Source: Planctomycetota bacterium (GTDB lineage Bacteria; Planctomycetota; UBA8108; SXIK01). From it: a stretch of 64,000 nt of DNA. How positions within the stretch are numbered: position 1 is the stretch's first letter; each line of letters starts with the position of its first letter. The stretch lies in contig OZ244999.1 in assembly GCA_965223265.1 (NCBI GenBank), forward strand, positions 3,232,001 to 3,296,000. The letters are read 5' to 3'. A model generated the notes under the pieces. That model was not told where the DNA came from. It saw only the letters and a program-made list of their open reading frames with translations, and searched no databases. A program made the translations under genes and the position numbers. Shown here in pieces: positions 1-64,000 of this stretch.

Positions 1-1
1 C

Positions 2-583
2 GACGCGGGTGTGCCGGCTGCGATTGAGAAAGCTGTCTCATTCACGATCGCCCTTTGGATCAATCGTCGCCGGAGCGACGGCGAGGCTTGCCTCATGGCA
101 TGGCGCGGAACCGACGCTCGCATGGAGCTTCGAGTGTCGGAGCGCGGTGCGCTCGTCCTGGGGTTCGATGCTGGCGACGAGACCAAAGTCGCGTCGAGCC
201 AGGAGAACCTGGTGTCGGTCGATGCCCGGGCCAGGCAGGAGAATTGGGTGTTCGTGGCCGTGACTTTTGATGCCACGAAGAAGCAGCAGCAGTTGAGCTT
301 TTATCGAGGCGACCGCGGCAGAGACGCGGCCTTGGCGGGCACCGCGGACCTACGCTTCGATCAGAACGTGCCGCGCACTTACGACCAGTTGAGCGTCGGT
401 GGGCCGGCGCCGAACGATGATCCGCTGCGGCGCGAGCGCCAGGCTTTTCTCGGTCTCGTTGACGAGGTCCAGGTCTTCTCTGATCCGTCAGGCGCCGGCG
501 CAGCCTTGGGCGTCGAGGCGCTTCGACAGCTGCAGGCACGGGACAGCGTCGAGACTCGCACGAAACCTGGGACTACCCGGTGA
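2..583 (+). CDS. C-terminal part of a LamG/concanavalin A-like beta-sandwich protein (5' end outside the window)
   Basis: Frame is open to the window start; LamG-like motifs SFTIALWI, WVFVAVTFD and FLGLVDEVQVF. Confidence 0.7.
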   Translation, partial: DAGVPAAIEKAVSFTIALWINRRRSDGEACLMAWRGTDARMELRVSERGALVLGFDAGDETKVASSQENLVSVDARARQENWVFVAVTFDATKKQQQLSFYRGDRGRDAALAGTADLRFDQNVPRTYDQLSVGGPAPNDDPLRRERQAFLGLVDEVQVFSDPSGAGAALGVEALRQLQARDSVETRTKPGTTR

Positions 584-712
584 AGTGAAGAACGTCGTCC
601 GTGAAAAAAGAATCCCCTCACCGGCGCATTCGCCTGTGAGGGGATTCCACGACTCTGGCATCACATTCAACACGCCCACAACGCTTTGACGCGTGCTGGT
701 ACGGGCAAGTGG

Positions 713-1441
713 TTACAGCTTGACCTTCTTTGTCTTGGCCTCGGCCTTGTCCTTACCCTTAGCTTTGGCTTCTTCCTTCTTGCCCTTCGCTTTCTTCTCT
801 TTGACGCCGACGAAGATGCCGTCCTTGAAGTTCTTGCCAACGTACTTCTTCTTGCAGTTGCCGCAGCAGAAGTTCACGGCTTCATGGCTGAGGCGGATCA
901 TGGCGTTTTCTTTCTTGCCGGGATTGTTACTGACCGGGCAGTTGCCGACTTCTCCGTCGAGGTCGACGCCATGCTTCTTCGCGAATTTCTTCGGGCAGTT
1001 GCCGCAGCAGAAGTAGAGCTTCTCGCCGTTGACGTAAAGGGAAGTGCCGGGGTTGTCTTTCGCCTTGCCGCCACTGACGGGGCACTTTCCGGGCCCTTTG
1101 TCTTTGGCCGCGAGCTTATTCTTCTTGATGTAGCCCGTTGGGCAATTGGGGCAGCAGAAGTGAAGGAGCTCGGCGGTTTCCTGGATCACAAGCTGCTCAG
1201 CTTTGCCAGGGTTGCCACTGAGCGGGCAGGCCCCAGCCTTTGCCAGGTCGATCCCACGCTGTTTGGCATAGTTCTTCGGGCAGTTGTTGCAGCAGAAGTA
1301 GACAGCCTTGCCGTTGACGCTCAACGAGATTTCTTTGTTCGCATCCTTACCGCTGACGGGGCACTTAGCCTTCTCCGCGGCGGCGCCGACGAGCAGAGCC
1401 GCAGGGAGGGCGATAGTGGCGACGATCGCTGCAATCCGCAT
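713..1441 (-). CDS. Exported protein with four TRASH/YHS-like metal-binding repeats and a Lys-rich tail
   Basis: Signal peptide MRIAAIVATIALPAALLVGAAA; four CP[VL]S...[YHN]FCCxNC units; AGGA upstream of the ATG. Confidence 0.85.
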   Translation of the reverse strand: MRIAAIVATIALPAALLVGAAAEKAKCPVSGKDANKEISLSVNGKAVYFCCNNCPKNYAKQRGIDLAKAGACPLSGNPGKAEQLVIQETAELLHFCCPNCPTGYIKKNKLAAKDKGPGKCPVSGGKAKDNPGTSLYVNGEKLYFCCGNCPKKFAKKHGVDLDGEVGNCPVSNNPGKKENAMIRLSHEAVNFCCGNCKKKYVGKNFKDGIFVGVKEKKAKGKKEEAKAKGKDKAEAKTKKVKL

Positions 1442-2059
1442 GTGAGTCCTCTTTTCTGGCGAGAGACGCGAGCCGGCGGGGCTCGGTCTCCTCGGGCCTT
1501 TCTGAAGGGAAAACTACCGTCCTGATCTCGAAACGCGCGACTTCATCGACTCGCAGGGCCTTCACTGTCGCCGCACACCTGGTTCGATCTCTTGTAGATC
1601 GTTGATCGAGCGCAAAAACCTGACGGGCGATCCTGCCGATGAGAAACCGTCGAGTCTCGTATCGAGGATATAGGGTACACAACTCCAAAAAACGAGCCGA
1701 AATCACTCGATCTAACCTTTCCAAGTCAGCTACATCTTATACCTGACAGTGGTCAAGCGGAGCAAGCCCCATAACCTCGCAAGTCGCTCCGTCTGCCGCA
1801 TCTGCGCGCGATTTCGCGCCGGGTGGGCGCGGCGCGCCAGCGGGTCTGCCTCCGCCCCAGCGGCACGGCCGGGGAACGTGCGGATCTGTCTGAGCTGAGT
1901 CGAATCTGTCTGGCCGCCTGGGCGCGCTGTCACTGTGACGATACATAGGCGAGACGCCGCACCACGCGGCGAAAGAGGAAACCCCTGCAGCGACAGCGAA
2001 ACAAGCGACGCCAGACGACGACACAACCGCCCGTCAGCAGCGCTACGGATTCGAGCGTC

Positions 2060-3214
2060 TTGCCGCTCACGCGCCCATACATCGGTGAAGAGGAGATCGT
2101 CGCCGTCACCGATGTGCTGCGCAGCGGCTGGCTCACGACAGGTCCGAGGCTGGCGGAGTTCGAGGCCGGCTTCGCCGCGATGATCGGGCGCGCCGAAGCG
2201 GTCGGGGTGAGTTCGTGTTCTGCGGCCCTGCACCTGCTGCTGCTCGCCCGCGGCATCGGTCCGGGCGACGAGGTGATCACACCGTCCTTCACGTGGCCGG
2301 CAGCCGTCAACATGATTCACCACGTTGGCGCACGGCCACGGTTTTGTGACATCGACCCGGCGACTCTGCAGACGACACCGGAGCATGTCGCGCGCGCTTG
2401 GACACCGGCGGTGAAAGCAGTCGTGCCTGTCCACTTCGCCGGGCGTTCGCTCGATGTGGACGTACTTTTGTCACAACTGTCGTCGTCGGCGCGGGAGCGT
2501 ACGCAGATCATCGAAGACGCCGCGCACGCTCTCGGCACATTCCGCAGCGGTACACCCGTTGGATCCTCCCGCTACGACGCGGTGTTCAGCCTCCATGCAG
2601 CGAAGACGATCACGACAGCCGAGGGCGGGATCATCGTGACATCTGATCCTGAGCTCGCCGCACGTCTTCGTCGGCTACGAATCCATGGTGTCGACCAAGA
2701 TGCGTGGCGCCGCAGCGGTGGCGAGCGGCAACGCACTTACGACCTTGACGAGCCTGGGTTCAAGTACAACATGACGGATTTGCAAGCGGCGCTCGGACTC
2801 GTTCAACTCGAACGCTTGAATTCCCTCGTCGGCCAACGGCGTGAGATCGCTGACCTCTACTTGAGGCGCTTGCGAAACATCGACGAGATCGAGCTGCCGC
2901 CGCCGGAGTCGTCGCAGGAGCTTCACTCTTGGCATTTGTTCACAATGCTGCTCCGACAGACGGCGAGAATCGGTCGAGACGATCTGCGACATGAGCTGCG
3001 GGCACGTGGCATTGCGACGGGGGTTCACTACCCTGCCGTGCATCAGTTGGCCTTCTACCGCGAGCGCTACCCGGCCGCTGCTGACGCGCTGCCGGCGACA
3101 GAGGACTGTGCTGCACGTGTCCTGTCGTTGCCTTTGTTTCCCGCCATGACGGCGCGGGATGTCGAACGCGTTGCGGCAGCGCTCGAGGACGTGTTCGCTT
3201 CGAGAGCGTTGTGA
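2060..3214 (+). CDS. arnB: DegT/DnrJ/EryC1/StrS PLP aminotransferase, ArnB-like
   Basis: SGWLTTGP, IEDAAHALG, FSLHAAKTITTAEGG (PLP Lys; ArnB has FSFHAIKNITCAEGG), GFKYNMTD, LSLPLFP; adjacent to an arnD-like gene. Confidence 0.8.
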   Translation: MPLTRPYIGEEEIVAVTDVLRSGWLTTGPRLAEFEAGFAAMIGRAEAVGVSSCSAALHLLLLARGIGPGDEVITPSFTWPAAVNMIHHVGARPRFCDIDPATLQTTPEHVARAWTPAVKAVVPVHFAGRSLDVDVLLSQLSSSARERTQIIEDAAHALGTFRSGTPVGSSRYDAVFSLHAAKTITTAEGGIIVTSDPELAARLRRLRIHGVDQDAWRRSGGERQRTYDLDEPGFKYNMTDLQAALGLVQLERLNSLVGQRREIADLYLRRLRNIDEIELPPPESSQELHSWHLFTMLLRQTARIGRDDLRHELRARGIATGVHYPAVHQLAFYRERYPAAADALPATEDCAARVLSLPLFPAMTARDVERVAAALEDVFASRAL

Positions 3215-3296
3215 GGCAGGCGAGTCGACCAGTCGTGTGTGTCCGTTGTGCGGAACGCGCATTGAGCCGGCGGTTCGGATCGATCGGTCGGTGGAG

Positions 3297-3325
3297 TCTT
3301 TCTCTTTCTCTTTCTCTTTCTCTTT
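3297..3325. repeat. Hexanucleotide simple repeat (TCTTTC)x4 plus TCTTT
   Basis: Read directly; lies between arnB and arnD, about 25 bp before the arnD start. Confidence 0.9.
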
Positions 3326-3350
3326 GTTCATTGTCTTTTGAATCGTTCGG

Positions 3351-4280
3351 ATGAACTCGCCGCCGCAACCGAATTCGCCGCCCTGCGCTGGGCTTCGCAT
3401 CGACGTGTGCACCTTTCACGGTCTGCGCTATGGCGTGCTGCCGCTCCTGCGACTCCTCGAGCGTGCCGGCGCGCGCGCGACGTTCTTTGTTGCCCTGGGC
3501 CCCGACCGCTCGGGCCGTGCGCTGCCGCGCTTGCTGACGAGTCGACCCTTTCGACGCAAGATGGTGCGGACGCGAGCCGCTTCCATGTACGGTTGGCGCA
3601 CAGCGCTCTACGGAACGCTCCTGCCCGCACCGATTGCTGGGCGACGATGTGCGCCATTGGTGCGGCAGATCGTTGCGGCCGGTCACGAACTGGGAATTCA
3701 TTCCTGGGACCATCGCACATGGCAGGACTCGTTAGACCGACGGAGCGAGGCCTGGGTGCGTCGTGATTACCGCCGCGCGATCGCGATGTACAGCGACATC
3801 GTCGGCCACCCGCCACCCGCCACAGCGGCGCCAGCCTGGAGAACGAATGCAGCGAGTCTGCTCGTCGCCAGCGAGTTCGGGTTTTGCTTCGGCAGCGACA
3901 CGCGTGGTCGCTTTCCGTTCTTGCCGCGGGTGCGAGGGCGTCAGCTCGCGATGCCACAGGTCCCCACGACGTTGCCGACACTCGACGAGATGCTCGGTGA
4001 GACTCACCGTACGGCCGCGGCCTACGTCGACGACATGCTCGAAGCGATCACGACGGCGGTGACTCCACAGGTGCACACCGCCCACGCCGAGGCTGAGGGG
4101 CGCGGTTACATCGACGCGTACGCCACTCTCCTCCAGGAGCTGGGGCGTCGTGGATGTCGATCCATGCCGCTGGGCGACCTCCTAAATGCATGTGGTCCGC
4201 TGCAATCCAGCGACGTCGGGCGTTCCTCAGTCGTGGGGCGCGCCTCTCCGGTTTGCGTCCAGCGTGCCGATGAACGTTAG
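3351..4280 (+). CDS. arnD: ArnD-like deformylase (polysaccharide deacetylase fold)
   Basis: GLRIDVCTFHG, ATFFVALGPDRSGR, LYGTLLPAP, HELGIHSWDH, QVPTTLPTLDE, HTAHAEAEG match ArnD motifs. Confidence 0.85.
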   Translation: MNSPPQPNSPPCAGLRIDVCTFHGLRYGVLPLLRLLERAGARATFFVALGPDRSGRALPRLLTSRPFRRKMVRTRAASMYGWRTALYGTLLPAPIAGRRCAPLVRQIVAAGHELGIHSWDHRTWQDSLDRRSEAWVRRDYRRAIAMYSDIVGHPPPATAAPAWRTNAASLLVASEFGFCFGSDTRGRFPFLPRVRGRQLAMPQVPTTLPTLDEMLGETHRTAAAYVDDMLEAITTAVTPQVHTAHAEAEGRGYIDAYATLLQELGRRGCRSMPLGDLLNACGPLQSSDVGRSSVVGRASPVCVQRADER

Positions 4281-4292
4281 GGGTAACTGTAA

Positions 4293-4395
4293 CAGCCTGC
4301 CTGAAAAAGTGCTTCGAGTCGAAAACTGGTCGCTTCGCGTCCAGATCGGCCGCGGCGACCAGTTTCTCGGCCGAATGACTTTTTCAGGCGGGCTG
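4293..4395. mobile_element. MITE-like palindromic element, family A (internally deleted copy)
   Basis: Terminal IRs CAGCCTGCCTGAAAAAGT / ACTTTTTCAGGCGGGCTG (one mismatch); GTAA direct repeat on both sides; homologous to 15911-16069 in inverted orientation. Confidence 0.8.
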
Positions 4396-4728
4396 GTAAG
4401 GCCGATCGCGAGGTGAGTTCTCACTCGCAACTTGCCCAACTCTCTTCTATCCTAACCGGCTGTTGAGAAGAGTCTTTGGCTGAACGCACGAAACTCTTCC
4501 TGACCAGATCGCTCGCATTCGTGGCCTTGCCGGCCTCTGCTCTGCGCCAGCCGATCCGAAAAGGAAGAACCGCGTGCTCGGCCTGTAGCACCTTTTTCCG
4601 GCACGTTTGCCAGCACGCGAGCACTGCGGGTCGCAGGGCGCCGTGTTGCGGCCGTCCGGGGAGAGCCGCGGTGCTCTCTGCGACACGTGTGCCGCGGGGT
4701 GCTGGGAGCGTAAGAGGTTCACATCGAT

Positions 4729-6198
4729 TTGGTCGAGACCACCGAAGAAGCCGTGGGTCAGGAGGTGGCGCAGCCGCGCTCGGTGCAGCCGCGTCGCGTG
4801 CGGTTTTCTCGCGAGGTCGCGCTCTACATCGTTCGCGGCATCGTGAGCCATTCACTGGTCGCGTTCTTCATTCTGGAAGCGGTCTTCGCGACCATCCTCA
4901 CGGTGCGCGTGACCGAAAAGGTGCCTCTGGGGTTCGTGACGATCGCGCCGGTGATCCTGAGCGCCCTCGGGGAGGCGCTGATCTATACCGTGCCGACGGC
5001 GCTTCTCTTCGGTAGTGGGCTGGTTGCTGGACGCCTGCGCGGCGACCGCGAGCTGCTGGCGCTCAGTAGCTTCGGTTTTTCCCCGGCACAACTGTTGGCG
5101 GCCGTAGCGCTTCTCGGAATCGTCCTGAGCGCGCTCGCGTACGAAGTCAACCAGCGTTGGGTGCCGCGGTTTCGCGACAACAACCGCAATCTGACCGGCT
5201 ACGTCTTGCGGCAGTTGCCGCGCATGGGGGAGGGATGGAACCTTCACTACGAGACCGACGAGTACGTCTTTTGGGTTCATCATCACCGCGGAGGTCTGCT
5301 CCAAAACATCTTTTTGACCTTGCGCCCTGGCGGCAGAGGTGGCCCCGTTTCTGCGAAAACCCTGGACCGAGTTGACTCGCCGACCTACCCGATCTACCTC
5401 TTCGCCGACCGCGCTGTTGCGCTCTCCGGGAGTGGCGACAAGAACGAATTTCAGATCCGCTTCGAGGATCTCAGCGTCTTTGTTGACGACAAGTTCTTCG
5501 ATTCGTCGTCGCGAGATTCCGACGCGGGTGCCGATCCGAATGCTGCTGCTGCCGACTCTTCTGAGTCTGCGGCGAGCGGCGGGGAGATCCAGCCCGCGAG
5601 CGCCAAGACAGAAGACGACGAGCTGAGCGGTACGCTCGCGTCGCGTGTCGACGCGAACGAGACACCTGCGGATCATGATCCTTATCCGTTTTTCCAGCGC
5701 GGTGATTTGTCGTCTTGGAAGTGGTCCATCCCGACCACGCAGAAGGCGCCGCGGGCCAAGGAAATGGATCGCTGGGCGCTTCTCGAGGCACGCCCTGGGC
5801 TGCTGGCCAATTGGCGGCGACTTGAGGCCCAAGAGGATCCGGACGCAAAGCGCGCGGCGAGAGCGTATCACGCGAACGTCGCCGAACCGCATCGGCGTCT
5901 CGCGACCGCGCTCAGTTGCCTGACGTTTCCGCTGGCGGCGTTCGCGATTGGGCTTGTCCTCCGCTCCAGCAACCGTCTGTTGCCGTTTTTCGTCTCCAGC
6001 ACGACGGTGCCGGCGATCTTCTTTTCGCTCCACCTTGTCGGCGTCCATCTGGCGGAGGAAGGAAAGATGCCTTGGCTCTCCCATCAGATGGGAAACATAG
6101 CGCTGTTTCTTCTCGTCGCCGTCTGTTGGTGTCTGGCGTCGCCGGGACTGTTGGGGAGCCTCATTTCTTGTTGGCGGCGGCGAGACGAGACGGCATAA
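4729..6198 (+). CDS. LptF/LptG-family LPS export permease
   Basis: Three N-terminal TM helices, GRLRGDRELLALSSFGFS motif, periplasmic domain, AEPHRRLA...FPL followed by three TM helices. Confidence 0.85.
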   Translation: MVETTEEAVGQEVAQPRSVQPRRVRFSREVALYIVRGIVSHSLVAFFILEAVFATILTVRVTEKVPLGFVTIAPVILSALGEALIYTVPTALLFGSGLVAGRLRGDRELLALSSFGFSPAQLLAAVALLGIVLSALAYEVNQRWVPRFRDNNRNLTGYVLRQLPRMGEGWNLHYETDEYVFWVHHHRGGLLQNIFLTLRPGGRGGPVSAKTLDRVDSPTYPIYLFADRAVALSGSGDKNEFQIRFEDLSVFVDDKFFDSSSRDSDAGADPNAAAADSSESAASGGEIQPASAKTEDDELSGTLASRVDANETPADHDPYPFFQRGDLSSWKWSIPTTQKAPRAKEMDRWALLEARPGLLANWRRLEAQEDPDAKRAARAYHANVAEPHRRLATALSCLTFPLAAFAIGLVLRSSNRLLPFFVSSTTVPAIFFSLHLVGVHLAEEGKMPWLSHQMGNIALFLLVAVCWCLASPGLLGSLISCWRRRDETA

Positions 6199-6382
6199 TG
6201 GCGGGCTGCCGTCGCCGGCTGCTGCATCGCCGTTGTAACTCGTTAGTCTGTAAGGCGTTGCCTCTGGCTGGCTGTTCTGAACCGAGGCTCCCGTCGAGCG
6301 CCGACGACACCGTGACTTGGCGCTGCAGCGACGCCGATTGACGGGGGAGTTCCGACCGAGAGCGAGAAGGACCGCACGTTCC

Positions 6383-9148
6383 ATGCCGCAGAATCAAGAT
6401 CCGTTTGGTGCTTGGCGCACCTTGAAGAGCGCTTCCGGGGAGGTTCGCTTCGCTCACCTGTCAGTGCTTCAGGACGCCGGTCTCGGAAATGTGGACTCAC
6501 TTCCCTTTTCGATCAAGATTCTGCTCGAGTCGGCCCTTCGGCAGGTCGATGGCTTTCAGGTCCAAGATGAAGACGTGATCGGGCTGGCGGCGTGGTCGCC
6601 GCAGTCTGCAGCCCGCAGCGAGGTGCCGTTCAAGCCGGCGCGCGTGCTCATGCAAGACTTCACAGGCGTGCCTGCGGTCGTCGACCTCGCTGCCCTGCGC
6701 AGCGCAACGGCACGGCTTGGCGGCGATCCCAAGCGCATCAACCCGATCGTGCCGGTTGATCTCGTGATCGATCACTCGGTTCAGGTCGACCGCTTTGGCT
6801 CGGCTGCCGCGTTCGAGTTCAACTCGAAGCGGGAGTTTGAGCGCAATCGCGAGAGGTACGAGTTCCTACGCTGGGGAGCGGAAGCCTTCGACAATTTTCA
6901 AGTCGTGCCGCCGGCAATGGGCATTGTGCACCAAGTGAACCTGGAGTACTTGGCCCGCGTCGTGCAGGTCCGCCAGACTCCTGACGGAGCTGTGGCGCTT
7001 CCGGACTCGCTCGTCGGCACCGACTCGCACACAACCATGATCAACGGTCTCGGCGTTCTGGGCTGGGGCGTGGGCGGCATAGAGGCTGAGGCCGCCATGC
7101 TCGGTCAGCCGCTGTACATGCTCGCTCCCGACGTCGTTGGGCTCAAGCTCGAGGGCGAATTGCCGCAGGGCGCCACGGCGACCGATCTCGTGTTGACGGT
7201 GACGGAGCTCCTCCGTGGGCACGGCGTCGTGGGCAAGTTCGTCGAATTTTGCGGTCCGGGGCTCGACCAGTTGAGTCTGGCCGACCGCGCCACACTGGCC
7301 AACATGGCGCCCGAGTATGGAGCGACCATGGGCTTCTTCCCAGTCGACGGGGAGACGCTTCGCTACCTCAAGGGCACGGGACGCCCCGCCGAGCTGCTCG
7401 ACCTTGTGGAGCGATACACGAAGGAGCAGGGACTCTTTCGTGCTGACGGTGTCCCCGAGTTCACCGAGCTGTTGACGTTGGACATGGGGTGCGTCGAGCC
7501 GTGCCTCGCGGGACCTAAGCGGCCGCAGGACCGCGTGCCGCTAGAAAAAATGAAAGCGTCGTTTCGCAGCGAGCTCGAACAGACGTACAACGTCGACCTG
7601 AGCTCGAGCGATGGCAGCGGCGGGACTGCCACGTCGACGGCGGTGCGAACGCGCAGCAAGACGAGGCAGCGAAGTTACGACACTTTCGCCGTCTCGGTCG
7701 AGGCGCGCGGTGTCGATACTGAAATCACCCACGGCGACGTTTTGATCGCGGCGATTACCAGCTGTACGAACACGTCGAATCCGTCCGTCATGCTCGGCGC
7801 CGGTTTGTTGGCGCAGAAGGCGGTCCAGCGTGGCCTCGACGTCGCCCGTCACGTCAAGACGAGCCTGGCGCCTGGCTCGCGGGTTGTTCGCAAGTACCTG
7901 GAGGCATCAGGGCTGCTACCCTACCTTGAGGCGCTCGGCTTTCATGTCGTCGGCTACGGCTGCACGACTTGCATTGGCAACAGTGGCCCAATCGCGGCGG
8001 AACTTTCGGACGCGGTGCAGTCGAACGAACTGGTTGCTGCCGCGGTGCTCTCGGGCAACCGGAATTTTGAGGGACGTGTCAATCCGGACGTCAGGGCGAA
8101 CTATTTGGCGTCACCACCGTTGGTGGTCGCCTACGCTCTCGCCGGCAGTGTCGACATCGATTTCGACTCCGAGCCGATCGGTACCGACCCGAACGGTGAG
8201 GACATTTTTCTTCGGGACATTTGGCCGAGTCAAGCCGAAGTGCGCGCCGCGGTCGAGCGGTCCCTGAGCCCTGAGATGTTCGAGTCGGAGTATGGCAACG
8301 TATTCGACGGCAATGACAGCTGGAACGCGATCCCCGTGGAAAAGGGCGATCTTTACAGCTGGAACGCGCAGTCGACCTATATCCAGGAGCCACCGTTTTT
8401 CACGCAGCTGACGCTCGAAGTGGCAGACCCCGCTCCGGTTCGTGACGCGCGCGTGTTGGCGCTCCTTGGTGATTCCGTCACGACCGATCACATTTCGCCA
8501 GCGGGGGCGATTAAGTCGGACGGGCCTGCCGGCGAGTACCTGTCGGCGAACGGTATCGACGAGCGAGACTTCAACTCGTTTGGTTCTCGCCGTGGCAACC
8601 ACGAGGTCATGATGCGCGGTACCTTCGCGAACATTCGCTTGCGCAACCAGCTGGTGCCTGGCGTCGAAGGTGGCTACACGCGGTGGCTGCCGGACGGTGA
8701 ACAGATGAGCATCTACGACGCCGCCATGAAGTACGCTGCCGATTCCGTACCGTTGGTGGTGATCGCCGGCACCGAGTACGGGACGGGAAGCTCGCGCGAC
8801 TGGGCCGCGAAAGGGACGATGCTCTTGGGCGTTCGCGCGGTGATCGCCGTCAGCTTTGAGCGGATTCATCGTAGCAACTTGATTGGGATGGGTGTTCTGC
8901 CGTTAGAGTTCAAGGCTGGGGAGAGTGCCTCGAGCCTCGGGCTGACCGGCGAAGAAACGTTTGATCTCGCTGGCATTGAGGCCCTGAAGCCGCGCCAAGA
9001 GATTTCAGTGACGGCGAAACGTCCGGATGGAAAGGAGGTGAGCTTCTCCGTCGTGGCACGAATTGATACACCTGTGGAGGTGCGATACTTCCAGCAGGGT
9101 GGTATCCTCAACACCGTGCTACGAGATATGGTGACGGCCAAAGATTGA
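6383..9148 (+). CDS. acnA: Aconitate hydratase A
   Basis: [65 protein letters not shown]; start set at ATG 6383. Confidence 0.97.
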
Positions 9149-9291
9149 CAGTCCGTCTCGGGCGAAAGCGTAGACTTCTGCCCAGGCGTTCCAAAAAAGG
9201 GCCCGTCGGGAATCCTCGTGGCGGTCCCTCAACACTAGAGGAGTTAGGGTGTTGATGGAACGCAACAGCGAGGCGTGGCGAAGGAGAGAGT

Positions 9292-10329
9292 GTGAAGACG
9301 ATCGGTGCGACCCGCCGCGCGGTCCCACGTGGTCACAGCGGCGAATTCGAAACCCATTTGGCGCTCGAGTCGATCGACAGTCGTTCGGGGTTGTCCTGTC
9401 GCGTTGTGCGCATGCCTCCCGGCGTCGAGTCGTGGTATCGGGCCAACTTTGCGAGTGACCTTTACAGGCCGAGTCGTAGTTGGCCAGATGCCGAGTGCAT
9501 CTACGACCGCGCCCGGAGTCACGTCTACCGTCTGCCAGCTGGTCTCTCGCCGCCGCGGCCGGTGGAGCCGGATCTTGATGGTGATCCGGCGGATGTCAGG
9601 GCCGTGGACCGTTTGATCGTTAAGGAGGAAGTCTTTCCGATCCCGTCGAATCGTCTGTTCACGCGTCCACGCTCCCAGCGTGAGTTTTGTAACCTGCGGC
9701 ACTTGAGGGCGATTGGCCTGCCGGCAGTAGAGCCGATCTGCTTTGGCTATGAAGGTTTCACTGGATTCTATTCACGCGTGTTTACGATGACGGTCGAGTT
9801 CAGCGATTCGATGACGCTCAAGGAGTGGGTGAGCGACCGGCGGGATCCGCGTCGTCGCGACGTCGCCAGAGATGTTGGAGCCTACACGTGCGATCGTCAG
9901 GGGGTATTTCGTGCCCTCTCCTCTTTGGCACCACGTCTGGCGGCCGCGCATCGTCGTGGATGCTATCTGCGGACGCTGTATGCGAAGAACGTCCTGATTC
10001 GGCCGTGCGGTACGGAAGTCGAGCTTGCTCTCTGTGACACGCCGAGGGTGTGGCAGTCGCGCCAGAGGAGATTCTACTTCACGCCGGCGTGCTTCGATCT
10101 CGCCACTCTCGACAAATGCCTCCGCCGCGTCTTTGGTGAGTCCGAGCGAGAGCACCTATTCGATCGTTACTTGAGTGCGTTGGGAGAGGGACCATCGCGC
10201 GTCATGTGGATGAGGCGACTTCGGCTCATGTCTTCCTATCTGGGGTACCGCAGTCCGGTGGGCAGAATGAAGGAAGTCGTGAGAAGGTCGTGCCGCGCGG
10301 TGAGGCGCGGATTTGGAGGCAGGGCGTAG
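9292..10329 (+). CDS. Lipopolysaccharide kinase-like protein (InaA/Kdo/WaaP family)
   Basis: IVKEE, REFCNLRHLRAIGLPAVEP, AHRRGCYLRTLYAKNVL, ALCD, DLATLD, FDRYL. Confidence 0.7.
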   Translation: MKTIGATRRAVPRGHSGEFETHLALESIDSRSGLSCRVVRMPPGVESWYRANFASDLYRPSRSWPDAECIYDRARSHVYRLPAGLSPPRPVEPDLDGDPADVRAVDRLIVKEEVFPIPSNRLFTRPRSQREFCNLRHLRAIGLPAVEPICFGYEGFTGFYSRVFTMTVEFSDSMTLKEWVSDRRDPRRRDVARDVGAYTCDRQGVFRALSSLAPRLAAAHRRGCYLRTLYAKNVLIRPCGTEVELALCDTPRVWQSRQRRFYFTPACFDLATLDKCLRRVFGESEREHLFDRYLSALGEGPSRVMWMRRLRLMSSYLGYRSPVGRMKEVVRRSCRAVRRGFGGRA

Positions 10330-10331
10330 CG

Positions 10332-10991
10332 ATGAAGACGATGCGGTATTCAGAGAACCTGCGACGCAGGCAACAGGCAGAGAGTTACAACACGAAGTAC
10401 GAGCGCGAGTTTCACAAGAGAGTTTCCGATCGCCGCGAGAAGAAGCTGTTGGCGCAGATTCTTACCGCCTCGGGCCAGCACGACACGATTCTCGATGTGC
10501 CATGCGGTGCTGGCAGACTCTCCGGCGTGATCGCTCGACATGCGAATCGACTATTCGAAGTCGACTATTCGCACGAGATGCTCAGGCTCTGTCGCACCAA
10601 CTCGATGCGCAGCGGTTACACCGCCTTACTCGCCAATTCCACCGTATTCTCGCTTCCGTTCGCCGACAGATCGTTTGACTTAGTGGTTTCTATACGATTG
10701 TCGCACCACATTCCGGAAGCGGCGGCAAGAGAGCGCTATCTGAGAGAGATCTGCCGCGTCGCTAAACGGCAGGTGCTCTTCACGTTTTTCGGCGAGGAGA
10801 GCTGGAAGAATCGGCTGCGCAACCTTCGCCGCGCTCTCGGCTCCTCGAAGCGCGGCAAGATGACGCTCCATCACCGGGACGTTCGACGCATCGCCGAGGA
10901 GTGCGGATTTAGGTGGCGGCGTTCGTGGGCGTTGGCGCCGTTTTTCAGCGGCCACTACTATGCACTTTTGGAACGTGAAGGCCACTATTGA
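10332..10991 (+). CDS. Class I SAM-dependent methyltransferase
   Basis: ILDVPCGAGR, LPFADRSFDLVVSIRLSHH, LREICRVA; ATG lies 2 bp after the kinase stop. Confidence 0.9.
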   Translation: MKTMRYSENLRRRQQAESYNTKYEREFHKRVSDRREKKLLAQILTASGQHDTILDVPCGAGRLSGVIARHANRLFEVDYSHEMLRLCRTNSMRSGYTALLANSTVFSLPFADRSFDLVVSIRLSHHIPEAAARERYLREICRVAKRQVLFTFFGEESWKNRLRNLRRALGSSKRGKMTLHHRDVRRIAEECGFRWRRSWALAPFFSGHYYALLEREGHY

Positions 10992-11017
10992 TCGTCGAGC
11001 GTCGGCCGCACGCACGG

Positions 11018-13261
11018 CTATCTGCGATCCAGAAACTCCAAGAGCTGTACGGCCGGCTCGAACCCCGGCGCCAACTCGAGCGCTCGCTTGGCTGCCGTGC
11101 GCGCCGCGTCGACGCGCTCCTGTTGGACGTAGGTAGTGGCTTGCGCCAACGGATACTCAGGGTTTTGTGGATCGAGTTTCTCGGCTGTGGCTAGATCGTT
11201 GAGACCGCCATCAGCATCGCCCGATTGGATCCGTGCGAGCCCCAGATTGTACCACGCGCGAGTGAACTCCGGCAGCAGCTCGACCGCGCGCTCGAACGCC
11301 ACGATCGCATCTGAAAGGCGTCCCGCCTCGGCGAGCGCGAGAGCGCGGGAGTACGGATACTCAGCCTCGGTCGGATCGAGCTCCTCCGCGCGCTTCAGTA
11401 CGTCAATCGCTTCGTCCAGGGATCCGCGCTGCGACAGAATCACGGCGAGGGCGTGATAGAGCGGCGCTGAGTTTGCATCCCAGACGATGGCCTTGCGTAC
11501 CCACTCCTCGGCGCGGGTTAAGTCGCCGCGGTGCATGTAGAACACGCTGCGCTGAAGGGCTCCTGTCGGTTGGTCGGCGCTCACATCGAGCGCGACGGCG
11601 AGCTCTTTCCCTGCACCACGGCTCGTGTCGATCGTGCTTCGGCGAGACCACGCAGACTCAATCCGTACGAATCGGGAGACGTCGCCGCCGAGATGCGCGA
11701 CTTGAGGCAGGTTCTCACCGAGCGGGCCGAGCGCTCGAATCGCCGTGCCGCGCACGAGGGGATGCGAGTCTCCAAGCCGTCCGGTAAGCACGTTCAAAAC
11801 GTCCTCGCGGGCAGCCCAAGGTTCGAGAAGGCTGACCGCGACGGCTCGCCACACGGGTGACTTCTCCGACCGCGCGAGGCGCTGAAGTTCGGGGACGGCG
11901 CGCACGTCACCAGCTTGGGCCGCAGCAACTGCTCGCGCTCGTTTCCTCGTGTTTCGCTCGAGTCGTTCGCCGTACCATTTGCTCGCAGCATCGATGGCCC
12001 AGTCGACGCTGCGATCGTCGTGGCAACGATTGCAGGCGTTGGGAATCCCTAGCTCGCGTGTCAACAGCGGATCCGGAATGGTGAAGCCGTGGTCGCGGCG
12101 CGGGTGGCGCTGCATGTAGGTGGTGAGTGGCATATGGCAGTTGACGCACTGTCCCCCGGCGCCGTTGACGTCGTGATGGCTGTGCGCTGCCGGATCGATT
12201 TTCCCTTTGTGACAGGAGAGGCAAAGGGCGTTACCTTGCAGACGGAGCTTGCCCGAGTGCGGCTCGTGGCAGTTGATGCAGCGTACACCCTCGGTGTACA
12301 TGCGACTCGAGTAGAAGGAGGTGAATTCGTAATCCTCTTCGAGAACCTGACCGTCGGGGTAAAAGATTGCGGGGTCATCCGGTAGTACGAGTCGGTAGTG
12401 ATCGAAGAACGGCTCTCCCGGCTCGTAGCGATGCGTCAATTCGCCGCGTCTCGCGTGGCACGACCCGCAGGTATCAAAGACCGTATCCAAGCTTCGCGCT
12501 GGGCGTAACGGCCACGGTTTCGATGCCGGATGCATGCCGTACCAGTCCACATGCTCCTGGTATGGTCCGTGGCAAGCTTCGCAACCGACGCCGATTTCGA
12601 GCCAACGTGTGGAGTAGGTGTCGGTGGCAATCTCGTAGTTCTTTTCGAGCTTCGTCATGTGGCAGCTGGCGCACATCGAGTTCCACGTCATGCCGCGGCT
12701 GGCCCAGAAGCCCCACTCGTGCGGTTTTCGGTCTTCGTCGCCGTAGACGTTGAACCATTCCTTCTTCGCCGGGTCGAAGGCGACTTCTGTGACCTGGTAG
12801 CGTCCCCCTTCGAACGGGATGACGAATTGGTACAGCGGGTCGACGCCGATCACACGTTTCGGCACGTGTGCCTTAACGGTGTTGTCTGCCGAGAGCGTCA
12901 CCACTTCGAGCGACTCGCCGGCGAGGCGAAACTCAGAGTGCGTCGTTCCGCTGAGGAGAGTCTGAGTCGGAGCGAACGCGTGACGATCGGTTGCGACATC
13001 CACTGGGCGCTCAGCCAGCCCATGATGCGACCCTTTCCAGGCGCGGAACTGATCCTCGTGGCACGGCCGACAGCTCTGAGAGCCAGCCCAGTTGCGCTCG
13101 GTGCTCGGGCGGGAGCCCCGCGACGTAGAAGGGGGCGCGTGAGGCGAACGAGTCCCGCTCGCGTGGTCGCTCCTCCTTGTGTCACGAGTGACGTAGATGC
13201 CGAGGCCAGCGAAGAGGGCCGTCAACGTCGTCAAAATGACCCAGATCTCGAGGCGACGCAC
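11018..13261 (-). CDS. Membrane-anchored octaheme cytochrome c with HEAT and TPR repeats
   Basis: Eight CxxCH motifs (CRPCH, CASCH, CEACH, CGSCH, CINCH, CLSCH, CVNCH, CNRCH), N-terminal TM helix, HEAT-like LVRGTAIRAL, C-terminal TPRs (AWYNLGLA). Confidence 0.9.
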   Translation of the reverse strand: MRRLEIWVILTTLTALFAGLGIYVTRDTRRSDHASGTRSPHAPPSTSRGSRPSTERNWAGSQSCRPCHEDQFRAWKGSHHGLAERPVDVATDRHAFAPTQTLLSGTTHSEFRLAGESLEVVTLSADNTVKAHVPKRVIGVDPLYQFVIPFEGGRYQVTEVAFDPAKKEWFNVYGDEDRKPHEWGFWASRGMTWNSMCASCHMTKLEKNYEIATDTYSTRWLEIGVGCEACHGPYQEHVDWYGMHPASKPWPLRPARSLDTVFDTCGSCHARRGELTHRYEPGEPFFDHYRLVLPDDPAIFYPDGQVLEEDYEFTSFYSSRMYTEGVRCINCHEPHSGKLRLQGNALCLSCHKGKIDPAAHSHHDVNGAGGQCVNCHMPLTTYMQRHPRRDHGFTIPDPLLTRELGIPNACNRCHDDRSVDWAIDAASKWYGERLERNTRKRARAVAAAQAGDVRAVPELQRLARSEKSPVWRAVAVSLLEPWAAREDVLNVLTGRLGDSHPLVRGTAIRALGPLGENLPQVAHLGGDVSRFVRIESAWSRRSTIDTSRGAGKELAVALDVSADQPTGALQRSVFYMHRGDLTRAEEWVRKAIVWDANSAPLYHALAVILSQRGSLDEAIDVLKRAEELDPTEAEYPYSRALALAEAGRLSDAIVAFERAVELLPEFTRAWYNLGLARIQSGDADGGLNDLATAEKLDPQNPEYPLAQATTYVQQERVDAARTAAKRALELAPGFEPAVQLLEFLDRR

Positions 13262-13656
13262 TACGAGGCGCTCCCATTTGGCTGCGCCCGCTGGCGGCAG
13301 AAGGCTGCACTGGAGGCGGCCGCGAGGTGGCTTCCAGCACTCTCAAATTCTGTCTTCATGAAACTCGAGCCGATGGGGAATTCTTTCCAATGACGTCGTG
13401 CTCGCTGTTATACGGAAAATCGGTCGGCACGCCAATGCTTGCGTCTCGAGCGCGGTTTGAGGCGGTGACACGGCAGCCGCCACTGGACGTCATCCTACCT
13501 GCTCAGCGCGCGAGCGTCAGAATGTTGATTCCCTTTGCTTCCGCTTGCGGCAAAATGCGGCCTTTGGCGACGCGCCCGGCGCGGGTCGACGCCCACCGCT
13601 CACCTCTGTTTGTGTGAGTGTTCGAGACCGCTTAACGTGTACGGAGAGGATGTCGA

Positions 13657-14136
13657 ATGTCCTACACCTGGTTGTTTTTCGTTTTGGGTGCTGTGTTGTC
13701 GTGGGGGGCCTACGGCCCGACGCTCCACATTGGGCAATCAGGGTTTGCGGACCCAGCGCCGCTGAACAAGTCGCTGCGAGCGCTCTTCTGCGTCGGCGGG
13801 GCATACTTTCTTGTTGCGGTCTTGGTCCCAGGCGTTCTCCTCGGGATGAAGGGCGAGCTGGCAGGCTTCACTGGCAAAGGGGCTGCCTTCTCGACCATTG
13901 CCGGGGTGTTGGGCGCGCTTGGCGCCGTCTGTATCACCTGGGCGTTCAAGAGCGGCGGCAGTCCGTTCATTGTCATGCCGCTCGTGTTCGCCGGTGCACC
14001 GGTCATGAACGCTTTGATCTCAGCGTTGTCTCACCCGCCGCAGGGTGGCCTGCGCGACGTGGACGTCCGTCTGTGGATCGGCTTGGCCATGGCCGCAGCG
14101 GGCGCCTTTATGGTGCTCAAGTACAAACCGGCCTAA
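13657..14136 (+). CDS. Small multi-pass membrane protein (DMT/EamA half-like)
   Basis: About five hydrophobic segments; WGAYG and VMPLVFAGAPVMN; GAGAGGA upstream. Confidence 0.75.
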   Translation: MSYTWLFFVLGAVLSWGAYGPTLHIGQSGFADPAPLNKSLRALFCVGGAYFLVAVLVPGVLLGMKGELAGFTGKGAAFSTIAGVLGALGAVCITWAFKSGGSPFIVMPLVFAGAPVMNALISALSHPPQGGLRDVDVRLWIGLAMAAAGAFMVLKYKPA

Positions 14137-14208
14137 CTCGCTCATGCGCAAAACAGCTTGCCACGGTTCACCGCGCCAACGGCGAGTCAGCGGCGGACGC
14201 GGGCGGGG

Positions 14209-15882
14209 TCACACGAGGCGCTTGCGATCTCGAAGCGCCGCGAGCGCCGCGTTCCGCCCCGGCGCGCCGAGAACACCACCGCCCGGATGGGCACCCGCGC
14301 CGCATAGGTAGAGTCCGTCCACCGGGGTGAGGTAGCGGCTCCAGCCGTCGGCGGGGCGCAGCCAATAGAGCTGATCGAGGCTCATCGCGGCGTGAAAGAT
14401 GTTGCCTCCAGTGAGGCCGAAGATGCGCTCAAGATCACGAGGGCTGAGGACGTCGCGAGCGATCACGGACGCCGTAAAGCCCGGGGCGAATCCTTCGATG
14501 ACCGCAAAGACGCGGTCGGCGAAGCTGCCCTTACGGCCTGGGTCGTCCCAAGATCCTGCGGCGAGGTCGTATGGCGTGTACTGCACAAAGAGAGAGGCTA
14601 CGTGTTTTCCCGTCGGCGCCAAAGAGTCGTCGACTGCGGACGGAATCGTCATTTCGATCACCGGGCGCCGCGAGGCCTCCCCTTTTTCCGCATCACGAAA
14701 CGCTGATTCGATCTCATCGAGGGATTGAGTTAGGTGGATCGTACCGCGATGCTGCGGCCCCGGTTCACGGCCGCGAGCCGCGGTGAAATCGGGTAGGCGA
14801 TCGAGGGCGACGTTGATCTTGGTCACCCCGGAGGACATGTCGAGGTGCGCTATGCGTGCGTGGAAGTCGGACGGCAGACACTCCGCAGGCAGCAAGTCAA
14901 GAAACGTCCGCTGCGGATCCAGGCTCGACAGCACCTGTTGTGCCGTGTGCTCGGTGCCGTCGGCGAGCACGATTCCGCGAACTCTGCCGTCTTTGACGGT
15001 GAGCTGGCTGATTTCGCTCTGTAACTGGATCTTGGCGCCGTGGGCTTCTGCCGCACGACGCAGTGCCAACGTCAGGCTGCCCATGCCGCCGCGAACGTAG
15101 CCCCAGACGCCGCGTGCGCCGTCCGTCTCGCCCATGACGTGGTGGAAGAGCACGTAGCCGCTGCCTGGCGTCGACGGGCTGATCATCGCCCCGATAATCG
15201 CGTCGGTCGCCAGTGTGGCGCGCAGCGGTTCCGATTCGAACCAGCGCTGCAGCAAGCGGCTTGCGGGCGCTGTCATCCATTCGACAAGCGACGGCAGATC
15301 GTTGCCGAGCCGTAGCGCCCGAATTCCTGCACCGAAGAGCGTCGGCCACTCTGCTGCGCGGCGCAGTTGCCGGCCCAGCCGTGGTTCGATCGGCGGCGAG
15401 TCGAGGAGCGGTTCGAGAAACTCGGCCAGTTTTGTGAGAGTTTGCTCGTAACGCGGGAAAGAGTCGGCGTCGCGCTGAGAAAACTGAGCGATCGATCGCG
15501 TCGTTGCTTTCTGATCAGGTCCAAGATAAAGGGCGCGTCCATCGCCGCACGGGGTGAATGACGAAGGATTCCTTGGTAGCATCTGAAAGCCGTACGCCTT
15601 GAGATTGAGATCGCTGATGATGCGGGGGCGGAACAGGCTGTTGACGTACGCCGCGCGGGAAAACTTAAAACCAGGCACGATCTCTTCTGTGACGCACGCG
15701 CCTCCGACGACATGACGGCGCTCGACCACGAGCGTCTTCAAGCCGGCGAGGGCTAAATACGCTGCGCACGTGAGTCCGTTGTGGCCCGCCCCAAGGACGA
15801 TCGCGTCCCATGAATTTGCCTTCGTCGTTGGTTGGGCCAAGTCTCGTGTCCTCTGCGATCTCGAAACGGGAGAGCTCACCAC
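14209..15882 (-). CDS. Phytoene dehydrogenase-like FAD oxidoreductase (PYROXD2-like)
   Basis: GAGHNGL dinucleotide fold, GGACVTEE, YVRGGMG, GGNIFH, LYLCGAGAHPGGGV. Confidence 0.9.
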   Translation of the reverse strand: MVSSPVSRSQRTRDLAQPTTKANSWDAIVLGAGHNGLTCAAYLALAGLKTLVVERRHVVGGACVTEEIVPGFKFSRAAYVNSLFRPRIISDLNLKAYGFQMLPRNPSSFTPCGDGRALYLGPDQKATTRSIAQFSQRDADSFPRYEQTLTKLAEFLEPLLDSPPIEPRLGRQLRRAAEWPTLFGAGIRALRLGNDLPSLVEWMTAPASRLLQRWFESEPLRATLATDAIIGAMISPSTPGSGYVLFHHVMGETDGARGVWGYVRGGMGSLTLALRRAAEAHGAKIQLQSEISQLTVKDGRVRGIVLADGTEHTAQQVLSSLDPQRTFLDLLPAECLPSDFHARIAHLDMSSGVTKINVALDRLPDFTAARGREPGPQHRGTIHLTQSLDEIESAFRDAEKGEASRRPVIEMTIPSAVDDSLAPTGKHVASLFVQYTPYDLAAGSWDDPGRKGSFADRVFAVIEGFAPGFTASVIARDVLSPRDLERIFGLTGGNIFHAAMSLDQLYWLRPADGWSRYLTPVDGLYLCGAGAHPGGGVLGAPGRNAALAALRDRKRLV

Positions 15883-15910
15883 GACGGCATGAGAGTTTTG
15901 ACGTAGTTAA

Positions 15911-16069
15911 CAGCCCGTTGAAAAAGTCATTCGGCCGAGAAACTGGCCTCTTCGCGCCCAGATCGATCGCGTCAATACTCGAAAATCTCGGAGATTACCT
16001 GCGTTTGCCGCGGCCGATCTGGACGCGAAGAGACCAGTTTTCGGCTCGAAGCACTTTTTCAACGGGCTG
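15911..16069. mobile_element. MITE-like palindromic element, family A (longest copy, 159 bp)
   Basis: Perfect 17-bp terminal IRs CAGCCCGTTGAAAAAGT / ACTTTTTCAACGGGCTG flanked by TTAA on both sides; internal arms also complementary. Confidence 0.85.
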
Positions 16070-16275
16070 TTAAGTTAAGCCTGGGCGTGAAGAGGCCGGT
16101 TACCGTGGTCGGACGACTTTTTCGCTGCGCCGCCACGGCTAACGGCATTCTCATCGCCGGAATATTCTAGTATGACGTGTCTGCGCAATATGTCTACGGC
16201 ATGCCACGACGACGGTGTCGGCGGGGCGATGTGTTGATGAATCGGTGATGTTTCGGTGACGAATCACCCGTACAG

Positions 16276-17415
16276 ATGATCTTCGGAGTCGTGATGGTCG
16301 ACGCTGGTGTCGCGCACGCTGAGAACGACAAGTCTGCATCTTGCTCGGTGTCTGCTCGCCGCTGGGTTTGGGCGTTGGTCATTCTCGCGCTCGCCCTCCT
16401 TGTCTGGACGTTGGTTCCCGTTCCAGCCTCTTTCGTCGAAGCGTACTACTCGCGTGGTGTCTTTCGATGGATCGCACACGTTGTCGCAGGCGCTTCTGCG
16501 GTCGTGCCGTTTTCGCTGACGTTAGTGTCAGGTTTTGGCGTCTTCATGTTTTTGTTCTGGTTCTTCGGGGTTCGTTTAAGGCGTTCGGTGCGAAGCAGCT
16601 TGAAGCCTAAGCGCACGTATCTGTTGAAGGCGAGCGTCGCGTTCGCGGTTGTTGCGCTCTCGTTCTATGCTTGGTTTCTCGTTTTCTGGGGGATCGGGTA
16701 CCGCCGGGAACACCTCGAAGTGCGCTTGGGGCTTGCGCATGCGGATGCCGACACGTCCGCCCGCCGAGCGTGCGCGGAAGGGCTCCTCAATATCGTTCGC
16801 CACACCTCTGCTTCCCGTGACCTGCAGCGCGTGTCCGCGGCAATCGAAGACATCAGCGAATCCATGGCTGAGCACGTCCGTCAGTGGGAGGAAGGCTCTC
16901 CGACGTTGCCGACGGGTGTGAAGACTTTACCGCGTGGCTGGCTCCTCAGTAGCGGGACGAGCGGCGTCACTTCGCCTTTCTTTTTGGAGCCGCACGTTGA
17001 TGGAGGGTTGCCACCGGCGGCGTTTGTGGCGGTCGCTGCGCACGAGTTGGCACACGTCGCGGGCTACTGCACGGAGTCGGACGCCGACCTCGTCGCGGCA
17101 ATCGCAGGACTCTCCGCTGCCGACCCGTTCGCTCGCTATTGCGTCGCGCTTTGGCTTTTCGACGAAGTCAGTAGCGGACTCGACGACGCGGCTGAGTGGA
17201 GGGCGCGGTTGCCATCTGAAGCCAAGGAGGATCTCGCTGCGGCGCGGGAAGCCGCGAGACGCTATCGTTTGGCCTGGCTGGCACGACTGCAGTCGCGCGT
17301 CTACGACTCTTATCTGAAATCCCAGCGAGTCAGTGACGGCATCGAGAGTTACCGCCGCGGTATCGAGCTGGTCGTGCGCGCGGCGCGTGCCGGAGTGATC
17401 GACTTAGCGCCGTGA
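16276..17415 (+). CDS. DUF3810-like membrane protein with HExxH motif
   Basis: VEAYYSRGVF, TM segments, WGIGYRR, SPFFLE, HELAHVAGY..E.DAD, YDSYLK. Confidence 0.75.
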   Translation: MIFGVVMVDAGVAHAENDKSASCSVSARRWVWALVILALALLVWTLVPVPASFVEAYYSRGVFRWIAHVVAGASAVVPFSLTLVSGFGVFMFLFWFFGVRLRRSVRSSLKPKRTYLLKASVAFAVVALSFYAWFLVFWGIGYRREHLEVRLGLAHADADTSARRACAEGLLNIVRHTSASRDLQRVSAAIEDISESMAEHVRQWEEGSPTLPTGVKTLPRGWLLSSGTSGVTSPFFLEPHVDGGLPPAAFVAVAAHELAHVAGYCTESDADLVAAIAGLSAADPFARYCVALWLFDEVSSGLDDAAEWRARLPSEAKEDLAAAREAARRYRLAWLARLQSRVYDSYLKSQRVSDGIESYRRGIELVVRAARAGVIDLAP

Positions 17416-17606
17416 CGAATCGCGGCGCCCTTGCGTCTCGGCGATGCGCGATCCGGCGCCGCGAAGGCGACGCTTCATCTGAGGTGCAGGTGAACCAGCA
17501 CTGTGTTTGCCTCCGCTTCCGGCTCGTTGTTTTCTCCGTCCTTCGCGCGCTGTCTCTTTGCTGGACCCTCGGCTATAAATAGGACTGAATTCAACTGAAT
17601 CGCGAG

Positions 17607-18002
17607 GTGCAACACGTGAATCTTTCTTCCGAGTCGACACCGCAAGGGTATGCCTTGGCCGATCTTGACCAGATCGCGCCCGTGCCCTGTCCCTGTGGCT
17701 TCTCTCGCCGCGCATTCGCCGATCCGCAAATGAGTCCTGCGAGCCTTCACCGTGTGGACATCTCGGTGGACAGCCAGACTCATTACCACAAGCAGCTTAC
17801 AGAGATTTACTACGTCCTCGAAGGCGAAGGGCGCATCGAGCTGGACGGTGAGTCGTTTCCCCTGCGTCCAGGGAGCTCGGTCTTGATCAAGCCGGGCACA
17901 CGTCATCGTGCCGTAGGACGGCTGCAGGTGATCGTGGTTTCGATGCCGCCGTTCGACCCGAGTGACGAGTTTGTCGTCGAAGATAGCGCGCCCGCTTCGT
18001 GA
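17607..18002 (+). CDS. Cupin domain protein
   Basis: HYHKQLTEIYYVLEGEG and IKPGTRHRA cupin motifs; PCPCG near the N-terminus. Confidence 0.9.
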   Translation: MQHVNLSSESTPQGYALADLDQIAPVPCPCGFSRRAFADPQMSPASLHRVDISVDSQTHYHKQLTEIYYVLEGEGRIELDGESFPLRPGSSVLIKPGTRHRAVGRLQVIVVSMPPFDPSDEFVVEDSAPAS

Positions 18003-18082
18003 GGCCGGCGCTGCATGAAGTGTGACTTTGCGCCCTCGCCCGCTGCGCATGAGATAGCGACCGCCTCTGCGGTTCAACGCAT

Positions 18083-18877
18083 CTATGTCGCGAGGCGGCG
18101 TAAGCGCAGAATCCTCTCTGCCAGCCCGGCACGGCTGGAGAAACAGCTGTCGGAGCTTGAGCGACCCTCGGTCTCGTTCGGCAGCAGTGGTTGAAGCCGC
18201 TCGAGGAGTCTGAGGAGGCCGTGCCCATCGAACCCCGCCTGCTCGGCTAAACGTACACTCCACATGTCCGCATCGAACTCCTGCTCTTCGGTGTAGCCGC
18301 GCTGGACGAATCCGTCGAAGCCTTGTACCGCACGAGCTAAAAGAGTGCGGCGCATTTGTAGCAGTTTGACCCCGGCGTTGAGCGCGGTCTGCTTCGCCAG
18401 GTGGCGTACAGCGTGTTTGAGGTCGATATGAACGATCTCGTGCGCCAGTAAACCTGCGAGCTCCGAGTCGTCTCGGCACAGTTCGACAAGTGGTCTGGAG
18501 ACGATCACGGTTCCGCCTGGGATCGCCATCGCTTTGGGCTCTGGTTCGGCGGTCATCACGAAGCGATAGGGAATCTCGGCGCGCCGCACCAACCGGAGCA
18601 GCCTGGCGCCGACCGCGTCGACGTGAGACGTGAGCTGGTCAGCGGAGGAGAGCGGAACCGCCGACAAGTATTTGCCGGCGACGGCCGCGCCAGCTTTGAT
18701 CTCGAACACTGCTAAGGAGCCATCATCGTCCGCGTCGCTCGTGAGGCCTCGGCCGACGTCCCGGACGCCGGCGATCGAACGTCCGAGGCCCTTGAGCATT
18801 GCCGGAATTCGTCGATGGAGGAAGAGCAGAGTAAAGAGCAGAATCAGGATCAATACGGTGCTCGGACTGGGGAGCAT
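18083..18877 (-). CDS. M48-family zinc metallopeptidase with a TatA-like N-terminus
   Basis: AMAIPGG, ELAGLLAHEIVH, EQEFDAD; N-terminal TM helix plus amphipathic helix; start set at ATG 18877. Confidence 0.85.
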   Translation of the reverse strand: MLPSPSTVLILILLFTLLFLHRRIPAMLKGLGRSIAGVRDVGRGLTSDADDDGSLAVFEIKAGAAVAGKYLSAVPLSSADQLTSHVDAVGARLLRLVRRAEIPYRFVMTAEPEPKAMAIPGGTVIVSRPLVELCRDDSELAGLLAHEIVHIDLKHAVRHLAKQTALNAGVKLLQMRRTLLARAVQGFDGFVQRGYTEEQEFDADMWSVRLAEQAGFDGHGLLRLLERLQPLLPNETEGRSSSDSCFSSRAGLAERILRLRRLAT

Positions 18878-19024
18878 GAGAACTCTACGTTCCACGTTGC
18901 AACAACTAGCGAGCAAACGGGCCGTGAAAGGCGTCGGTTTTCGTGCGCGGCGCGCCGACGTTTCGCCGGCGTTTTGGAGACGTAGCCAGACTCGACGACT
19001 GGGCCGGTCGTGAGTGAAGCGCAC

Positions 19025-19951
19025 TCAGCTCCTTCTCTGATACGACGGTGAAATCCCTTCGATCTCCCAAAGTCCAGCTGCTTCAAGGGCCGCCTTCAAT
19101 TCCGTTTTTTCTTTCGCGTCGAGGTCGCTGATCGGAGCGCGAGGGCCGCCGACGTCGAAGTCCAGGACGCTTAAGGTTCCTTTGACGGCCGCGATGTTCG
19201 GGTAGCGATCGATCACGTTGATGAACCGGTTGGCCAAAAGCTGCAGCTCTCTTGCCTTGACCAGATCACCCGATTCGTATTCGGCCCACATTCTCCGGAA
19301 CACCGGCAAGAGGTAGTTGTAGTTCGAGCCGACGGCGCCCTGTCCGCCCAACAGCAGACTGGAAAGGAACATGCAGTCAACACCGCAAACGAACTGGTAA
19401 GCGTTACCGATAGCGCTTTGCACCTGCTGGAACAGGGCGAAATTGGGGTCCGACCACTTCATCCCGGCGAAGTTTGGTAGCTTGACGAGCTGTTCAGCGA
19501 AAGCTACGTCGATCGGAAAGCCTGTGCAGCCGGGGATATGATAGTAGTAGAAAGGCAACTCTGTGGACGTCGCAATCTCGCGCAAGTAGTCGAGCGCCGA
19601 ACTGCGACGGGTCGGGTAGTAATAGGGTGGTATGCTGCTGATGGCTTGCGCGCCGGCTCGCGCGGCGTGCTGGGCAAGCCGCACGGCGTCTCCGACCTGC
19701 GGCGAGGCGACATGGACGGTGATCGGTACCTGTCCTGTGACTTCGGAGGCGACGAGCTCGGTGAGCTTCTCTCGCTCTTCGAGGGCTAACACAGGGAACT
19801 CGGCTGTCGTTCCGCAGATGAAAAACCCGTGCGCCCCCTGCGCGATGAGACGTGAAATGAGTTCACGCTGTAGCGCTGTGTCGATACCTCCACTCTTGTC
19901 ATACGTTGTCACGAGTGCTGGAAAGATCCCTCGAATCGGGCGGTCGTCCAT
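19025..19951 (-). CDS. Dihydrodipicolinate synthase / N-acetylneuraminate lyase family protein
   Basis: GIFPALVT, CGTTAEF, PPYYY, YYHIP, GMKWS (Schiff-base Lys), GAVGSNYN. Confidence 0.9.
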   Translation of the reverse strand: MDDRPIRGIFPALVTTYDKSGGIDTALQRELISRLIAQGAHGFFICGTTAEFPVLALEEREKLTELVASEVTGQVPITVHVASPQVGDAVRLAQHAARAGAQAISSIPPYYYPTRRSSALDYLREIATSTELPFYYYHIPGCTGFPIDVAFAEQLVKLPNFAGMKWSDPNFALFQQVQSAIGNAYQFVCGVDCMFLSSLLLGGQGAVGSNYNYLLPVFRRMWAEYESGDLVKARELQLLANRFINVIDRYPNIAAVKGTLSVLDFDVGGPRAPISDLDAKEKTELKAALEAAGLWEIEGISPSYQRRS

Positions 19952-20201
19952 GGTTCTTCTTTCGTTCTCGGGTGCTGCAGGCAAGGTGGTATGGCATCGC
20001 CAGCGCCGCGGCGCTCTTCCGGTCGACGCTGGTGCCGGAGTCCTCCAAGAGTTTGCCAGCTGTAACTCTGGATTCCTATTCTTTGTTTCACGATGCCCGC
20101 AGGGTTCTCAGGGCCGAGTCGGGTGAGCTGCGGCGAGTTGCGGTCTCGGCGGTGCTTCCTGATTCTCGGTTCGCTTGTCGACGTTTGGCGGTGAGTGTTT
20201 G

Positions 20202-21347
20202 TCAGCTCAAGCCGAGCTGATGGTTTGACAGCCGCGTCGCGCCGGATTCGGTGACGAGATAGTCATGTTCAAGTCGAATGCCGCCGGTCGGAGCGCCGTA
20301 AAGGCCTGGCTCGAGTGTGATCACCATGCCCTCGGTGAGAACGGCGTCGCTTTGTGGCACCAGCTCTGGCGCTTCCGGATGGCCTAGGCCTATGGCGTGC
20401 CCGGCGTGGTGGACGAGACGGTGGTCGTCGCCCGAGGCACGAAACCACGAGTCAACGGCATTGAACAGCTGCCGTACGGGCAGGCCCGGAGCGATCATTC
20501 TTTCAGCGCGTTCGAGCCCTTGGTGGACGATCGAATAGAGATCCTCCTGTTCACTCGTCGCCTTACCGCCGACCACCAGGGTGTTCGTTATGTCACCGCG
20601 GTATCCGTTGACATACGGAAAGATGTCGAGGATCACAAGCTCACCCGCCTGCATGGTTCGAAGGGTCGGCTCGCCGCCTCCTGTTGCTGCTCGCGGTCCG
20701 GACGCAAGGTCGCACATCATGACGAACGGCATCTCGGCGGCCACCGTCGCTTGCGCGACAAGTTGGCTGTAATATTCAATTTCAGTCATGCCGGGTTCCA
20801 GCAGCTGCCGCGACGCCGCGTGGACTGCCTCGGCGGTACGGATGCCGCGGCGGATGCATTCGAGCTCGTCTGGATCTTTTCGCTGACGTAGCCGACGCAG
20901 CTCGGGATCGATGTCGACGACGGAACCGACGACGTTAGCGATCGGCGCAGGGAGCTGAGAGATTTCGGCGCCGAGGCGATCGATGCGAAGCTTTTGAAGC
21001 CGTTCGATGACCGCCTCCACGACGACGGCGGCGCGGTTCTTCGCGGGCGTCTCACAGTCATACCAGTTGACCGTCACGACTTCATCGACGGCCGCGTTAG
21101 CCGCGGAGTCCAGCCAGTTGTCGACGAACAGCGTCGATCGAGAATCTTTTTCCAACAGGAGAAAGCTTGAACTGTTGTGATTCAGACTGGGAGGCTGGGC
21201 GAAGAAGCCACTGAGGTAGAGGATGTGCTCCGGTACATGGATCAGCGCCGCATCGACGCTTTGCGCCGGAGCCGCGTTGACGTCCGAGTTGGAGAGGCGG
21301 TGGAGGAGACGCGATTGACGTGAGTTACAGCCTGCCTTCGTGAGCAT
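20202..21347 (-). CDS. M24 Xaa-Pro peptidase family protein
   Basis: YLSGF, RQRKDPDE, GYRGDITNT, HHAGHAIG, EPGLY, GIRLEHD. Confidence 0.9.
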   Translation of the reverse strand: MLTKAGCNSRQSRLLHRLSNSDVNAAPAQSVDAALIHVPEHILYLSGFFAQPPSLNHNSSSFLLLEKDSRSTLFVDNWLDSAANAAVDEVVTVNWYDCETPAKNRAAVVVEAVIERLQKLRIDRLGAEISQLPAPIANVVGSVVDIDPELRRLRQRKDPDELECIRRGIRTAEAVHAASRQLLEPGMTEIEYYSQLVAQATVAAEMPFVMMCDLASGPRAATGGGEPTLRTMQAGELVILDIFPYVNGYRGDITNTLVVGGKATSEQEDLYSIVHQGLERAERMIAPGLPVRQLFNAVDSWFRASGDDHRLVHHAGHAIGLGHPEAPELVPQSDAVLTEGMVITLEPGLYGAPTGGIRLEHDYLVTESGATRLSNHQLGLS

Positions 21348-21527
21348 GGAGAGTCCTTACCGTGGTTTCGCAGAAGGCGCGTCATGCTATCCTTTCGATG
21401 CGAAAAAACGATAGTGAAAAGCGTTGCCGTGGGTTCTTTTTCGACGCACCATTTTCGCTGATCGTCAACGAACGTGAGCTGATCGTGAGCGTGAGCGCCA
21501 GCCGTTAGCGACGGCAGGTTTGAATGT

Positions 21528-21806
21528 ATGATTCAAATCGTCTGGTTACTCTTTGCAGCGCTGTTAGTCTTCCTCGCATGGCTGGCAAGGGATTGGATGC
21601 CGTATCTTGTCGGTGGGGTGTGCGCTGCGAGTCTGATTCTCTGGATCGTTGTGTCATCGCTTTGGCCCTCGAAGCCTGACCGCCATTGTCCTCGCTGTGC
21701 GCGTCAAGGCCTGGTGAAGATCCGTCGCGGCGAACCAGGAGTGAGATGTGAGTACTGCGATTTCCGCGACGATTCGATGCATGTTGCGTACCTCGACGAC
21801 TGGTGA
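21528..21806 (+). CDS. Small 2-TM protein with a C-terminal zinc ribbon
   Basis: Two hydrophobic helices, then CPRC...CEYC. Confidence 0.7.
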   Translation: MIQIVWLLFAALLVFLAWLARDWMPYLVGGVCAASLILWIVVSSLWPSKPDRHCPRCARQGLVKIRRGEPGVRCEYCDFRDDSMHVAYLDDW

Positions 21807-21991
21807 CCTCTGGCGGGAACAGTGATCAGCGGTGCGGCACCGACCCGCTGCGAAGGTCAGGTGCACGGGCGTGTTGACCCTCGCCTCGAACCCTCCGCCA
21901 TTGGTGGCAAACGGACTCACCGACGAACCGGGCTCGACGTGCCGCGATTCTATGGTTGCTGACTCGGCCATTCCGCCTATAATCCGCGGCC

Positions 21992-22483
21992 ATGAGTAAC
22001 GGGTTCCTCGGCTACGACACGACATTCATGGTGGACTTTGTCGTCTGCTCCCTGGCCTTGATTGTGCCGATTCTGGGCTACAGCGTTTTTACCGTGAAAG
22101 TCCAGGGGCAGTTCGTCCGTCATAGGAATTTGCAGATCCTGTTGACGGTCGTCCTGCTACTTGCCGTCGCCGCCTTCGAGATCGATGTGCGACTCCACGG
22201 TGGTTGGGAGAACATCGTCAACAAAGACCCTGCCCAACCGCGGCTTAGCGGTAGCGAACTTGAGAATGTCCGCTTGGTGTTGTACGTACATCTCGTTTTC
22301 GCCATCAGTTCGCCCCTCCTCTGGTTAGCGACGATGGTGCTGGCGCTGCGGCGTTTTCGTTCGCCGCCCGCGCCAGGGCCGCATAGCCGTTTGCACCGGA
22401 GACTCGGTTGGTTGTCGACCGCCGACATCACCCTCACTGCGTTGACGGGGCTCTGGTTCTACTATCTCGCGTTTGTCGCCTAG
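21992..22483 (+). CDS. DUF420-like membrane protein
   Basis: Four TM helices with conserved His residues (RHRNLQ, YVHLVFA, LHRRLG). Confidence 0.75.
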   Translation: MSNGFLGYDTTFMVDFVVCSLALIVPILGYSVFTVKVQGQFVRHRNLQILLTVVLLLAVAAFEIDVRLHGGWENIVNKDPAQPRLSGSELENVRLVLYVHLVFAISSPLLWLATMVLALRRFRSPPAPGPHSRLHRRLGWLSTADITLTALTGLWFYYLAFVA

Positions 22484-22543
22484 CAGCCTGTTGAAAAAGT
22501 GCTTCAGCCGAGAAACTGGCCTCTATGCGCCTGGCTCGACGCG
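22484..22543. repeat. Half copy of MITE family A
   Basis: CTAG then CAGCCTGTTGAAAAAGTGCTTCAGCCGAGAAACTGGCCTC; the TAG is the stop codon of the DUF420-like gene; right end approximate. Confidence 0.7.
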
Positions 22544-22565
22544 AAGTGCCAGACTCGAGGCTCAG

Positions 22566-23441
22566 CTAACGCGTCGCCAGAGATTCGATCCACGTCGCAC
22601 CTGCGATGACGATCTTTTCGAGTGTTGAGAGAGAAGGGCGACGCGTCAGGACGTCAAAGTGGCGGTGTTCGATGTGATCAAGAACACGGGAGTAGAACCG
22701 CTTGAGCAGAACCGGACAATAACGCGACTCCGGCTCGACGAGTTCGAAGAGCGGTGTGGCCTCGAGAAAGAAGTAGCGCGCACGGTCAACTTGAAACCGC
22801 ATCAAGTCTTGAAACCCCTGTGTTGGATTGAGGGCGAACAGATCTCGTTCGTCACAGCCGAATTGACGCATCTCGTCGGCAGGTAGATAAACTCGATTGC
22901 GCTCACAATCCTCGCGGACGTCGCGCAGAATATTGGTCAGCTGCATCGCAATCCCGAGCTGGACTGCAGGTTCGATGGCGCGTGAGTCTCGGTAGCCAAA
23001 GATCTCTATACAGATCAGGCCGACAACGGATGCGGCGCGGTAGCAGTACTCGTAGAGTTCGTCGAAGTCCGCGTATCGGTTTTTGACCAGATCGCTTCTC
23101 ATACCACGGAGAAGCTCGCGAAAAGGTTCGAGTGGTATCTGAAATCGCTCGATCGTATCCTTCAGCGCCGGCGCTAGTGGGTCGTCGACATCGCCAGACG
23201 TCAGGAGGGCTTCGAGTTGGTCAAGACGCCGGCGAGCCTCTGCTTCGTCGAGGTTCTGCTCCTCGACAGCGTCGACGGCGTCGTCCGCTCTGCGACTGAA
23301 AGCGTAGACCGCGAAAATGCTGCGCCGACGCTCCGGTGGCAGAAAGCGAAACGTGTAAAAAAAGTTTCGGGCCGCCGCTCGCGTGACGGTCTCGGCGCGG
23401 CTATACGACTCTTCGACTGAGATCATTGACCGTCCATTCAT
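22566..23441 (-). CDS. Phytoene/squalene synthase family protein (HpnD/CrtB-like)
   Basis: YAFSRRADDAVD, YCYRAASVVG, LGIAMQLTNILRDVRED, RVYLP; start 23441 or 23426. Confidence 0.9.
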   Translation of the reverse strand: MNGRSMISVEESYSRAETVTRAAARNFFYTFRFLPPERRRSIFAVYAFSRRADDAVDAVEEQNLDEAEARRRLDQLEALLTSGDVDDPLAPALKDTIERFQIPLEPFRELLRGMRSDLVKNRYADFDELYEYCYRAASVVGLICIEIFGYRDSRAIEPAVQLGIAMQLTNILRDVREDCERNRVYLPADEMRQFGCDERDLFALNPTQGFQDLMRFQVDRARYFFLEATPLFELVEPESRYCPVLLKRFYSRVLDHIEHRHFDVLTRRPSLSTLEKIVIAGATWIESLATR

Positions 23442-23874
23442 CGTCGTCCGCCGGACGTTTGAGGGCGAGCCTCGCGAGGTGCGGATGGGGCGTTCGTCGA
23501 CGTTGCCACCGACGCTCGATTCCAACTCTTGACGGCTGTGCTACACCCGTCCATTCCGATAATTCTACGCTGCATTCCGAGCTCGTAACCGCCCAACCAC
23601 GCGGTGCTTCTAATGCCTCCTTAGCTTCGCCGTCTATCGTGCGTGCGCTGGCAACCGCACCAGGGAAGACGATACAATAGCGTGCGTACGATTCGATGGC
23701 GACAGGTGAGCGGCGGATGAACCATACATCATCATGTCGGCGATGACGATCTGGTAGCCGCTGAGTCACCCAGCGACTGCGTACTCGACGAGAGGTCGCC
23801 GCGGTGGAGCGTAGCTGACCCGGTTCGCCCAATTTTAATCAGATAAGCACCTAGAGGACTTCATTCAGCCCCTC

Positions 23875-24660
23875 ATGCGCCAGCTCTTATCGACGTTCGG
23901 TGACTTCAGCAGATATTCCCTGCAGATACTCCGCCGAATCTTCGTGCGACGATACTCGATTAACTCGCTGCTGGACCAGATGCATCGGATCGGTGTCGAG
24001 TCGTTGACTGTGGTCAATCTTTGTTCGTTTTTCATTGGGCTGGTTCTTGTCGTCCAGACAGTCGCGCTATTGGCTCGCTTTGGCGCTAGGGAGCAAATCA
24101 CGACCATTCTGACCGCATCGTTCGTGCGCGAAATCGGCCCAGTTTTTTCGGCCATCATGTTTGCCGGACGCATTGGTACTAGTATCGCGGCGGAGATCGG
24201 TTCGATGGTCGTCTCCGAGCAGGTCGATGCGTACCGCGCGTTCGGCGCCGATCCTCTGACGAAGCTTGCGGTGCCGCGGGTGCTCGGCACGGCTTTGATG
24301 TTGCCGGCCCTTACAATCATCGCGTGTGTCGTTGGTGTCTTTAGCGGCTTTCTCGTCGTCGTTTTTGACATGGGCGTCTCTCGATCGGTGTATGTCACCA
24401 CTGCACTCGAAGCATTGACGCCACTCGATGTCGTTGGTTGCGTGACGAAAGGCGGGACGTTCGGGCTCTTGATCGGGCTGATTGCGACGTATACGGGATT
24501 GCGCACCGAACGTGCAGCGGAAGCTGTTGGCGCGACGACAACGACAACGATGGTCCGCTGCGTTCTCGGAGTTCTGGTCGTTGACCTGTTTCTGACGAAA
24601 CTGTTCCTCACCTTGGGCGATTTTCAGCCCTGGACCCTCTCATTCTCCCATGGCACCTGA
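23875..24660 (+). CDS. mlaE: MlaE-family ABC permease
   Basis: VREIGPV, AGRIGTSIAAEIGSMVVSEQVDA, AVGATTT. Confidence 0.92.
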   Translation: MRQLLSTFGDFSRYSLQILRRIFVRRYSINSLLDQMHRIGVESLTVVNLCSFFIGLVLVVQTVALLARFGAREQITTILTASFVREIGPVFSAIMFAGRIGTSIAAEIGSMVVSEQVDAYRAFGADPLTKLAVPRVLGTALMLPALTIIACVVGVFSGFLVVVFDMGVSRSVYVTTALEALTPLDVVGCVTKGGTFGLLIGLIATYTGLRTERAAEAVGATTTTTMVRCVLGVLVVDLFLTKLFLTLGDFQPWTLSFSHGT

Positions 24661-25501
24661 CGAATCGACACTCGCGGATCCGGATTCGCCGTTCTCCGAG
24701 CCAGAACCTAATGAAGCTGGAGAGATACCGGTGCTCCGCTTGCGTGGTGTCTGCAAGTCATTCGGTGACCATTCCGTGTTGAGCGGCGTAGATCTCGACG
24801 TGCGCGAAGGTGAGTCGGTAGCGATTCTCGGGCGAAGCGGCAGCGGCAAGAGTTGCCTGTTGCGGATCATTCTTGGGCTCATGGAAGTCGATTCCGGAAG
24901 CGTCGAGTTGTGGGGGAGGCCAATGACCGATGCGGCGGAGGAAGAATGGATCCCGCTTCGCCGACGCATGGGAATGGTGTTTCAGTCTGGTGCTCTATTC
25001 GACTCGATGACGGTCTTCGACAACGTCGCCTTCCCCCTGCGCGAGCAGGGCGGATTTGACGAGGACCGAATCGCGGAATTGGCACGCGAGCGGCTTGAGT
25101 GGGTGGAGCTTCCTGACACCGCAGGGTATCTGCCCAGCGAGCTGTCGGGAGGCATGCGACGGCGCGTGGCCTTGGCGCGCACACTAAGCTTCGAGCCCGA
25201 GTTTGTTCTCTTCGACGAGCCGACAACCGGGCTCGATCCGATCACAAGCCGGAAAATTGCCACTCTTATGCGAGATCTGGACAGAAAACTGCGCTCAACG
25301 TCGATTCTGGTCACTCACGATCTTGAATGTGCCCGGATCGTCTCATCGCGCTGGGCCTATCTCTCCGGCGGCAAAGTGCTGGTCACGGGAACGCCCGACG
25401 AATTGGCACGCTGCGAGAGCGAGGAAGTCAAAGAGTTCCTTGGTGACACGATCGGCCCGAAAGTTGCACCTCCGGGAAGTCAAGAGCAGGTTGCACCATG
25501 A
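24650..25501 (+). CDS. mlaF: MlaF-family ABC ATPase
   Basis: GRSGSGKS, FQSGALFDSMTV, LSGGMRRR, DEPTTGLDP. Confidence 0.92.
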   Translation: MAPDESTLADPDSPFSEPEPNEAGEIPVLRLRGVCKSFGDHSVLSGVDLDVREGESVAILGRSGSGKSCLLRIILGLMEVDSGSVELWGRPMTDAAEEEWIPLRRRMGMVFQSGALFDSMTVFDNVAFPLREQGGFDEDRIAELARERLEWVELPDTAGYLPSELSGGMRRRVALARTLSFEPEFVLFDEPTTGLDPITSRKIATLMRDLDRKLRSTSILVTHDLECARIVSSRWAYLSGGKVLVTGTPDELARCESEEVKEFLGDTIGPKVAPPGSQEQVAP

Positions 25502-26817
25502 AGACACAAGTTGCGCGGGATTTCAGCGTCGGATTCGTCCTCTTCATTGCCACCATCATCCTGATGGTCGGGCTGTTTCTCGTGGGCGATGCTGGTGGGC
25601 TATTGACGGACCAGTACAACTATTTCCTCAAGGTGCCTAGTGCCAACGGACTTCAGATTGGCTCGAAGGTCTACCTTTCGGGAGTACCAGCCGGCAAGAT
25701 CAGCGATGTCGATTTTTCGCGCGATCCCAACGACGACAAGGTCCACCTGACGTTAGCGATCCATCGCCGGCATGCTGACCGCATCGGGGTCGACTCGAGG
25801 GGGTGGCTGCAAAGTGAGGGACTGCTCGGCGACACATCGGTGCATGTCAGTTTGCGCGGCGATTCCGAAGTCCTTGAGCCCGGGGAGGAGATCAGATTTG
25901 AGCTGCGTCCGCTGCTCGATGAGCTCGCGGGCGAAGGCGCGACAGAGAGCGCGACGACCTTGCTCAAAACGGTGACCGCCATCTTGAATGAAATCCAGCG
26001 TGGCGAGGGCTCGATCGGCAAGTTTTTCAAAGATCCAGAGCTGTACGACAACGTGAACTCCTTCAGTCGAGCCATGAGCGAGGCGACCGAGGAGATTAAG
26101 TCGGTGAGCAAAGAAGTACGCCACATGCTCGAGGCGATCCGCGACGAGAAGGGAACGCTTGGCCAGCTCGTCTACTCAGAGGAGTACGCGACTCGCTTCA
26201 AGCAGGTCGTTTCTAGTGCGACGTCGCTCATCGCCCACCTCGACGAGATCAGCTCCAAGGTGGAAGCTGGCGAGGGGACTCTTGGCCGATTGGTCGCCGA
26301 TTCGAAGATGCATGATGAATTAACGGACGCGCTTGAAAGTATCTCCAAGACTGCATGGCGTCTTGAGACGATTTTGACTGCCTTGGATGGCGGCACGAGC
26401 GTGATCTCGAAGCTCGTTCACGACGGGGATTTGGGGCTGAAATTCGAAGACTTCCTCGGCACGGTGCAGATGAGCACGCGCTCGTTGGCGAACATTCTGG
26501 AGAAACTCGACCGAGGCGAAGGTTCTGCTGGCATGTTTCTGAACGACCCGTCACTCGCCGCGAGTGTGCGTGACGTCGTACTCGGGGTGCAGGAGCTGGG
26601 TTACTTACAGAACGTGGTGAGAAACGCTGAGTTGAAGGGGCGAGCCATCCGAGTCGCCCGCGACACATTCAGTGCTGCACAGCGAGAGGAACTCGATCGT
26701 CTCCGTGAACGCGATGACGCTCGCCGGGACCGCGGTCAGGAGGCGGAAGACGATGGTGCGGATAGCTTTCGACTGAAGGCCGTGCCAGCAGCTGGGAGTG
26801 ACGAACAGAGGAACTGA
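25498..26817 (+). CDS. mlaD: MCE/MlaD protein with a long repetitive helical domain
   Basis: TM anchor, GLQIGSKVYLSGVPAGKI, EGLLGD; five G[EK]G[ST]-like repeats. Confidence 0.85.
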   Translation: MKTQVARDFSVGFVLFIATIILMVGLFLVGDAGGLLTDQYNYFLKVPSANGLQIGSKVYLSGVPAGKISDVDFSRDPNDDKVHLTLAIHRRHADRIGVDSRGWLQSEGLLGDTSVHVSLRGDSEVLEPGEEIRFELRPLLDELAGEGATESATTLLKTVTAILNEIQRGEGSIGKFFKDPELYDNVNSFSRAMSEATEEIKSVSKEVRHMLEAIRDEKGTLGQLVYSEEYATRFKQVVSSATSLIAHLDEISSKVEAGEGTLGRLVADSKMHDELTDALESISKTAWRLETILTALDGGTSVISKLVHDGDLGLKFEDFLGTVQMSTRSLANILEKLDRGEGSAGMFLNDPSLAASVRDVVLGVQELGYLQNVVRNAELKGRAIRVARDTFSAAQREELDRLRERDDARRDRGQEAEDDGADSFRLKAVPAAGSDEQRN

Positions 26818-26819
26818 AC

Positions 26820-27473
26820 GTGGCGGCGAACAAAGGTGCGGTCGTAAGACTCTGCCGGATTGGGGTTGTGAGTCTGTTGGTGTGGATGTGTGCCGGCGTC
26901 TGCGGATGCTCTCTCTTCACCGCGCCGCGGCGCGACTACACGACCAACGATCGCCTCTTGACGAGTCTGGCGGATGCTAGTGGCTACAGGGTCGCGGATG
27001 AGGAGTTCGAGCTCGTCGAGATCGACCTTCGTGACGACGTCATCACATACCAGTACCGCGGTGTCGAATACGCTGGCGACCAAGCTTGGGTCATTCGGTT
27101 TTCTGAGAAATCCACCGAGCAGAACCCTGCGGCTCTGTCCGATATCGATTCCTTGACGAGCGTTCTTCGCGAGGGGCGGAGGCGATTTGAGATCGTCTCG
27201 GAGGGTACGGTCACTCGTGGAGCGGGTGATGTAGTCAGTTTCGTCGCCTACCGCTTTGATTCCACCGTTCAGAGCAACAGCGGCGTGCCATTTGAAGGCA
27301 GAGGGGTCGTTGCGGTGCTGAGCCAATCCGTCGGCGACCTGCGTCTGATCTATCAGATCAAACTCGACAACTATGGCGACCGAACCGATCTCGCGATTGG
27401 AGATCTCGACGCGTTTCTGCAGCCGCTTGGGCTCGCCCGCATTTCTCACAAGATTCCTACTGCGGCACCGTAA
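26820..27473 (+). CDS. Putative lipoprotein
   Basis: Lipobox-like VCGC after a hydrophobic stretch; coupled to the mla operon; 3' end runs into a palindromic element. Confidence 0.6.
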   Translation: MAANKGAVVRLCRIGVVSLLVWMCAGVCGCSLFTAPRRDYTTNDRLLTSLADASGYRVADEEFELVEIDLRDDVITYQYRGVEYAGDQAWVIRFSEKSTEQNPAALSDIDSLTSVLREGRRRFEIVSEGTVTRGAGDVVSFVAYRFDSTVQSNSGVPFEGRGVVAVLSQSVGDLRLIYQIKLDNYGDRTDLAIGDLDAFLQPLGLARISHKIPTAAP

Positions 27474-27611
27474 GTCGCGTCGTGGACTGCGTCAGGCTTC
27501 ACGATTCGATCCTCAATGTGTTGGAAACACGCCTCCGGTCGAATCGCAAAACCTTCCTTGCCACGACGCGACTTACGGCACCTCGCTACGAAATCTTGTG
27601 AGAAATGCGGG
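27436..27611. mobile_element. MITE-like palindromic element, family B (176 bp)
   Basis: Perfect 20-bp terminal IR CCCGCATTTCTCACAAGATT; perfect inner 18-bp IR (27468-27485 / 27561-27578); CTCG direct repeat on both sides. Confidence 0.85.
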
Positions 27612-27824
27612 CTCGCCGCGCGCTGAGAGTTGCGGTCAGCCTTCACGGTTGACGGGCCGCTCGAGGAGATGTTACGGTCCCGGGCAAGTGCGGGCCTCAG
27701 TCGTCTTCGTTGGGCGCGACTTCGTTACACGACGGCGTGGGTTTCGTGTGGATCACTGCCCTCGAAACGAGACATTCTCGAGGCGCAGAACGTTCGGATC
27801 GAGAGGAGAGGTGAGAAGGAGAAG

Positions 27825-29351
27825 ATGGAGAGAAGCGCGGCGCTGTCGTTCGGTCGAGCGGCTCGGTTTTTCGTGGCAGCGATCGCCCTATGTCTGGTCT
27901 CGACGACCGCATGGGGCTCTACCCAACTGGGCCGTCGAGTTGAAAAGATTCTTCGTGATTATGGGTTTCCGCAAAAGTCCATCGGCCTTGAGTTCTTGGA
28001 TGAGAAAGGCCGCTCCCTCGTTGCCATCAACGCGGAATCACCACGCAAACCTGCGAGCAATCTGAAGGTTCTTACGACTGCCGCAGCGCTGTCGATCCTT
28101 GGTGCCGAGTACCAATTTGAAACGAGACTCTTAGCCAGCATGGCGCCAGAGGCGGGAGTCATCCGCGGCGATTTGATCCTGCGCGGCACCGGGGATCCGA
28201 ATATCTCGGGGCGATTCTACAATGATGACCCCACCCGGCTGATCGAAGACTGGGCTGCGGGACTGGTGCAAAAGCTCGGGCTACGACACGTTACTGGATC
28301 CGTTGTCGCTGACGATTCATTCTTCGACGACGTTAGATTCTTGCCCACATGGGACCCGGCGCAAGCGGGACGCTGGTACAGCGCACAAGTGAGCCCGCTC
28401 TCCTTCAACGATAATTGTGTCGACGTTCGCATCGAGCCGGCGACGCGTGTAGGCGCCGCAGCTCATGTCAGAATCTTGCCGCAGTCGCGCTATTTTTCGA
28501 TCCACGGGAATCTCCGGACCGTCGCCGGGCGCAAGCGAAAGGTCCAGATTCATCGAAGACCAGGAACGAACGTCATTCGTCTAAGCGGTGAAATTGGCTA
28601 TCGCGGCAACAAGAATTTTTACGATCACGTGACCGTCGACGATCCTTCGCTCTTTCTCGCCACGGTTGTCAAGGAGGCGCTCGAGAGGCGAGGCGTGCGC
28701 ATCGACGGAGCCGTGAAGCGGGTTGCGCCCGAGGAGTACTACTACGACGAAAAGACGCGTCGAAAGGGCGACGGTGTGAAGGCCAAGGAATCTGTCTTGG
28801 TCTACCATAGGTCAACGCTCGCGCAAGATTTGCCGGTGATCAACAAGCCGAGCCAAAACCTGCATGCTGAGATGCTGTTGAAGACGCTTGGGGCACGTGT
28901 CTTCGGGCGCGGTACGACCGAGGACGGCGCCGCCGCGGTGCGAAAGTTCCTGAAGGACAAGCGGATTCCCGCTCCAGGCATTCAGCTGCATGACGGTTCC
29001 GGCTTGTCGCATGAGAATCGAATCGCGGCGTCGACGCTCGTGCGAACGTTGCATAGTGCACGCGGCGAGCCCTACTTCAAACGCTTCTACGATTCCTTGG
29101 CCGTGGCGGGAGTCGACGGCACGCTGAAGAAGAGATTTCGCCGGCAGCGGCGGTTGCACGGGCAGGTGCACGCGAAGACAGGTGCGATTCGGGGCGTCTC
29201 GGCTCTGTCTGGTTTTGTGCGACGTGGCCCGCTCGTGTGGTCGTTTTCCATCCTCGTCGGTGCTGGGTCGCCGAAATCGAAGTCGCCGCGAGAGCTTCAG
29301 GAAGCGCTCGTCGCCGCGATGTTCGAAGCGATGCCGACCGTCGCGCCATGA
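27825..29351 (+). CDS. dacB: D-alanyl-D-alanine carboxypeptidase/endopeptidase (PBP4, peptidase S13)
   Basis: SxxK (PASNLK), GTGDP, SxN (SQNLHAE), DGSGLS, KTG; signal peptide after ATG 27825. Confidence 0.92.
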   Translation: MERSAALSFGRAARFFVAAIALCLVSTTAWGSTQLGRRVEKILRDYGFPQKSIGLEFLDEKGRSLVAINAESPRKPASNLKVLTTAAALSILGAEYQFETRLLASMAPEAGVIRGDLILRGTGDPNISGRFYNDDPTRLIEDWAAGLVQKLGLRHVTGSVVADDSFFDDVRFLPTWDPAQAGRWYSAQVSPLSFNDNCVDVRIEPATRVGAAAHVRILPQSRYFSIHGNLRTVAGRKRKVQIHRRPGTNVIRLSGEIGYRGNKNFYDHVTVDDPSLFLATVVKEALERRGVRIDGAVKRVAPEEYYYDEKTRRKGDGVKAKESVLVYHRSTLAQDLPVINKPSQNLHAEMLLKTLGARVFGRGTTEDGAAAVRKFLKDKRIPAPGIQLHDGSGLSHENRIAASTLVRTLHSARGEPYFKRFYDSLAVAGVDGTLKKRFRRQRRLHGQVHAKTGAIRGVSALSGFVRRGPLVWSFSILVGAGSPKSKSPRELQEALVAAMFEAMPTVAP

Positions 29352-29362
29352 AGCCGATTGGC

Positions 29363-29481
29363 GCCGACCGGGAACCGAGTGGCCGCACGCTCGATGACCC
29401 TCTGAGGGACGGTGGCAGGCGGTTTACCCTGAAGGGGACAAGGATTGCTCGAACGGAACGTTCCGCCGCGGGTCGGTCGGC
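29363..29481 (+). ncRNA. Candidate structured non-coding RNA (long irregular hairpin)
   Basis: GCCGACCG/CGGTCGGC closing stem with further internal complementarity; followed by an intrinsic terminator; family not established. Confidence 0.3.
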
Positions 29482-29486
29482 TGTCG

Positions 29487-29509
29487 ACCGCCCGCTTGGG
29501 CGGTTTTTT
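29487..29509 (+). terminator. Rho-independent terminator
   Basis: ACCGCCC-GCTT-GGGCGGT stem-loop followed by a T run. Confidence 0.85.
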
Positions 29510-29720
29510 CTGCTTTGAGCCACCGCGGTGCGTGTTAACATGGCTTTACAAACTGCACCAATCATCTAGCTGCGCTTTACATTCGCGCGGCACCAGCGCT
29601 TCAGCCCGTAAGTCATAGTAGCAGAATTCTTTAACGAAAAGCTTCATGGGTGATGCGCCTCGCGTCGGTGACGCGTCGGTGACGCGTCAGAGCACAGCGC
29701 CAGGTTGCGCTCAGTGGGGA

Positions 29721-31799
29721 ATGATGGCGAAGACGAGAGCGACTCAGCAGTCCCGGGGACGCCCGAAGACGTACGCCAAACTGATCATCCAAGAGAACGG
29801 TGAACAGCGAGTGGTCGAGCTGGCCTCTCGGGTGACGACGGTCGGGCGTTCACAAGACAACTCGGTGGAAATCGACGACATCAATTCCTCGCGTCGGCAT
29901 TGTCAAATCGAGCGAACGTCGGGCGGGTATGAGATCGTCGACCTCAAGAGCAGAAACGGAACCTTGGTCAACGGCATCTTGGTTCTTCGCAAGGACCTTC
30001 GACCGGGAGACTGTATCGAGATTGGTCGCACGCAGATGTTCTTCGAGTACGTCTCCTCAGAGTATTCACAAGAGACGATCGATCTGACCACGGGTCACTT
30101 TCTTGAGCCGCTCGCGACGCTTGAGGACGACAGCCAGCTCGAGGTGCTGAAGAAGGAACGCGACATATTCCTCAAGCTTCTCGAGATCAATCGCAATCTG
30201 AACTCGAAGATCGTTCTCAGAGACTTGCTCGACCTGATGATCGACACGGTCATCGACGTCACTGCTGCGCAGCGCGGATTTCTTCTCTTGGTCGAGGGGA
30301 AAGAGATTCGCGTCACAGCGGCACGCAACATGGACAAGGAGAACATCAAGGACCCAGAGTTCAAGTTGAGCCATGCGATTGCGATGAGCGTACTCGATAC
30401 GGGGTCTGCGGTGCTCTCCGATGATGTTCTCGCTGATCCTCGGTTCGCGGATTTGCGTGAAGAGCGCCAGCTCAAGCTGCGCTCGACTTTGTGTGTGCCG
30501 GTCCGCATCGATGAACGATACATCGGAGCCATTTACGTCGACCACCGCTTCGACACGGGAGCGTTCAATGAGAATCATCGACGCTGGTTGGAGATTCTTG
30601 CGGACCAGGTCGCGGTGGCGATTCGGAATGCACAGATGTTTGAGGACCTGCGAGCCCGCACCAAGGCTCTGGAGGAGGCTCAATCTCGACTTGAGCGCGT
30701 CAACTTAGACCTCGAAGAGAAGGTCCTCTCGAAGAGCCTTCAGCTAGAAGATGCGATCAAGCTGATACCAAGAGACCGGCCCAAACGATTCAAGTACGAC
30801 TACTCGGCGATCGTCACTCGTAGCCCGAAGATGTACGAGGTGTTCGCTCTGCTCGACAAGATCATCGAGTCGAACGTGCCCGTCTTGGTCCTGGGCGAGA
30901 GCGGTACGGGCAAGGAGTTGGTCGCGCGAGCGATTCACGACAACGGCCTCCGCTCCAATCGTGAGTTTGTGAGCGAGAACTGTGCCGCGATTCCCGTGAA
31001 CCTACTTGAGAGTGAATTCTTCGGTTATGTCCGTGGCGCTTTCACTGGAGCGACGCGTGACAAGCGGGGTCTCTTTGAGGTCGCGCATGAAGGCACGCTC
31101 TTCCTTGACGAGATCGCCGACATGCCGCCGCCTATGCAGACGAAGCTTTTGCGGGCACTTCAAGAGGGAGAAATCCGGCGAGTCGGCGGCAAAGACATCA
31201 TCAAGGTCAACGTGCGCGTAATTTCCGCCACAAACAAGAACATCTACGACTTAGTGCATAAGCGCGAGTTTCGGGAGGATTTACTCTTCCGAATCAATGT
31301 CATCACGTTGAACCTTCCTCCTCTTCGTGATCGACGCGAAGACATTCCTTTGTTGATAGACTTCTTCCTCGATCGGATTGCTAAACGCTCAGGTGAGCCG
31401 AAAAAGACGTTGGATCGGGAGACGTTCCACCTGCTTTACCAATACGATTGGCCGGGGAATATTCGAGAGCTGGAGAATGAGATCGAACGCCTCTCGGCGT
31501 TAAGCAGCGGGCGCATCGAGTCGAACCTCCTCAGTAGTAATATTCAGGCGAAAGCTCAGGGGCGCTCGGTCTCGCTGACGGGGAAGTCGTTGAAAGATGT
31601 TGTCGCTCGAACGGTAGAAGACGTCGAGATGCACTTCATTCGAACGACCCTTATGGACGCAGAGTGGAAGAAGTCGAAGGCCGCCGAGGCCCTCGGAATC
31701 TCGCGTCCGACACTCGATGCCAAGATCGAAAAATACGGCATCAAGCGGGAGCAGGATGTAGGCTCTTCATCAGGGGAAGGCAGTCCCTCCAAGAACTAA
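29721..31799 (+). CDS. Sigma54-dependent activator with FHA-GAF-AAA+-Fis HTH architecture
   Basis: FHA (VGRS..SRRHC..SRNGT), GAF (LRSTLCVP..IGAIYVD), GESGTGKE, GAFTGA, FLDEI, WPGNIREL, AAEALGISRPTL. Confidence 0.95.
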   Translation: MMAKTRATQQSRGRPKTYAKLIIQENGEQRVVELASRVTTVGRSQDNSVEIDDINSSRRHCQIERTSGGYEIVDLKSRNGTLVNGILVLRKDLRPGDCIEIGRTQMFFEYVSSEYSQETIDLTTGHFLEPLATLEDDSQLEVLKKERDIFLKLLEINRNLNSKIVLRDLLDLMIDTVIDVTAAQRGFLLLVEGKEIRVTAARNMDKENIKDPEFKLSHAIAMSVLDTGSAVLSDDVLADPRFADLREERQLKLRSTLCVPVRIDERYIGAIYVDHRFDTGAFNENHRRWLEILADQVAVAIRNAQMFEDLRARTKALEEAQSRLERVNLDLEEKVLSKSLQLEDAIKLIPRDRPKRFKYDYSAIVTRSPKMYEVFALLDKIIESNVPVLVLGESGTGKELVARAIHDNGLRSNREFVSENCAAIPVNLLESEFFGYVRGAFTGATRDKRGLFEVAHEGTLFLDEIADMPPPMQTKLLRALQEGEIRRVGGKDIIKVNVRVISATNKNIYDLVHKREFREDLLFRINVITLNLPPLRDRREDIPLLIDFFLDRIAKRSGEPKKTLDRETFHLLYQYDWPGNIRELENEIERLSALSSGRIESNLLSSNIQAKAQGRSVSLTGKSLKDVVARTVEDVEMHFIRTTLMDAEWKKSKAAEALGISRPTLDAKIEKYGIKREQDVGSSSGEGSPSKN

Positions 31800-31842
31800 C
31801 AACCTGTGAGTCGCGATCGACGCAAAGCACGTACGGCGCAGA

Positions 31843-34455
31843 ATGGTTGCACGTTACTGGATCGAATTCAACGATGGTGGACGTGTCCGGCGCGTCGAGG
31901 TCGATGGGGACGAGCTGACGATTGGCCGCGACGAGACGAACGATATCGTTCTCGACGATCGACGCGCGTCGCGGCTTCATTGCAAATTGACCGTGACTGG
32001 CGATGGCCTCGTTTTAGAGGATTGCAAGAGCCGAAACGGTACAGTGTTCAAGGGCAGCATGGTCAATCTCAGCCCCATCGCGGTGGGCGACACGTTCCGT
32101 GTCGGAGACGTCACGTTCACTGTCGGTGAAACTCACGACGCGGGCGCTGCCGCCGACAGCGGCTCTCAAGCCGTCGACCCCGCGACCGCCGACACACTTG
32201 TTGAGCCCGGGTCGCGTCCTGAGGAACGTTGTGGCACAGGCGTGCCGGAACAGAAACCGTCGGAGCCACCACAGCTGGCGCCTGACCCGATTCGACTTGA
32301 GCCGATCGAGGCTGTTGATTCGGGTGTCATTGAGGTCTCCCACTTTCCATTTACCGTTGGCAGAAGGACTGGCAATGACTTGGTGCTTCGGGATCAGCGT
32401 GTGTCGTCACGTCACGCCCAGTTCGTCTACGCGGATGGCCTCTACTCCGTGGAGGACTTTAACAGCCGCAACGGCACGTTCGTCGATGACCTTCGCTCGC
32501 GAAGCGCGGTGCTCACTCCGGGGGTGATGATCCGTATCGGCTCCGCTCGCTATCGGGTTGAAGTTCCGGAGACGCCTCAGCTTCGACAGCGGCTTGAGTC
32601 CTTGTCCACACAGAGAGACTTCGAATCTCAACCTGTTGAAGAGAACCTGGGTCGAATCGAGCTGGATGCGTTCGATGGTGCCAGTCGACTTGAACACCCG
32701 CTGGTTGCTGTTGCTGTTGTGTGCGTGCTTGGGGCGCTCATGTTCTTTGCTGTCGATACGGCCCGTCGTGTGTTAGTGCGGCAGCCGATTGACCCTCCCG
32801 AGTCGGAGAACCTCATCGGGCAAGCATGGTCCTTCGAGGGTGGCGCGAGTGAAGAAGCGTCAGGTGCGGATTGGGAGCTCGTCGAAGGAGATCGCGGCCG
32901 ATTTGAGATCGTGGAGGCGATGGCTCAGTATCCAGGCAGGCACGCCCTGAAGTTGACCTCAACCGCGGAAGCTGGACGGTTGACCCGAGTTTCTCCGCGT
33001 GCGTTGATTTCTGTGCGGGCAGGGCAGCCGTACCGCCTGCGTGGGTTTGTAGCGAACCTTGGCTGTTTTGCGTCCGGAGTGGTCGTCGAGTGGCTTGAGC
33101 GCCGGGGCGAACGCGACGTCGTCCATAAACGTAGCTACTCTGACATCGCGCAAATGAGACGAGAGGAGTTGAACCTCGATCAGGTGGTCGACGCGCCGTC
33201 CAGGGTGACCCACGCGCGCGTCGCTTGTTTTGTAGCAGGGGGCGGCGCTGCAGTTTTCGATCGTATCGAATTCGCCGCGGCGTCCGACGCCGACGCCGCA
33301 GACGACGGTGGCGTGCCGAAATTCGTGTTCGGTCCAAGCGACGCACGGCAAAGAGTTCATTTGCGCCGCGGCTACGAGCTACAGTTCGTCGAGCAGGGAC
33401 TGCGTAGCTGGTTTGGGTTGGCGTCGCAGACCGCTGGGGACGGCTATGACATCGGGATGATTCCGTGGCGCATTCTTGATCGCGACGACGGGTATATGAC
33501 GATGGCGCTCAGATTCGCAGACCTGTCGCGCAGCCGCTGGGCAGACACCGTCGGGCGCCTTCAGGCCGGACAAGATGGTCTGCACGTGCGGGTGCAGCCT
33601 GCGGACGGCGATCGAGCAGACGATGGAAGCGAAATTTGTCTTTTTATCGAAACGCCGATCCACGACTTGAGGATTGAGTTTCCTGAGTACGGTCTGGTGA
33701 CAACGCTGAACAAAGACGATCCGTTGCCGCAGCGTTTTCACGAGTTGACGCTCGGCGCGGGCCGTCGAGAGCTTGTTTTCGCGAGCCACAACCCGTTGGT
33801 CGTCTCGAAGGTCGATCATCCACTGCGCCGCCGCCGACAACTTTTGATGATTCGGTTGGCTGAAGGGCGCACATTCGACATCTCTGCGTTGGTCAGCTCT
33901 CGTTTGGAATCTGTCGCCATCGCCCGACAGATCAACTCCGCGCGGCGCCATTATTTAGAGGGGCGTTTCGGAGAAGCGATCAGTCGGCTCAAGATGCTTC
34001 AGCAACGCTTTTCGAGCAGCGAGTCGGCCGGAGAAATCGAGGCGCAGATCGCGATTTGGGAGACCATCGCGGACGCTGCGTTCGAGCGGCTTCGAGACGA
34101 TCTCGAAGAGATGCGAGCTGCACCCCATGAGAGATGGTATCGCACCTTGACGGAGGGGGCCCGCGCATACGCAGCCGCGTACCGCAGTGCGGAATTCGCC
34201 GACCGTGGCGATGAAATACTCTCTGCGGTAGAGGAGCTGTGGCAAGAAGCCGAAAAGAAATCGCGCGCAACTCTAGTGGATCGATACTTTGACGTCGGCC
34301 GCAAGTTCTTTCGGGCTCATCGCATGTCGCTCGCGAGATTAGCGCTTCACCACGTGAAGCGATACACGAATGATGAAACGCTTCGGCGACAAGCTTCTGG
34401 GCTTCTTGACGGCATCGACCGAATCCGTACGCAAGAATCAAAGGGAGCTCGTTGA
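31843..34455 (+). CDS. Membrane protein with two FHA domains, a TM helix, a CBM-like beta-sandwich and a C-terminal helical/TPR-like region
   Basis: IGRD..ASRLHC..SRNGT and VGRR..VSSRHA..SRNGT; TM LVAVAVVCVLGALMFFAV; NLI..WSFEG...W...FDRIEF. Confidence 0.85.
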   Translation: MVARYWIEFNDGGRVRRVEVDGDELTIGRDETNDIVLDDRRASRLHCKLTVTGDGLVLEDCKSRNGTVFKGSMVNLSPIAVGDTFRVGDVTFTVGETHDAGAAADSGSQAVDPATADTLVEPGSRPEERCGTGVPEQKPSEPPQLAPDPIRLEPIEAVDSGVIEVSHFPFTVGRRTGNDLVLRDQRVSSRHAQFVYADGLYSVEDFNSRNGTFVDDLRSRSAVLTPGVMIRIGSARYRVEVPETPQLRQRLESLSTQRDFESQPVEENLGRIELDAFDGASRLEHPLVAVAVVCVLGALMFFAVDTARRVLVRQPIDPPESENLIGQAWSFEGGASEEASGADWELVEGDRGRFEIVEAMAQYPGRHALKLTSTAEAGRLTRVSPRALISVRAGQPYRLRGFVANLGCFASGVVVEWLERRGERDVVHKRSYSDIAQMRREELNLDQVVDAPSRVTHARVACFVAGGGAAVFDRIEFAAASDADAADDGGVPKFVFGPSDARQRVHLRRGYELQFVEQGLRSWFGLASQTAGDGYDIGMIPWRILDRDDGYMTMALRFADLSRSRWADTVGRLQAGQDGLHVRVQPADGDRADDGSEICLFIETPIHDLRIEFPEYGLVTTLNKDDPLPQRFHELTLGAGRRELVFASHNPLVVSKVDHPLRRRRQLLMIRLAEGRTFDISALVSSRLESVAIARQINSARRHYLEGRFGEAISRLKMLQQRFSSSESAGEIEAQIAIWETIADAAFERLRDDLEEMRAAPHERWYRTLTEGARAYAAAYRSAEFADRGDEILSAVEELWQEAEKKSRATLVDRYFDVGRKFFRAHRMSLARLALHHVKRYTNDETLRRQASGLLDGIDRIRTQESKGAR

Positions 34456-34464
34456 CACGATCGT

Positions 34465-36132
34465 ATGTTCGGTTTGCAATCTGCCGTTGGACTCAGCCTG
34501 GGTAACGAGAAGATCGACGCACTGGAACTTGTGCGTCAAGGACGCTCGGCGGTTGTTCGTCGCCTGTTGTCTATAGACTCGGATGAGTTGCGCGATGCAC
34601 ACGTGCCTCGCGACGACCTCTCTGAGGTTGTGCCGTATGTTAAACGTCGGATGCAGGCAGCTGGAATTCCGACTCGAAGGATCGTTCTTGGAATCGATCA
34701 GAACGTTTGCATGCTGCGGTACGCTCAGGTCGCTCCAGCGCCCACATGGCGCCTAGAGCTGATCATGAAGTTCGAGACAGACGAAATCATGGAGCGTATG
34801 GGTGAGCCGGTCGTCAGTAGTTACCGGTTGCTTTCGGTGCGAAGAAACGTGGACGATGACCAGGTTGTCTTGCTTTCGGTCGCGAAAGAGAATGAGCTTG
34901 CGAACCGCCTGAAGATCCTCGAGGCGAATGGCATGATGGTGAAGAACGTCGTGCCTCACGCACTCGCCCTCTTTCATGCCGCTGAGGTGTTTGGCGAAGC
35001 TGCAGATGAGGAGGCGGAGGACGACGATGTACGCCTCTACCTCGACATCGGCAAAGAGAGCATCGATACGGTTCTAACCGTCAACGAGCGCCTCGCGTTT
35101 GCGCGCAGTATGAGCTTCGGCGGCGCCGCTTTTACCAGGATCTTGGCGGACTCTCTGGAAATCGATGAGAGTCGCGCAGAACGTCTCAAGTGTGAGCGCG
35201 GAGGACTTGACACCAAGCATCCAAACGTACTGGAAGATACCGTTTCGCCGTTGCGAAACGCTGCGGGGCAGCTTTTGAATCTGATTCAGTCGACGATGAA
35301 AATGGCCGCTACACAGCACGGCCGGTCCTTGCAGCCTTTGAGTCATATCTTCCTGTCTGGCGGCGGTGCGCAGCTTCGCGGACTTGATGCGTTTTTGTCG
35401 CAGAGCATGAAAGTTTCGGTGAAGAGGTTCGCTCCGTTCGGCCACTCCGCCGGTGCTGCGGCACGCTCGGGACGGAATGCGGCAGTCGGCGCTGACTTCG
35501 ACGCCGCGGTGGCACTTGGACTTGCAGTCACAGGTCTTGATCACTCCGGAGAGGGGAGTTTCGTGCTCCTACCCCACGAGTACCGAAGGCGCCGTCTCTT
35601 CCGGGAACGGACGTTGTTTCTGTACTTGGCTGCAGCGTTTCTCGTTCTTCTTGTCGGGGCGCGATTTCTCCACGGTTTTTTGAGAGGCCGAGAGGCCAAC
35701 CATGTCTTGGCGGAAAACACCCGAGTTCACACAGAGTTGGTCGGCAAGAAACGAAGTCACGATGAAAATCTCCGGAAAGAATCGGCTGCTCGAGCTCGTC
35801 TCAACCGCATCCTCATCGAGAGTGAAGTCTCGGCGTTTCAGGGATTCGTGCTCGACTATCTTGGCCGTGAGTTGCCAGCTGAGGTTCAGGTAGAGTCGCT
35901 TGCGCTCGAAGAGCACGGCGTGCAGGTGAGCGAACGCGAGTACGTCCTGCGAGTCGCTGGACGGGTGAACAACGAACGACGACAGGCACTGAAAGTTCTG
36001 CGTCGGTTTCAGCAAGATTTGTTGGCATCCGAAAGGATCGGTGCGGTGGATATCACATCATCGACGCCGCTGCCGGGGGGTGCATGGTATGGATTCGAAG
36101 TCGAAATACGCCCGAACTATGTCCGCTACTGA
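34465..36132 (+). CDS. PilM-like actin-fold assembly protein fused to a PilN-like TM and periplasmic domain
   Basis: VGLSLG, LDIGKE, FARSMSFGG, AERLK, LSGGGAQLRGL, ALGLA; then LLPHEY, a TM helix, a coiled coil and LPAEVQVESL. Confidence 0.85.
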   Translation: MFGLQSAVGLSLGNEKIDALELVRQGRSAVVRRLLSIDSDELRDAHVPRDDLSEVVPYVKRRMQAAGIPTRRIVLGIDQNVCMLRYAQVAPAPTWRLELIMKFETDEIMERMGEPVVSSYRLLSVRRNVDDDQVVLLSVAKENELANRLKILEANGMMVKNVVPHALALFHAAEVFGEAADEEAEDDDVRLYLDIGKESIDTVLTVNERLAFARSMSFGGAAFTRILADSLEIDESRAERLKCERGGLDTKHPNVLEDTVSPLRNAAGQLLNLIQSTMKMAATQHGRSLQPLSHIFLSGGGAQLRGLDAFLSQSMKVSVKRFAPFGHSAGAAARSGRNAAVGADFDAAVALGLAVTGLDHSGEGSFVLLPHEYRRRRLFRERTLFLYLAAAFLVLLVGARFLHGFLRGREANHVLAENTRVHTELVGKKRSHDENLRKESAARARLNRILIESEVSAFQGFVLDYLGRELPAEVQVESLALEEHGVQVSEREYVLRVAGRVNNERRQALKVLRRFQQDLLASERIGAVDITSSTPLPGGAWYGFEVEIRPNYVRY

Positions 36133-36168
36133 CGGTTTGTCTCGGCCATTCGGCTGGCGACGCCGGGG

Positions 36169-36972
36169 ATGTTCCGCGCGATGAAGCTGCAGTTTGCTCA
36201 GATTTGGCACGAACACCGTCGTTTCTTGGTGGCCGTCGGTTGTGGAATGACCGTTTTTCTGGCGCTCAACTCGGGCGCTTCTCGTTATATCCGCAGTGCG
36301 GATCAGACGTTCCGCGAGGCGAGTCAGAAGGGCAAACAGAGTCGGATGTTGAAGAACGAACTGAAGCCTTACGCTGAGGTGGCAGCGAGACTGCAGTTGT
36401 ATGAAGATTTCGAATCTCGTCTGCGCAAAGAGATCGAACTGGCGCAAGATCTGCGACGGTTGGACCGCAAGGCGCTTTTGGTGCAGTTGACTGAAAAAAC
36501 GGAAGAGGTGTGGGCCGAAGCGCGTACGATCGCAAATCAACGTGGTGTCGCACTTCCCGAGCCGCTGAGTGAGCAAGACTATGGGTATGAGACAACGGAT
36601 GGGCACCAGGAGTTCATTCGTTACCATAGTTACCTCGGCGTCACGCGGCGGGCTCTTTTGGCGCTGCTCAACGGCGGGATGCGTTCGGTCGGTCCGCTCG
36701 AACTCGTATTTGAGGAGCTTGAACCGATTCATGGTGACCCTTCCGCCGCGCTACTCACTCAAACTGTCCATGTAGAAGTCTCCGGGAACTATCAAGCGTT
36801 CGTGTCGGTTCTCGAGTCGGTGCAGGAACCAGGCGGAGTCCTTCGGGCAAAGCTGCTGAATGTCGAGCGACCTGAAGACTCGGACGTCCTTTTGAACGGC
36901 GAGATCGAATTCTCCAATCTGCGATTGATCGAACTTGCGGGCGACACTCCTCGGGTTCGATTTGAAAAGTAG
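36169..36972 (+). CDS. PilO/GspM-like protein
   Basis: N-terminal TM helix, coiled coil, VEVSGNYQAFVSVLESV ferredoxin-like motif; position after pilMN. Confidence 0.65.
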   Translation: MFRAMKLQFAQIWHEHRRFLVAVGCGMTVFLALNSGASRYIRSADQTFREASQKGKQSRMLKNELKPYAEVAARLQLYEDFESRLRKEIELAQDLRRLDRKALLVQLTEKTEEVWAEARTIANQRGVALPEPLSEQDYGYETTDGHQEFIRYHSYLGVTRRALLALLNGGMRSVGPLELVFEELEPIHGDPSAALLTQTVHVEVSGNYQAFVSVLESVQEPGGVLRAKLLNVERPEDSDVLLNGEIEFSNLRLIELAGDTPRVRFEK

Positions 36973-37018
36973 CATTTGCATTGAAACGCTGCAGAGTCAC
37001 CTTTGTTAACGCTCGACG

Positions 37019-37387
37019 ATGATTAGATTGAACGCCGAAAAAACGGTTTGTTTGTTGGCATTCGCCGCACTAGTGGTAGGCGGGCAAGAGCTACTCGTCG
37101 GAGTGTGGGACGCGACTGAGAACGTTCCTGTCGTCAGCTCGGAGGTCGCCGCCGGACGTGCGAACGTCGTTTGGCGTGGATACCGGCGCTTTGAGAACGA
37201 TCGGCCGATCGCGCGTAGTCCGTTCACGTACGCCGAAGGATGGGATCTGCCGGAGGCTGTACCGATCGATCCACCGCTGCTACCGCCACTGAAACCTCGG
37301 TTGCCACCACTGTCGATGCAGCGAGGTGGTGGACGTTTCAATGCGAGTCACGAGGATGGATCGGAAGAAGCGGAGGCCGAGAAATGA
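37019..37387 (+). CDS. Small membrane-anchored Pro-rich protein (PilP/GspC-like by position)
   Basis: N-terminal hydrophobic segment, RSPF motif, Pro-rich tract; its stop overlaps the next ATG (ATGA). Confidence 0.55.
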   Translation: MIRLNAEKTVCLLAFAALVVGGQELLVGVWDATENVPVVSSEVAAGRANVVWRGYRRFENDRPIARSPFTYAEGWDLPEAVPIDPPLLPPLKPRLPPLSMQRGGGRFNASHEDGSEEAEAEK

Positions 37388-39867
37388 GACGTCTCACTTC
37401 GCTTGCACTAATCGCGTTTGGGACGTTATGGCTACTGGCTCCTTCAACTCCGTTCTGCGTCGCTCAGGAGCGGTCCACCGAGTTGAGCTCTACGGGTGAT
37501 CCTGACGAAGTCAGGCCGTACGACCTAGTACGCATTAAGACAGGTGCAGTGATCGAAGGATTTATTCTCACTCCAGGCGATCTCCGTAGCGTTGAGAAAT
37601 TCCGCATGCGGCGTCGAAGCGGTAGTACGCTGAGCTTGAACGTTGACGACGTCGAGAACATCGTTCGTCGGCAACCTCCGGAGATGGTCTACGAGCACAA
37701 AGTGAGAGGGCTGCGTAGGATTTCGGGAGAACGAGAGTTCCTTGACGCACTGATCGATCTCGCCCGTTGGTGTCACGCTCCCTTGGTGGTCCTTGAGGGG
37801 GATCCTCCCCTTCCAGAGAGAGCGGTCGAACACTATCTACGCGCACTCGAGCTAGACCCGAGCCAGCACGAAGTCTATCCTCATGTGCTTTCTCTTCTGG
37901 CTTCCGAAAGCTCTGTTGACGAAATCTTGGTTCAGTCACTCTCAGACGAACCAAGGTCCCTGTCTGCGGCCGCCGCTTCGCGCCTGGAACACGAGGCCCG
38001 CGTCATCGAGCTTGCGGCGCAGGGGGGCTACGAGAGCCCAGAGCTTGACTACCGCGCCGGCTTGATCGCTGCACTGTGGTTGGAATCCGCCAGCGGTGCG
38101 ATCGGGCATCTCACGCGTTTCCTCGACAAAGACTCGACAAACCTGGGGCAGCGACGACGGGCGCGTGCGCTACTGAGCCGGCTTCGGCGCGAGGCGGGAG
38201 ACGTTGCTGGAGCACAAAAGGTGTACGAGGATCTTCTCAAGACCGAGCGAGGGAGAGATTCGTTTGAAGCACACTTCGAGCTCGGCATGCTGGCGTTCGA
38301 AAGTGAGGCGGCTGACGCTCTGCAGCAGAGTCGAACACATTTTCAAGCCGCCCTGGAGGCCCAGCCGAGGTACTCGCCTCTCCTGCTTTACCTGGCGGCG
38401 GTAGAATACGAGGCCGGCGATTTAACGGCTGCTCAGCGTTGGCTTAGGCGGTTTCGCGCGCAGGCGCCGGATGACATCGACGGCGCCTGTGATCTCGCGA
38501 TCGTACTCGAGGGGTCTGGGAAGTCGGCGGCCGCACGAAAGCTTCTCAGCGAACTGCCGTCATCGACCGGTGGCCGACTCGAACTCACCCGCGCGGCTCT
38601 TCTCGACGCGGCCGGGGATCAGGAGAGCGCCCTGGTGCACTACCGAAACGCTGCTGCTGGCGCTGAGTCCGCCGCCGCGAGGTTGGCGCTGGCTAACGTT
38701 TTGGCGCGACTCGGACAAGTGGGCGAGGCTAAAAGCTTGGCAGCCGCGGAGCTGAAGCGTGGCGAGTCATCGACATTCTTCGCCGTCGCCTCACACATCC
38801 TCGCGTCGTGCGCTCTCTCCGGTCGTGATGAGGAAACGGCACGCGGCCATCTCGAACGCGCCGTACGGCTTCAACCAAACGGTGACTGGCTCGAGCAACT
38901 TGGAGTCGTTTGTCTGCAGCAGGGAGATCTCGCTGCAGGGCGGGCGCATCTCGGGCGACTCAGCGACGTCAAAGAGCGCCCCCACGCTCTCGCAGCTCTC
39001 GGGTACTATCACTACTCGCTCGGTGAGTTCGATCAAGCAGACCAGCTTTTCGAGCAGGTCGTACGGTTGATTACGCCGAAGAAACCTGGCGGCAAGAATC
39101 TGTCGAAGTCTCGGCGCGCGGTACTCGACTATGCCATCAGTGGTCGGCAAGCGATCGCCGATCTCCATTCACTTGAAGTGTGGCGCGCCAAGCTCCACAG
39201 TGACCCTTCAGATCACGTCGATGGTTGGCAGGAATCCGAGCGCTTCGGCGTCGCCATTGGATCACACCCCGCCGGCATGAGATTTCACGGAGTGCAGCGC
39301 GGCGAGCCCGACGGTGTGACTTCGGCGTTTTCAGATCGTTCTTTCTCGGTGGATCGATTTGAACGTGTCGTGACTCGACTGCGCATCGTTCGAGGGAAAG
39401 TGCGGATCGGCCTACGGCTCGAGGAAATCGCAGCGAGGCGACGAGGGGGAGGTTTTCTCGTATCTCGAGACTACGATGGGCGGGTGCGCCTCCTGCAAAA
39501 GGCCCGGAACACTTGGCAGGAAATGGAGCCGAGCGAGCCCGCGGACAAAAGGGATTCGGATGCATTGTTTGAATATCGCGGCGACTTCATTTGGCCGGAA
39601 GGAGCCAATACCCACACACTTGAGATTCGCGTCGCGCGAGAACGTCAGGTCGACCGGCGAGGCGCCCGCACAGGAGTCCGGCGGGCTCATGTCTTTCTGG
39701 ACGGACGTGCCGTCGCAAAGTACGTCGACATCGACGAGATCGAGGGCGACATGCGCATCGGTGTCTCTGCGCAGGCTGACGCAATCGGCGCTTCCTATGA
39801 CGTGATCGTCGAGTCGTTCGACGTCTATCGACGTCGCCCAGTTGAGGTTCGAAATGAAAGGTATTGA
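37384..39867 (+). CDS. Exported TPR-repeat protein with a C-terminal beta-rich domain
   Basis: Signal peptide MRRLTSLALIAFG..., DLVRIKTGAVIEG, many TPR-like helices (YLRALELDP, AHFELGML, ALAALGYYHY). Confidence 0.8.
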   Translation: MRRLTSLALIAFGTLWLLAPSTPFCVAQERSTELSSTGDPDEVRPYDLVRIKTGAVIEGFILTPGDLRSVEKFRMRRRSGSTLSLNVDDVENIVRRQPPEMVYEHKVRGLRRISGEREFLDALIDLARWCHAPLVVLEGDPPLPERAVEHYLRALELDPSQHEVYPHVLSLLASESSVDEILVQSLSDEPRSLSAAAASRLEHEARVIELAAQGGYESPELDYRAGLIAALWLESASGAIGHLTRFLDKDSTNLGQRRRARALLSRLRREAGDVAGAQKVYEDLLKTERGRDSFEAHFELGMLAFESEAADALQQSRTHFQAALEAQPRYSPLLLYLAAVEYEAGDLTAAQRWLRRFRAQAPDDIDGACDLAIVLEGSGKSAAARKLLSELPSSTGGRLELTRAALLDAAGDQESALVHYRNAAAGAESAAARLALANVLARLGQVGEAKSLAAAELKRGESSTFFAVASHILASCALSGRDEETARGHLERAVRLQPNGDWLEQLGVVCLQQGDLAAGRAHLGRLSDVKERPHALAALGYYHYSLGEFDQADQLFEQVVRLITPKKPGGKNLSKSRRAVLDYAISGRQAIADLHSLEVWRAKLHSDPSDHVDGWQESERFGVAIGSHPAGMRFHGVQRGEPDGVTSAFSDRSFSVDRFERVVTRLRIVRGKVRIGLRLEEIAARRRGGGFLVSRDYDGRVRLLQKARNTWQEMEPSEPADKRDSDALFEYRGDFIWPEGANTHTLEIRVARERQVDRRGARTGVRRAHVFLDGRAVAKYVDIDEIEGDMRIGVSAQADAIGASYDVIVESFDVYRRRPVEVRNERY

Positions 39868-40591
39868 ACGTGGACGGTTCGATACGGCGCGACGTCGTCG
39901 GCGCGGAGGTCTCGGACGGCGTCAGACGGACCGAAGCGACGGAGGACTGCGGTGGCGTGGCTCCTACGGATTTACCCTCATCGAGATCCTCGTCGTCATC
40001 ACCATCATTTCGATCTTGATGGGACTTGCATTGGTAGGAATCAACGCTGCCCGTGGTCGCGGCGACGTCGCTGCGGTGCGCGCCGAGTTGCAGAGCTTTC
40101 GTGCTGCTGCGCAGCAATTTCGACAGGAGATGGGAGATTTTCCGCCGTCACAACTGCACGACGTCGGAAGCGAGTTGATCGGCAATGGTCTCAACGATGG
40201 AAACGAAAGCCTTTTTCTCTTTCTCATGAGTCGTCGACTCGGCGAGCCGCTCTTCGAGCCGCGCGAAGACCGCTGGGTGAACACCGACAGCGACACTTTC
40301 ACCGGCACCCAGCTGCCGAAGGTGCAGAAGGAAGTCCAACCCGTGCACTCGACCGAGAAGCGGCTCGAATATTCCGATCTGTGGGGCAATCCGTTCGTTT
40401 ACATTCACAATCGCGACTATGGCTCTTCATTCGACTACATGACGTCGGAGGGTGAAGTCTTCACGGTGCAGGCGCAGAAGAACCCACAGACGGGGACCTT
40501 TTACGCGCCGACCAGTTTTCAGCTCTGGTCCCTGGGCGGCGACGGCATCAACCAGAACGGTGGAGGAGACGACATCGTCAGTTGGGAATGA
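39854..40591 (+). CDS. Major pseudopilin, GspG-like
   Basis: G|FTLIEILVVITII class III signal, GDFP, DLWGNPFVY, FQLWSLGGDG....DDI C-terminus. Confidence 0.9.
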   Translation: MKGIERGRFDTARRRRRGGLGRRQTDRSDGGLRWRGSYGFTLIEILVVITIISILMGLALVGINAARGRGDVAAVRAELQSFRAAAQQFRQEMGDFPPSQLHDVGSELIGNGLNDGNESLFLFLMSRRLGEPLFEPREDRWVNTDSDTFTGTQLPKVQKEVQPVHSTEKRLEYSDLWGNPFVYIHNRDYGSSFDYMTSEGEVFTVQAQKNPQTGTFYAPTSFQLWSLGGDGINQNGGGDDIVSWE

Positions 40592-42090
40592 GACTGTGCA
40601 GCAGCAAACGTTTGAGTCAGAAGTCAACCTTGCTTTCAAGTGGCGGCCGTGATCTGCATCGCTCGGTGGATTGCACCTCCGCGATCGCAGCTCCACATGG
40701 GCATTCGGCCGTGCGCAGACGCACCACGAGTGCCGACGACAGGTACTTGTCTCACGAGCTCGTGGCGCGGCGTTCGCTGGCAGGTTGTTTCTGGGCATCG
40801 TGGCTGCTTCGAAGTGGCGGGGGCGAGAGCGGCGCCCGAGCCCAGCATCCGCATCGGTGCTCCGGCTTCACGCTTGCTGAGTTGCTGGTTGTTGTCGCCA
40901 TCATTGGCGTGATCGGCGGTCTGGGAGCTGGAGCTTTCTTCACCGCTCGAAGGCAGTATGCGATCCATGGGAGCGTGGGTGAGATTCAGGCGATATTGCG
41001 AGCAGCTCGCAACTCTGCGGTTGCGACCGGCAACCCTACGGTTGTGGAGGTGGAGCCAACGTCTCGAAAAGTCTCCACGAGACTCTTCAATCCAGTTGGA
41101 GAATGGAGCTTTGAGACCGGCGGTGAACGGACGAGACGGGGCAACCTCGTCGTCCGACGCGAGACGAGCGTGAACGTTGAAGTCGCAGCGGGGCCAGTCG
41201 GGGACGCGATCAAGATCGGTAGCCAAGGGGGACACGTTGATTGTGGCAGTGAGGCGCGGTTTGACTTGCGGACAAGCCTGGCTATCGAAGCTTGGGTACG
41301 ACACGATCTCTCGCCGTCCCCCAAGTTCTTCACCAAAGCAGAATCCAAGCGTTCCCGTCGTCGCCTTGGCGCGCGTACGCGCCGGGAAACGCAAGGAGGA
41401 AAAGCCCGCCACGGTCGAGTGATCGTGCAGAAAAAGGGTGCTTATGGTCTTTCGATGCGGGACGACGGCACACTTGTTGGCATGCTTGGAGACGTCCGAG
41501 TCGTGACCACGGCGCCGGTCGTGCCTCCTGGACGTTGGGTGCATGTGGCGCTGGTGTTCGATGGAGGGAAGGTAACGATCCTTGGCGACCGCGTGCCACG
41601 TGGCTGGCGTGTTGAAGCTCCAAGAAAAGACTCAGAGCCGCCAGCGCTTCTACCCGTGGTCGCGGAACCGTTGACGATTTCAGCGCGTGAGGCACCGTTT
41701 CCAGGGGTGATCGACGAGGTGCGTCTTTCTGGGAGCGTTGAACCGCTTGTTTTTGTTTGTCCCGAGACGCAGCAGCTAGTCGGTTGGAGAAAGTCGATTC
41801 ATTTCGACGCGCGTGGACATCTCGATGCCCAGTTTCACGAAGACCCGATACGGTTGACGCTCGTTGAGTTACCGCAAGGGTGGACCTCCGAGACATCCAC
41901 GGAGGCGACTGGTACGGCCGTCGCCATGGATTTTACCGTCTCGTTTGAAGTGTGGCGAGCTCGCTGGGACGATCCTCCCGACGATCTGAGCGAGTTGGGA
42001 GAAGAGGCGAAAATCCTTGCAGGATTTGGCGCGGCGACTCAGCGCACGGTGACGATCGGCAGGCTCGGGTACGTCGAGCCGGAGGCGTGA
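40588..42090 (+). CDS. Minor pilin (GspH/FimT-like) with a LamG domain
   Basis: G|FTLAELLVVVAIIG, LRAARNSAV, LamG motifs IEAWVR, WVHVALVFDG, FPGVIDEVRL; start uncertain. Confidence 0.85.
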   Translation: MRLCSSKRLSQKSTLLSSGGRDLHRSVDCTSAIAAPHGHSAVRRRTTSADDRYLSHELVARRSLAGCFWASWLLRSGGGESGARAQHPHRCSGFTLAELLVVVAIIGVIGGLGAGAFFTARRQYAIHGSVGEIQAILRAARNSAVATGNPTVVEVEPTSRKVSTRLFNPVGEWSFETGGERTRRGNLVVRRETSVNVEVAAGPVGDAIKIGSQGGHVDCGSEARFDLRTSLAIEAWVRHDLSPSPKFFTKAESKRSRRRLGARTRRETQGGKARHGRVIVQKKGAYGLSMRDDGTLVGMLGDVRVVTTAPVVPPGRWVHVALVFDGGKVTILGDRVPRGWRVEAPRKDSEPPALLPVVAEPLTISAREAPFPGVIDEVRLSGSVEPLVFVCPETQQLVGWRKSIHFDARGHLDAQFHEDPIRLTLVELPQGWTSETSTEATGTAVAMDFTVSFEVWRARWDDPPDDLSELGEEAKILAGFGAATQRTVTIGRLGYVEPEA

Positions 42091-42092
42091 AG

Positions 42093-45000
42093 ATGGACGC
42101 GCGGCGCGATCACATCGATCACATCGAAAACATCGATCACAAGCTCCGCAGTGACCTTTCTGGTCGACGCAACGGGAAACGTCGCGGCGCGGCTCTGATT
42201 ATGGTACTCGTCGTGCTGACGATCCTTCTGCTCGTCGGCGCACCGTTCGTTTCGACGATGATCGTGCAGGACCGAGAGTCGCATCATTTTTCTGCGGCGG
42301 TGAAAGCACGACTAGCGGCTGAGGGCGCACGCAACCACGCCATCGCGCGACTACACGAGACAGTCTATGCGGTGGAGTGGGAAGAGGAAATCGCCAACAC
42401 CGAGGCGGTCGACACAACGGGAAGACGCAGGCGACTCGCCGCGCGCAGCAGTTCCCCTCGGCGTGAAGAGGTGCGTGGCAATCGCGAAGGGACGCGCCGC
42501 GACCGTCGTGAGAACTCGACGCGTCGACAGCGATCTCGGCGCAACAGGAAGGCGCCAACCTCGAACGTGCCCGCGCTCCCGGAGTACTTTCGTCGTTCCA
42601 CCGCTGGACCGTCGGCGCGCGAGTTCGACGATGGCGATGAGCTTGTAACGGCTCTCCCGGCTGAGGGGGCTGCCGAACGATCGTCGCAGAATGCGCCAGG
42701 TGTTTCCGAGACCGACTCTCCGACCGGTGAGTATCGGACCGCGACGGCGAACTCCCATGCGGGCTCGGCTTCTCACCTGCCGCTGTTCGGCGATGGCGTT
42801 ACGGCAACCGTTTCCGTCAGCGATGAGCAGGCGAAGTTGAACGTCAATACAGCACCTCCGCGAGCGATCGCGTCGCTTCTCGCAGTGGGCGAACTCGCCG
42901 AGCCGCTCGAACCCGCGGACACCGAGATTGTTCTTGTTGACGGCCGCCGCTTTCGCAGCGAACCCGTACGGCGGGGAGCACCGATCCGCGACGAAAAGGT
43001 CACAGGGGAACGGCAGAAAACTTCCGCGCGGCGCGCTCGACGGCTTCGGAGTGGCCTGGCTCGCATTGCCGGTGCCGTGATTCTCGTGGACCCGGAAGTC
43101 GGGCTGGAAGCCGTCACCTACCAGCGAAGAAAGGGCGACGTGCTGGCGGACTGCTTCCGCCACGCTTTTTTTACCCGCGCGACAGTAACGAAGAAGACGT
43201 TTCCGGCTGGCACTCTGGTCTATGACGTGCGCGGTTGGAAGCTCGGCTACCATCGCTTGTGGAATGAGCCGCTTGGCGGATTTCAACCCGCTCGCCTGAC
43301 GGTTTTTCGTTCCGTCGAAGCGCTGCGCGAGATCTCTAACTGGCAGCTGGCCTCGCTGTTTCTTGGACGCTTTCTCGATCAAGGCCTGAGCGTCGAGTTC
43401 TTGCGGAAGCACGGTGTTAGCTCTGCACAGCTCGCCGCAACCGGCCTCGAACCGTTCCTTTACTCCTCTGACCCGCCGCAGCCGAGTCGAGAGGACCGAG
43501 CCCGACTGCGGATCGCTGAGAGATCTTTGAGGCGCGTTCGATTCAGCTCCGATCTCGTCTCGAAGTTGCGACAGCAGCGCGGCGTCGCGGCTGTGGTCGA
43601 ACTTGCCTCCCGCCTTGAGGGCGCCACCAGAACAGACGTGCGCCGCGAGGAGTCGGAAGTGAAGCGGAGTCTCGGTAAGACTCGGCGGGTTGTTCAGTTT
43701 GACGGGCGATACGTGAGCGACGTCATCGACAATCTTGCGGAGGTCTACGCGAGCCCGGGTGTCGAGACTCTCTTGGCGGAGGACGTTGAGCGCATCCGCC
43801 CGCATGTGACCGTCTCATCCACGCTTCCTGCCCGTTGGTCGGAACCGCAAACTGTGCAAAACTCGGGCAAAAAGGGGGCAGGAAGGCGGAACGTCCGTCT
43901 GCCGTGGGGAGGCGAGTTCAACGGCGCCACCATCGTGCGGATCAGCAGTCGGAAGGACCCTGACCGTTTCTTTTTCAACGAGGTGAGTCGCGGCGGTGTC
44001 GGCGGCATCCGACTCGCGATGCCGCTGCGCACCCGCATCGAGGAGTTCGATACGACGGTCGCGGCGTTGCAGCGCCATCCCGTCAACGTCAATGCCGCAG
44101 CACCGGCGGTTCTGCGTGCGGTTTTCACCGGAGTGAGGGGCGCTGGCGAAGACCAGGTGGTGACCCCCTACGAGGCAGATCAATTGGTGCGGCGTGTCGT
44201 CGAGTCGCGGCCACTGACGGGGCACGCGGATTTCCTGGAACTGCTCGAAGAGGCAGCAGCAGACGAGATCGTGAGCAGTGACGACGTCGCAACTCTGTTC
44301 GCAAACGCCGTGCAGCCAACTCATCACATTCTTCGAGCATCAACTGTCGGTCTGTGCTATTCCACCGGTGATGTCTACACCATCGAGTCTCGCGCCGTCG
44401 TGCGCGCAGCGATGGGTGGGCGCGTAGGAGCGGCACAATTTCGCGAGATCGTCGAACCATCACCACCTCGACGCCTGAGCGTCGGTCTTGATACACAGAG
44501 AGATTTCGCTGACGGCATCTTTCTATACGATCAAGCAGTAGGTGTACGTATTGGAGAGAACCATCGTACGCACCTGATCGGTTTTCCTGGTGTGCGATCG
44601 CATCTCGTGCAGACGAGGCCTTTGCTTCTCCATCGCGCGCCGCGCTCTATTCCGGGAGGTGATCGGAGCGGACTTCGGTTGTTCCCGGCTTCAGCTTCCT
44701 TACCGCGGGGTGAAGTTGTCGGTGACGTTCTCCGTTTCGACGATACCCACGAAGGAATCGAGCTCGCACATGGCGAATCGTACCTCCTTGACTTTAGCCT
44801 TGGCGGAGGTGATGACGGTGAATTGATCGACCTCACAACGATTCCGGCGGCTGTGGAGTTTTGGTTTCGACTGCGAACGTTCCCCACGGCGCGTAGTCCC
44901 GACGGGCTTCTTGTTCTACTGCAAGGTGGCGCCGTGGGTGATGAGGGGCGCAATCGCATGCGTCTACTGTTCGATCCGTCCCGCTCCCTGGTGCTTCTAC

Positions 45001-48000
45001 GCCTTTGGGATGCGACTCTATTCGACCCGTCCATTCCCAACGACGACGTTTTAGGGCAGTATTTGGAGATCCGGGCACCGCGATCGATTGACCTCGCGAC
45101 GTGGTACCACGTTCGCGCCGTGTGGGATTCTGTCGCGCCTGGCGGCGCCCAGCTTTTTATCGATGGGGTCAGTTCCGGGACGACGAATCTCACCACCCGG
45201 CTGGCGCGTGCGCTGGCCCTGGATGGAGGCGGGGGTGGAGGGGCGTTCACCGTTGAAGATGGTGAGCGATTGCCGCGTGAGGGCGTGGTGCGAATTGGAT
45301 CGGAGCTTGTGGAGTATCGGCGCAGTGGGAATCAATTCGCCGTGCGCGTGCAGCCGGCGTCCTCGTGGCGACCGCCCGCACGGAAGCTTCGCGAGTTCCG
45401 TGAAGCTGGCGAAGTGCCCACTGACGACAGAGACGAGGACGCCGTCGGCGCAGCCAAGACTCGTGATGCACTGCCCGGCGTCGCTGCGTTGGGGGTCGCA
45501 GCGGCAGCGGCTGTGACGTCTCCGACCCAACCGATGCTCATGAGAGGTTCAGCGAATGGGCGCGGCACCATCGGCAGCGAACATCCGATCGGCAGCCAGG
45601 TGGCGCTGCATGGCTATTCGCTTCCGCTGGCGCCGTTGGCTTCTTTGCCGTCGACGCAGGGAGTCGTGCCACGTCTCAGCGCCAACTCCATCGCGGTTGG
45701 CCGCGGTGGACGCCGAACAGCAGACATTCTGCCCGCTTACGTGATTCCACAAGGCGACTACGATCTCTCCAATCTTCACATCTCCCGGGCGGACATCCCC
45801 GGAGAATTTTACATCGTGCCGCTTTTTTGGCGCGACACTGTTGAAGTGAGAGCGGGCGTTTCGAGCGTCGCGTTTCCAGCGCTCAAGGCGGCGGATTTTT
45901 TTCAGTCAAGTGGCATCTGCGCCTACGGCGGTTTCGAGTTCTTCTACGTCAAGGCAGCCGTGCCGCCCACTTACATCCGCGAATTGCGCAATCATCCTCT
46001 CGCGATCGACGTCGACAGCGGCGCGATTGACGGCTTGAAGGTTGTCGGTGTCTATACCCGTGATAGTGCTTCGGCCACTTCTGTCGACGAAGCGCGTGAG
46101 CTTTTGGACGAAGTGCAAGGCGTTGGTTTCCGTCTGCTGTATCCACTCACCCAGCTCTCTCTCGCCGTCGATGGCCCGATCGCCGAGCTCTACCCGCAGT
46201 CAGGCGTGCTCCAGGTTCGAGGCCGACCGGCTGAGTGGGATATCAGCGGCGGCGCGGGACCGCGTCCGAGTCTTCTCGGGCAGTCGATCTTCGACCATCA
46301 TCCAGACGATGTGGTCGAGTGGATCCGCTACACCCATGTCGTCGACGCGAGTGTCGGCGGGCAGCCGTTTCATCTCTTCGTGGCGCCGCCGACTTCGACC
46401 TCCCGTGAGGGCGGCAGAGATTTGCCGTTTCGCGGTTTCGAATCCGACCCGCTGCAGAGACGGACGTTGACCCTACCGATCGGTGAGGCTGTGACACAAG
46501 TCCTGGCGCTGGATGGGGCCGGTGCCGGCTACGGAGACTACGTCACACTCGTCGGCAACGATCCCACCAAGGTAGAGCCGCAAACGCTACGGATTCATAC
46601 GGTCCGGGAGCATCGCTCCGGGCTCTTTTTTGCGTCACTGGTCGCCGTCGACGGCAGCGGACGTGAGGTCTCAGGATCACGCGCGTCGCTCCGACACACC
46701 TACAGGATCGAAGACGAGGTGCGGATTGAAAAGTTCCCCAGCGGGCGCCTACCGGAACACGGGGTTGGCAAAGCTGTCTTTTTCGGCGGACTCGACGTCG
46801 CCGCCAGCCGCACATCTGTTACGCAAGACGGCGCACCGGCGCAGCAGAGCGAGTACCGTGACGAAACTCGTGGAACGGTGCTCGACGAGATCATTCGACT
46901 ACGTAATAGCGATGCTTTTACGACGCTCTCCGGGCAGCGTATGTCGACATCTGGCTTCGCCCTCGTACCACTGCGAGACGGTAACATCATCTTGCGGCAA
47001 AGCGGGGATCGGCATCACATCGCCGGGACGATCTCTGCCGACGAGGAGATCTCGGTGTCCAATCCGCTCGAAGTCATGTTGGTGGGGACGGAGAGCATTC
47101 TCTTTCCGTTCGCGCGCGGACGCCAAGAAGGTGTTTTGCGCGTCGGAGACGAGCTTTTCTACTTCGAAGCGGATGAGGCTGCTGAGTTGGCCTCGGCGAC
47201 GACCAACAACCCAAAACCTCGCAGCGCGAGCCGCGGTGAATGGCGTCAGCCGCTTCTTCGGCAGTCAGGCAATGAGCGCATTCAGGCCACCGTTCAGCGC
47301 GGCTTCCCGCGACGAGGCTTCGCGTCTCTCAGTGACGGATTGGGGCGCAGCGAAGTGTTCTACTACGGTGGACGATCGAGCAGTGGGTTTCGTCGCGTAC
47401 TCCGTGGACAGTTAGGTACCTCAGTTTTGGGTCGGTACGGCTCTCTGCGGCAGCAACACCCCATCCGCGGTGCCTCGCGACAAGTTCGACTGATCGGTCG
47501 TGGGCTTCTCGGCACGACGAGAGAAACCCATAGCGTCGGAGACCCCGTATACTCGGTGCCTTACTTGACGGGATCGCCGTTGGCCGGCCCGTTGACGGAA
47601 ACGGGAATCCCGGTCACAAACAGTGCCGTGTTTCGCTCGCCGGGGTACATTCTCGTCGATTCCGGACGGCCGTCGACGCCGTGGGAGATTATCGCCCACC
47701 TGGGTCCCTTCGGTGAGGGGATGTTACGCAGGCCACGTAGCGACGACGGACGCGGAATCCTTCGCGCGGCGTTCGGAACGCAGCCGCAGCCTGTCGGTCG
47801 TGGAACCTTCGCGTGGACACTTCCCTATCGCCATCCGGATCGATATCAGCCCGAGACCGCGAGCGAATCTCTGGCCTACTTTCAGAAGACTTTTCGAGTT
47901 TCTGGTGCGCGCTGGCGGGCTCTCGAGTGGACGCTGCGGCCGTGGTTCGGCGGTCGGGATCGCCGCGTCGATGTCGTCGCGCTTGTCCGGTTCGACGACG

Positions 48001-48281
48001 AGTCCAGTTGGGACGCAAAACCAACCAACAAGCCGGGTGGACTTTACTTCTTCGAAGTGGCCGATCGCAGACGAGGTGCGGACAAACCGGCACGGTTCGA
48101 ACTCGACCGCGAAGCCGACGAAGTCCACGTGCGTTTCTACTTTCGTTATCTCTCTGGTGCGTTCTCGCGAACCGGAGAAACCATCACAGATGACTGGAAA
48201 GAGACGCCAGTAATCGAGCGCGTGAACCTGGAGTACGAAAAAGGTGATGTGATCGTGCGTCACGAGGAGTTGCCGTTTTGA
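42093..48281 (+). CDS. Giant (about 2060 aa) GspK/PilX-like minor pseudopilin with LamG and repeated beta modules
   Basis: RRG|AALIMVLVVL (no Glu5, as in GspK/PilX), ARLAAEGA, DEQAKLNVNTA, second PVNVNAA, YTIESRA, LamG (VEFWFR, WYHVRAVWD, LFIDG). Confidence 0.85.
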   Translation: MDARRDHIDHIENIDHKLRSDLSGRRNGKRRGAALIMVLVVLTILLLVGAPFVSTMIVQDRESHHFSAAVKARLAAEGARNHAIARLHETVYAVEWEEEIANTEAVDTTGRRRRLAARSSSPRREEVRGNREGTRRDRRENSTRRQRSRRNRKAPTSNVPALPEYFRRSTAGPSAREFDDGDELVTALPAEGAAERSSQNAPGVSETDSPTGEYRTATANSHAGSASHLPLFGDGVTATVSVSDEQAKLNVNTAPPRAIASLLAVGELAEPLEPADTEIVLVDGRRFRSEPVRRGAPIRDEKVTGERQKTSARRARRLRSGLARIAGAVILVDPEVGLEAVTYQRRKGDVLADCFRHAFFTRATVTKKTFPAGTLVYDVRGWKLGYHRLWNEPLGGFQPARLTVFRSVEALREISNWQLASLFLGRFLDQGLSVEFLRKHGVSSAQLAATGLEPFLYSSDPPQPSREDRARLRIAERSLRRVRFSSDLVSKLRQQRGVAAVVELASRLEGATRTDVRREESEVKRSLGKTRRVVQFDGRYVSDVIDNLAEVYASPGVETLLAEDVERIRPHVTVSSTLPARWSEPQTVQNSGKKGAGRRNVRLPWGGEFNGATIVRISSRKDPDRFFFNEVSRGGVGGIRLAMPLRTRIEEFDTTVAALQRHPVNVNAAAPAVLRAVFTGVRGAGEDQVVTPYEADQLVRRVVESRPLTGHADFLELLEEAAADEIVSSDDVATLFANAVQPTHHILRASTVGLCYSTGDVYTIESRAVVRAAMGGRVGAAQFREIVEPSPPRRLSVGLDTQRDFADGIFLYDQAVGVRIGENHRTHLIGFPGVRSHLVQTRPLLLHRAPRSIPGGDRSGLRLFPASASLPRGEVVGDVLRFDDTHEGIELAHGESYLLDFSLGGGDDGELIDLTTIPAAVEFWFRLRTFPTARSPDGLLVLLQGGAVGDEGRNRMRLLFDPSRSLVLLRLWDATLFDPSIPNDDVLGQYLEIRAPRSIDLATWYHVRAVWDSVAPGGAQLFIDGVSSGTTNLTTRLARALALDGGGGGGAFTVEDGERLPREGVVRIGSELVEYRRSGNQFAVRVQPASSWRPPARKLREFREAGEVPTDDRDEDAVGAAKTRDALPGVAALGVAAAAAVTSPTQPMLMRGSANGRGTIGSEHPIGSQVALHGYSLPLAPLASLPSTQGVVPRLSANSIAVGRGGRRTADILPAYVIPQGDYDLSNLHISRADIPGEFYIVPLFWRDTVEVRAGVSSVAFPALKAADFFQSSGICAYGGFEFFYVKAAVPPTYIRELRNHPLAIDVDSGAIDGLKVVGVYTRDSASATSVDEARELLDEVQGVGFRLLYPLTQLSLAVDGPIAELYPQSGVLQVRGRPAEWDISGGAGPRPSLLGQSIFDHHPDDVVEWIRYTHVVDASVGGQPFHLFVAPPTSTSREGGRDLPFRGFESDPLQRRTLTLPIGEAVTQVLALDGAGAGYGDYVTLVGNDPTKVEPQTLRIHTVREHRSGLFFASLVAVDGSGREVSGSRASLRHTYRIEDEVRIEKFPSGRLPEHGVGKAVFFGGLDVAASRTSVTQDGAPAQQSEYRDETRGTVLDEIIRLRNSDAFTTLSGQRMSTSGFALVPLRDGNIILRQSGDRHHIAGTISADEEISVSNPLEVMLVGTESILFPFARGRQEGVLRVGDELFYFEADEAAELASATTNNPKPRSASRGEWRQPLLRQSGNERIQATVQRGFPRRGFASLSDGLGRSEVFYYGGRSSSGFRRVLRGQLGTSVLGRYGSLRQQHPIRGASRQVRLIGRGLLGTTRETHSVGDPVYSVPYLTGSPLAGPLTETGIPVTNSAVFRSPGYILVDSGRPSTPWEIIAHLGPFGEGMLRRPRSDDGRGILRAAFGTQPQPVGRGTFAWTLPYRHPDRYQPETASESLAYFQKTFRVSGARWRALEWTLRPWFGGRDRRVDVVALVRFDDESSWDAKPTNKPGGLYFFEVADRRRGADKPARFELDREADEVHVRFYFRYLSGAFSRTGETITDDWKETPVIERVNLEYEKGDVIVRHEELPF

Positions 48282-49594
48282 GCCTGCAAGTACACCGAGC
48301 CCGGTTACTTCGCACCGCAGAAGGCCGCCGCGGCTATACATTGATCGAGATGATGGTCGCGATCGGGTTGTTGGCGTTTTTCGGTAGCGGCCTGGTTGTT
48401 CTGCTGCGCCAATCGACTTCGCTGTGGCGATCCGCGGAGACCCGAGGACAAGCCTACGAGCAAGCGAGATCGCTGCTTGATCTCATTGCTTCGGATCTCC
48501 GCTCGGCCGTTGTGCGGGGGGGCGATGCGTATGACGACTCCTGGGTGCGGTTTGTCCTCGACAATGGAGTGAACGGGCAGACCCGACTGCGCTTCGTGCG
48601 CGCCATCGATGCAGAATTGAGTCAGCCGGGATTGCGTTACGCTGGGGAAATGGTCTCGACACGAGCTGCGGAGACGTTTCGTGGATACGTCAGAAAACTT
48701 CCGAAGGAACATGAAAAAGCGTCACGCTTGCGGTCTCCTTCCGGACTCATGGAGGTGTGTTATCTCACAGATCCGCGCTCCGATGTGCACGCGCTTTGGC
48801 GCGGCGTGAGAGCACCTATCGGCGGGCGCGACTCATTCTTCTTCGACGCCAACATTGAGAGTCCATCAACGAACAGGTCGGAACTGCGACGTCGCGGAAC
48901 GTCGCGGGACGTCACATCAGACACGTCGTCAGGGGCGCCAGAGAGTTCTGCTGTGAACAGAACTGCGTCACCGAGCGGAGCGCAAGACGAAAGCGTCGAT
49001 CCGGACCTTAGCAGTTTCGCTGCAGCGATTGCGGAGCACGTTTTGTACCTGGGCTTTCGCTGCGGCAACAGCACCACCACGGGGTGGCACGATGCACCAA
49101 CGAATTCACCGCCGACCGCACCTTCGGCCGTCTGGAACGCACATGCGAAGACCCGCGCGCGAACGCGTGGTGCTACAGATCGCAGAAGTGAAAGCGAAGA
49201 GAGTGCACCCCAGCATCGATTCCCGCAAGTTGTGGAAGTCACCGTCGTGATTGGCGAGCCCGAACAAACGCTTGGTCCTCGGCTCGCCAAGGCCCTCAGC
49301 ACGACCGATGTGGAGATTGAGCTCACGCGTCCTCTGCAACGATCCGACGACCGCGGTGATCCTTTCGTTCGTATCGGCAGTGAGTGGATTGCAGTCGAAG
49401 AGTTTCGTGGCAGCCGCCTGTTGATCGCAAGCGGCGGCCGCGGTGCACGGAAAACGGACGCCACCGATCACCCGCGCGGCGCGAGCGTGCATGCCGGGCG
49501 TCGCTTCAGGCGGTTCGTGTCGATCCCCGCAGCAAAGGGTCGATCCGTCGCAGAAGGCGAGGCGACACGACCAACCAGCGGGAGAAACAGATGA
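48278..49594 (+). CDS. Minor pilin (GspJ/PilW-like)
   Basis: G|YTLIEMMVAI, LDLIASDLRSA, EVCY, FPQVVEVTV; TTG start overlaps the previous stop. Confidence 0.85.
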   Translation: MSLQVHRARLLRTAEGRRGYTLIEMMVAIGLLAFFGSGLVVLLRQSTSLWRSAETRGQAYEQARSLLDLIASDLRSAVVRGGDAYDDSWVRFVLDNGVNGQTRLRFVRAIDAELSQPGLRYAGEMVSTRAAETFRGYVRKLPKEHEKASRLRSPSGLMEVCYLTDPRSDVHALWRGVRAPIGGRDSFFFDANIESPSTNRSELRRRGTSRDVTSDTSSGAPESSAVNRTASPSGAQDESVDPDLSSFAAAIAEHVLYLGFRCGNSTTTGWHDAPTNSPPTAPSAVWNAHAKTRARTRGATDRRSESEESAPQHRFPQVVEVTVVIGEPEQTLGPRLAKALSTTDVEIELTRPLQRSDDRGDPFVRIGSEWIAVEEFRGSRLLIASGGRGARKTDATDHPRGASVHAGRRFRRFVSIPAAKGRSVAEGEATRPTSGRNR

Positions 49595-50094
49595 GGCTCC
49601 CGGAGCTCTGGCGCGCGGCGGCGAGTCCTCTGACGTCCACGACGGACGCGGAGTGGATTCACTCTAGCCCTTACGCCATGAAGGTCCCATGCCGTCGTCG
49701 CGACGCGAATGCCGGTTTCTCGCTGACCGAAATCCTCATCGCGCTGTTGATTTTGGCGCTAGGCGCGGGCGGAGTGATCTCACTCTTCGTCAGCGCCTCG
49801 TCACTACACAGACGAGCTGTCGATCGTACTCATGCTGCACTGGTCGCCGAGGAAGTGGCTGAGACCGCACGTCTTGCCTTCACTCCGGAGACGAAACCGA
49901 ATGAGCTGATCGAGCGCGTGCGTGCGCGTTTGCCGCAGGTCATCGACACCTACACGTACGAGATCGAGGCGACGCCACTCGTTGGCGATGGCTGGGGAGA
50001 GGGGGAGGTCAGACTGCGCGTCGTCGTGCGCCGCGAAGGCAGTAGCGACGCGCGAGCCGAAACTTTCTCGACGATCCTGCTGCCGCGGTGGTAG
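49591..50094 (+). CDS. Minor pilin (GspI/PilV-like)
   Basis: G|FSLTEILIALLILALG; ATGA overlap with the previous gene (alternative start 49678). Confidence 0.85.
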   Translation: MRLPELWRAAASPLTSTTDAEWIHSSPYAMKVPCRRRDANAGFSLTEILIALLILALGAGGVISLFVSASSLHRRAVDRTHAALVAEEVAETARLAFTPETKPNELIERVRARLPQVIDTYTYEIEATPLVGDGWGEGEVRLRVVVRREGSSDARAETFSTILLPRW

Positions 50095-50199
50095 GGTCCA
50101 TGTGACTGTGAATCTGTGCGTTCCTGCGGTGACAAGGCCGCTTTTGTTTCGGCGAGGTGAACGCCGGAGCGGTGGTCGAATACAGGATCGGAGAGTGTT

Positions 50200-51513
50200 G
50201 TGACCTGCCAGCGACTGTTTGTTGTTCTGTTGATCTCCGTTGGCGCGACGACTTCATCCGCGCCGGCAGAGGAAAAACCACGCGAAAGAGCTGACCAGAT
50301 CCACAGTGTCTACGGGTCTGATAGCAACGATGCGTGGAATCGAATCTTTCGCGCACTCTTCACACGATCTATCGACGCGCGGCTTGCCACCGAACTTGAT
50401 TCGAGCGAGCCGGCAGCTACGGTCGAGTTAGACGCGGCTTTCGAAGTCTCTGTCAGTCAACGGACCTTCGAGCGTGTTGAGTTCGGTGATCGAGCCATTG
50501 AGCCGTTTTACGACGGCAGGAGACTTTTTTTTCACGCTGCGGCAGCGGTGGAGGACCCTCTATTTACCGAGCTGAGGACCGCTCTCGAGTTGGCGCTTGC
50601 AGAGACAGCAACGAGGCCAGCACGTGCGAGATTGATCATGCAGTCTGACGTTTGGGCCGCGTTCGACCGGATTCACGAGTGGAAGCCGCGTCGCACAGCT
50701 ACGGATAATTCGAAGATAGAGCGGCGCGAACAACTGCTTTCTCTGTGCGCGCGACTAGTGAGAAAACTCGCGTTGACGGAAGATGAAATCGAACGGATTT
50801 CAGCCAACTACCCGGACGATGGGACGCTCGACGGGCTTCCCGATCTCTTCGGCCCTCACTCCACATGGATCGAAGTCCAGTGGCAACCAGATTTAACTCA
50901 CGAGAGCGCTGTGCACCATCGACGTGTCGCGAGACTCTTTTTAAAAGCGCTCTCCAGGCCAGACGATCCGGCGCTTTTTCTACGACGGTTCGTCACACTT
51001 CCGTTGAATGACAAGCCGCAGGCGCTCGAGGCCGCAGCGCTGGTGATACAGAATCTGGCGGTCAGCCGAGAGATGCGCGTCGTGGCGACGAATTTGACGT
51101 TTGACGTACAAGTGCGGCAGTTCGTAAGGTCTCCCGGCAACGCCATTGAAAGCGTGAGGGTATCGCAACACGAGTTATCCAGGAGGGAGCTGCTCAGCGT
51201 CGTCGGCTCCTCCGGGCTCCATCCACTCCGCGGCGACGATCCCGCGTATCTGGCGTTCAGCGGCAACGATTTTTCTTTCGCGTCGCCAGTGGACCGCGGC
51301 CCCCCGATCCTTGCATCACTCGCACGCCGCTGCGAAAGTTGTCACGGTGTTCCAGCGTTGACTTTGCTTTCATTCGGGTTTGAGTTCGAGCCTGGACGTT
51401 CACCACCAGTGATCCAACTCGATCGGTCGAAGAAGAGTCGCTCCAGGTCTGTCGCGAAGCGAAAAGTCGCACGCGACGACTGGAAGGATCTACTGCGCTT
51501 GGCGACCCCCTGA
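50200..51513 (+). CDS. Exported hypothetical protein with a single CxxCH motif
   Basis: Signal-peptide-like N-terminus; CESCH near the C-terminus. Confidence 0.65.
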   Translation: MTCQRLFVVLLISVGATTSSAPAEEKPRERADQIHSVYGSDSNDAWNRIFRALFTRSIDARLATELDSSEPAATVELDAAFEVSVSQRTFERVEFGDRAIEPFYDGRRLFFHAAAAVEDPLFTELRTALELALAETATRPARARLIMQSDVWAAFDRIHEWKPRRTATDNSKIERREQLLSLCARLVRKLALTEDEIERISANYPDDGTLDGLPDLFGPHSTWIEVQWQPDLTHESAVHHRRVARLFLKALSRPDDPALFLRRFVTLPLNDKPQALEAAALVIQNLAVSREMRVVATNLTFDVQVRQFVRSPGNAIESVRVSQHELSRRELLSVVGSSGLHPLRGDDPAYLAFSGNDFSFASPVDRGPPILASLARRCESCHGVPALTLLSFGFEFEPGRSPPVIQLDRSKKSRSRSVAKRKVARDDWKDLLRLATP

Positions 51514-51558
51514 GCACGCGCGCCCGCTTGAAGATCGGCGGGATTCGTCCAGACTCCG

Positions 51559-52668
51559 TCACCGTCCGCGCCGTGAAACTTCCCTCTTTGGCTGGGCTAC
51601 GCGACCGTAGCGAGAAACGAAGAGCTCGAGGAGGTCGCGCGGATCGGCGCCTCGCTTCATGGCGCGATCGAGTTCATAGAGCGCTCGAAACAGCGTCGAG
51701 AGTCGCGACGGCGACACGGTTTGCAGCTGGCGTTCGAATCGTGGTAGGAACGGGCGCTGGACGAGGCCAGCCTTGATCCAATCGTCCGAGCCGGCTCCTC
51801 CGTGACGCATGGCGTGCGCGCGGCGAAGCGATCGTAGACGAGGGATGAGAGAGCCGACGAAGATCAAAAGAATGCCCGCCGCATCCGTCGTCCTTGTGGC
51901 ACGCTGTTGTGACGCGAAGCCTTTACGAAAGAGATCTCTCGCTTCCGTGAGGGCGCCGTGGCATTCGCCCTCGAGAAAGAGGTCGACCAGACGAAAGACG
52001 CTGTTGTCGCGCGAGTCTGTGACGAGATTCTTGATGGCTTCGAAGGTGATTTCGCTCGTTTGTCTGCCAGCGGCCCACGTCGCCAGTTTTTCGAGCTCCT
52101 CGTCGAGGATGGCAAGGTCGCAGCCGACGCTTTCGTGCAGGGCGAATGCAGTTTCGAGGTCGAGACGTAGTTTCTTGCTCTTGGCCTGGCGCACGACCCA
52201 GTGAGAGAGCTCGCTGTCCCAAGTGGGTGTGCGCGTGTCCCAGGGAGGGGGGCGATCATAGGGCTGGCGACACTCGATCACCCAACCCTTTGTGGCGAGA
52301 GTTTTCGAGAACTTCAGTCTGCCGTCGAGTTTGCCATCGACGATGGCAACGAAGTGTCCACCGGAAAAGCCGCTATCGAGATACGGCGTGAGGATCTGGC
52401 CATGGGCGCGCAGAAACCACTCCGCGGGATCGACGATGACGATACGGTAGGGTGAGAAAAAGCTCGGCGTGCGCAGCTCGTCGAGAACTCGCGAGACCGG
52501 GAGACTCTCGATCTGGGCTTCGCCTGTTGGGCCGTCGAAGCGGGTGACGACTGGTTCGTCGCCGCCAAAGCGTTCTTGAACAAAGCGCTTGAGGAAGAGG
52601 TCCTTGAGAAATCTGGCGTCGCCTGTCAGCGCGACAACGCCGGGTAGCGTGTCCCACTTCTTCCCCAT
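51559..52668 (-). CDS. holA: DNA polymerase III delta subunit
   Basis: LTGDARFL, LRTPSFFSPYRIVIV, GCDLAILDEELEKL, SVFRLVD, DRAMKRG. Confidence 0.8.
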   Translation of the reverse strand: MGKKWDTLPGVVALTGDARFLKDLFLKRFVQERFGGDEPVVTRFDGPTGEAQIESLPVSRVLDELRTPSFFSPYRIVIVDPAEWFLRAHGQILTPYLDSGFSGGHFVAIVDGKLDGRLKFSKTLATKGWVIECRQPYDRPPPWDTRTPTWDSELSHWVVRQAKSKKLRLDLETAFALHESVGCDLAILDEELEKLATWAAGRQTSEITFEAIKNLVTDSRDNSVFRLVDLFLEGECHGALTEARDLFRKGFASQQRATRTTDAAGILLIFVGSLIPRLRSLRRAHAMRHGGAGSDDWIKAGLVQRPFLPRFERQLQTVSPSRLSTLFRALYELDRAMKRGADPRDLLELFVSRYGRVAQPKREVSRRGR

Positions 52669-52798
52669 GATCGAGTCGAAGCTCTTCGGCCCATTCGCGG
52701 CGCTGCGACCGGCACGAATCATGATGGCCGGCGTAGGTGCAAGGTGTCGAGGGTGACTGGAAACGCGTCGTCCTGATGTGAGTTCGGCTGGAGGTGCA

Positions 52799-53311
52799 TC
52801 AGATCAGCTCCATGTTGCGAAGGATTTCGTTCGCGTCCTTGGCGGTTGAGAAGCCGCGGAAGTGGTCTGGATCCAGCAACAGTTTGGCGAGCGAGCGGTA
52901 CACCTTCAAGTAGGTGCGGTCGTCGTAGGGAGGTGCGAGCATGCCAAAAAAGAGGTGCACGGGTTCGTCGTCCGGTGCGGCAAAGGGGAGACCCTCGTCG
53001 GAGCGAGCGAACACCATAACGAAGTCTTTGACCTGCAGCGTGCGAAGGTGGGGGATGGCGATGCCGTTACCGATCGCGGTCGACGCTTTCTTTTCGCGTT
53101 CGAAGAGATCTTTGCGAAGGCGTTTTTCGTTGCTGACGACGCCGGTGGCACTGAAAAGTTCAACGAGCTCTTCAGCGACGCTTTCGCGCACGCGCTTGAG
53201 GTTCTTGGGTCCGTCGACATCGAAGTCGTCGGGGAGATCTCCCGGCGGCACGGCGGTGGTCCGCATGTCGAGTCGAATAGCGTTCTGGCGAAGGAATCGG
53301 CGCAGTTTCAC
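52799..53311 (-). CDS. PTS EIIA (PtsN/fructose-type) domain protein
   Basis: EREKKASTAIGNGIAIPHLR (phospho-His), FAAPDDEPVHLFF; GTG start at 53311. Confidence 0.9.
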   Translation of the reverse strand: MKLRRFLRQNAIRLDMRTTAVPPGDLPDDFDVDGPKNLKRVRESVAEELVELFSATGVVSNEKRLRKDLFEREKKASTAIGNGIAIPHLRTLQVKDFVMVFARSDEGLPFAAPDDEPVHLFFGMLAPPYDDRTYLKVYRSLAKLLLDPDHFRGFSTAKDANEILRNMELI

Positions 53312-53515
53312 GATAGTGGTTCGTCGGGCGAAGCGCGCTGCGGCACTCTCTGCCAGCCCGCCGGCCTCGGATGACCAACCCGAGCGCGGCGGGGTCCGTG
53401 CAATTGGTGCCGCAAACTGGCTGATTATACGCGCCCTCGCGGCGGCGACAAGCAAACGAAAGGCCCATCCGAAGCCGCATCCCGGCATCGACTCAAGGGC
53501 GACGGCGAGGGTCGA

Positions 53516-53544
53516 TTGACTTCACACTGATCGCGACATAACAT
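53516..53544 (+). promoter_or_regulatory. Sigma70-type promoter of the tRNA
   Basis: TTGACT-N17-TAACAT ending 11 bp before the tRNA. Confidence 0.7.
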
Positions 53545-53555
53545 GCTCCTACTAT

Positions 53556-53632
53556 GGCCTCGTAGCTCAGTTGAATAGAGCGTCTGCCTCCGGAGCAGAA
53601 GGTCCCAGGTTTGAGTCCTGGCGGGGTCACCA
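53556..53632 (+). tRNA. tRNA-Arg(CCG)
   Basis: Acceptor stem GGCCTCG/CGGGGTC plus ACCA; D arm GCTC/GAGC; anticodon arm TCTGC-CTCCGGA-GCAGA; T arm CCAGG-TTTGAGT-CCTGG. Confidence 0.95.
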
Positions 53633-53740
53633 ACGCAGCTTCCGCCGAATCCTAAAGTTAGGATACCGTCCCCGCCCCAAGAGGGCGGGGAGGCGCGGCT
53701 CTAAACCGTATACAAACGTATACCGACGGAGGAGTCGCCC

Positions 53741-54547
53741 ATGGCGAGAGGCATCGGGTCACCGAAAAAGGGTCGGGGGCCGAAGTATCGACGGCAGCGA
53801 CGGCAGGGCAAACCGGACCTTGCGTTCATCGAGGTTGGTGGGCAGAGGCTCTACCTTGGCGAGTACGGCACCGAGGTGAGTCGCGCTGAGTACACGCGGC
53901 TGGTGGCTGAGCTGGCTGCGGCCGGCGGGAGTCTAACGGTGGCGCGCAGCGGGACAACGGTCGTCGAAGTGGTGGCGCGCTTTTGGGAGTTCGCGCAGTC
54001 GTATTACCGCCGGCGTGACGGCACAGCGACGAGCGAGGTAGCTAACTACCGCGCTGTGCTGAAGGTTTTGCGGGAGCTCTATGGCCACACGCGGGCGAAA
54101 GAGTTCGGACCCCTGAGTCTCAAAGCGGTGCGGGCCGAGCTGATTCGGCGTGATCTTTCACGCAGCACGGTCAACTCGATGGTCAATCGTGTGAGGAGAG
54201 TGTTTCGCTGGGCGGCTGAAGAAGAGCTCGTGGACGCTGCAGTTTACCAGGCTCTCCAGACCGTGCGCGGTCTGGCGCGAGGGCGCTCACCAGCGCGAGA
54301 GACCGAGCCGGTGAGACCGGTGGCGATCGAGGATGTGGAGGCCGTGCTGCCGCACCTGTCGACGCCGCTGCGTGCTGTCGTTCGCGTGCAGCTTCTTACG
54401 GCGGGAAGACCAGGGGAGATTCTCTGCATGAGGCGCTGCGACATCGATCAATCGGGCGAGATTTGGTGCTACCGTCCAGAGAGTCACAAGACGTCGTACC
54501 GCGGGCGGGAGAGGAAGATCTACCGGCGCACGTCGAACCATTCGTGA
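53741..54547 (+). pseudogene. tRNA-adjacent tyrosine integrase, C-terminally truncated
   Basis: YLGEYG, FGPLSLKAVR, RRVFRWA, LLTAGRPGE (first catalytic Arg), HKT; the HxxR and Tyr motifs are missing after RERKIY. Confidence 0.85.
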
Positions 54548-54768
54548 AGCTTTGGACACGGAGACCTCCGCGTCGAAGTGCTGCACGGCGAGCTCGATTC
54601 GCCAGGGAAGTGCGTGGACCCATCGAGCAGATGCTCTCCGTTGTGGTCCCTGGATTTACGACGACGAGACGACGACACGACCTTTCTCTACCGTTCGAGA
54701 CGGTGGCGCCAGGGTTCTTCGAGTACCTCCAGACTGAGAGGGGCCTTCAACCAACCACGGTTGTCCAC
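54514..54768 (+). pseudogene. Internal fragment of a RIT-type tyrosine recombinase
   Basis: EDLPAHVEPFV...EVRGPIEQML...PGFFEYLQTERGLQPTT resembles the N-terminal region of RIT-element integrases; no own start or catalytic domain. Confidence 0.55.
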
Positions 54769-54769
54769 C

Positions 54770-55033
54770 CGTCTTCAGTGCGCGCACCTTACCGCGGTCT
54801 CGTCGTGCTGACGGCACAAGGCCGTCGAAGCCGCTGGTGCGGTATCTATAGAGCCACTCCTCGAGAGTCTTCTTCGCGATGCGTCGCTCGCGCCCGTCCG
54901 GACCCTTCCACTTCTTGCGGGCGCGTTCTGTGAGGACACGTCCGAGCTCTCCACGCCTCAGCCCTCGGTGCAGGAGATCACCGAGGACCGCGTAGCGAAA
55001 GAGCGCTTCGGCTTTTCTACGCTCGTCGTTCAT
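54770..55033 (-). pseudogene. 5' fragment of a DDE (rve/Mu-like) transposase, HTH part only
   Basis: GGAGG RBS; ALFRYAVLGDLL...KTLEEWLYRYRTSGFDGLVPSARRDRG; homology appears to stop near 54770. Confidence 0.75.
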
Positions 55034-55134
55034 AAACACCTCCGTTCGTTGTTGGAGAAGCGAAACGGCGGTGAGGGTACAGACGGCGGCGAGCGCTGAG
55101 GATGGACCTCCTGTGTGGATGTCCGAAGGCGCGC

Positions 55135-55794
55135 TCAGAGCGCAAGTTCCGCCTTGAGTTTTTCTGGAGGGTCGCGCCCCAGTGCCCAAGCGTGTCCCCG
55201 GAAATGAACGCTCGAGCCAAGGAGCGCACGCGCTACGGCGCAGCCGCCCGACGTCAACTCAACGTCGGCTTGCGAAAGCAGTCTCTGCAGGCGCCGCTTC
55301 GCATCACTACGCCTTTGAGGCTTCTTCTGATAGCCGAGTCGGCGCGCAAGCCAATACCACAGAGTCACCAGGAACTGCGAGCGCCAACGGCGAAGGCTCC
55401 GCCAGCTCCCTGAGTCGACCGCGACGCCGAAGTGCTCACGGATCTCACGCTCGCTGCGATCTTCCAGGAGGTGGAGTCTCAATGCCTCGACGATGACGCC
55501 AGCAGCGTACCAACGGTGAGGATGAAGATCGTCGGAAAGGATGCTGATCGTGCGTCTGCAGCCGCGGCACAAGTAACGCCGAACGAGTATGAACGGCTCT
55601 CCTTCGACTTCGACGACGCCAAGCACTTGCCGGCGGTACGTGCCGTGACCGACGATGCCAAGCCGCTCACCGGGAGAAAATGCCAGCTGACCGCACAGAG
55701 GGCAGCTCGAGGGCCTGAGCCGCTCGACCGCTGGAAGCCGGGCGAGCTCGAAAAGCTCCTCGATACGATCGAAGAGCGAGCGTACGATGATCAT
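55135..55794 (-). CDS. DUF6431-like zinc-ribbon protein of the transposon
   Basis: CPLC...GHGTYRR...RRYLCRGCRRTISIL...PHRWY; lies directly upstream of the DDE transposase fragment. Confidence 0.7.
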   Translation of the reverse strand: MIIVRSLFDRIEELFELARLPAVERLRPSSCPLCGQLAFSPGERLGIVGHGTYRRQVLGVVEVEGEPFILVRRYLCRGCRRTISILSDDLHPHRWYAAGVIVEALRLHLLEDRSEREIREHFGVAVDSGSWRSLRRWRSQFLVTLWYWLARRLGYQKKPQRRSDAKRRLQRLLSQADVELTSGGCAVARALLGSSVHFRGHAWALGRDPPEKLKAELAL

Positions 55795-56589
55795 CCGTGT
55801 TTTCTTAGCGGTGAAGCGAGATCGGCAAAATCTTACGCTTCGCCGCTTTTTTAATGCCGCGATAGACGGGGACAGTTGACGGACTCGGCATCCTACCCGC
55901 ACAACTGCACGGGAAGAAAGAGGCGCGCTCAGGCGGGAAGAGGCGGTGAGGAGGGAAGGGGTTCCCCTGAACGAGGAAGACTGCTACGTCCGCTGAGCGC
56001 CCGGTTCAATTTGCGGCGTAACAACTGACCGTCGAACGCTAATTCCTTGTGTTCACAACGTCGCCGAGGCCAGCAACTATTCGTCCTTCACGCGAAGGAC
56101 AACGCGTTGACGGTTGATTCGCTGTCGCTGAATCGGTTCGTCCTTTTTTTTTTGCGATGTCGGGTTGCGTGCGGTAGAGTTCTCGTTGAACTATCGAGGA
56201 AGCGGCGCTCCTTTCTTCCGAAGGGCCCGCAGTTCTATTGAGGGCGGAGAAGCGATCTGTAATCTGCCTGGGCGCGAGAGACTTGGCGTTTTCATACCGT
56301 GAACGACGTCAGCCGAACGTTGTAACAACGCTATCGGTGAGTTTCATGCTGGGCCGACACGGCTCGCGCTAACGGGGAGGGACGCACGACGGGAGCAGTT
56401 CAATGTCACAACGCGGCGCGCGACAGCTCTCTTTGGCTTCGAAGTTCGAAGCCAAAGCGTAGATGACCGATCTCATCGTACTTGATCGTAAGCGGTATAG
56501 CTGCACGTGTTGATCGAGGAGCCTATCAGGCGGGGATAGTCTCTCGGTTTTCAAATTGCTCTTGAGCTTTCTCAAAAACGCGCCGAGGG

Positions 56590-57021
56590 TTGAAGACGCT
56601 GCGGAGGCGAGAACACGGGGAGGCACTGATTGTGAGGAAAAGGGACAGCCGTGAGTCGACCCGCCGAAAGAGTCTTGACTCACTTTCTCAGCATTTACAC
56701 TGCGTTCTTCGCGAAGTTCTGGAGCATCCGGAACTTGAGAAACGTCTCGTTTCAAACGAGCCGCATCTGTTCGCAAGCGAGGCGATGAACGGGCACGCGA
56801 TCGTCGTCTTCGTTCGCCCGTCCCGACCACTCTCTGTGCTCACCCCTCGCGAACTCTCTGTCGCGGAGATGGTTGGCAAAGGGCTCGGAGACCAAGGCAT
56901 CGCGAACGAACTGAAGCTGAGCGTTCATACGGTGAAGGCGCACTTGAGGAGCGTCTACCGCAAGCTGGGCGTTCGTTCCAGAGCCAATCTCGCGCGACGG
57001 TTGTCCGACGAAACGCTCTGA
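56590..57021 (+). CDS. LuxR-type HTH regulator without a REC domain; start uncertain
   Basis: LTPRELSVAEMVGKG...IANELKLSVHTVKAHLRSVYRKLGVRSRANL. Confidence 0.85.
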   Translation: MKTLRRREHGEALIVRKRDSRESTRRKSLDSLSQHLHCVLREVLEHPELEKRLVSNEPHLFASEAMNGHAIVVFVRPSRPLSVLTPRELSVAEMVGKGLGDQGIANELKLSVHTVKAHLRSVYRKLGVRSRANLARRLSDETL

Positions 57022-57039
57022 CCCCCTCGATTGAACTAA

Positions 57040-57077
57040 CTCAGTCGATCTAAGTCGATCGAGTTAGATCAACTGAG
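57040..57077. promoter_or_regulatory. 38-bp near-perfect palindrome, candidate operator
   Basis: CTCAGTCGATCTAAGTCGATCGAGTTAGATCAACTGAG (two mismatched pairs), between the LuxR-type gene and the TPR-Rhs genes; no U tract. Confidence 0.55.
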
Positions 57078-57217
57078 CAATTGTGGGTTCCGGGTGCTCA
57101 AGTTTTACTTGGGTCTCTCAACTCTCAAACGAGCGTGGCTTTTCCACCTTCCATCCGCCAGCGGCCGGGACGTTCGTGTCGAAGCGTGTCGACCGAGGTC
57201 CATAGAAAGGCTTTCAT

Positions 57218-58696
57218 ATGAGTCCAAGAGTAAGGCGTCGCTTGAGTGGCTTTGTCTGGTTAGCTCTGCTGGCCGTATCTGCAGCAATCGTTTTCGTTGG
57301 AATCCGTGGTGGTAAAGCCCAGGGGACTGCGTTCCGGGACATTCTGGAATCAACTCCATACGCAAATCGTCTTGACGTGGCTCTCGCGGAGCTTCTCGCT
57401 ACCCAAGATGACTCGGTGGCAGCGGTCGCTGTGGCGGAGATTGTCGAAACCGCGGACCAGCTCGGACGACAAGCTGACGCGGCGCAGGGGCTCAATCAGT
57501 ACCTCTCTTCGATTCCGGAAGGATCCGACAACTACCAAGACGCGTACTACGCGCTCGCCAAGGTGCTACACACGAGCTCTCCCGAACAGGCAGAGAGTCT
57601 CTTCCAGAACGCAATCGCGAAGGACTGGGTGGCTAAAGGGCGGATCGATGCTTTCGAGGCGTACAAAGAGTCACTCTACAAGAGCGACCCGCCTCGCTAT
57701 GCGCTCGAGCAGTTCAACTACGCGATGTCAGACTCAAGCGGCGCCGTCTACGCGCGCTACCACAACTACATGGCGCTTCTCGGAATCCACAAGCTGTGGT
57801 CCCTTAGACTTAGAAAGAATGGCGGACAGTTCTCTGCGACTCAGGACGTTCTTCCCAATCTCTCGGCGACGCCGGACGCACCTCACCACCTCCAGATCGC
57901 CGAGGCGCTTTGCTACATGGTGGATGAGGCCTACGGTGATGCAGTCGATCTTCTCATAGCTCTTGATCGCTCGCTGCCCAACGCGCCCGCTGGAATCGGG
58001 CCGGAAGACCTCGGCAGCTATTTCGCGCACAACGAAAAGCTCAACATCCCTGCGTATGTCGCCACTGCGCAGATCCTCGAAGGGCTCCATCTTGACGACG
58101 CACGCGCAAACATGGAGGAGTTCTGGCGGCGAAACCAACACCGCCCAGAGCACGTCGCGGGCCTCCTTCTTCGGATCACGTATGCGCTTGAGGTCGCGCC
58201 GCGGAAGTGGCAGCGACGAATCAACGAGGTGACGGGATTCCTGATTGATGCAGGCTTCACCTCTGAGCCTCTGATCACGGGTGCGCTGCTGGACTCGACC
58301 AGGCTCCGCATACTCGACATCCACATGTGCGGACTCTTCTTCCAAAGACGTTTTGACGATGCCAAACCTTTTGCGGAGGCCGTAGTCGCCGAGTACGACC
58401 CATCCAAGATTGAATGCAACAATTCTCTTTTTTGTCTCGGGTGCATAAATCGTCGTCAAAACGAATTCGAAAACGCAGAAAAGAATTTTCTCGAACTGAT
58501 GAACAACGGAGCAGGCCCAATATGGTCAAGAGCCGCTGCGTCACAGTTGGCTCATCTGCGGATGGATATGGGAGTCGCTGATGATCACATTCGACCACTG
58601 TTAGAAAAAGTTTGGCACTACGCATCTCCGGAAGAACAGAATTACTACAGATACTCAGAACTCGAAGCGCGCTATCAAAGATATCTTTCGAAGTGA
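57218..58696 (+). CDS. Membrane-anchored or exported alpha-helical TPR-like protein
   Basis: GAAAGG RBS, Arg-rich N-terminus plus TM helix; TPR-like AYYALAKVL, SLFCLGCINRRQNEFENAEKNF. Confidence 0.75.
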   Translation: MSPRVRRRLSGFVWLALLAVSAAIVFVGIRGGKAQGTAFRDILESTPYANRLDVALAELLATQDDSVAAVAVAEIVETADQLGRQADAAQGLNQYLSSIPEGSDNYQDAYYALAKVLHTSSPEQAESLFQNAIAKDWVAKGRIDAFEAYKESLYKSDPPRYALEQFNYAMSDSSGAVYARYHNYMALLGIHKLWSLRLRKNGGQFSATQDVLPNLSATPDAPHHLQIAEALCYMVDEAYGDAVDLLIALDRSLPNAPAGIGPEDLGSYFAHNEKLNIPAYVATAQILEGLHLDDARANMEEFWRRNQHRPEHVAGLLLRITYALEVAPRKWQRRINEVTGFLIDAGFTSEPLITGALLDSTRLRILDIHMCGLFFQRRFDDAKPFAEAVVAEYDPSKIECNNSLFCLGCINRRQNEFENAEKNFLELMNNGAGPIWSRAAASQLAHLRMDMGVADDHIRPLLEKVWHYASPEEQNYYRYSELEARYQRYLSK

Positions 58697-58755
58697 AGCG
58701 CCAACTTAAAGAAAGAATCAGCCCAGTGAATTCTATGCCCTGATTGGAGCCTATT

Positions 58756-61700
58756 ATGTCGAGTACCTTACAGCTACGTCCTAAAAAGTTATTGCGCCTC
58801 ACTTTGCTCTTCACGGTGATCTGCGTCTTCTGGGCCGCCGGTGTCCTTCAGAGCCTCCGAGCAAACGCACCTCCGCCACCTCCGGAGCCCGCTGCACCCT
58901 TCGCAGTCAGTGCTCCCGAAAACTCTCTTGGAATCCAGGAAAGACGAAACTCGGTCACTCTACCGTCAGGTGGCGAAATCCACTATCACGAAGGAATTGT
59001 CCGCTACAAGGCAATCGGCATCTCCCTCCCGGGACCCGGACGCGGATTTGCGCACATCCCGACATACTGCAACCGACACGAGAACGGCTCGAACATAGGC
59101 AGCAATGATGGAAATTTCGAAAGCCCGCAAGGAGTGAACTGGCACACGGGGTTACTTCGACTTCTCGAAATGGACAACAACGTTATCTATGTTGTAGGTG
59201 AAGGAACGGCCTCCTCGAAATACGAAAAAACATCAACATACTGGCAGGGAACGCAAGGAATCGACGCGGAGATTCATTCGAAAAGCGACGAACTAGTTCT
59301 TCGAAGCACAGAAGGTTCAGTTGTATATTTTTACGATTTTGATCAAGGAGAATTATCAGGTAAGCCCAAACGACTCGTCGATCCTATCGGAAACGACATA
59401 CTCACGATGTCTTACTACGCAACCGGACCAGTTAATGAGCTAAAGACAGTCACGCACTCGACAGGAAGAACTTGGAACTACACCTATATAAACAATGCCG
59501 GAAAACAACGAATCAGCACAATAGAAATAAAAAACAACTTCGACATAATAGTTGCAGAAATCGAATATCTATATTTCGATTCGCAGTACGAAGGAAATTC
59601 TCAGTCTGACATGTTCCATACCGGTTCCGGAACGGATGGAGATTTAATGAGAATTATAGTAAAGGAAAAGGATTCTAACGAAAATATCGGTGACCGCATC
59701 CGCACAATAGCATTCCGTTATTACACAGGATCGAAGGCTCATAAGCTAAAGTATGTCGTTGGTCCACAGAGTTACAAAGATCTCGAATCGACGTATGGAG
59801 ACCCTCTAAAATCTACCGATGTTCAAATCGACGAATACGATACTCACTATTATCAATACGATAGTATAGGAAGAGTGACAGGTTCTTTTGTTCAAACAAC
59901 GGAATGCAACTGCAGTTCAGGAGAAACGTTATATGCATACGAAGAAAGAACGCTTAAACCAACTGATTTTAACAGCTGGGCGACTCGTGTGACTCAAACT
60001 AATCCAGACGGAACTGCAAAAATTGTAGACGTGAATATTGCCGGATCTATAATAACTGAAATTATTCAAAGCGATGACGCATGGATACCCGGCGAGCAGC
60101 GTTGGATAACGCACTACGATTTTGATTCCGAGGGAAGAGTTGTCGGCATAGCGTACCCATCGGCCGTCTCCTCATACGAAGAATCGACACATACTGCAAC
60201 CGTCCTGTCAAGTTCCGGTCTAATTCACGGGATAACATATGACTCAAGCGGAAACCTAGTTGAGCAGAGAGTAAAGGAAGGGAGTGCGCGCGTCGGATAT
60301 CTTGTTCGAAAGGTTGCCTATGGCTCCAAATCTTTGGGAAGCAATACAATATATTTCCCAACAAGCGAGAAAACATACACGATTGAAACTACTGCCGACA
60401 ACAGCGGAGCTGAAACAACTTTTACGTATGAATGGTATCCAGACGTCAATGACGTAGATGAAGATTCGGATGTGTTGGAGGACTCCTTACAGGTTGAGGA
60501 AATCGAAACTACGCTGGTCTCCGTTCCTACAATCGAAAATGGAGAAGGGGTTCCACATTCGCGCAGTGTATACTTCGATACGAAAGGGCAAATGGTCTGG
60601 GGGAAAGACGAGTCCGGATCGATTACGTATCGCGAGTACGATCCTCATATGGGCGTTGTAGTAACGCTAATTAATGATGCGAATACAGCGGGCCTAGGTC
60701 CTCCGGGCGGCTACACAAGCAGTTCTGGTTTACACCTTGAATTTTCCTACTCCTTGGACGATTATGGCCGCGTGATATCTATGACAGACCCTGAAGGGCG
60801 CGTTGAAAAGTATTTCTACACACATCTATTGAACGGGAACGCCGTAACTCTCACTTACCCCCATGTAGACGACAGCGGGAATACAGCGGAAACGCCCGTT
60901 GCAATCGTGGTGTATGATCACAATGGAGATCGAGTCACAGAAGCAATGGGGGTTCCTGGGGGAGTCGATGAACCTGACAGCAATTTGTTTGATGACTTTA
61001 CGACGAATGAATTGTTGATAGAAGATGCGTTTCTTGGGAGTCTATATGGAAGGGTAGATTTTGAATATTCCGGAGGAAAAAAAATAAAACGTATCGAGTG
61101 GTCAGAAGGCAGCGACGGGTCACAAGAAAAATGGGAGACGGTGTTTGCTTATGACACTATGGGTCGCATAGAGAGAGAGAGGGATGATGGAGGAACGATC
61201 AAAAAGCACACGTACACAGTTGCCGGGAAAATAAAAACTCTATCGATTGGAACCAGTGACGGACCATCCGGAAATATGACGACGGTTCGGCGATGGTATT
61301 ATGACAACGAAGAATTATCTGGTGGGACTACCGGAAATGGCAATTTAACACGAGAAGAGCACTTTATAGATAGTTCTTCGAGTCATATTGTAAATTATCT
61401 ATACGACTGGAGAGATCGGCGAACTTCAGCAAGTCATGAAGAAGATGTGGTTGAGGTATGGACTTATGATAATAACAACCGACCGACTGAGTATTATTTA
61501 TATCAAGGTGATCCGACCCCGGCTAATTTGAGAGAAAAGAGAGAACGGAATTATGATGTGCGAGGCAATGTTTATAAGATCGTCACGTACGAGGTTGAAA
61601 AAAATGGTCCTGTTCCACCTCTCGGGACGATCGGATCTTCGACATCGACGAACATATGGCGCGATCCTCGTGGGGCATTTATCAAAATCGCGTCTCCAAA

Positions 61701-64000
61701 AGGGTTGTTTAGAAAATATGAGTACGACGGCGCGCAGAGGTTGATCAAATCCTATACGTCCTATGACACAGACGAAACGGCGTACGCGGACGCGACGGGT
61801 GTGTCGGATGATATTGTGATCGAGCAGGTCGAGTTCGATCATGATAAAACTGGGAAGATTCTCTTGAAGACAGAATTTTCCCGAAGGGAAGAGCATCTTC
61901 TTCCAGGAGCTCTTGATGGATCAAGCGGGATTCGTCACTATGAATGCCTATGGTATGACGCAATGCATCGACCTACGCATGTCGCCGACTATGGCACGAA
62001 TGGAGGATCGGATCTTATTCGGCCATTAGTGCCTCCGATCGCTAGTGACTCAGTCCTTCTGACTGTGGCGAATTATGACGAGGTGGGGAGAATTCAAGAC
62101 GAAATCGACGTCGACGGCGATGTTAAAAGGTATGGATATGACAATTTCGGTAGGTTGACTAGTATCGTGGACAATTTCGTCGACGGGATTCCCGGTGACA
62201 GCGACGATGATAGGAAGCAAGTCATTTCTTATAATTCTGTGCATCAAGTTACACATCGGAAAATTTGGATGAGTAGCTCGGAAACCCAGGAGACCGAGTG
62301 GGTGTATGGCGTGGCGATTGGTACTGGCGAGGGGCAGTCGAGAATTGCCTCCAATCGATTAGTAAAAATCATCCGACATCCTGATCCGTCCACAGGTCAG
62401 CCGGCCGATCCTCCTGGTAACCAGGAGATTTTTGCGTATAACATCCAGGAGGATGTGATTCACCATGAAGGGCGAAATGGGATCAAACATGTATTCGAAT
62501 ATGATGGGCTCGGTCGATTGGTCGTGGACAAAGTGTCAAACACAGAACCTTGGCCCGACGATGTAGATAGCTCGATTAAACGAATCCAGTGGTCGTATGA
62601 TGTAAGCGGGAGACCGGTTTCTGTCGTGAGTTTTACGGATGTCTCGGGGGCGGCAGGAAGTGTGGATAACGAGGTTAGGATCGTTTACAACGGTTTTGGA
62701 CAAATAAGACAGAGTTTTCAAGAACACTCGGGCGTCGTCGATTCAGGTACGTTATCCGTTTCGTACTCGTGGTCACAGGCGTCGTCGGGCGATCCGATAA
62801 GTCGCTTGATTCACTTGCAGTATCCGGGAAGTGGCAGGAGGATATATTTTCAATACGACAATTCGACAGGATCGACCGACCATGAGAAGATGGATTGGGT
62901 CTTAAATCGTATTAGTGGTATTTCAAATGTTCCGTCCAGTTTGGAGGACCGTATAGTTGATTATTCTTATGAGGGATTTGGTCGTATCGTTTCAAAAAAG
63001 TATGAAGTATTGGGATCTGGGGAGGTCGTGTTTACGTACGGATATGACTCCCTAGGTCGTCGAAGTTCAGTTAATGTGCAGGGATTGGGAAACATCAACG
63101 ACTTTGCTTACGGATTTAATAGAAGTTCCGCACCGATATGGAGGGAGGAGACGTACTTCGGAGGGAAGGATGAGCGATACACCTACGACGAGCTTGGGCG
63201 CGTGGATGGTTTCGAGAGAGGAGATCTGGATGTTGCGAAGACAAGCATCGAGAGCGTCGTGCGAAGCCAAGGTTGGACCCTTGATCTCTTGGGGAACTGG
63301 GAGGAGGTCAGCACGGGGGGGGACGCTACAGAACGATCGCATAATCGAGCGAATCAGATTGACGAAGTCGATGTAGGTAGCGGGAGCGGAGATCCGGTGT
63401 ATGATGAGAATGGAAACACAGAGTTTATAGAGAAGCCGGCGCCGTCAAGCCGTACGTTTATCTACGATGGGTGGAACCGAGTTGTGGGGATAAAATTCGG
63501 CGCGCAGCTCGTGGCGGACTATTCTTACGATGGTATGAATCGACGGATTCGAGATGGGTCAGCCGATCGAGATTATTACTACACAGCACAATGGCAGGTT
63601 TTGTCGGAACGGGATGGTGATTCTGCTACCGATGATTCGAAAATGGAATATGTTTGGGGGTATGGCTATATAGATGAAATTATTTCTCGGAGCGAGGACG
63701 GAAACAACGATGGGGATACTCAGGACGCGGCGGATGAGAGTGTATACTATGTCCAAGATGACAATTGGAACGTCACGACTCTTATCGACGAGGCGGGGAG
63801 CGTTGTTGAGCGGTATCTGTATGATCCCTACGGTCTGGCGACGATTTTTAGCGGCATGTGGGGTGGTCAGGGAAGTGCTGTGTATCGAAACCGTGTACTT
63901 TTTGGGGGGCGATTGTGGAACGCCAGTGGGCTCGTGTATGATTATCGACGCCGAGAATACAGCCCGTATATAGGCCGCTTTTTGCAGACGGATCCGATTG
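58756..64000 (+). CDS. Rhs/YD-repeat protein with a Sec-type signal peptide (at least 1748 aa; 3' end and toxin tip outside the window)
   Basis: GGAG RBS, ATG 58756, MSSTLQLRPKKLLRLTLLFTVICVFWAAGVLQSLRA then PPPPP; YD repeats (YDSIGR, YDTMGR, YDGLGR, YDELGR); core end YDPYG...REYSPYIGRFLQTDPI in the same frame at the window end. Confidence 0.93.
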   Translation, partial: MSSTLQLRPKKLLRLTLLFTVICVFWAAGVLQSLRANAPPPPPEPAAPFAVSAPENSLGIQERRNSVTLPSGGEIHYHEGIVRYKAIGISLPGPGRGFAHIPTYCNRHENGSNIGSNDGNFESPQGVNWHTGLLRLLEMDNNVIYVVGEGTASSKYEKTSTYWQGTQGIDAEIHSKSDELVLRSTEGSVVYFYDFDQGELSGKPKRLVDPIGNDILTMSYYATGPVNELKTVTHSTGRTWNYTYINNAGKQRISTIEIKNNFDIIVAEIEYLYFDSQYEGNSQSDMFHTGSGTDGDLMRIIVKEKDSNENIGDRIRTIAFRYYTGSKAHKLKYVVGPQSYKDLESTYGDPLKSTDVQIDEYDTHYYQYDSIGRVTGSFVQTTECNCSSGETLYAYEERTLKPTDFNSWATRVTQTNPDGTAKIVDVNIAGSIITEIIQSDDAWIPGEQRWITHYDFDSEGRVVGIAYPSAVSSYEESTHTATVLSSSGLIHGITYDSSGNLVEQRVKEGSARVGYLVRKVAYGSKSLGSNTIYFPTSEKTYTIETTADNSGAETTFTYEWYPDVNDVDEDSDVLEDSLQVEEIETTLVSVPTIENGEGVPHSRSVYFDTKGQMVWGKDESGSITYREYDPHMGVVVTLINDANTAGLGPPGGYTSSSGLHLEFSYSLDDYGRVISMTDPEGRVEKYFYTHLLNGNAVTLTYPHVDDSGNTAETPVAIVVYDHNGDRVTEAMGVPGGVDEPDSNLFDDFTTNELLIEDAFLGSLYGRVDFEYSGGKKIKRIEWSEGSDGSQEKWETVFAYDTMGRIERERDDGGTIKKHTYTVAGKIKTLSIGTSDGPSGNMTTVRRWYYDNEELSGGTTGNGNLTREEHFIDSSSSHIVNYLYDWRDRRTSASHEEDVVEVWTYDNNNRPTEYYLYQGDPTPANLREKRERNYDVRGNVYKIVTYEVEKNGPVPPLGTIGSSTSTNIWRDPRGAFIKIASPKGLFRKYEYDGAQRLIKSYTSYDTDETAYADATGVSDDIVIEQVEFDHDKTGKILLKTEFSRREEHLLPGALDGSSGIRHYECLWYDAMHRPTHVADYGTNGGSDLIRPLVPPIASDSVLLTVANYDEVGRIQDEIDVDGDVKRYGYDNFGRLTSIVDNFVDGIPGDSDDDRKQVISYNSVHQVTHRKIWMSSSETQETEWVYGVAIGTGEGQSRIASNRLVKIIRHPDPSTGQPADPPGNQEIFAYNIQEDVIHHEGRNGIKHVFEYDGLGRLVVDKVSNTEPWPDDVDSSIKRIQWSYDVSGRPVSVVSFTDVSGAAGSVDNEVRIVYNGFGQIRQSFQEHSGVVDSGTLSVSYSWSQASSGDPISRLIHLQYPGSGRRIYFQYDNSTGSTDHEKMDWVLNRISGISNVPSSLEDRIVDYSYEGFGRIVSKKYEVLGSGEVVFTYGYDSLGRRSSVNVQGLGNINDFAYGFNRSSAPIWREETYFGGKDERYTYDELGRVDGFERGDLDVAKTSIESVVRSQGWTLDLLGNWEEVSTGGDATERSHNRANQIDEVDVGSGSGDPVYDENGNTEFIEKPAPSSRTFIYDGWNRVVGIKFGAQLVADYSYDGMNRRIRDGSADRDYYYTAQWQVLSERDGDSATDDSKMEYVWGYGYIDEIISRSEDGNNDGDTQDAADESVYYVQDDNWNVTTLIDEAGSVVERYLYDPYGLATIFSGMWGGQGSAVYRNRVLFGGRLWNASGLVYDYRRREYSPYIGRFLQTDPI

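Follow-up and report, generated by a model that had tools for sequence, protein, structure and literature searches.

In the canonical type II secretion system (T2SS), the pseudopilin genes stand in the order G-H-I-J-K, and many type IVa pilus (T4aP) systems have their motor, alignment-complex and minor-pilin genes at separate loci. Pilus-like clusters that lack a motor gene are found in the PVC superphylum: the Verru_Chthon cassette, made up of a large protein and prepilins, and the PilM-like MUL2 cluster of Akkermansia (Amuc_1098-1102), the latter linked in one published account to mucin acquisition (PMC13174399). Finally, an account of the Tad-like Kil machine of Myxococcus describes FHA-domain proteins as over-represented and proposes that they act in a signalling cascade (PMC8460266).

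Here we analyze a cluster of 11 planctomycetal genes, of which our search found no published description. Like MUL2 and the Verru_Chthon cassette, it is a pilus-like PVC cluster devoid of a motor gene, and, like Kil, it specifies a type IV filament machine rich in FHA-domain proteins. We conclude that it probably encodes a lineage-specific variant of the type IV filament, most plausibly a glycan-binding one.

Results

Organization of the cluster

The window, i.e. the whole stretch of 64,000 nucleotides that was analyzed (G000:C1:3232001-3296000), belongs to the 9.18-Mb genome of a planctomycete. The original prediction described 11 co-oriented genes, and all 11 are indeed present, tightly packed on the + strand between positions 29646 and 50094 (Table 1). 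Domains were called by Pfam and NCBIfam profile searches of the cluster proteins. The E/F and K/J junctions are overlaps of 4 bases and the remaining gaps span 2-46 bases, except at H, whose start is uncertain; the true starts of G and I are uncertain as well, because the longest open reading frames (ORFs) of all three bear N-terminal extensions.

Table 1. Genes of the cluster, in window coordinates
Gene	Assignment	Position	Strand	Basis
A	FHA-GAF-AAA+(sigma54)-HTH enhancer-binding protein	29646..31799 (alternative start 29721, that of the original prediction)	+	Pfam
B	Double-FHA membrane protein	31843..34455	+	Pfam FHA twice, one TM segment
C	PilM-PilN fusion, GspL equivalent	34465..36132	+	PilM_2, TM, periplasmic part
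D	PilO/GspM-like bitopic partner (predicted) of the C periplasmic part	36169..36972	+	TM and predicted pairing; no family
E	Small Pro-rich membrane-anchored protein	37019..37387	+	TM 10-28
F	Exported TPR protein	37384..39867 (likely start 37384; longest ORF from 37240)	+	TPR families
G	GspG-class major pseudopilin	39842..40591 (ATG at 39854)	+	N_methyl, GspG motifs
H	GspH-like minor pseudopilin with LamG	40582..42090 (start 40582, 40588 or GTG 40762)	+	N_methyl, Laminin_G_3
K	Giant cap pseudopilin (2062 aa), GspK-like	42093..48281 (longest ORF from 41952)	+	Fold, N-terminal GspK match
J	Minor pseudopilin, 438 aa, tentative GspJ-position homologue	48278..49594	+	N_methyl, position
I	Minor pseudopilin, 138 aa, GspI/PilV-like	49678..50094 (longest ORF from 49384)	+	N_methyl, position

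C and D form a predicted inner-membrane platform

Protein C consists of a PilM-like actin-fold domain, a transmembrane segment (residues 379-397) and a PilN-like C-terminal periplasmic domain. As would be expected of the PilM of a type IVa pilus, it matches PilM_2 (PF11104; 8e-19, 68.2 bits, cut-off 27), as well as Thermus PilM (2ych, 1e-12) and the solved Myxococcus PilM; it matches no GspL model in Pfam, and its NCBIfam pilM score (91) is under the cut-off of 133. Protein D has no family assignment in Pfam or NCBIfam; its layout is that of PilO, with a transmembrane segment at residues 19-37 followed by a coiled coil and an alpha/beta domain. When residues 372-555 of C were modelled with residues 10-262 of D, the complex prediction scored 0.61, versus 0.02 for the best of three controls. 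The mark passed by C and D is attained by 116 of 157 solved complexes, as against 2 of 215 mismatched pairs. The partners had a pLDDT of at least 77, the runs shared at least 95% of contacts, and the predicted interface involves the coiled coil and the core domains. Because solved pairs of the PilN-PilO type exist, this result may reflect likeness to them.

C thus has the actin fold, the membrane segment and the periplasmic domain, and D the bitopic topology and predicted pairing, that characterize the GspL/GspM inner-membrane pair. That C is a PilM-PilN fusion equivalent to GspL, that D is equivalent to PilO/GspM, and that the two make up a bitopic platform is well supported, the pairing itself being predicted. 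The original prediction stressed the association of a GspG subunit with PilMNO-type rather than GspL/M-type proteins: the association is present, but its oddity was overstated, since one canonical T2SS in this genome likewise carries a PilM_2-type fusion in the GspL position (L053:16828-18567) and the pilins of the cluster are T2SS-like throughout.

The cluster encodes a probable GspG-class subunit and three further Glu5 pilins

G, H, J and I each carry an N_methyl motif of the form G|F(Y)T(S)L..E. In G, the cleavage site (G|FTLIE) is at ORF residue 43 (N_methyl, 2e-8), and the motifs DPWGNxYxY and LWSxGxDG..DDI are common to G and three Pfam T2SSG-positive GspG proteins of the same genome. 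G itself contains two conserved insertions, has no T2SSG match in Pfam and scores 45.2 with the NCBIfam GspG model, whose cut-off is 88.85. The G pilins form a branch (96/98 support) separate from four canonical GspG proteins of the same phylum. The assignment of G as the polymerizing subunit, probably of the GspG class, is well supported.

H combines N_methyl (4e-6) and Laminin_G_3 (4e-10) matches with a sub-cut-off NCBIfam GspH match (2.7e-7), and 17 orthologues could be aligned. J (N_methyl, 1e-5) has as its best in-genome matches the GspJ-position genes of two canonical T2SS loci (E ~1e-4, N-terminus only), and its orthologues come after K in relatives. I (N_methyl, 5e-6), whose orthologues close the cluster, matches the NCBIfam PilV (1.8e-8) and GspI (3.2e-5) models, each under the cut-off. 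The five prepilins predicted in the order G, H, K, J, I are all present, with the J and I labels resting on N-terminal matches, size and position.

K is a GspK-type protein of giant size

The fifth prepilin, K, carries G|AALIM, with Met instead of Glu at position +5. It had been predicted at about 2060 residues, far larger than usual, and this was upheld: K is 2062 aa long in the public gene call (2109 aa for the longest ORF), and the giant size is kept in 11 complete orthologues (1890-2226 aa), conservation extending over the whole length; 397 representatives were matched at E<=1e-30. Profile searches gave an N-terminal GspK match (2e-7, 30.8 bits against a cut-off of 130) and a Laminin_G_3 match (5.5e-5).

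An AlphaFold2 (AF2) model of ORF residues 70-1150, of moderate confidence (pLDDT 63, pTM 0.53), was compared with 48,161 chains: the best two were both of the GspK type, namely 3ci0_K (Z 10.5, rmsd 3.6, alignment over 239 of 280 residues) and XcpX, 5vtm_X (Z 10.5, over 217 of 259). A beta-barrel is inserted at model residues 558-639, a LamG domain occupies model residues 861-1011 (Z 8.2 to agrin G2), and the helical domain resembles ComEA-type helix-hairpin-helix domains (Z 6.0-6.2). K thus has the fold and the missing Glu5 of a GspK at about seven times the normal size: beyond the GspK fold, the inserted domains and LamG, it has some 1000 further residues, and the searches assigned no fold to the C-terminal ~900 residues. 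Together with J and I, this enlarged GspK would form the cap complex, with the LamG-bearing H beneath, as in the solved GspK-I-J complex; XcpVWX is another solved T2SS complex of this kind.

Accessory proteins B, E and F

B carries two cytoplasmic FHA domains (7e-31, Pfam), a transmembrane segment at residues 286-304 and a periplasmic portion of about 565 residues, in which a beta-sandwich resembling carbohydrate-binding modules (CBMs) comes first, followed by another beta-sandwich and then by a long helical domain. In the AF2 model of residues 280-870 (pLDDT 80.5, pTM 0.62), CBM16, a porphyran-binding CBM and a phage tailspike domain align (VIA-align) with model residues 39-202 at Z 15.5, and CBM70, CBM4 and CBM22 do so at Z 13-15; the C-terminal domain of a beta-galactosidase aligns with model residues 218-405 (Z 12.7). 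Foldseek likewise matched B to a hyaluronan-binding module (E 1.5e-6). A shared fold does not establish a function, and LamG domains, like sandwiches of the CBM type, mediate protein contacts as well; glycan binding is here a prediction from the folds.

E has a Pro-rich stretch besides its membrane segment, ends on a stop codon that overlaps the probable start of F, and is poorly conserved (detectable by BLAST in the loci of three relatives only); it does not match PilP in Pfam or NCBIfam. F, whose orthologues hold the same position in relatives, has a signal-peptide-like segment after Met49, Pfam TPR families and, at its C-terminus, a beta-rich domain of some 230 aa that had no Pfam match at E<=1 and did not match the H LamG domain in a profile comparison. 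Searches with Pfam and NCBIfam recognized no GspC-type family in any cluster protein; B or F might take the role of GspC, that is, link the platform to a secretin.

A has the features of a sigma54-dependent activator

Protein A matches FHA (2e-16), GAF_2 (3e-20), Sigma54_activat (PF00158; 1e-66, 224 bits) and HTH_8 in Pfam. It displays a Walker A motif at residue 417, GAFTGA at 464 and Walker B at 488, and the genome contains two rpoN genes (Sigma54_DBD matches): an AAA+ domain with GAFTGA, an HTH and a cognate sigma factor gene are what defines an enhancer-binding protein. In 10 of 11 relatives an orthologue of A (46-72% identity) stands first in the cluster; the remaining locus is truncated by the contig end. 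The regions upstream of A, B and G show no conspicuous -24/-12 sigma54 promoter: matches with a score >=8 occur in 2 of 16, 5 of 15 and 7 of 22 loci, respectively, for a background of 0.24 matches per 250 nt. A Ser/Thr kinase and a paralogous FHA-GAF-sigma54 activator head a second T2SS locus of the genome, and likewise its counterpart in G023. A would be the sigma54-dependent activator of a putative target, and the FHA domains of A and B may couple the machine to Ser/Thr-kinase signalling.

Motor, secretin and peptidase genes lie elsewhere in the genome

The cluster had been predicted to lack a motor and a secretin. This holds in the window, where whole-genome family searches gave no T2SSE (PF00437), T2SSF (PF00482), Secretin (PF00263) or Peptidase_A24 match, and the absence is not an accident of one genome: tblastn detected no gspE, gspF, gspD or peptidase gene in 30 loci from relatives (the exception, L079, is not this cluster) or in 20 more distant ones. 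Outside the window, the genome has matches for 12 ATPases, 7 platform proteins, 9 secretins and 2 prepilin peptidases, the nearest ATPase lying about 370 kb away. Four loci either combine gspD, gspE, gspF and gspG or have a secretin no more than ~10 kb away; there is also a separate pilM-secretin locus at 2.85 Mb. That the ATPase, the platform protein, the prepilin peptidase and any secretin come from other loci is well supported.

As for which motor, the shared one originally proposed has a candidate in an orphan GspE-GspE-GspF locus that is syntenic, as is an orphan secretin, in G000 and G023. The tandem ATPases, however, do not co-vary with the cluster, being present in four of five genomes that have it and in four of five that do not, so that a shared motor may be suggested from the first observation but draws no support from the second.

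Conservation

Gene order is the same in all 11 relatives fetched and in six named Planctomycetota MAG contigs (L070-L075), and the backbone is recognizable in 16 of 20 more distant loci. A strong full-length orthologue of C was found in 37 of 41 genomes searched; the other four close relatives, one of them 96% complete, have paralogue-level matches only. About 112 of 201 genomes of the phylum (a count of match rows) match the G profile over nearly its full length at E<=1e-25, and the K profile has matches in five of five G-positive genomes and in none of five G-negative ones, four of which are 99-100% complete. In three distant genomes, the K-like and G-like genes are far apart.

Verrucomicrobial loci with matches share the pilin N-terminus only. 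With the Verru_Chthon models (TIGR02596/TIGR02599) G scores 25 bits against 70 (D model) and J 27.3 against 256.5 (C model), through the N-terminus only, and C scores 76.4 bits with the Amuc_1101 family (NF045709), whose cut-off is 650. The cluster is widely conserved in Planctomycetota and, among the genomes examined, the machine is specific to this phylum. A clade-specific gene order and a branch of its own were what the proposal of a distinct subtype called for, and both were found; the proposal thereby survives. The idea of an interchangeable module is not supported: the cluster is single-copy, seven of its proteins lack an in-genome paralogue (D, E, F, H, K, J and I), and it appears to be vertically conserved.

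Discussion

The cluster resembles the T2SS in its five prepilins, one without Glu5, in the GspG-type C-terminal motifs of G and the GspK fold of K, and in its bitopic actin-fold protein with a small bitopic partner. It differs from the T2SS in the lack of a recognizable gspC and of gspD, E, F and O at or near ~50 loci, in its pilin gene order (G-H-K-J-I), in the length of K (~7 times) and of H and J (~2 times), in the insertions of G, in the sub-cut-off NCBIfam scores of G, H, I and K and in the extra components B and F. With T4aP it shares the PilM-type protein, a PilN-like/PilO-like pair, a large adhesin-like cap protein and the dispersal of motor, alignment complex and minor-pilin genes over several loci, but here PilM and PilN are fused, PilQ and a recognizable PilP are missing, the cap is itself a pilin (GspK/PilX-like) as opposed to the separate PilY1, and the major subunit is GspG-like, not PilA-like. 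MUL2 is set apart by the presence, elsewhere in the genome, of a MUL2-like cluster with two secretins (L051/L052). Kil, for its part, is a Tad-type system (Flp pilin, CpaF ATPase) with an ATPase and a secretin of its own, whereas the pilins of the cluster are of the T2SS type and no ATPase accompanies them.

The interpretation that we favor, and to which we give an even chance, is that the cluster encodes the inner-membrane platform and the full complement of subunits for a type IV filament machine that derives from the T2SS and whose filament binds a polysaccharide or glycoconjugate. The LamG domains of H and K and the CBM-like sandwich of B argue for a filament dedicated to capture or adhesion, not for a plain secretion piston. 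The same proteins could nevertheless make up a common T2SS for protein secretion, in which the genes for the pseudopilus and for GspL/M have simply been split from gspD/E/F. In that case, glycosylated or large cargo would be recognized, or the secretin plugged, by the giant K and the lectin-like domains. We consider this unlikely, though it has points in its favor: the GspG motifs and GspK fold of the pilins, the J matches to canonical T2SS loci, the complete T2SS locus led by the closest paralogue of A, and the syntenic orphan GspE-GspE-GspF and secretin loci. Against it, neither GspC nor a secretin was found in ~50 loci, the genome already has four loci combining gspD/E/F/G or adjoining a secretin, B and F lack counterparts in the T2SS, G and K are far under the curated GspG and GspK cut-offs, and the orphan ATPases do not follow the cluster.

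The lack of a linked secretin in any of the loci searched means that the filament may stay within the periplasm, and it would also suit a static structure spanning the envelope, for example a part of the planctomycetal crateriform structures, which join the outer and cytoplasmic membranes as seen by cryo-ET; B, which crosses the inner membrane with its ~565 periplasmic residues, and F would then be scaffolds around a short pseudopilus stem. This is very unlikely in our view, given that K is missing along with G from all five G-negative genomes tested. A DNA-uptake pseudopilus is less probable still, to the point of being barely credible: competence pseudopili also rely on motors encoded elsewhere and the helical domain of K resembles ComEA, but this domain belongs to the canonical GspK fold, with Z values in a range that the tool calls common, the cluster has no ComEA or ComEC gene, and the added domains are of the lectin and CBM types instead of DNA-binding.

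A bolder form of the glycan-binding interpretation, which we regard as distinctly unlikely, equates a retractable GspG-type filament and its 220-kDa lectin-bearing cap with the fibres, long sought, by which planctomycetes capture polysaccharides. The cap would bind high-molecular-weight glycans outside the cell and reel them into the enlarged periplasm, where the CBM-like domain of B would sense the cargo and, through phospho-threonine signalling, act on the FHA-sigma54 activator A. According to a 2025 review, the players in planctomycetal macromolecule uptake are still unknown (PMC12673574); if the cluster did encode these fibres, it would offer a genetic handle on this process.

RESULTS

Layout of the cluster and its flanks

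A type IV filament cluster with no motor or secretin gene had been described here in the original prediction, and this observation is confirmed: eleven ORFs, spaced by short gaps or 4-base overlaps, follow one another on the same strand, and the window holds no motor, channel or prepilin peptidase gene. We refer to them by letter in the order A-B-C-D-E-F-G-H-K-J-I, the last five being prepilins. The activator A carries GAFTGA and Walker A and B motifs, and K is 2062 residues long in the public gene call (P0001).

The flanks are unrelated to the cluster: MlaE/F/D and S13 peptidase genes lie upstream; on the downstream side, a 437-aa ORF (ORF X), a holA-like gene and a PTS EIIA gene come before an integrase–RHS island of lower G+C. 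ORF X, directly 3' of the cluster, has a signal-like N-terminus, no family match in Pfam or NCBIfam and no match in the relatives' loci; it is unconserved and is not part of the conserved cluster. The island, in which G+C drops from about 0.60 to 0.46-0.50, consists of four successive ORFs, the last two being a 492-aa ORF of no known kind and an ORF with RHS repeats, which has at least 1752 aa and continues past the window end; the island was probably acquired.

Features of the cluster, its 3' flank and related loci. Plain positions are window coordinates; G000 is the source genome, other G numbers are relatives' genomes and L numbers are fetched loci. Domain families were assigned with Pfam and NCBIfam, and TM segments by hydropathy.
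Feature	Position	Strand	Content
Cluster	29646-50094	+	eleven ORFs
A, activator		+	FHA, GAF, sigma54-interaction AAA+ domain, HTH
B, FHA membrane protein		+	two FHA domains; single TM segment 286-304
C, PilM-PilN fusion		+	PilM_2; single TM segment 379-397
D, PilO-like		+	no family match; single TM segment 19-37
E, small Pro-rich protein		+	no family match; single TM segment
F, TPR protein		+	TPR; signal-like segment after Met49 (hydropathy)
G, prepilin		+	prepilin N-methylation motif; cleavage motif G|FTLIE
H, prepilin		+	prepilin N-methylation motif; Laminin_G_3 (4e-10); cleavage motif G|FTLAE
K, prepilin		+	N-terminal GspK-type match at 2e-7 (under cut-off); weak Laminin_G_3; G|AALIM, +5 Glu absent
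J, prepilin		+	prepilin N-methylation motif; cleavage motif G|YTLIE
I, prepilin		+	prepilin N-methylation motif; cleavage motif G|FSLTE
ORF X	50200-51513		437 aa
Island	53741-64000		four ORFs
Integrase-like ORF	53741-54547		first ORF of island
DUF6431 ORF	55135-55902	-	second ORF of island
K-like gene, G200	G200:C7:1968351-1970843		apart from G-like gene
K-like gene, G048	G048:C1:4645166-4647412		apart from G-like gene
K-like gene, G201	G201:C1:3017984-3020656		apart from G-like gene
MUL2-like cluster	L051:5544-L052:2412 (G000:C1:2153.5-2170.4 kb)		PilM-like and secretin genes
Long secretin ORF	L054:78-13280 (G000:C1:2234078-2247280)		4400 aa
Orphan GspE-GspE-GspF block	L058:9321-14244 (G000); L066:6505-11268 (G023)		no pilins
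Kinase-headed T2SS locus	L059:3335-20000 (G000); L067:138-18545 (G023)		Ser/Thr kinase, FHA-GAF-sigma54 activator
Orphan secretin	L062:1849-9762 (G000); L069:4839-10713 (G023)		1205 aa (G000); 921 aa (G023)

Conservation and distribution

The cluster is real, conserved and unannotated. A strong full-length match to C (E<=1e-27) is present in 37 of the 41 genomes that make up the relatives set, and the other four, G002 (96% complete), G003, G013 and G019, have paralogue-level matches only. The order A-B-C-D-(E)-F-G-H-K-J-I was recovered by tblastn in all 11 fetched relatives' loci, one of which ends at a contig edge before A, and weakly conserved D, F, J or I fell under the tblastn threshold in a few. 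The K orthologues (1890-2226 aa in 11 complete cases) are conserved over their whole length.

Across the phylum, 201 genomes were sampled with a G profile: about 112 (by a count of rows) gave a near-full-length match at E<=1e-25, and the others matched in the N-terminal helix only. A K profile matched 5/5 G-positive and 0/5 G-negative genomes, four of the five negative ones being 99-100% complete. Of 20 distant loci with G at their centre, 16 have a discernible backbone, with the FHA genes, C, G, and K and/or J where expected. Genes for an ATPase, platform protein, secretin or peptidase are found in none of these 20 loci, nor in the 30 earlier ones save L079, an exception but not this cluster. 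In three distant genomes (G200, G048 and G201) the distance between the K-like and G-like genes ranges from hundreds of kb to several Mb, so that some families have a split cluster.

Among public contigs with a name, the best matches all bear the title Planctomycetota, with the same order in six; verrucomicrobial and Kiritimatiellae loci have only the pilin N-terminus in common with the cluster. A comparison of the N-terminal half of K with 1.84 billion protein cluster representatives gave 397 relatives at E<=1e-30 and 709 at E<=1e-10, and lengths of 1300-2200 aa predominate among the best 150. Six of 15 word-indexed K homologues carry a source name, which is "hypothetical protein" in all six; a full-text literature search returned no description of the cluster.

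The pilins and the K cap protein

When aligned with three GspG proteins of the same genome that are positive for Pfam T2SSG, G shares the DPWGNxYxY and LWSxGxDG...DDI motifs and displays two insertions; with hhalign, its N-terminal 65 residues align and nothing further. In a phylogenetic tree, 20 cluster G sequences branch apart from canonical GspG with a support of 96/98, the contrast being limited to 4 canonical sequences, all of the same phylum; of 25 distant or named loci, a motif filter yielded G from 8, and 17 were omitted. Together with the conserved gene order, this separate branch supports the distinct subtype initially proposed, within that limited contrast set. The nearest in-genome matches of J are the genes in the GspJ position of two canonical T2SS loci.

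An AF2 model of K was obtained for ORF residues 70-1150 from a 12-sequence alignment (pLDDT 63, pTM 0.53). Foldseek returned no match at E<=0.001 with the whole model, and in a wide VIA-align comparison the top two of 48,161 chains were GspK (3ci0_K: Z 10.5, rmsd 3.6, 239/280 residues) and XcpX (5vtm_X: Z 10.5). These matches cover model residues 39-771, with a small beta-barrel inserted at 558-639; beyond them, residues 861-1011 form a LamG domain that scores Z 8.2 against agrin G2 and 6-7 against neurexin LNS domains and sialidase CBMs. Neither Pfam, nor profile comparison with H, nor the ESM Atlas assigned a fold to the C-terminal 900 or so residues. With Pfam at E<=1, K (searched as four pieces), D, J, the F C-terminus and the B periplasmic part yielded only a weak T2SSK match (0.057) and LamG; profiles of F and of the K C-terminal half did not match that of the LamG pilin H (probability below 1%). 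The ESM Atlas clusters nearest K are labelled "hypothetical protein", LamG being present in 19% of the members of one, and nothing usable emerged for the C-terminal half; a PDB sequence search with K returned no match.

The C/D platform and the FHA protein B

C resembles Thermus and Myxococcus PilM. Its periplasmic part and D are predicted to pair through a parallel coiled coil and the core domains, with a score of 0.61 vs 0.02 for the best of 3 controls, a partner pLDDT of at least 77 and at least 95% of contacts agreeing between runs. The pair thereby passes a mark that 116 of 157 solved complexes attained, against 2 of 215 mismatched pairs; because the interface resembles solved PilN/PilO-type pairs, this pass shows likeness.

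The periplasmic part of B is modelled (pLDDT 80.5) as three domains. One is a beta-sandwich of the CBM type, which scores Z 15.5 against both CBM16 and a porphyran-binding CBM, 15.2 against a hyaluronan-binding module and 13-14 against CBM4 and CBM22, with a Foldseek E of 1.5e-6; another is a sandwich like the beta-galactosidase C-terminal domain (Z 12.7), and the third is helical.

Motor, channel and peptidase genes elsewhere

The source genome is a single contig of 9.18 Mb, in which the window spans G000:C1:3232001-3296000. It was searched whole by family: T2SSE (12 matches), secretin (9 matches), T2SSF (14 domain matches in 7 genes) and prepilin peptidase (2 places) are all present outside the window, in which none of the four has a match. 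Pfam scans placed gspE, gspF and gspG with a secretin gene (in the locus or about 10 kb off) in four loci, a pilT-pilB-pilC-pilS-pilR block next to a peptidase gene, one pilM–secretin locus and one Tad locus. A PilM-like/TPR-secretin cluster resembles Akkermansia MUL2 (Amuc_1098-1102) in layout and encodes a PilM-like protein (661 aa), two proteins of no assignment, a TPR-secretin (1054 aa), an ExbB-like protein and a second secretin. A further ORF combines 29 Secretin_N stretches with a single Secretin domain. It begins about 0.5 kb past the final gene of a gspE-F-G-H-..-K-L-like locus, with gspE about 10 kb away; the length of this ORF far exceeds that of any secretin known to us.

The orphan GspE-GspE-GspF block and the orphan secretin both keep their synteny in the relative G023. 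The gspF of the former adjoins RNase R and RNase H genes in both genomes, with a signal peptidase gene on the opposite side in G000; the latter is flanked in both by CHAT-domain and HEAT-repeat proteins, other filament genes not being nearby. Tandem full-length ATPases occur in 8/10 further genomes, with or without the cluster, and the orphan block was rejected as a dedicated motor for being non-discriminating (4/5 genomes with the cluster vs 4/5 without). A pilB-pilC-pilSR block lies about 10 kb from the cluster head in the relative G001; this linkage was dropped as well, the genes between being unrelated housekeeping genes and the block lying 400 kb off in G000. That the cluster is an interchangeable module, as initially proposed, is not supported, since the source genome contains no paralogue of D, E, F, H, K, J or I.

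Regulation

The presence of FHA domains in A and B suggests control through Ser/Thr phosphorylation. This reading fits the kinase-headed T2SS locus, whose activator is a paralogue of A (33% identity, 2e-91), and the Kil machine of Myxococcus, which is rich in FHA proteins (PMC8460266). Kelch-repeat proteins follow that T2SS locus.

The source genome has two rpoN genes. A sigma54 promoter scan with TGGCAC-N5-TTGC, allowing 1 mismatch, returned no match; two in-cluster sigma54-like matches at 10/12 were seen, one inside the likely H coding region, and no sigma54 promoter enrichment was found in orthologous upstream regions.

DISCUSSION

That the locus encodes the platform and subunit set of a T2SS-derived type IV filament is well supported. 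In the working we propose, K, J and I would form a cap with H below it, and the cap complex would prime polymerisation of G on the C/D platform. Genes elsewhere must supply the energy, process the prepilins and provide any passage across the outer membrane; the motor may be a shared one, as initially proposed.

As to function, we infer a filament that may bind a polysaccharide or glycoconjugate, which we favour over a plain secretion piston because H, K and B carry glycan-binding-type folds. Several points weigh against this reading, however: a shared fold does not establish function, the scans found no sigma54 promoter, no motor is singled out (tandem ATPases accompany 4/5 genomes with the cluster and 4/5 without), and no linkage of a secretin to the cluster was found.

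The cluster is a T2SS-derived variant of the type IV filament. It is like the T2SS in working as a pseudopilus with GspL/M, but is not a T2SS by the defining set: the secretin, ATPase and platform protein are missing from the locus, GspC was not found, G, H, I and K score under curated cut-offs, and gene order and sizes differ. With T4aP it has PilM and gene scattering in common, whereas PilQ and PilP are absent and the subunit is of the GspG type. Scores against the Amuc_1101 family and the Verru_Chthon cassette lie far under cut-offs; Akkermansia MUL can serve as an analogy only, given the Planctomycetota titles of the named contigs and a resemblance to verrucomicrobial loci confined to the pilin N-terminus.

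Type IV filament machines are sorted into a handful of well-studied types, among which the cluster represents a coherent, old variant. It shows how large an elaborated GspK cap can become, at about 2000 residues with conservation from one end to the other, and brings two components that are new relative to T2SS and T4aP: a large TPR protein and a transmembrane FHA protein whose periplasmic domain is CBM-like. It also offers a clean natural case in which to ask how a pilin-and-platform module finds a motor and channel encoded elsewhere. A 2025 review describes the mechanisms of macromolecule uptake, and the players in it, as still unknown (PMC12673574). Fibres that resemble pili and bind dextran have been reported on the crateriform structures of planctomycetes (PMC5394234). 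Polymer capture and adhesion in planctomycetes are so far unexplained, and the cluster would become a candidate for one or the other if its lectin-type domains bind glycans.

Follow-up and report, generated by a model that had tools for sequence, protein, structure and literature searches.

What would a protein of 2062 amino acids (aa) do among minor pilins, and why should it carry, together with one of its neighbors, the same small module several times over? The locus that raises this question lies in a 64,000-nucleotide stretch of a Planctomycetota genome (contig OZ244999.1; hereafter, the window), and all features given with coordinates here are on the forward strand. Upstream of a pil/gsp-like operon is a gene for a protein with two FHA domains (31843..34455; Pfam FHA twice), kept in 9/9 loci extending 10 kb upstream of the giant gene. 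Next come a PilM-like alignment protein (34465..36132; PF11104, E 8e-19; 91 bits against TIGR01175, not reaching the cut-off of 133), a conserved open reading frame (ORF) at the PilN/O position (36169..36972), and a TPR protein (37240..39867; Pfam TPR models) that is conserved across loci. The ORF has homologs in 9/9 upstream-reaching loci and no family match in Pfam and NCBIfam scans; by position, it may be a PilN/O candidate.

The pilins follow. G, the GspG-like major pilin (39842..40591; N_methyl), has GspG as its best NCBIfam match (45 bits versus a cut-off of 89), and 2/2 locus homologs of G give a weak match to T2SSG. H is a GspH/FimU-like minor pilin (40582..42090; N_methyl, GspH weak) with an unsplit LamG domain (Laminin_G_3, E 4e-10, profile 32-141 of 151). 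The giant GspK/PilX-like pilin, K (P0001), runs from an ATG at 42093 (42093..48281), followed by the GspJ/PilW-like minor pilin J (48278..49594; N_methyl, 6 homologs) and the GspI/PilV-like minor pilin I (49384..50094; TIGR02523, 35 bits versus a cut-off of 52), whose prepilin Gly is at 49714, the listed ORF beginning upstream of the real start. Beyond I there is a 437-aa ORF without a family and then holA on the opposite strand. No PilY1 gene was found after the minor pilins or in 16 downstream ORFs scanned at related loci. Neither a secretin or assembly ATPase nor GspC, D, E, F, L, or M was present among the 20 + 22 ORFs scanned, and the rest of the genome could hold them. The operon is conserved across Planctomycetota genomes, the loci examined being those of the near clade of K, and here as at related loci it contains no virion genes; the barrels described below sit in a pilin operon only.

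K has the features of GspK/PilX (NF037980, PF03934, PF14341): a prepilin-type hydrophobic N-terminus lacking the Glu at +5 that G, H, I, and J possess, candidate alpha-domain motifs, G, H, I, and J as neighbors and, in the structural model, its own C-terminal strand in the pilin sheet. Residues 31-90 match NF037980 at E 2e-7. The score, 30.9 bits, is below the equivalog cut-off of 130 for that 307-position model, and K differs further from the family in its length, in bearing up to seven barrels plus LamG, in a terminal strand that comes after an insert of ~1,240 aa, and in an operon that includes PilM. The PF03934 alpha-domain was recognized in 4/12 K homologs (E 1e-4 to 0.04, all under the gathering score), and 5vtm_X matched the alpha-domain region of K weakly (E 0.18). 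A homolog search with K found 17 homologs, and the search matches include more than 100 distinct members of the K family, for which no Pfam, NCBIfam, or PDB entry matched above its cut-off. The literature on pilins and planctomycetes, covered through titles and abstract openings and largely outside subscription journals, yielded no paper on the K family or on the barrel in pilins. From what is known of the GspK family, K would be located at the filament apex.

How can such a protein still close its pilin domain? In the model, strands at residues 780-800 (44430..44492) pair with the C-terminal 20 residues (48219..48278), which return to the pilin sheet at an end position conserved across K homologs; the contacts join 783-790 with 2052-2059 and 794-797 with 2046-2049. 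The pairing scored 0.62, versus 0.00 for the best of 3 controls, using an alignment made by us and with the reservation that resemblance to GspK structures already solved may account for the score; the mark used was reached by 116/157 solved complexes and 2/215 mismatched pairs. At least 55% of contacts were common to the runs, with a partner pLDDT of at least 69. The C-terminal strand of K is thus predicted to complete its own pilin sheet, closing the insert of ~1,240 residues. A recent report describes K homologs without PilY1 that donate their own terminal strand, at times after a large insertion (PMC13533445). For the recent model in which the C-terminal strand licenses filament assembly, K is an extreme case provided by nature, as ~1,240 residues intervene.

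Within K and J, the sequence-only reading had marked seven segments as copies of one repeated module. All are in frame where it placed them, within 1-2 bases, and they align significantly in both profile HMM and profile-profile comparisons. Copies 1, 2, 4, 5, and 6 and the one in J are well supported, but the segment at 46175-46493 is degenerate, and one fainter copy had been missed. As a chance test, we used an HMM trained solely on copies from 43 non-K proteins, with 500 shuffles of K as the control; these proteins had been collected with a profile containing the window copies, so that the training is independent and the selection is not. This HMM gave 20.4 bits for J, 11.8 for copy 2, 10.8 for the C-half of copy 4, 7.3 for copy 6, and 6.1 for the nested copy 5, compared with 3.4 for the best K shuffle; neither copy 1 (-0.7) nor copy 3 was detected. 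When 23 near relatives were compared, profile to profile, with the module from non-K proteins, copy 2 matched at 97%, outer copy 4 at 95%, copy 6 at 93%, and the nested copy at 75%.

In compact K homologs, six clean copies are present (97-99% each), and copies of the window were also compared with these. Copy 1 (42885..43226), in the GspK alpha-domain region and with a basic loop insertion of ~35 aa, matches compact copy 1 at 98%; against the non-K module it reaches 17%, with a score of 18.6 versus 12.2 for the best of 30 column shuffles. Copy 2 (45192..45611; 97%), with a low-complexity insertion of ~65 aa in the loop before RG, scores 27.9 bits versus a shuffle maximum of 6.4. The faint copy 2b (45855..46127), only the N-half of which is recognizable, has compact copy 2b as its best match (14-35%) and is not significant against the independent module in profile-profile comparison. 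Copy 3 (46146..46508) is likewise not significant there (3.5%; 15.2 versus 14.8 for shuffles). However, because it matches copy 3 of the compact homologs at 76% (E 2e-5, 80 columns), the alignments identify it as a decayed positional orthologue, although not significant alone. Both 2b and 3 have decayed in the K clade of the window. Copy 6 (47568..47822) also matches its compact counterpart, at 99%, and the barrel in J (49277..49498; model pLDDT 92.8) lies between two conserved strands near the C-terminus.

Single segments are nearly invisible to family searches: none of the seven matched Pfam at E<=1, none matched NCBIfam, and the sole PHROGs matches were to phrog_22794 (E 0.006-0.008) and phrog_7578 (E 0.35). 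A phmmer search of the PDB with the J barrel returned no matches at E<=10, and an HMM built solely from 5 J homologs gave no match to the window's K above 3 bits. A DNA repeat search found no long repeats, with matches of at most 24 nt, and the duplications are therefore old. Two further barrel-like regions of K without the RG motif (residues ~575-662 and ~1478-1547) were left uncounted; they match the module at 2-3% and each other at 14%.

The proposal that one domain is inserted in another is borne out by the structural model and by a clade-specific insertion in the alignment. The inner copy had been placed at 47298-47423; the nesting stands, but in the model the extent is longer, ~47190-47477. 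Outer copy 4 is formed by 47022..47171 plus 47475..47567, to which 8rk3_o aligns 74 residues over model positions 9..190 (Z 7.0, rmsd 2.9), and nested copy 5 (47190..47477) is matched at model positions 65..160 by 8jov_1 (Z 5.6), 8gtc_M (5.2), and 9n71_B (4.6). We considered tandem half-copies, as a compact copy aligns to both N-halves, and ruled them out; the model contains two complete barrels with nested ranges. The nested copy is found in 13/115 K proteins. Judging from its score of 61.7 against compact 2b and at most 36.3 against the others, it probably arose when copy 2b was duplicated and the duplicate moved; it provides a clean, clade-dated example in which a domain sits within a paralogue of itself.

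Nesting appears to extend through the whole of K, with barrels inside the alpha-domain, LamG, and another barrel; only the insertion of copy 5 in copy 4 was modeled, and the remaining insertions come from alignments. By this alignment evidence, barrels appear to interrupt the GspK alpha-domain. The LamG domain of K is a probable second case. Its N-terminal part (44715..45188) stops at Laminin_G_3 profile position 111 of 151, and the match ends at 105-113 in 5/12 K homologs. Its probable C-terminal strands, suggested by the compact homologs, are at 46734..46910; adding these columns raised the match of compact homologs to the H LamG from 7% to 89% (43.6, versus at most 31.2 in 30 controls). No score gain was seen in the window's near clade, nor was the split seen in direct comparison of the unedited region.

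What, then, is the module? The J copy models as a beta-barrel of ~70 residues (pLDDT 93), and the two barrels of the nested copies are modeled with this small fold as well. In a structural search of 48,161 chains with the J barrel, the ten best matches were without exception virion proteins of phages (Z 9.0-5.4), from tail tips, capsids, and tails, and include the JBD30 baseplate hub with its domain VI. This agrees with the likeness to phage tail and baseplate modules noted from the sequence. Four phage chains reach Z 9.0-8.6 (Z 9.0, rmsd 1.8 over 69 residues; Z 8.7, rmsd 2.3 over 70), and identity to the top three matches is 17-21%. The same small barrel is found in phage tail tips (JBD30 hub gp53 domain VI, Chi tail tip, lambda gpJ 'OB', R4C megatron): hub-type proteins score Z 9.0-6.4, and the distal tail 'OB' domains of JBD30 (262-324) and T5 (pb9) score 5.0 and 4.2. 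In the models, size and closure are as in the phage decorating barrels, ~65-75 residues, closed, with the same topology. Foldseek found nothing in the PDB at E<=0.001; five matches at that threshold came from BFVD (TM 0.74-0.77).

Profile searches lead to the same proteins. The top two matches in a PDB sequence search were the JBD30 hub (E 0.05) and the Chi tail tip (E 0.25), both of which have the Glu...Arg-Gly...Thr...His pattern in common with the K and J barrels, and the JBD30 hub barrel was the sole PDB sequence match of the whole J-family profile (E 0.17). In the module, these positions are conserved at 99% (Glu), 98% (Arg), 74% (Thr), and 84% (His). Of 24 module copies, 10 matched phrog_1101 at E<=0.1, and 4/4 K homologs matched baseplate-wedge and virion-structural PHROGs (E 1e-10 to 5e-23). 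The J barrel retrieved 41 phage records at E<=1 (best 6e-4), mostly virion genes among the 30 of 41 listed. The nearest Pfam model is PF23666, Rcc01698_C, which is the gene transfer agent (GTA) megatron's C-terminal domain: one K homolog, the best, matched profile 37-97 at E 1e-4, with 22.9 bits and thus under the gathering score of 27, as did 1/24 module copies at E 0.02 and no window segment.

The barrel is nevertheless not confined to virions. It has 4,111 representatives at E<=0.001; some non-K carriers have FG-GAP or RTX repeats, and 10/43 are giant proteins with an N-terminal motif that we take to be planctomycete-type. In topology it may be a canonical five-stranded OB barrel or RIFT-like; its structural matches among cellular proteins, namely the N-terminal barrel of F1/V1 ATPases and the barrels of pyruvate kinase and elongation factors, are of the RIFT type. 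We infer a promiscuous extracellular domain common to virions, giant surface proteins, and pilins of the K/J type. The suggestion of a virion-like repeat reused at a pilus tip therefore holds for the presence of a virion-type barrel in pilins, with the tip location following, presumptively, from the identity of K and J; "reused" need not mean taken from phage, given that giant proteins of the cell-surface type carry the barrel as well. Like phage decorating barrels, those of K are inserted in loops of host domains; unlike them, the K and J barrels are repeated, nested, in pilins, and without virion genes nearby. This is an unnamed 70-residue domain that links phage baseplates, capsids, and fibers, giant surface proteins, and pili.

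We favor, at a probability of roughly 0.55, a type IV filament with a self-closing modular GspK/PilX tip pilin and a very large adhesive head, a function that we infer. The 2,000-residue K and its partner J, with up to eight barrels, probably give the tip of the filament a large head for binding. We propose a tip complex of K, I, and J with H below, in which the last strand of K, as modeled, folds back into its own sheet, making the intervening residues one closed insert; PilY1 would therefore not be needed, and K would differ in this from the type IVa tip of PilX plus PilY1. In the models, the two ends of the barrel are adjacent, so that it plugs into loops of other domains, including another barrel. 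Such accessory units, of the kind called 'OB' decorating domains in phage papers, would make the head bigger and stiffer and provide further surface for binding around the lectin-type LamG domains that K and H carry, and the filament would grip polysaccharide, particles, or cells.

Tip-located modular pilins with lectin and adhesion modules provide a precedent (PMC8179133). As far as the accessible text goes, Streptococcus sanguinis PilB and PilC, Thermus ComZ, and Caulobacter CpaL resemble K in having large modules, lectins included, on or in a tip pilin and a terminal strand that follows a long insertion (PMC8179133, PMC13533445). In contrast, within that comparison, phage-type barrels and multi-level nesting occur only in K, the largest named case has 860 aa, and GspJ is described as non-modular, yet the J of the window bears a barrel. 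Tip pilins are thereby extended to proteins of 1,300-2,200 residues built through repeated loop insertion.

It is possible, though unlikely, that the operon instead serves type II secretion through a short pseudopilus and that the barrels, rather than being an adhesin on the outside, offer very large exoproteins an enlarged platform for docking in the periplasm. GspG as the family nearest to G, the GspK-type alpha-domain motifs of K, and a self-supplied terminal strand as in GspK would fit, and phage barrels do dock proteins, as in PyoF13 attachment (PMC13455828) and the docking of the TspA tailspike on a GTA distal tail domain (10.64898/2026.07.19.739414). However, the operon has a PilM-type protein, LamG on both H and K suggests outside ligands, and the tip is far above the ~300 aa of the GspK model and like adhesin-sized tips.

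Slightly less probable still is that the barrels have no ligand and a purely structural role, as spacers or braces, any function coming from LamG and the C-terminal domain; ease of insertion would explain why copies build up and decay. Consistent with this, 121 K proteins have between 1 and 7 detected copies, the pre-RG loop tolerates inserts of 12-168 residues, 2b and 3 are degenerate in this K, and JBD30 hub domain VI is described as touching domain VII and stabilizing the baseplate (PMC11445458). On the other hand, the J barrel is retained in 15/15 loci reaching J, and conservation of the nested copy within its clade is strong, beyond the needs of a spacer. Some points also weigh against the favored binding head. 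In the accessible sources, partner-protein or oligosaccharide binding is proposed or shown for some phage copies only, carbohydrate binding is a proposal for T5 (10.1101/2022.09.20.507954), and the function of such domains is said to have stayed unknown (10.64898/2026.07.19.739414). The main aromatic columns of the module (71% and 49%) resemble core positions more than a face for stacking sugars. The pilin copies, as single, soluble units, are suited to testing barrel function.

One can envision, with decidedly lower odds, a baseplate-like docking platform in which the barrels hold separately exported fiber-, tailspike-, or enzyme-like partners; on gene transfer agents, a barrel of this kind keeps the TspA tailspike in place (10.64898/2026.07.19.739414), and another attaches F-pyocin side fibers (PMC13455828). 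If so, a planctomycete filament would carry exchangeable payloads via a part common to phage tails. A capture of the barrels from phage tails, with a present role as decoys for phage parts or docks for them, is very improbable: the top structural matches, the 41 phage records, and the viral top Atlas clusters (0.95 and 0.94, with recognition below the tool's mark) point that way, but virions are over-represented in the PDB and PHROGs, the operon has no virion genes, and giant cell-surface-type proteins have the barrel too.

A last resemblance concerns the Verru_Chthon cassette (TIGR02596, TIGR02599, TIGR02600), which, like the K operon, is a pilin cassette with a K-like protein, A, of ~1,300 aa; matches to these models, in contrast, are confined to the N-terminal helix, at 16-27 bits versus cut-offs of 70-332.

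The barrel repeated in K, the giant GspK/PilX-like pilin (42093-48281, + strand), and present once in J, the GspJ/PilW-like minor pilin (48278-49594, + strand), has the fold of a phage decorating domain, here outside a virion context. AlphaFold2 modeled the J copy as a 74-residue all-beta fold (pLDDT 92.8). Searched with this model, a set of 48,161 chains gave phage virion proteins in each of the top 13 rows, among them the Chi tail tip (Z 9.0, rmsd 1.8, 69 residues aligned), the VP1 capsid protein (Z 8.8), the JBD30 hub (Z 8.7, rmsd 2.3, 70 aligned), GP4 (Z 8.6), lambda gpJ 493-562 (Z 7.5), and R4C (Z 6.4), with the best cellular chain at Z 4.7; a Z below 8 may reflect a common arrangement, and four rows exceed it. 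Foldseek returned no PDB match to the J model at E<=0.001, VP1 and JBD30 nonetheless ranking first, and BFVD gave five matches at that threshold. Sequence comparison agrees: JBD30 and Chi were the two best PDB matches of the module profile (E 0.05 and 0.25), and JBD30 495-563 was the sole PDB match of the J-family profile. All four K homologs compared matched PHROGs of the baseplate-wedge and virion-structural types, with E no higher than 1e-10; no Pfam family rose above the cut-off over the module, PF23666 being closest. The likeness to phage tail and baseplate modules proposed in the sequence-only reading is thus borne out.

We take the matched stretch of JBD30 to be domain VI, a small six-stranded barrel that projects from domain V and stabilizes the baseplate, according to PMC11445458. 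By our inference, the lambda gpJ match is the "OB" domain adorning the HDIV loop in the lambda and F-pyocin hubs (PMC11101478 and PMC13455828). Judged by listings and the openings of abstracts, searches of the literature on pilins or planctomycetes turned up no account of this barrel in pilins.

All seven segments first listed as repeats are in frame, although singly they are too diverged to match Pfam or PHROGs. Against a profile combining 11 distant homologs of K with 5 of J, copy 2 scored 27.9 bits, compared with 6.0 to 7.9 for copies 1, 4, and 6 and at most 6.4 in 500 shuffles. A second profile, trained on 43 non-K proteins only but not fully blind, since these were chosen via a profile containing the window copies, gave 20.4 for J, 11.8 for copy 2, 10.8 for the C-terminal half of copy 4, 7.3 for copy 6, and 6.1 for nested copy 5 (shuffles, up to 3.4); it did not detect copies 1 and 3. 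Profile-profile comparison over 23 near relatives gave 97% for copy 2, 95% for copy 4, 93% for copy 6, and 75% for copy 5, copies 1 and 3 reaching only 17% and 3.5%. Compact K homologs (28 proteins aligned) carry six clean copies, at 97 to 99%, and each window copy finds its best match there in its positional counterpart: 98, 100, 98, and 99% for copies 1, 2, 4, and 6; 35% for copy 2b; and 35%, or 76% in another comparison, for copy 3. Judged by these counterparts, the original list was right but overlooked a faint copy 2b at about 45855-46127, and copy 3 is decayed. Two barrel-like segments lacking the RG motif (43815-44078 and 46524-46733; K residues ~575-662 and ~1478-1547) are weakly alike (14%), are conserved in homologs, and may represent the same fold in variant form.

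Copy 5 sits in the loop of copy 4 between its conserved Glu and Arg. This loop spans 117 to 168 residues with a second motif set in 13 of 115 K proteins; two others have unrelated 91- to 95-residue inserts there, and the remaining 100 have 12 to 67 residues. A model of 46998-47570 (pLDDT 79.6, pTM 0.76; residues 64-80 below 50) had structural matches at Z 7.0 to 4.6. The outer barrel, across model residues 9-191, is matched by the barrels of JBD30 (74 residues aligned) and VP1 (71), and the inner one, residues 65-160, by GP4, R4C, and Mystique; Chi (34-161), the one exception, mixes the two. The suspected domain-in-domain insertion is therefore seen both as two barrels in the model and as a clade-specific insertion in those 13 proteins. 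The inner copy is far closer to compact copy 2b (61.7) than to other compact copies (at most 36.3), which suggests that copy 2b may have been duplicated into copy 4, the original then decaying.

Barrels also appear to interrupt other domains. The Pfam LamG match in K ends at profile position 111 of 151, immediately before copy 2, and at 105 to 113 in the 5 of 12 K homologs that match. When the columns that follow copies 2-3 were included for the compact homologs, their match to the unsplit LamG of H, the GspH/FimU-like pilin, rose from 7% to 89% (score 43.6, versus at most 31.2 in 30 controls); in the near clade, LamG aligns likewise, with no score gain from added columns. Given these stop positions and this gain, the LamG of K is probably split by barrels. 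In J, two conserved strands close to the C-terminus, presumably the last GspJ hairpin, flank the barrel.

When K 45-870 and K 1905-2062 were folded together, the score was 0.62, and none of three controls exceeded 0.00; both partners belong to one chain, and the result may owe something to solved GspK structures. Of 157 solved complexes, 116 reach the mark for this score, as do 2 of 215 mismatched pairs. Runs had at least 55% of contacts in common, with partner pLDDT at least 69, and the strongest contacts join K 783-797 to 2046-2059. This fits published K homologs without PilY1, which supply their own terminal strand, sometimes past a large insertion (PMC13533445). The conserved C-terminal domain of K (~135 residues, 47820-48227) had no family match, and the model has residues 794-797 pairing with a portion of it.

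Probably K would cap the filament and lock its own sheet, which would hold a head of ~1,240 residues as a closed loop. Barrels, their ends being adjacent, would fit into loops, where they would make the head larger and brace it around the lectin-type LamG domains of K and H; a head so braced would let the tip bind an outside ligand. We put this reading at slightly better than even (about 0.55). K resembles a modular GspK/PilX tip pilin in its way of working, while falling short of the GspK equivalog test and failing the PilX-PilY1 and Verru_Chthon tests. It alone among the operon pilins lacks Glu at +5, as tip K/X pilins do (PMC13533445).

A docking platform for secretion is an unlikely alternative use of the barrels. 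Among phage copies, protein docking is shown for PyoF13 (PMC13455828) and TspA (10.64898/2026.07.19.739414), and carbohydrate binding is a proposal (T5 preprint, 10.1101/2022.09.20.507954). The ORFs scanned in the window and related loci include no secretin or ATPase. That the barrels are inert spacers we consider improbable.

At E<=0.001 the module profile matched 4,111 representatives out of 1.84 billion. Among 152 matches examined (146 new from this search, 6 from another), 109 were K-family and 43 were not. Two of the 43 have pilin-like N-termini of another family, 10 have what we take to be a planctomycete-type N-terminal motif, and some exceed 20 barrel copies. Pfam, run on 27 of these carriers, found none in 17 and a family in 10: FG-GAP (2), S74 chaperone (2), RTX, SdrD, PPC, Kelch, NHL, and pectate lyase-like. 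Thus, from this range of carriers, the barrel would seem a promiscuous extracellular domain and not one of phages only. The notion of a reused virion-like repeat retains its fold matches, but with barrels in giant cell-surface-type proteins as well, phage capture is not established, and capture or decoy is a most improbable role.

A second, unrelated pilin-like family (P0044 and P0079; 1,090 to 1,190 aa) has four to six of the same barrels, suggesting more than one entry into pilins. Giant proteins of 4,200 to 7,500 aa (P0032-P0038 and P0053) have 13 to 24 copies; the one scanned had no Pfam family, and one matched tail-fibre PHROGs. Two K homologs (P0059 and P0104) show a rearranged architecture, with four to five barrels in the N-terminal half and LamG shifted downstream.

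The + strand operon encodes an FHA protein, a PilM-like protein, an ORF in the PilN/O position, a small ORF, a TPR protein, and then five pilins of prepilin type (G, H, K, J, I, in that order), with K (2062 aa) starting at an ATG at 42093, two bases past the H stop. A genome scan gave 17 loci, titled Planctomycetota (15) or uncultured bacterium (2). The order FHA-PilM-ORF-TPR-G-H-K holds in all nine loci extending 10 kb upstream, and K, J, and I follow one another in 14. The J barrel is present in 15 of 15 loci reaching J (one truncated by a contig end), by a profile with J homologs among its members.

Upstream of pilM, an FHA-GAF-sigma54 activator and a two-FHA protein (29646-34455) hint at phospho-threonine control of the operon. 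Farther upstream on the same strand lie mlaE-mlaF-mlaD-like genes and a DacB carboxypeptidase (23875-29351), and 713-1441 (- strand) encodes an exported protein with repeated Cys-rich motifs similar to YHS/TRASH metal-binding repeats. Convergent holA (51559-52722, - strand) lies downstream, as in the five related loci where it was identified. Beyond it, 53556-64000 is probably an integrated element, given that a tRNA-Arg(CCG) precedes an integrase-like ORF (53741-54547), that there are IS-like fragments, and that GC falls to 46 to 50% past 58 kb.
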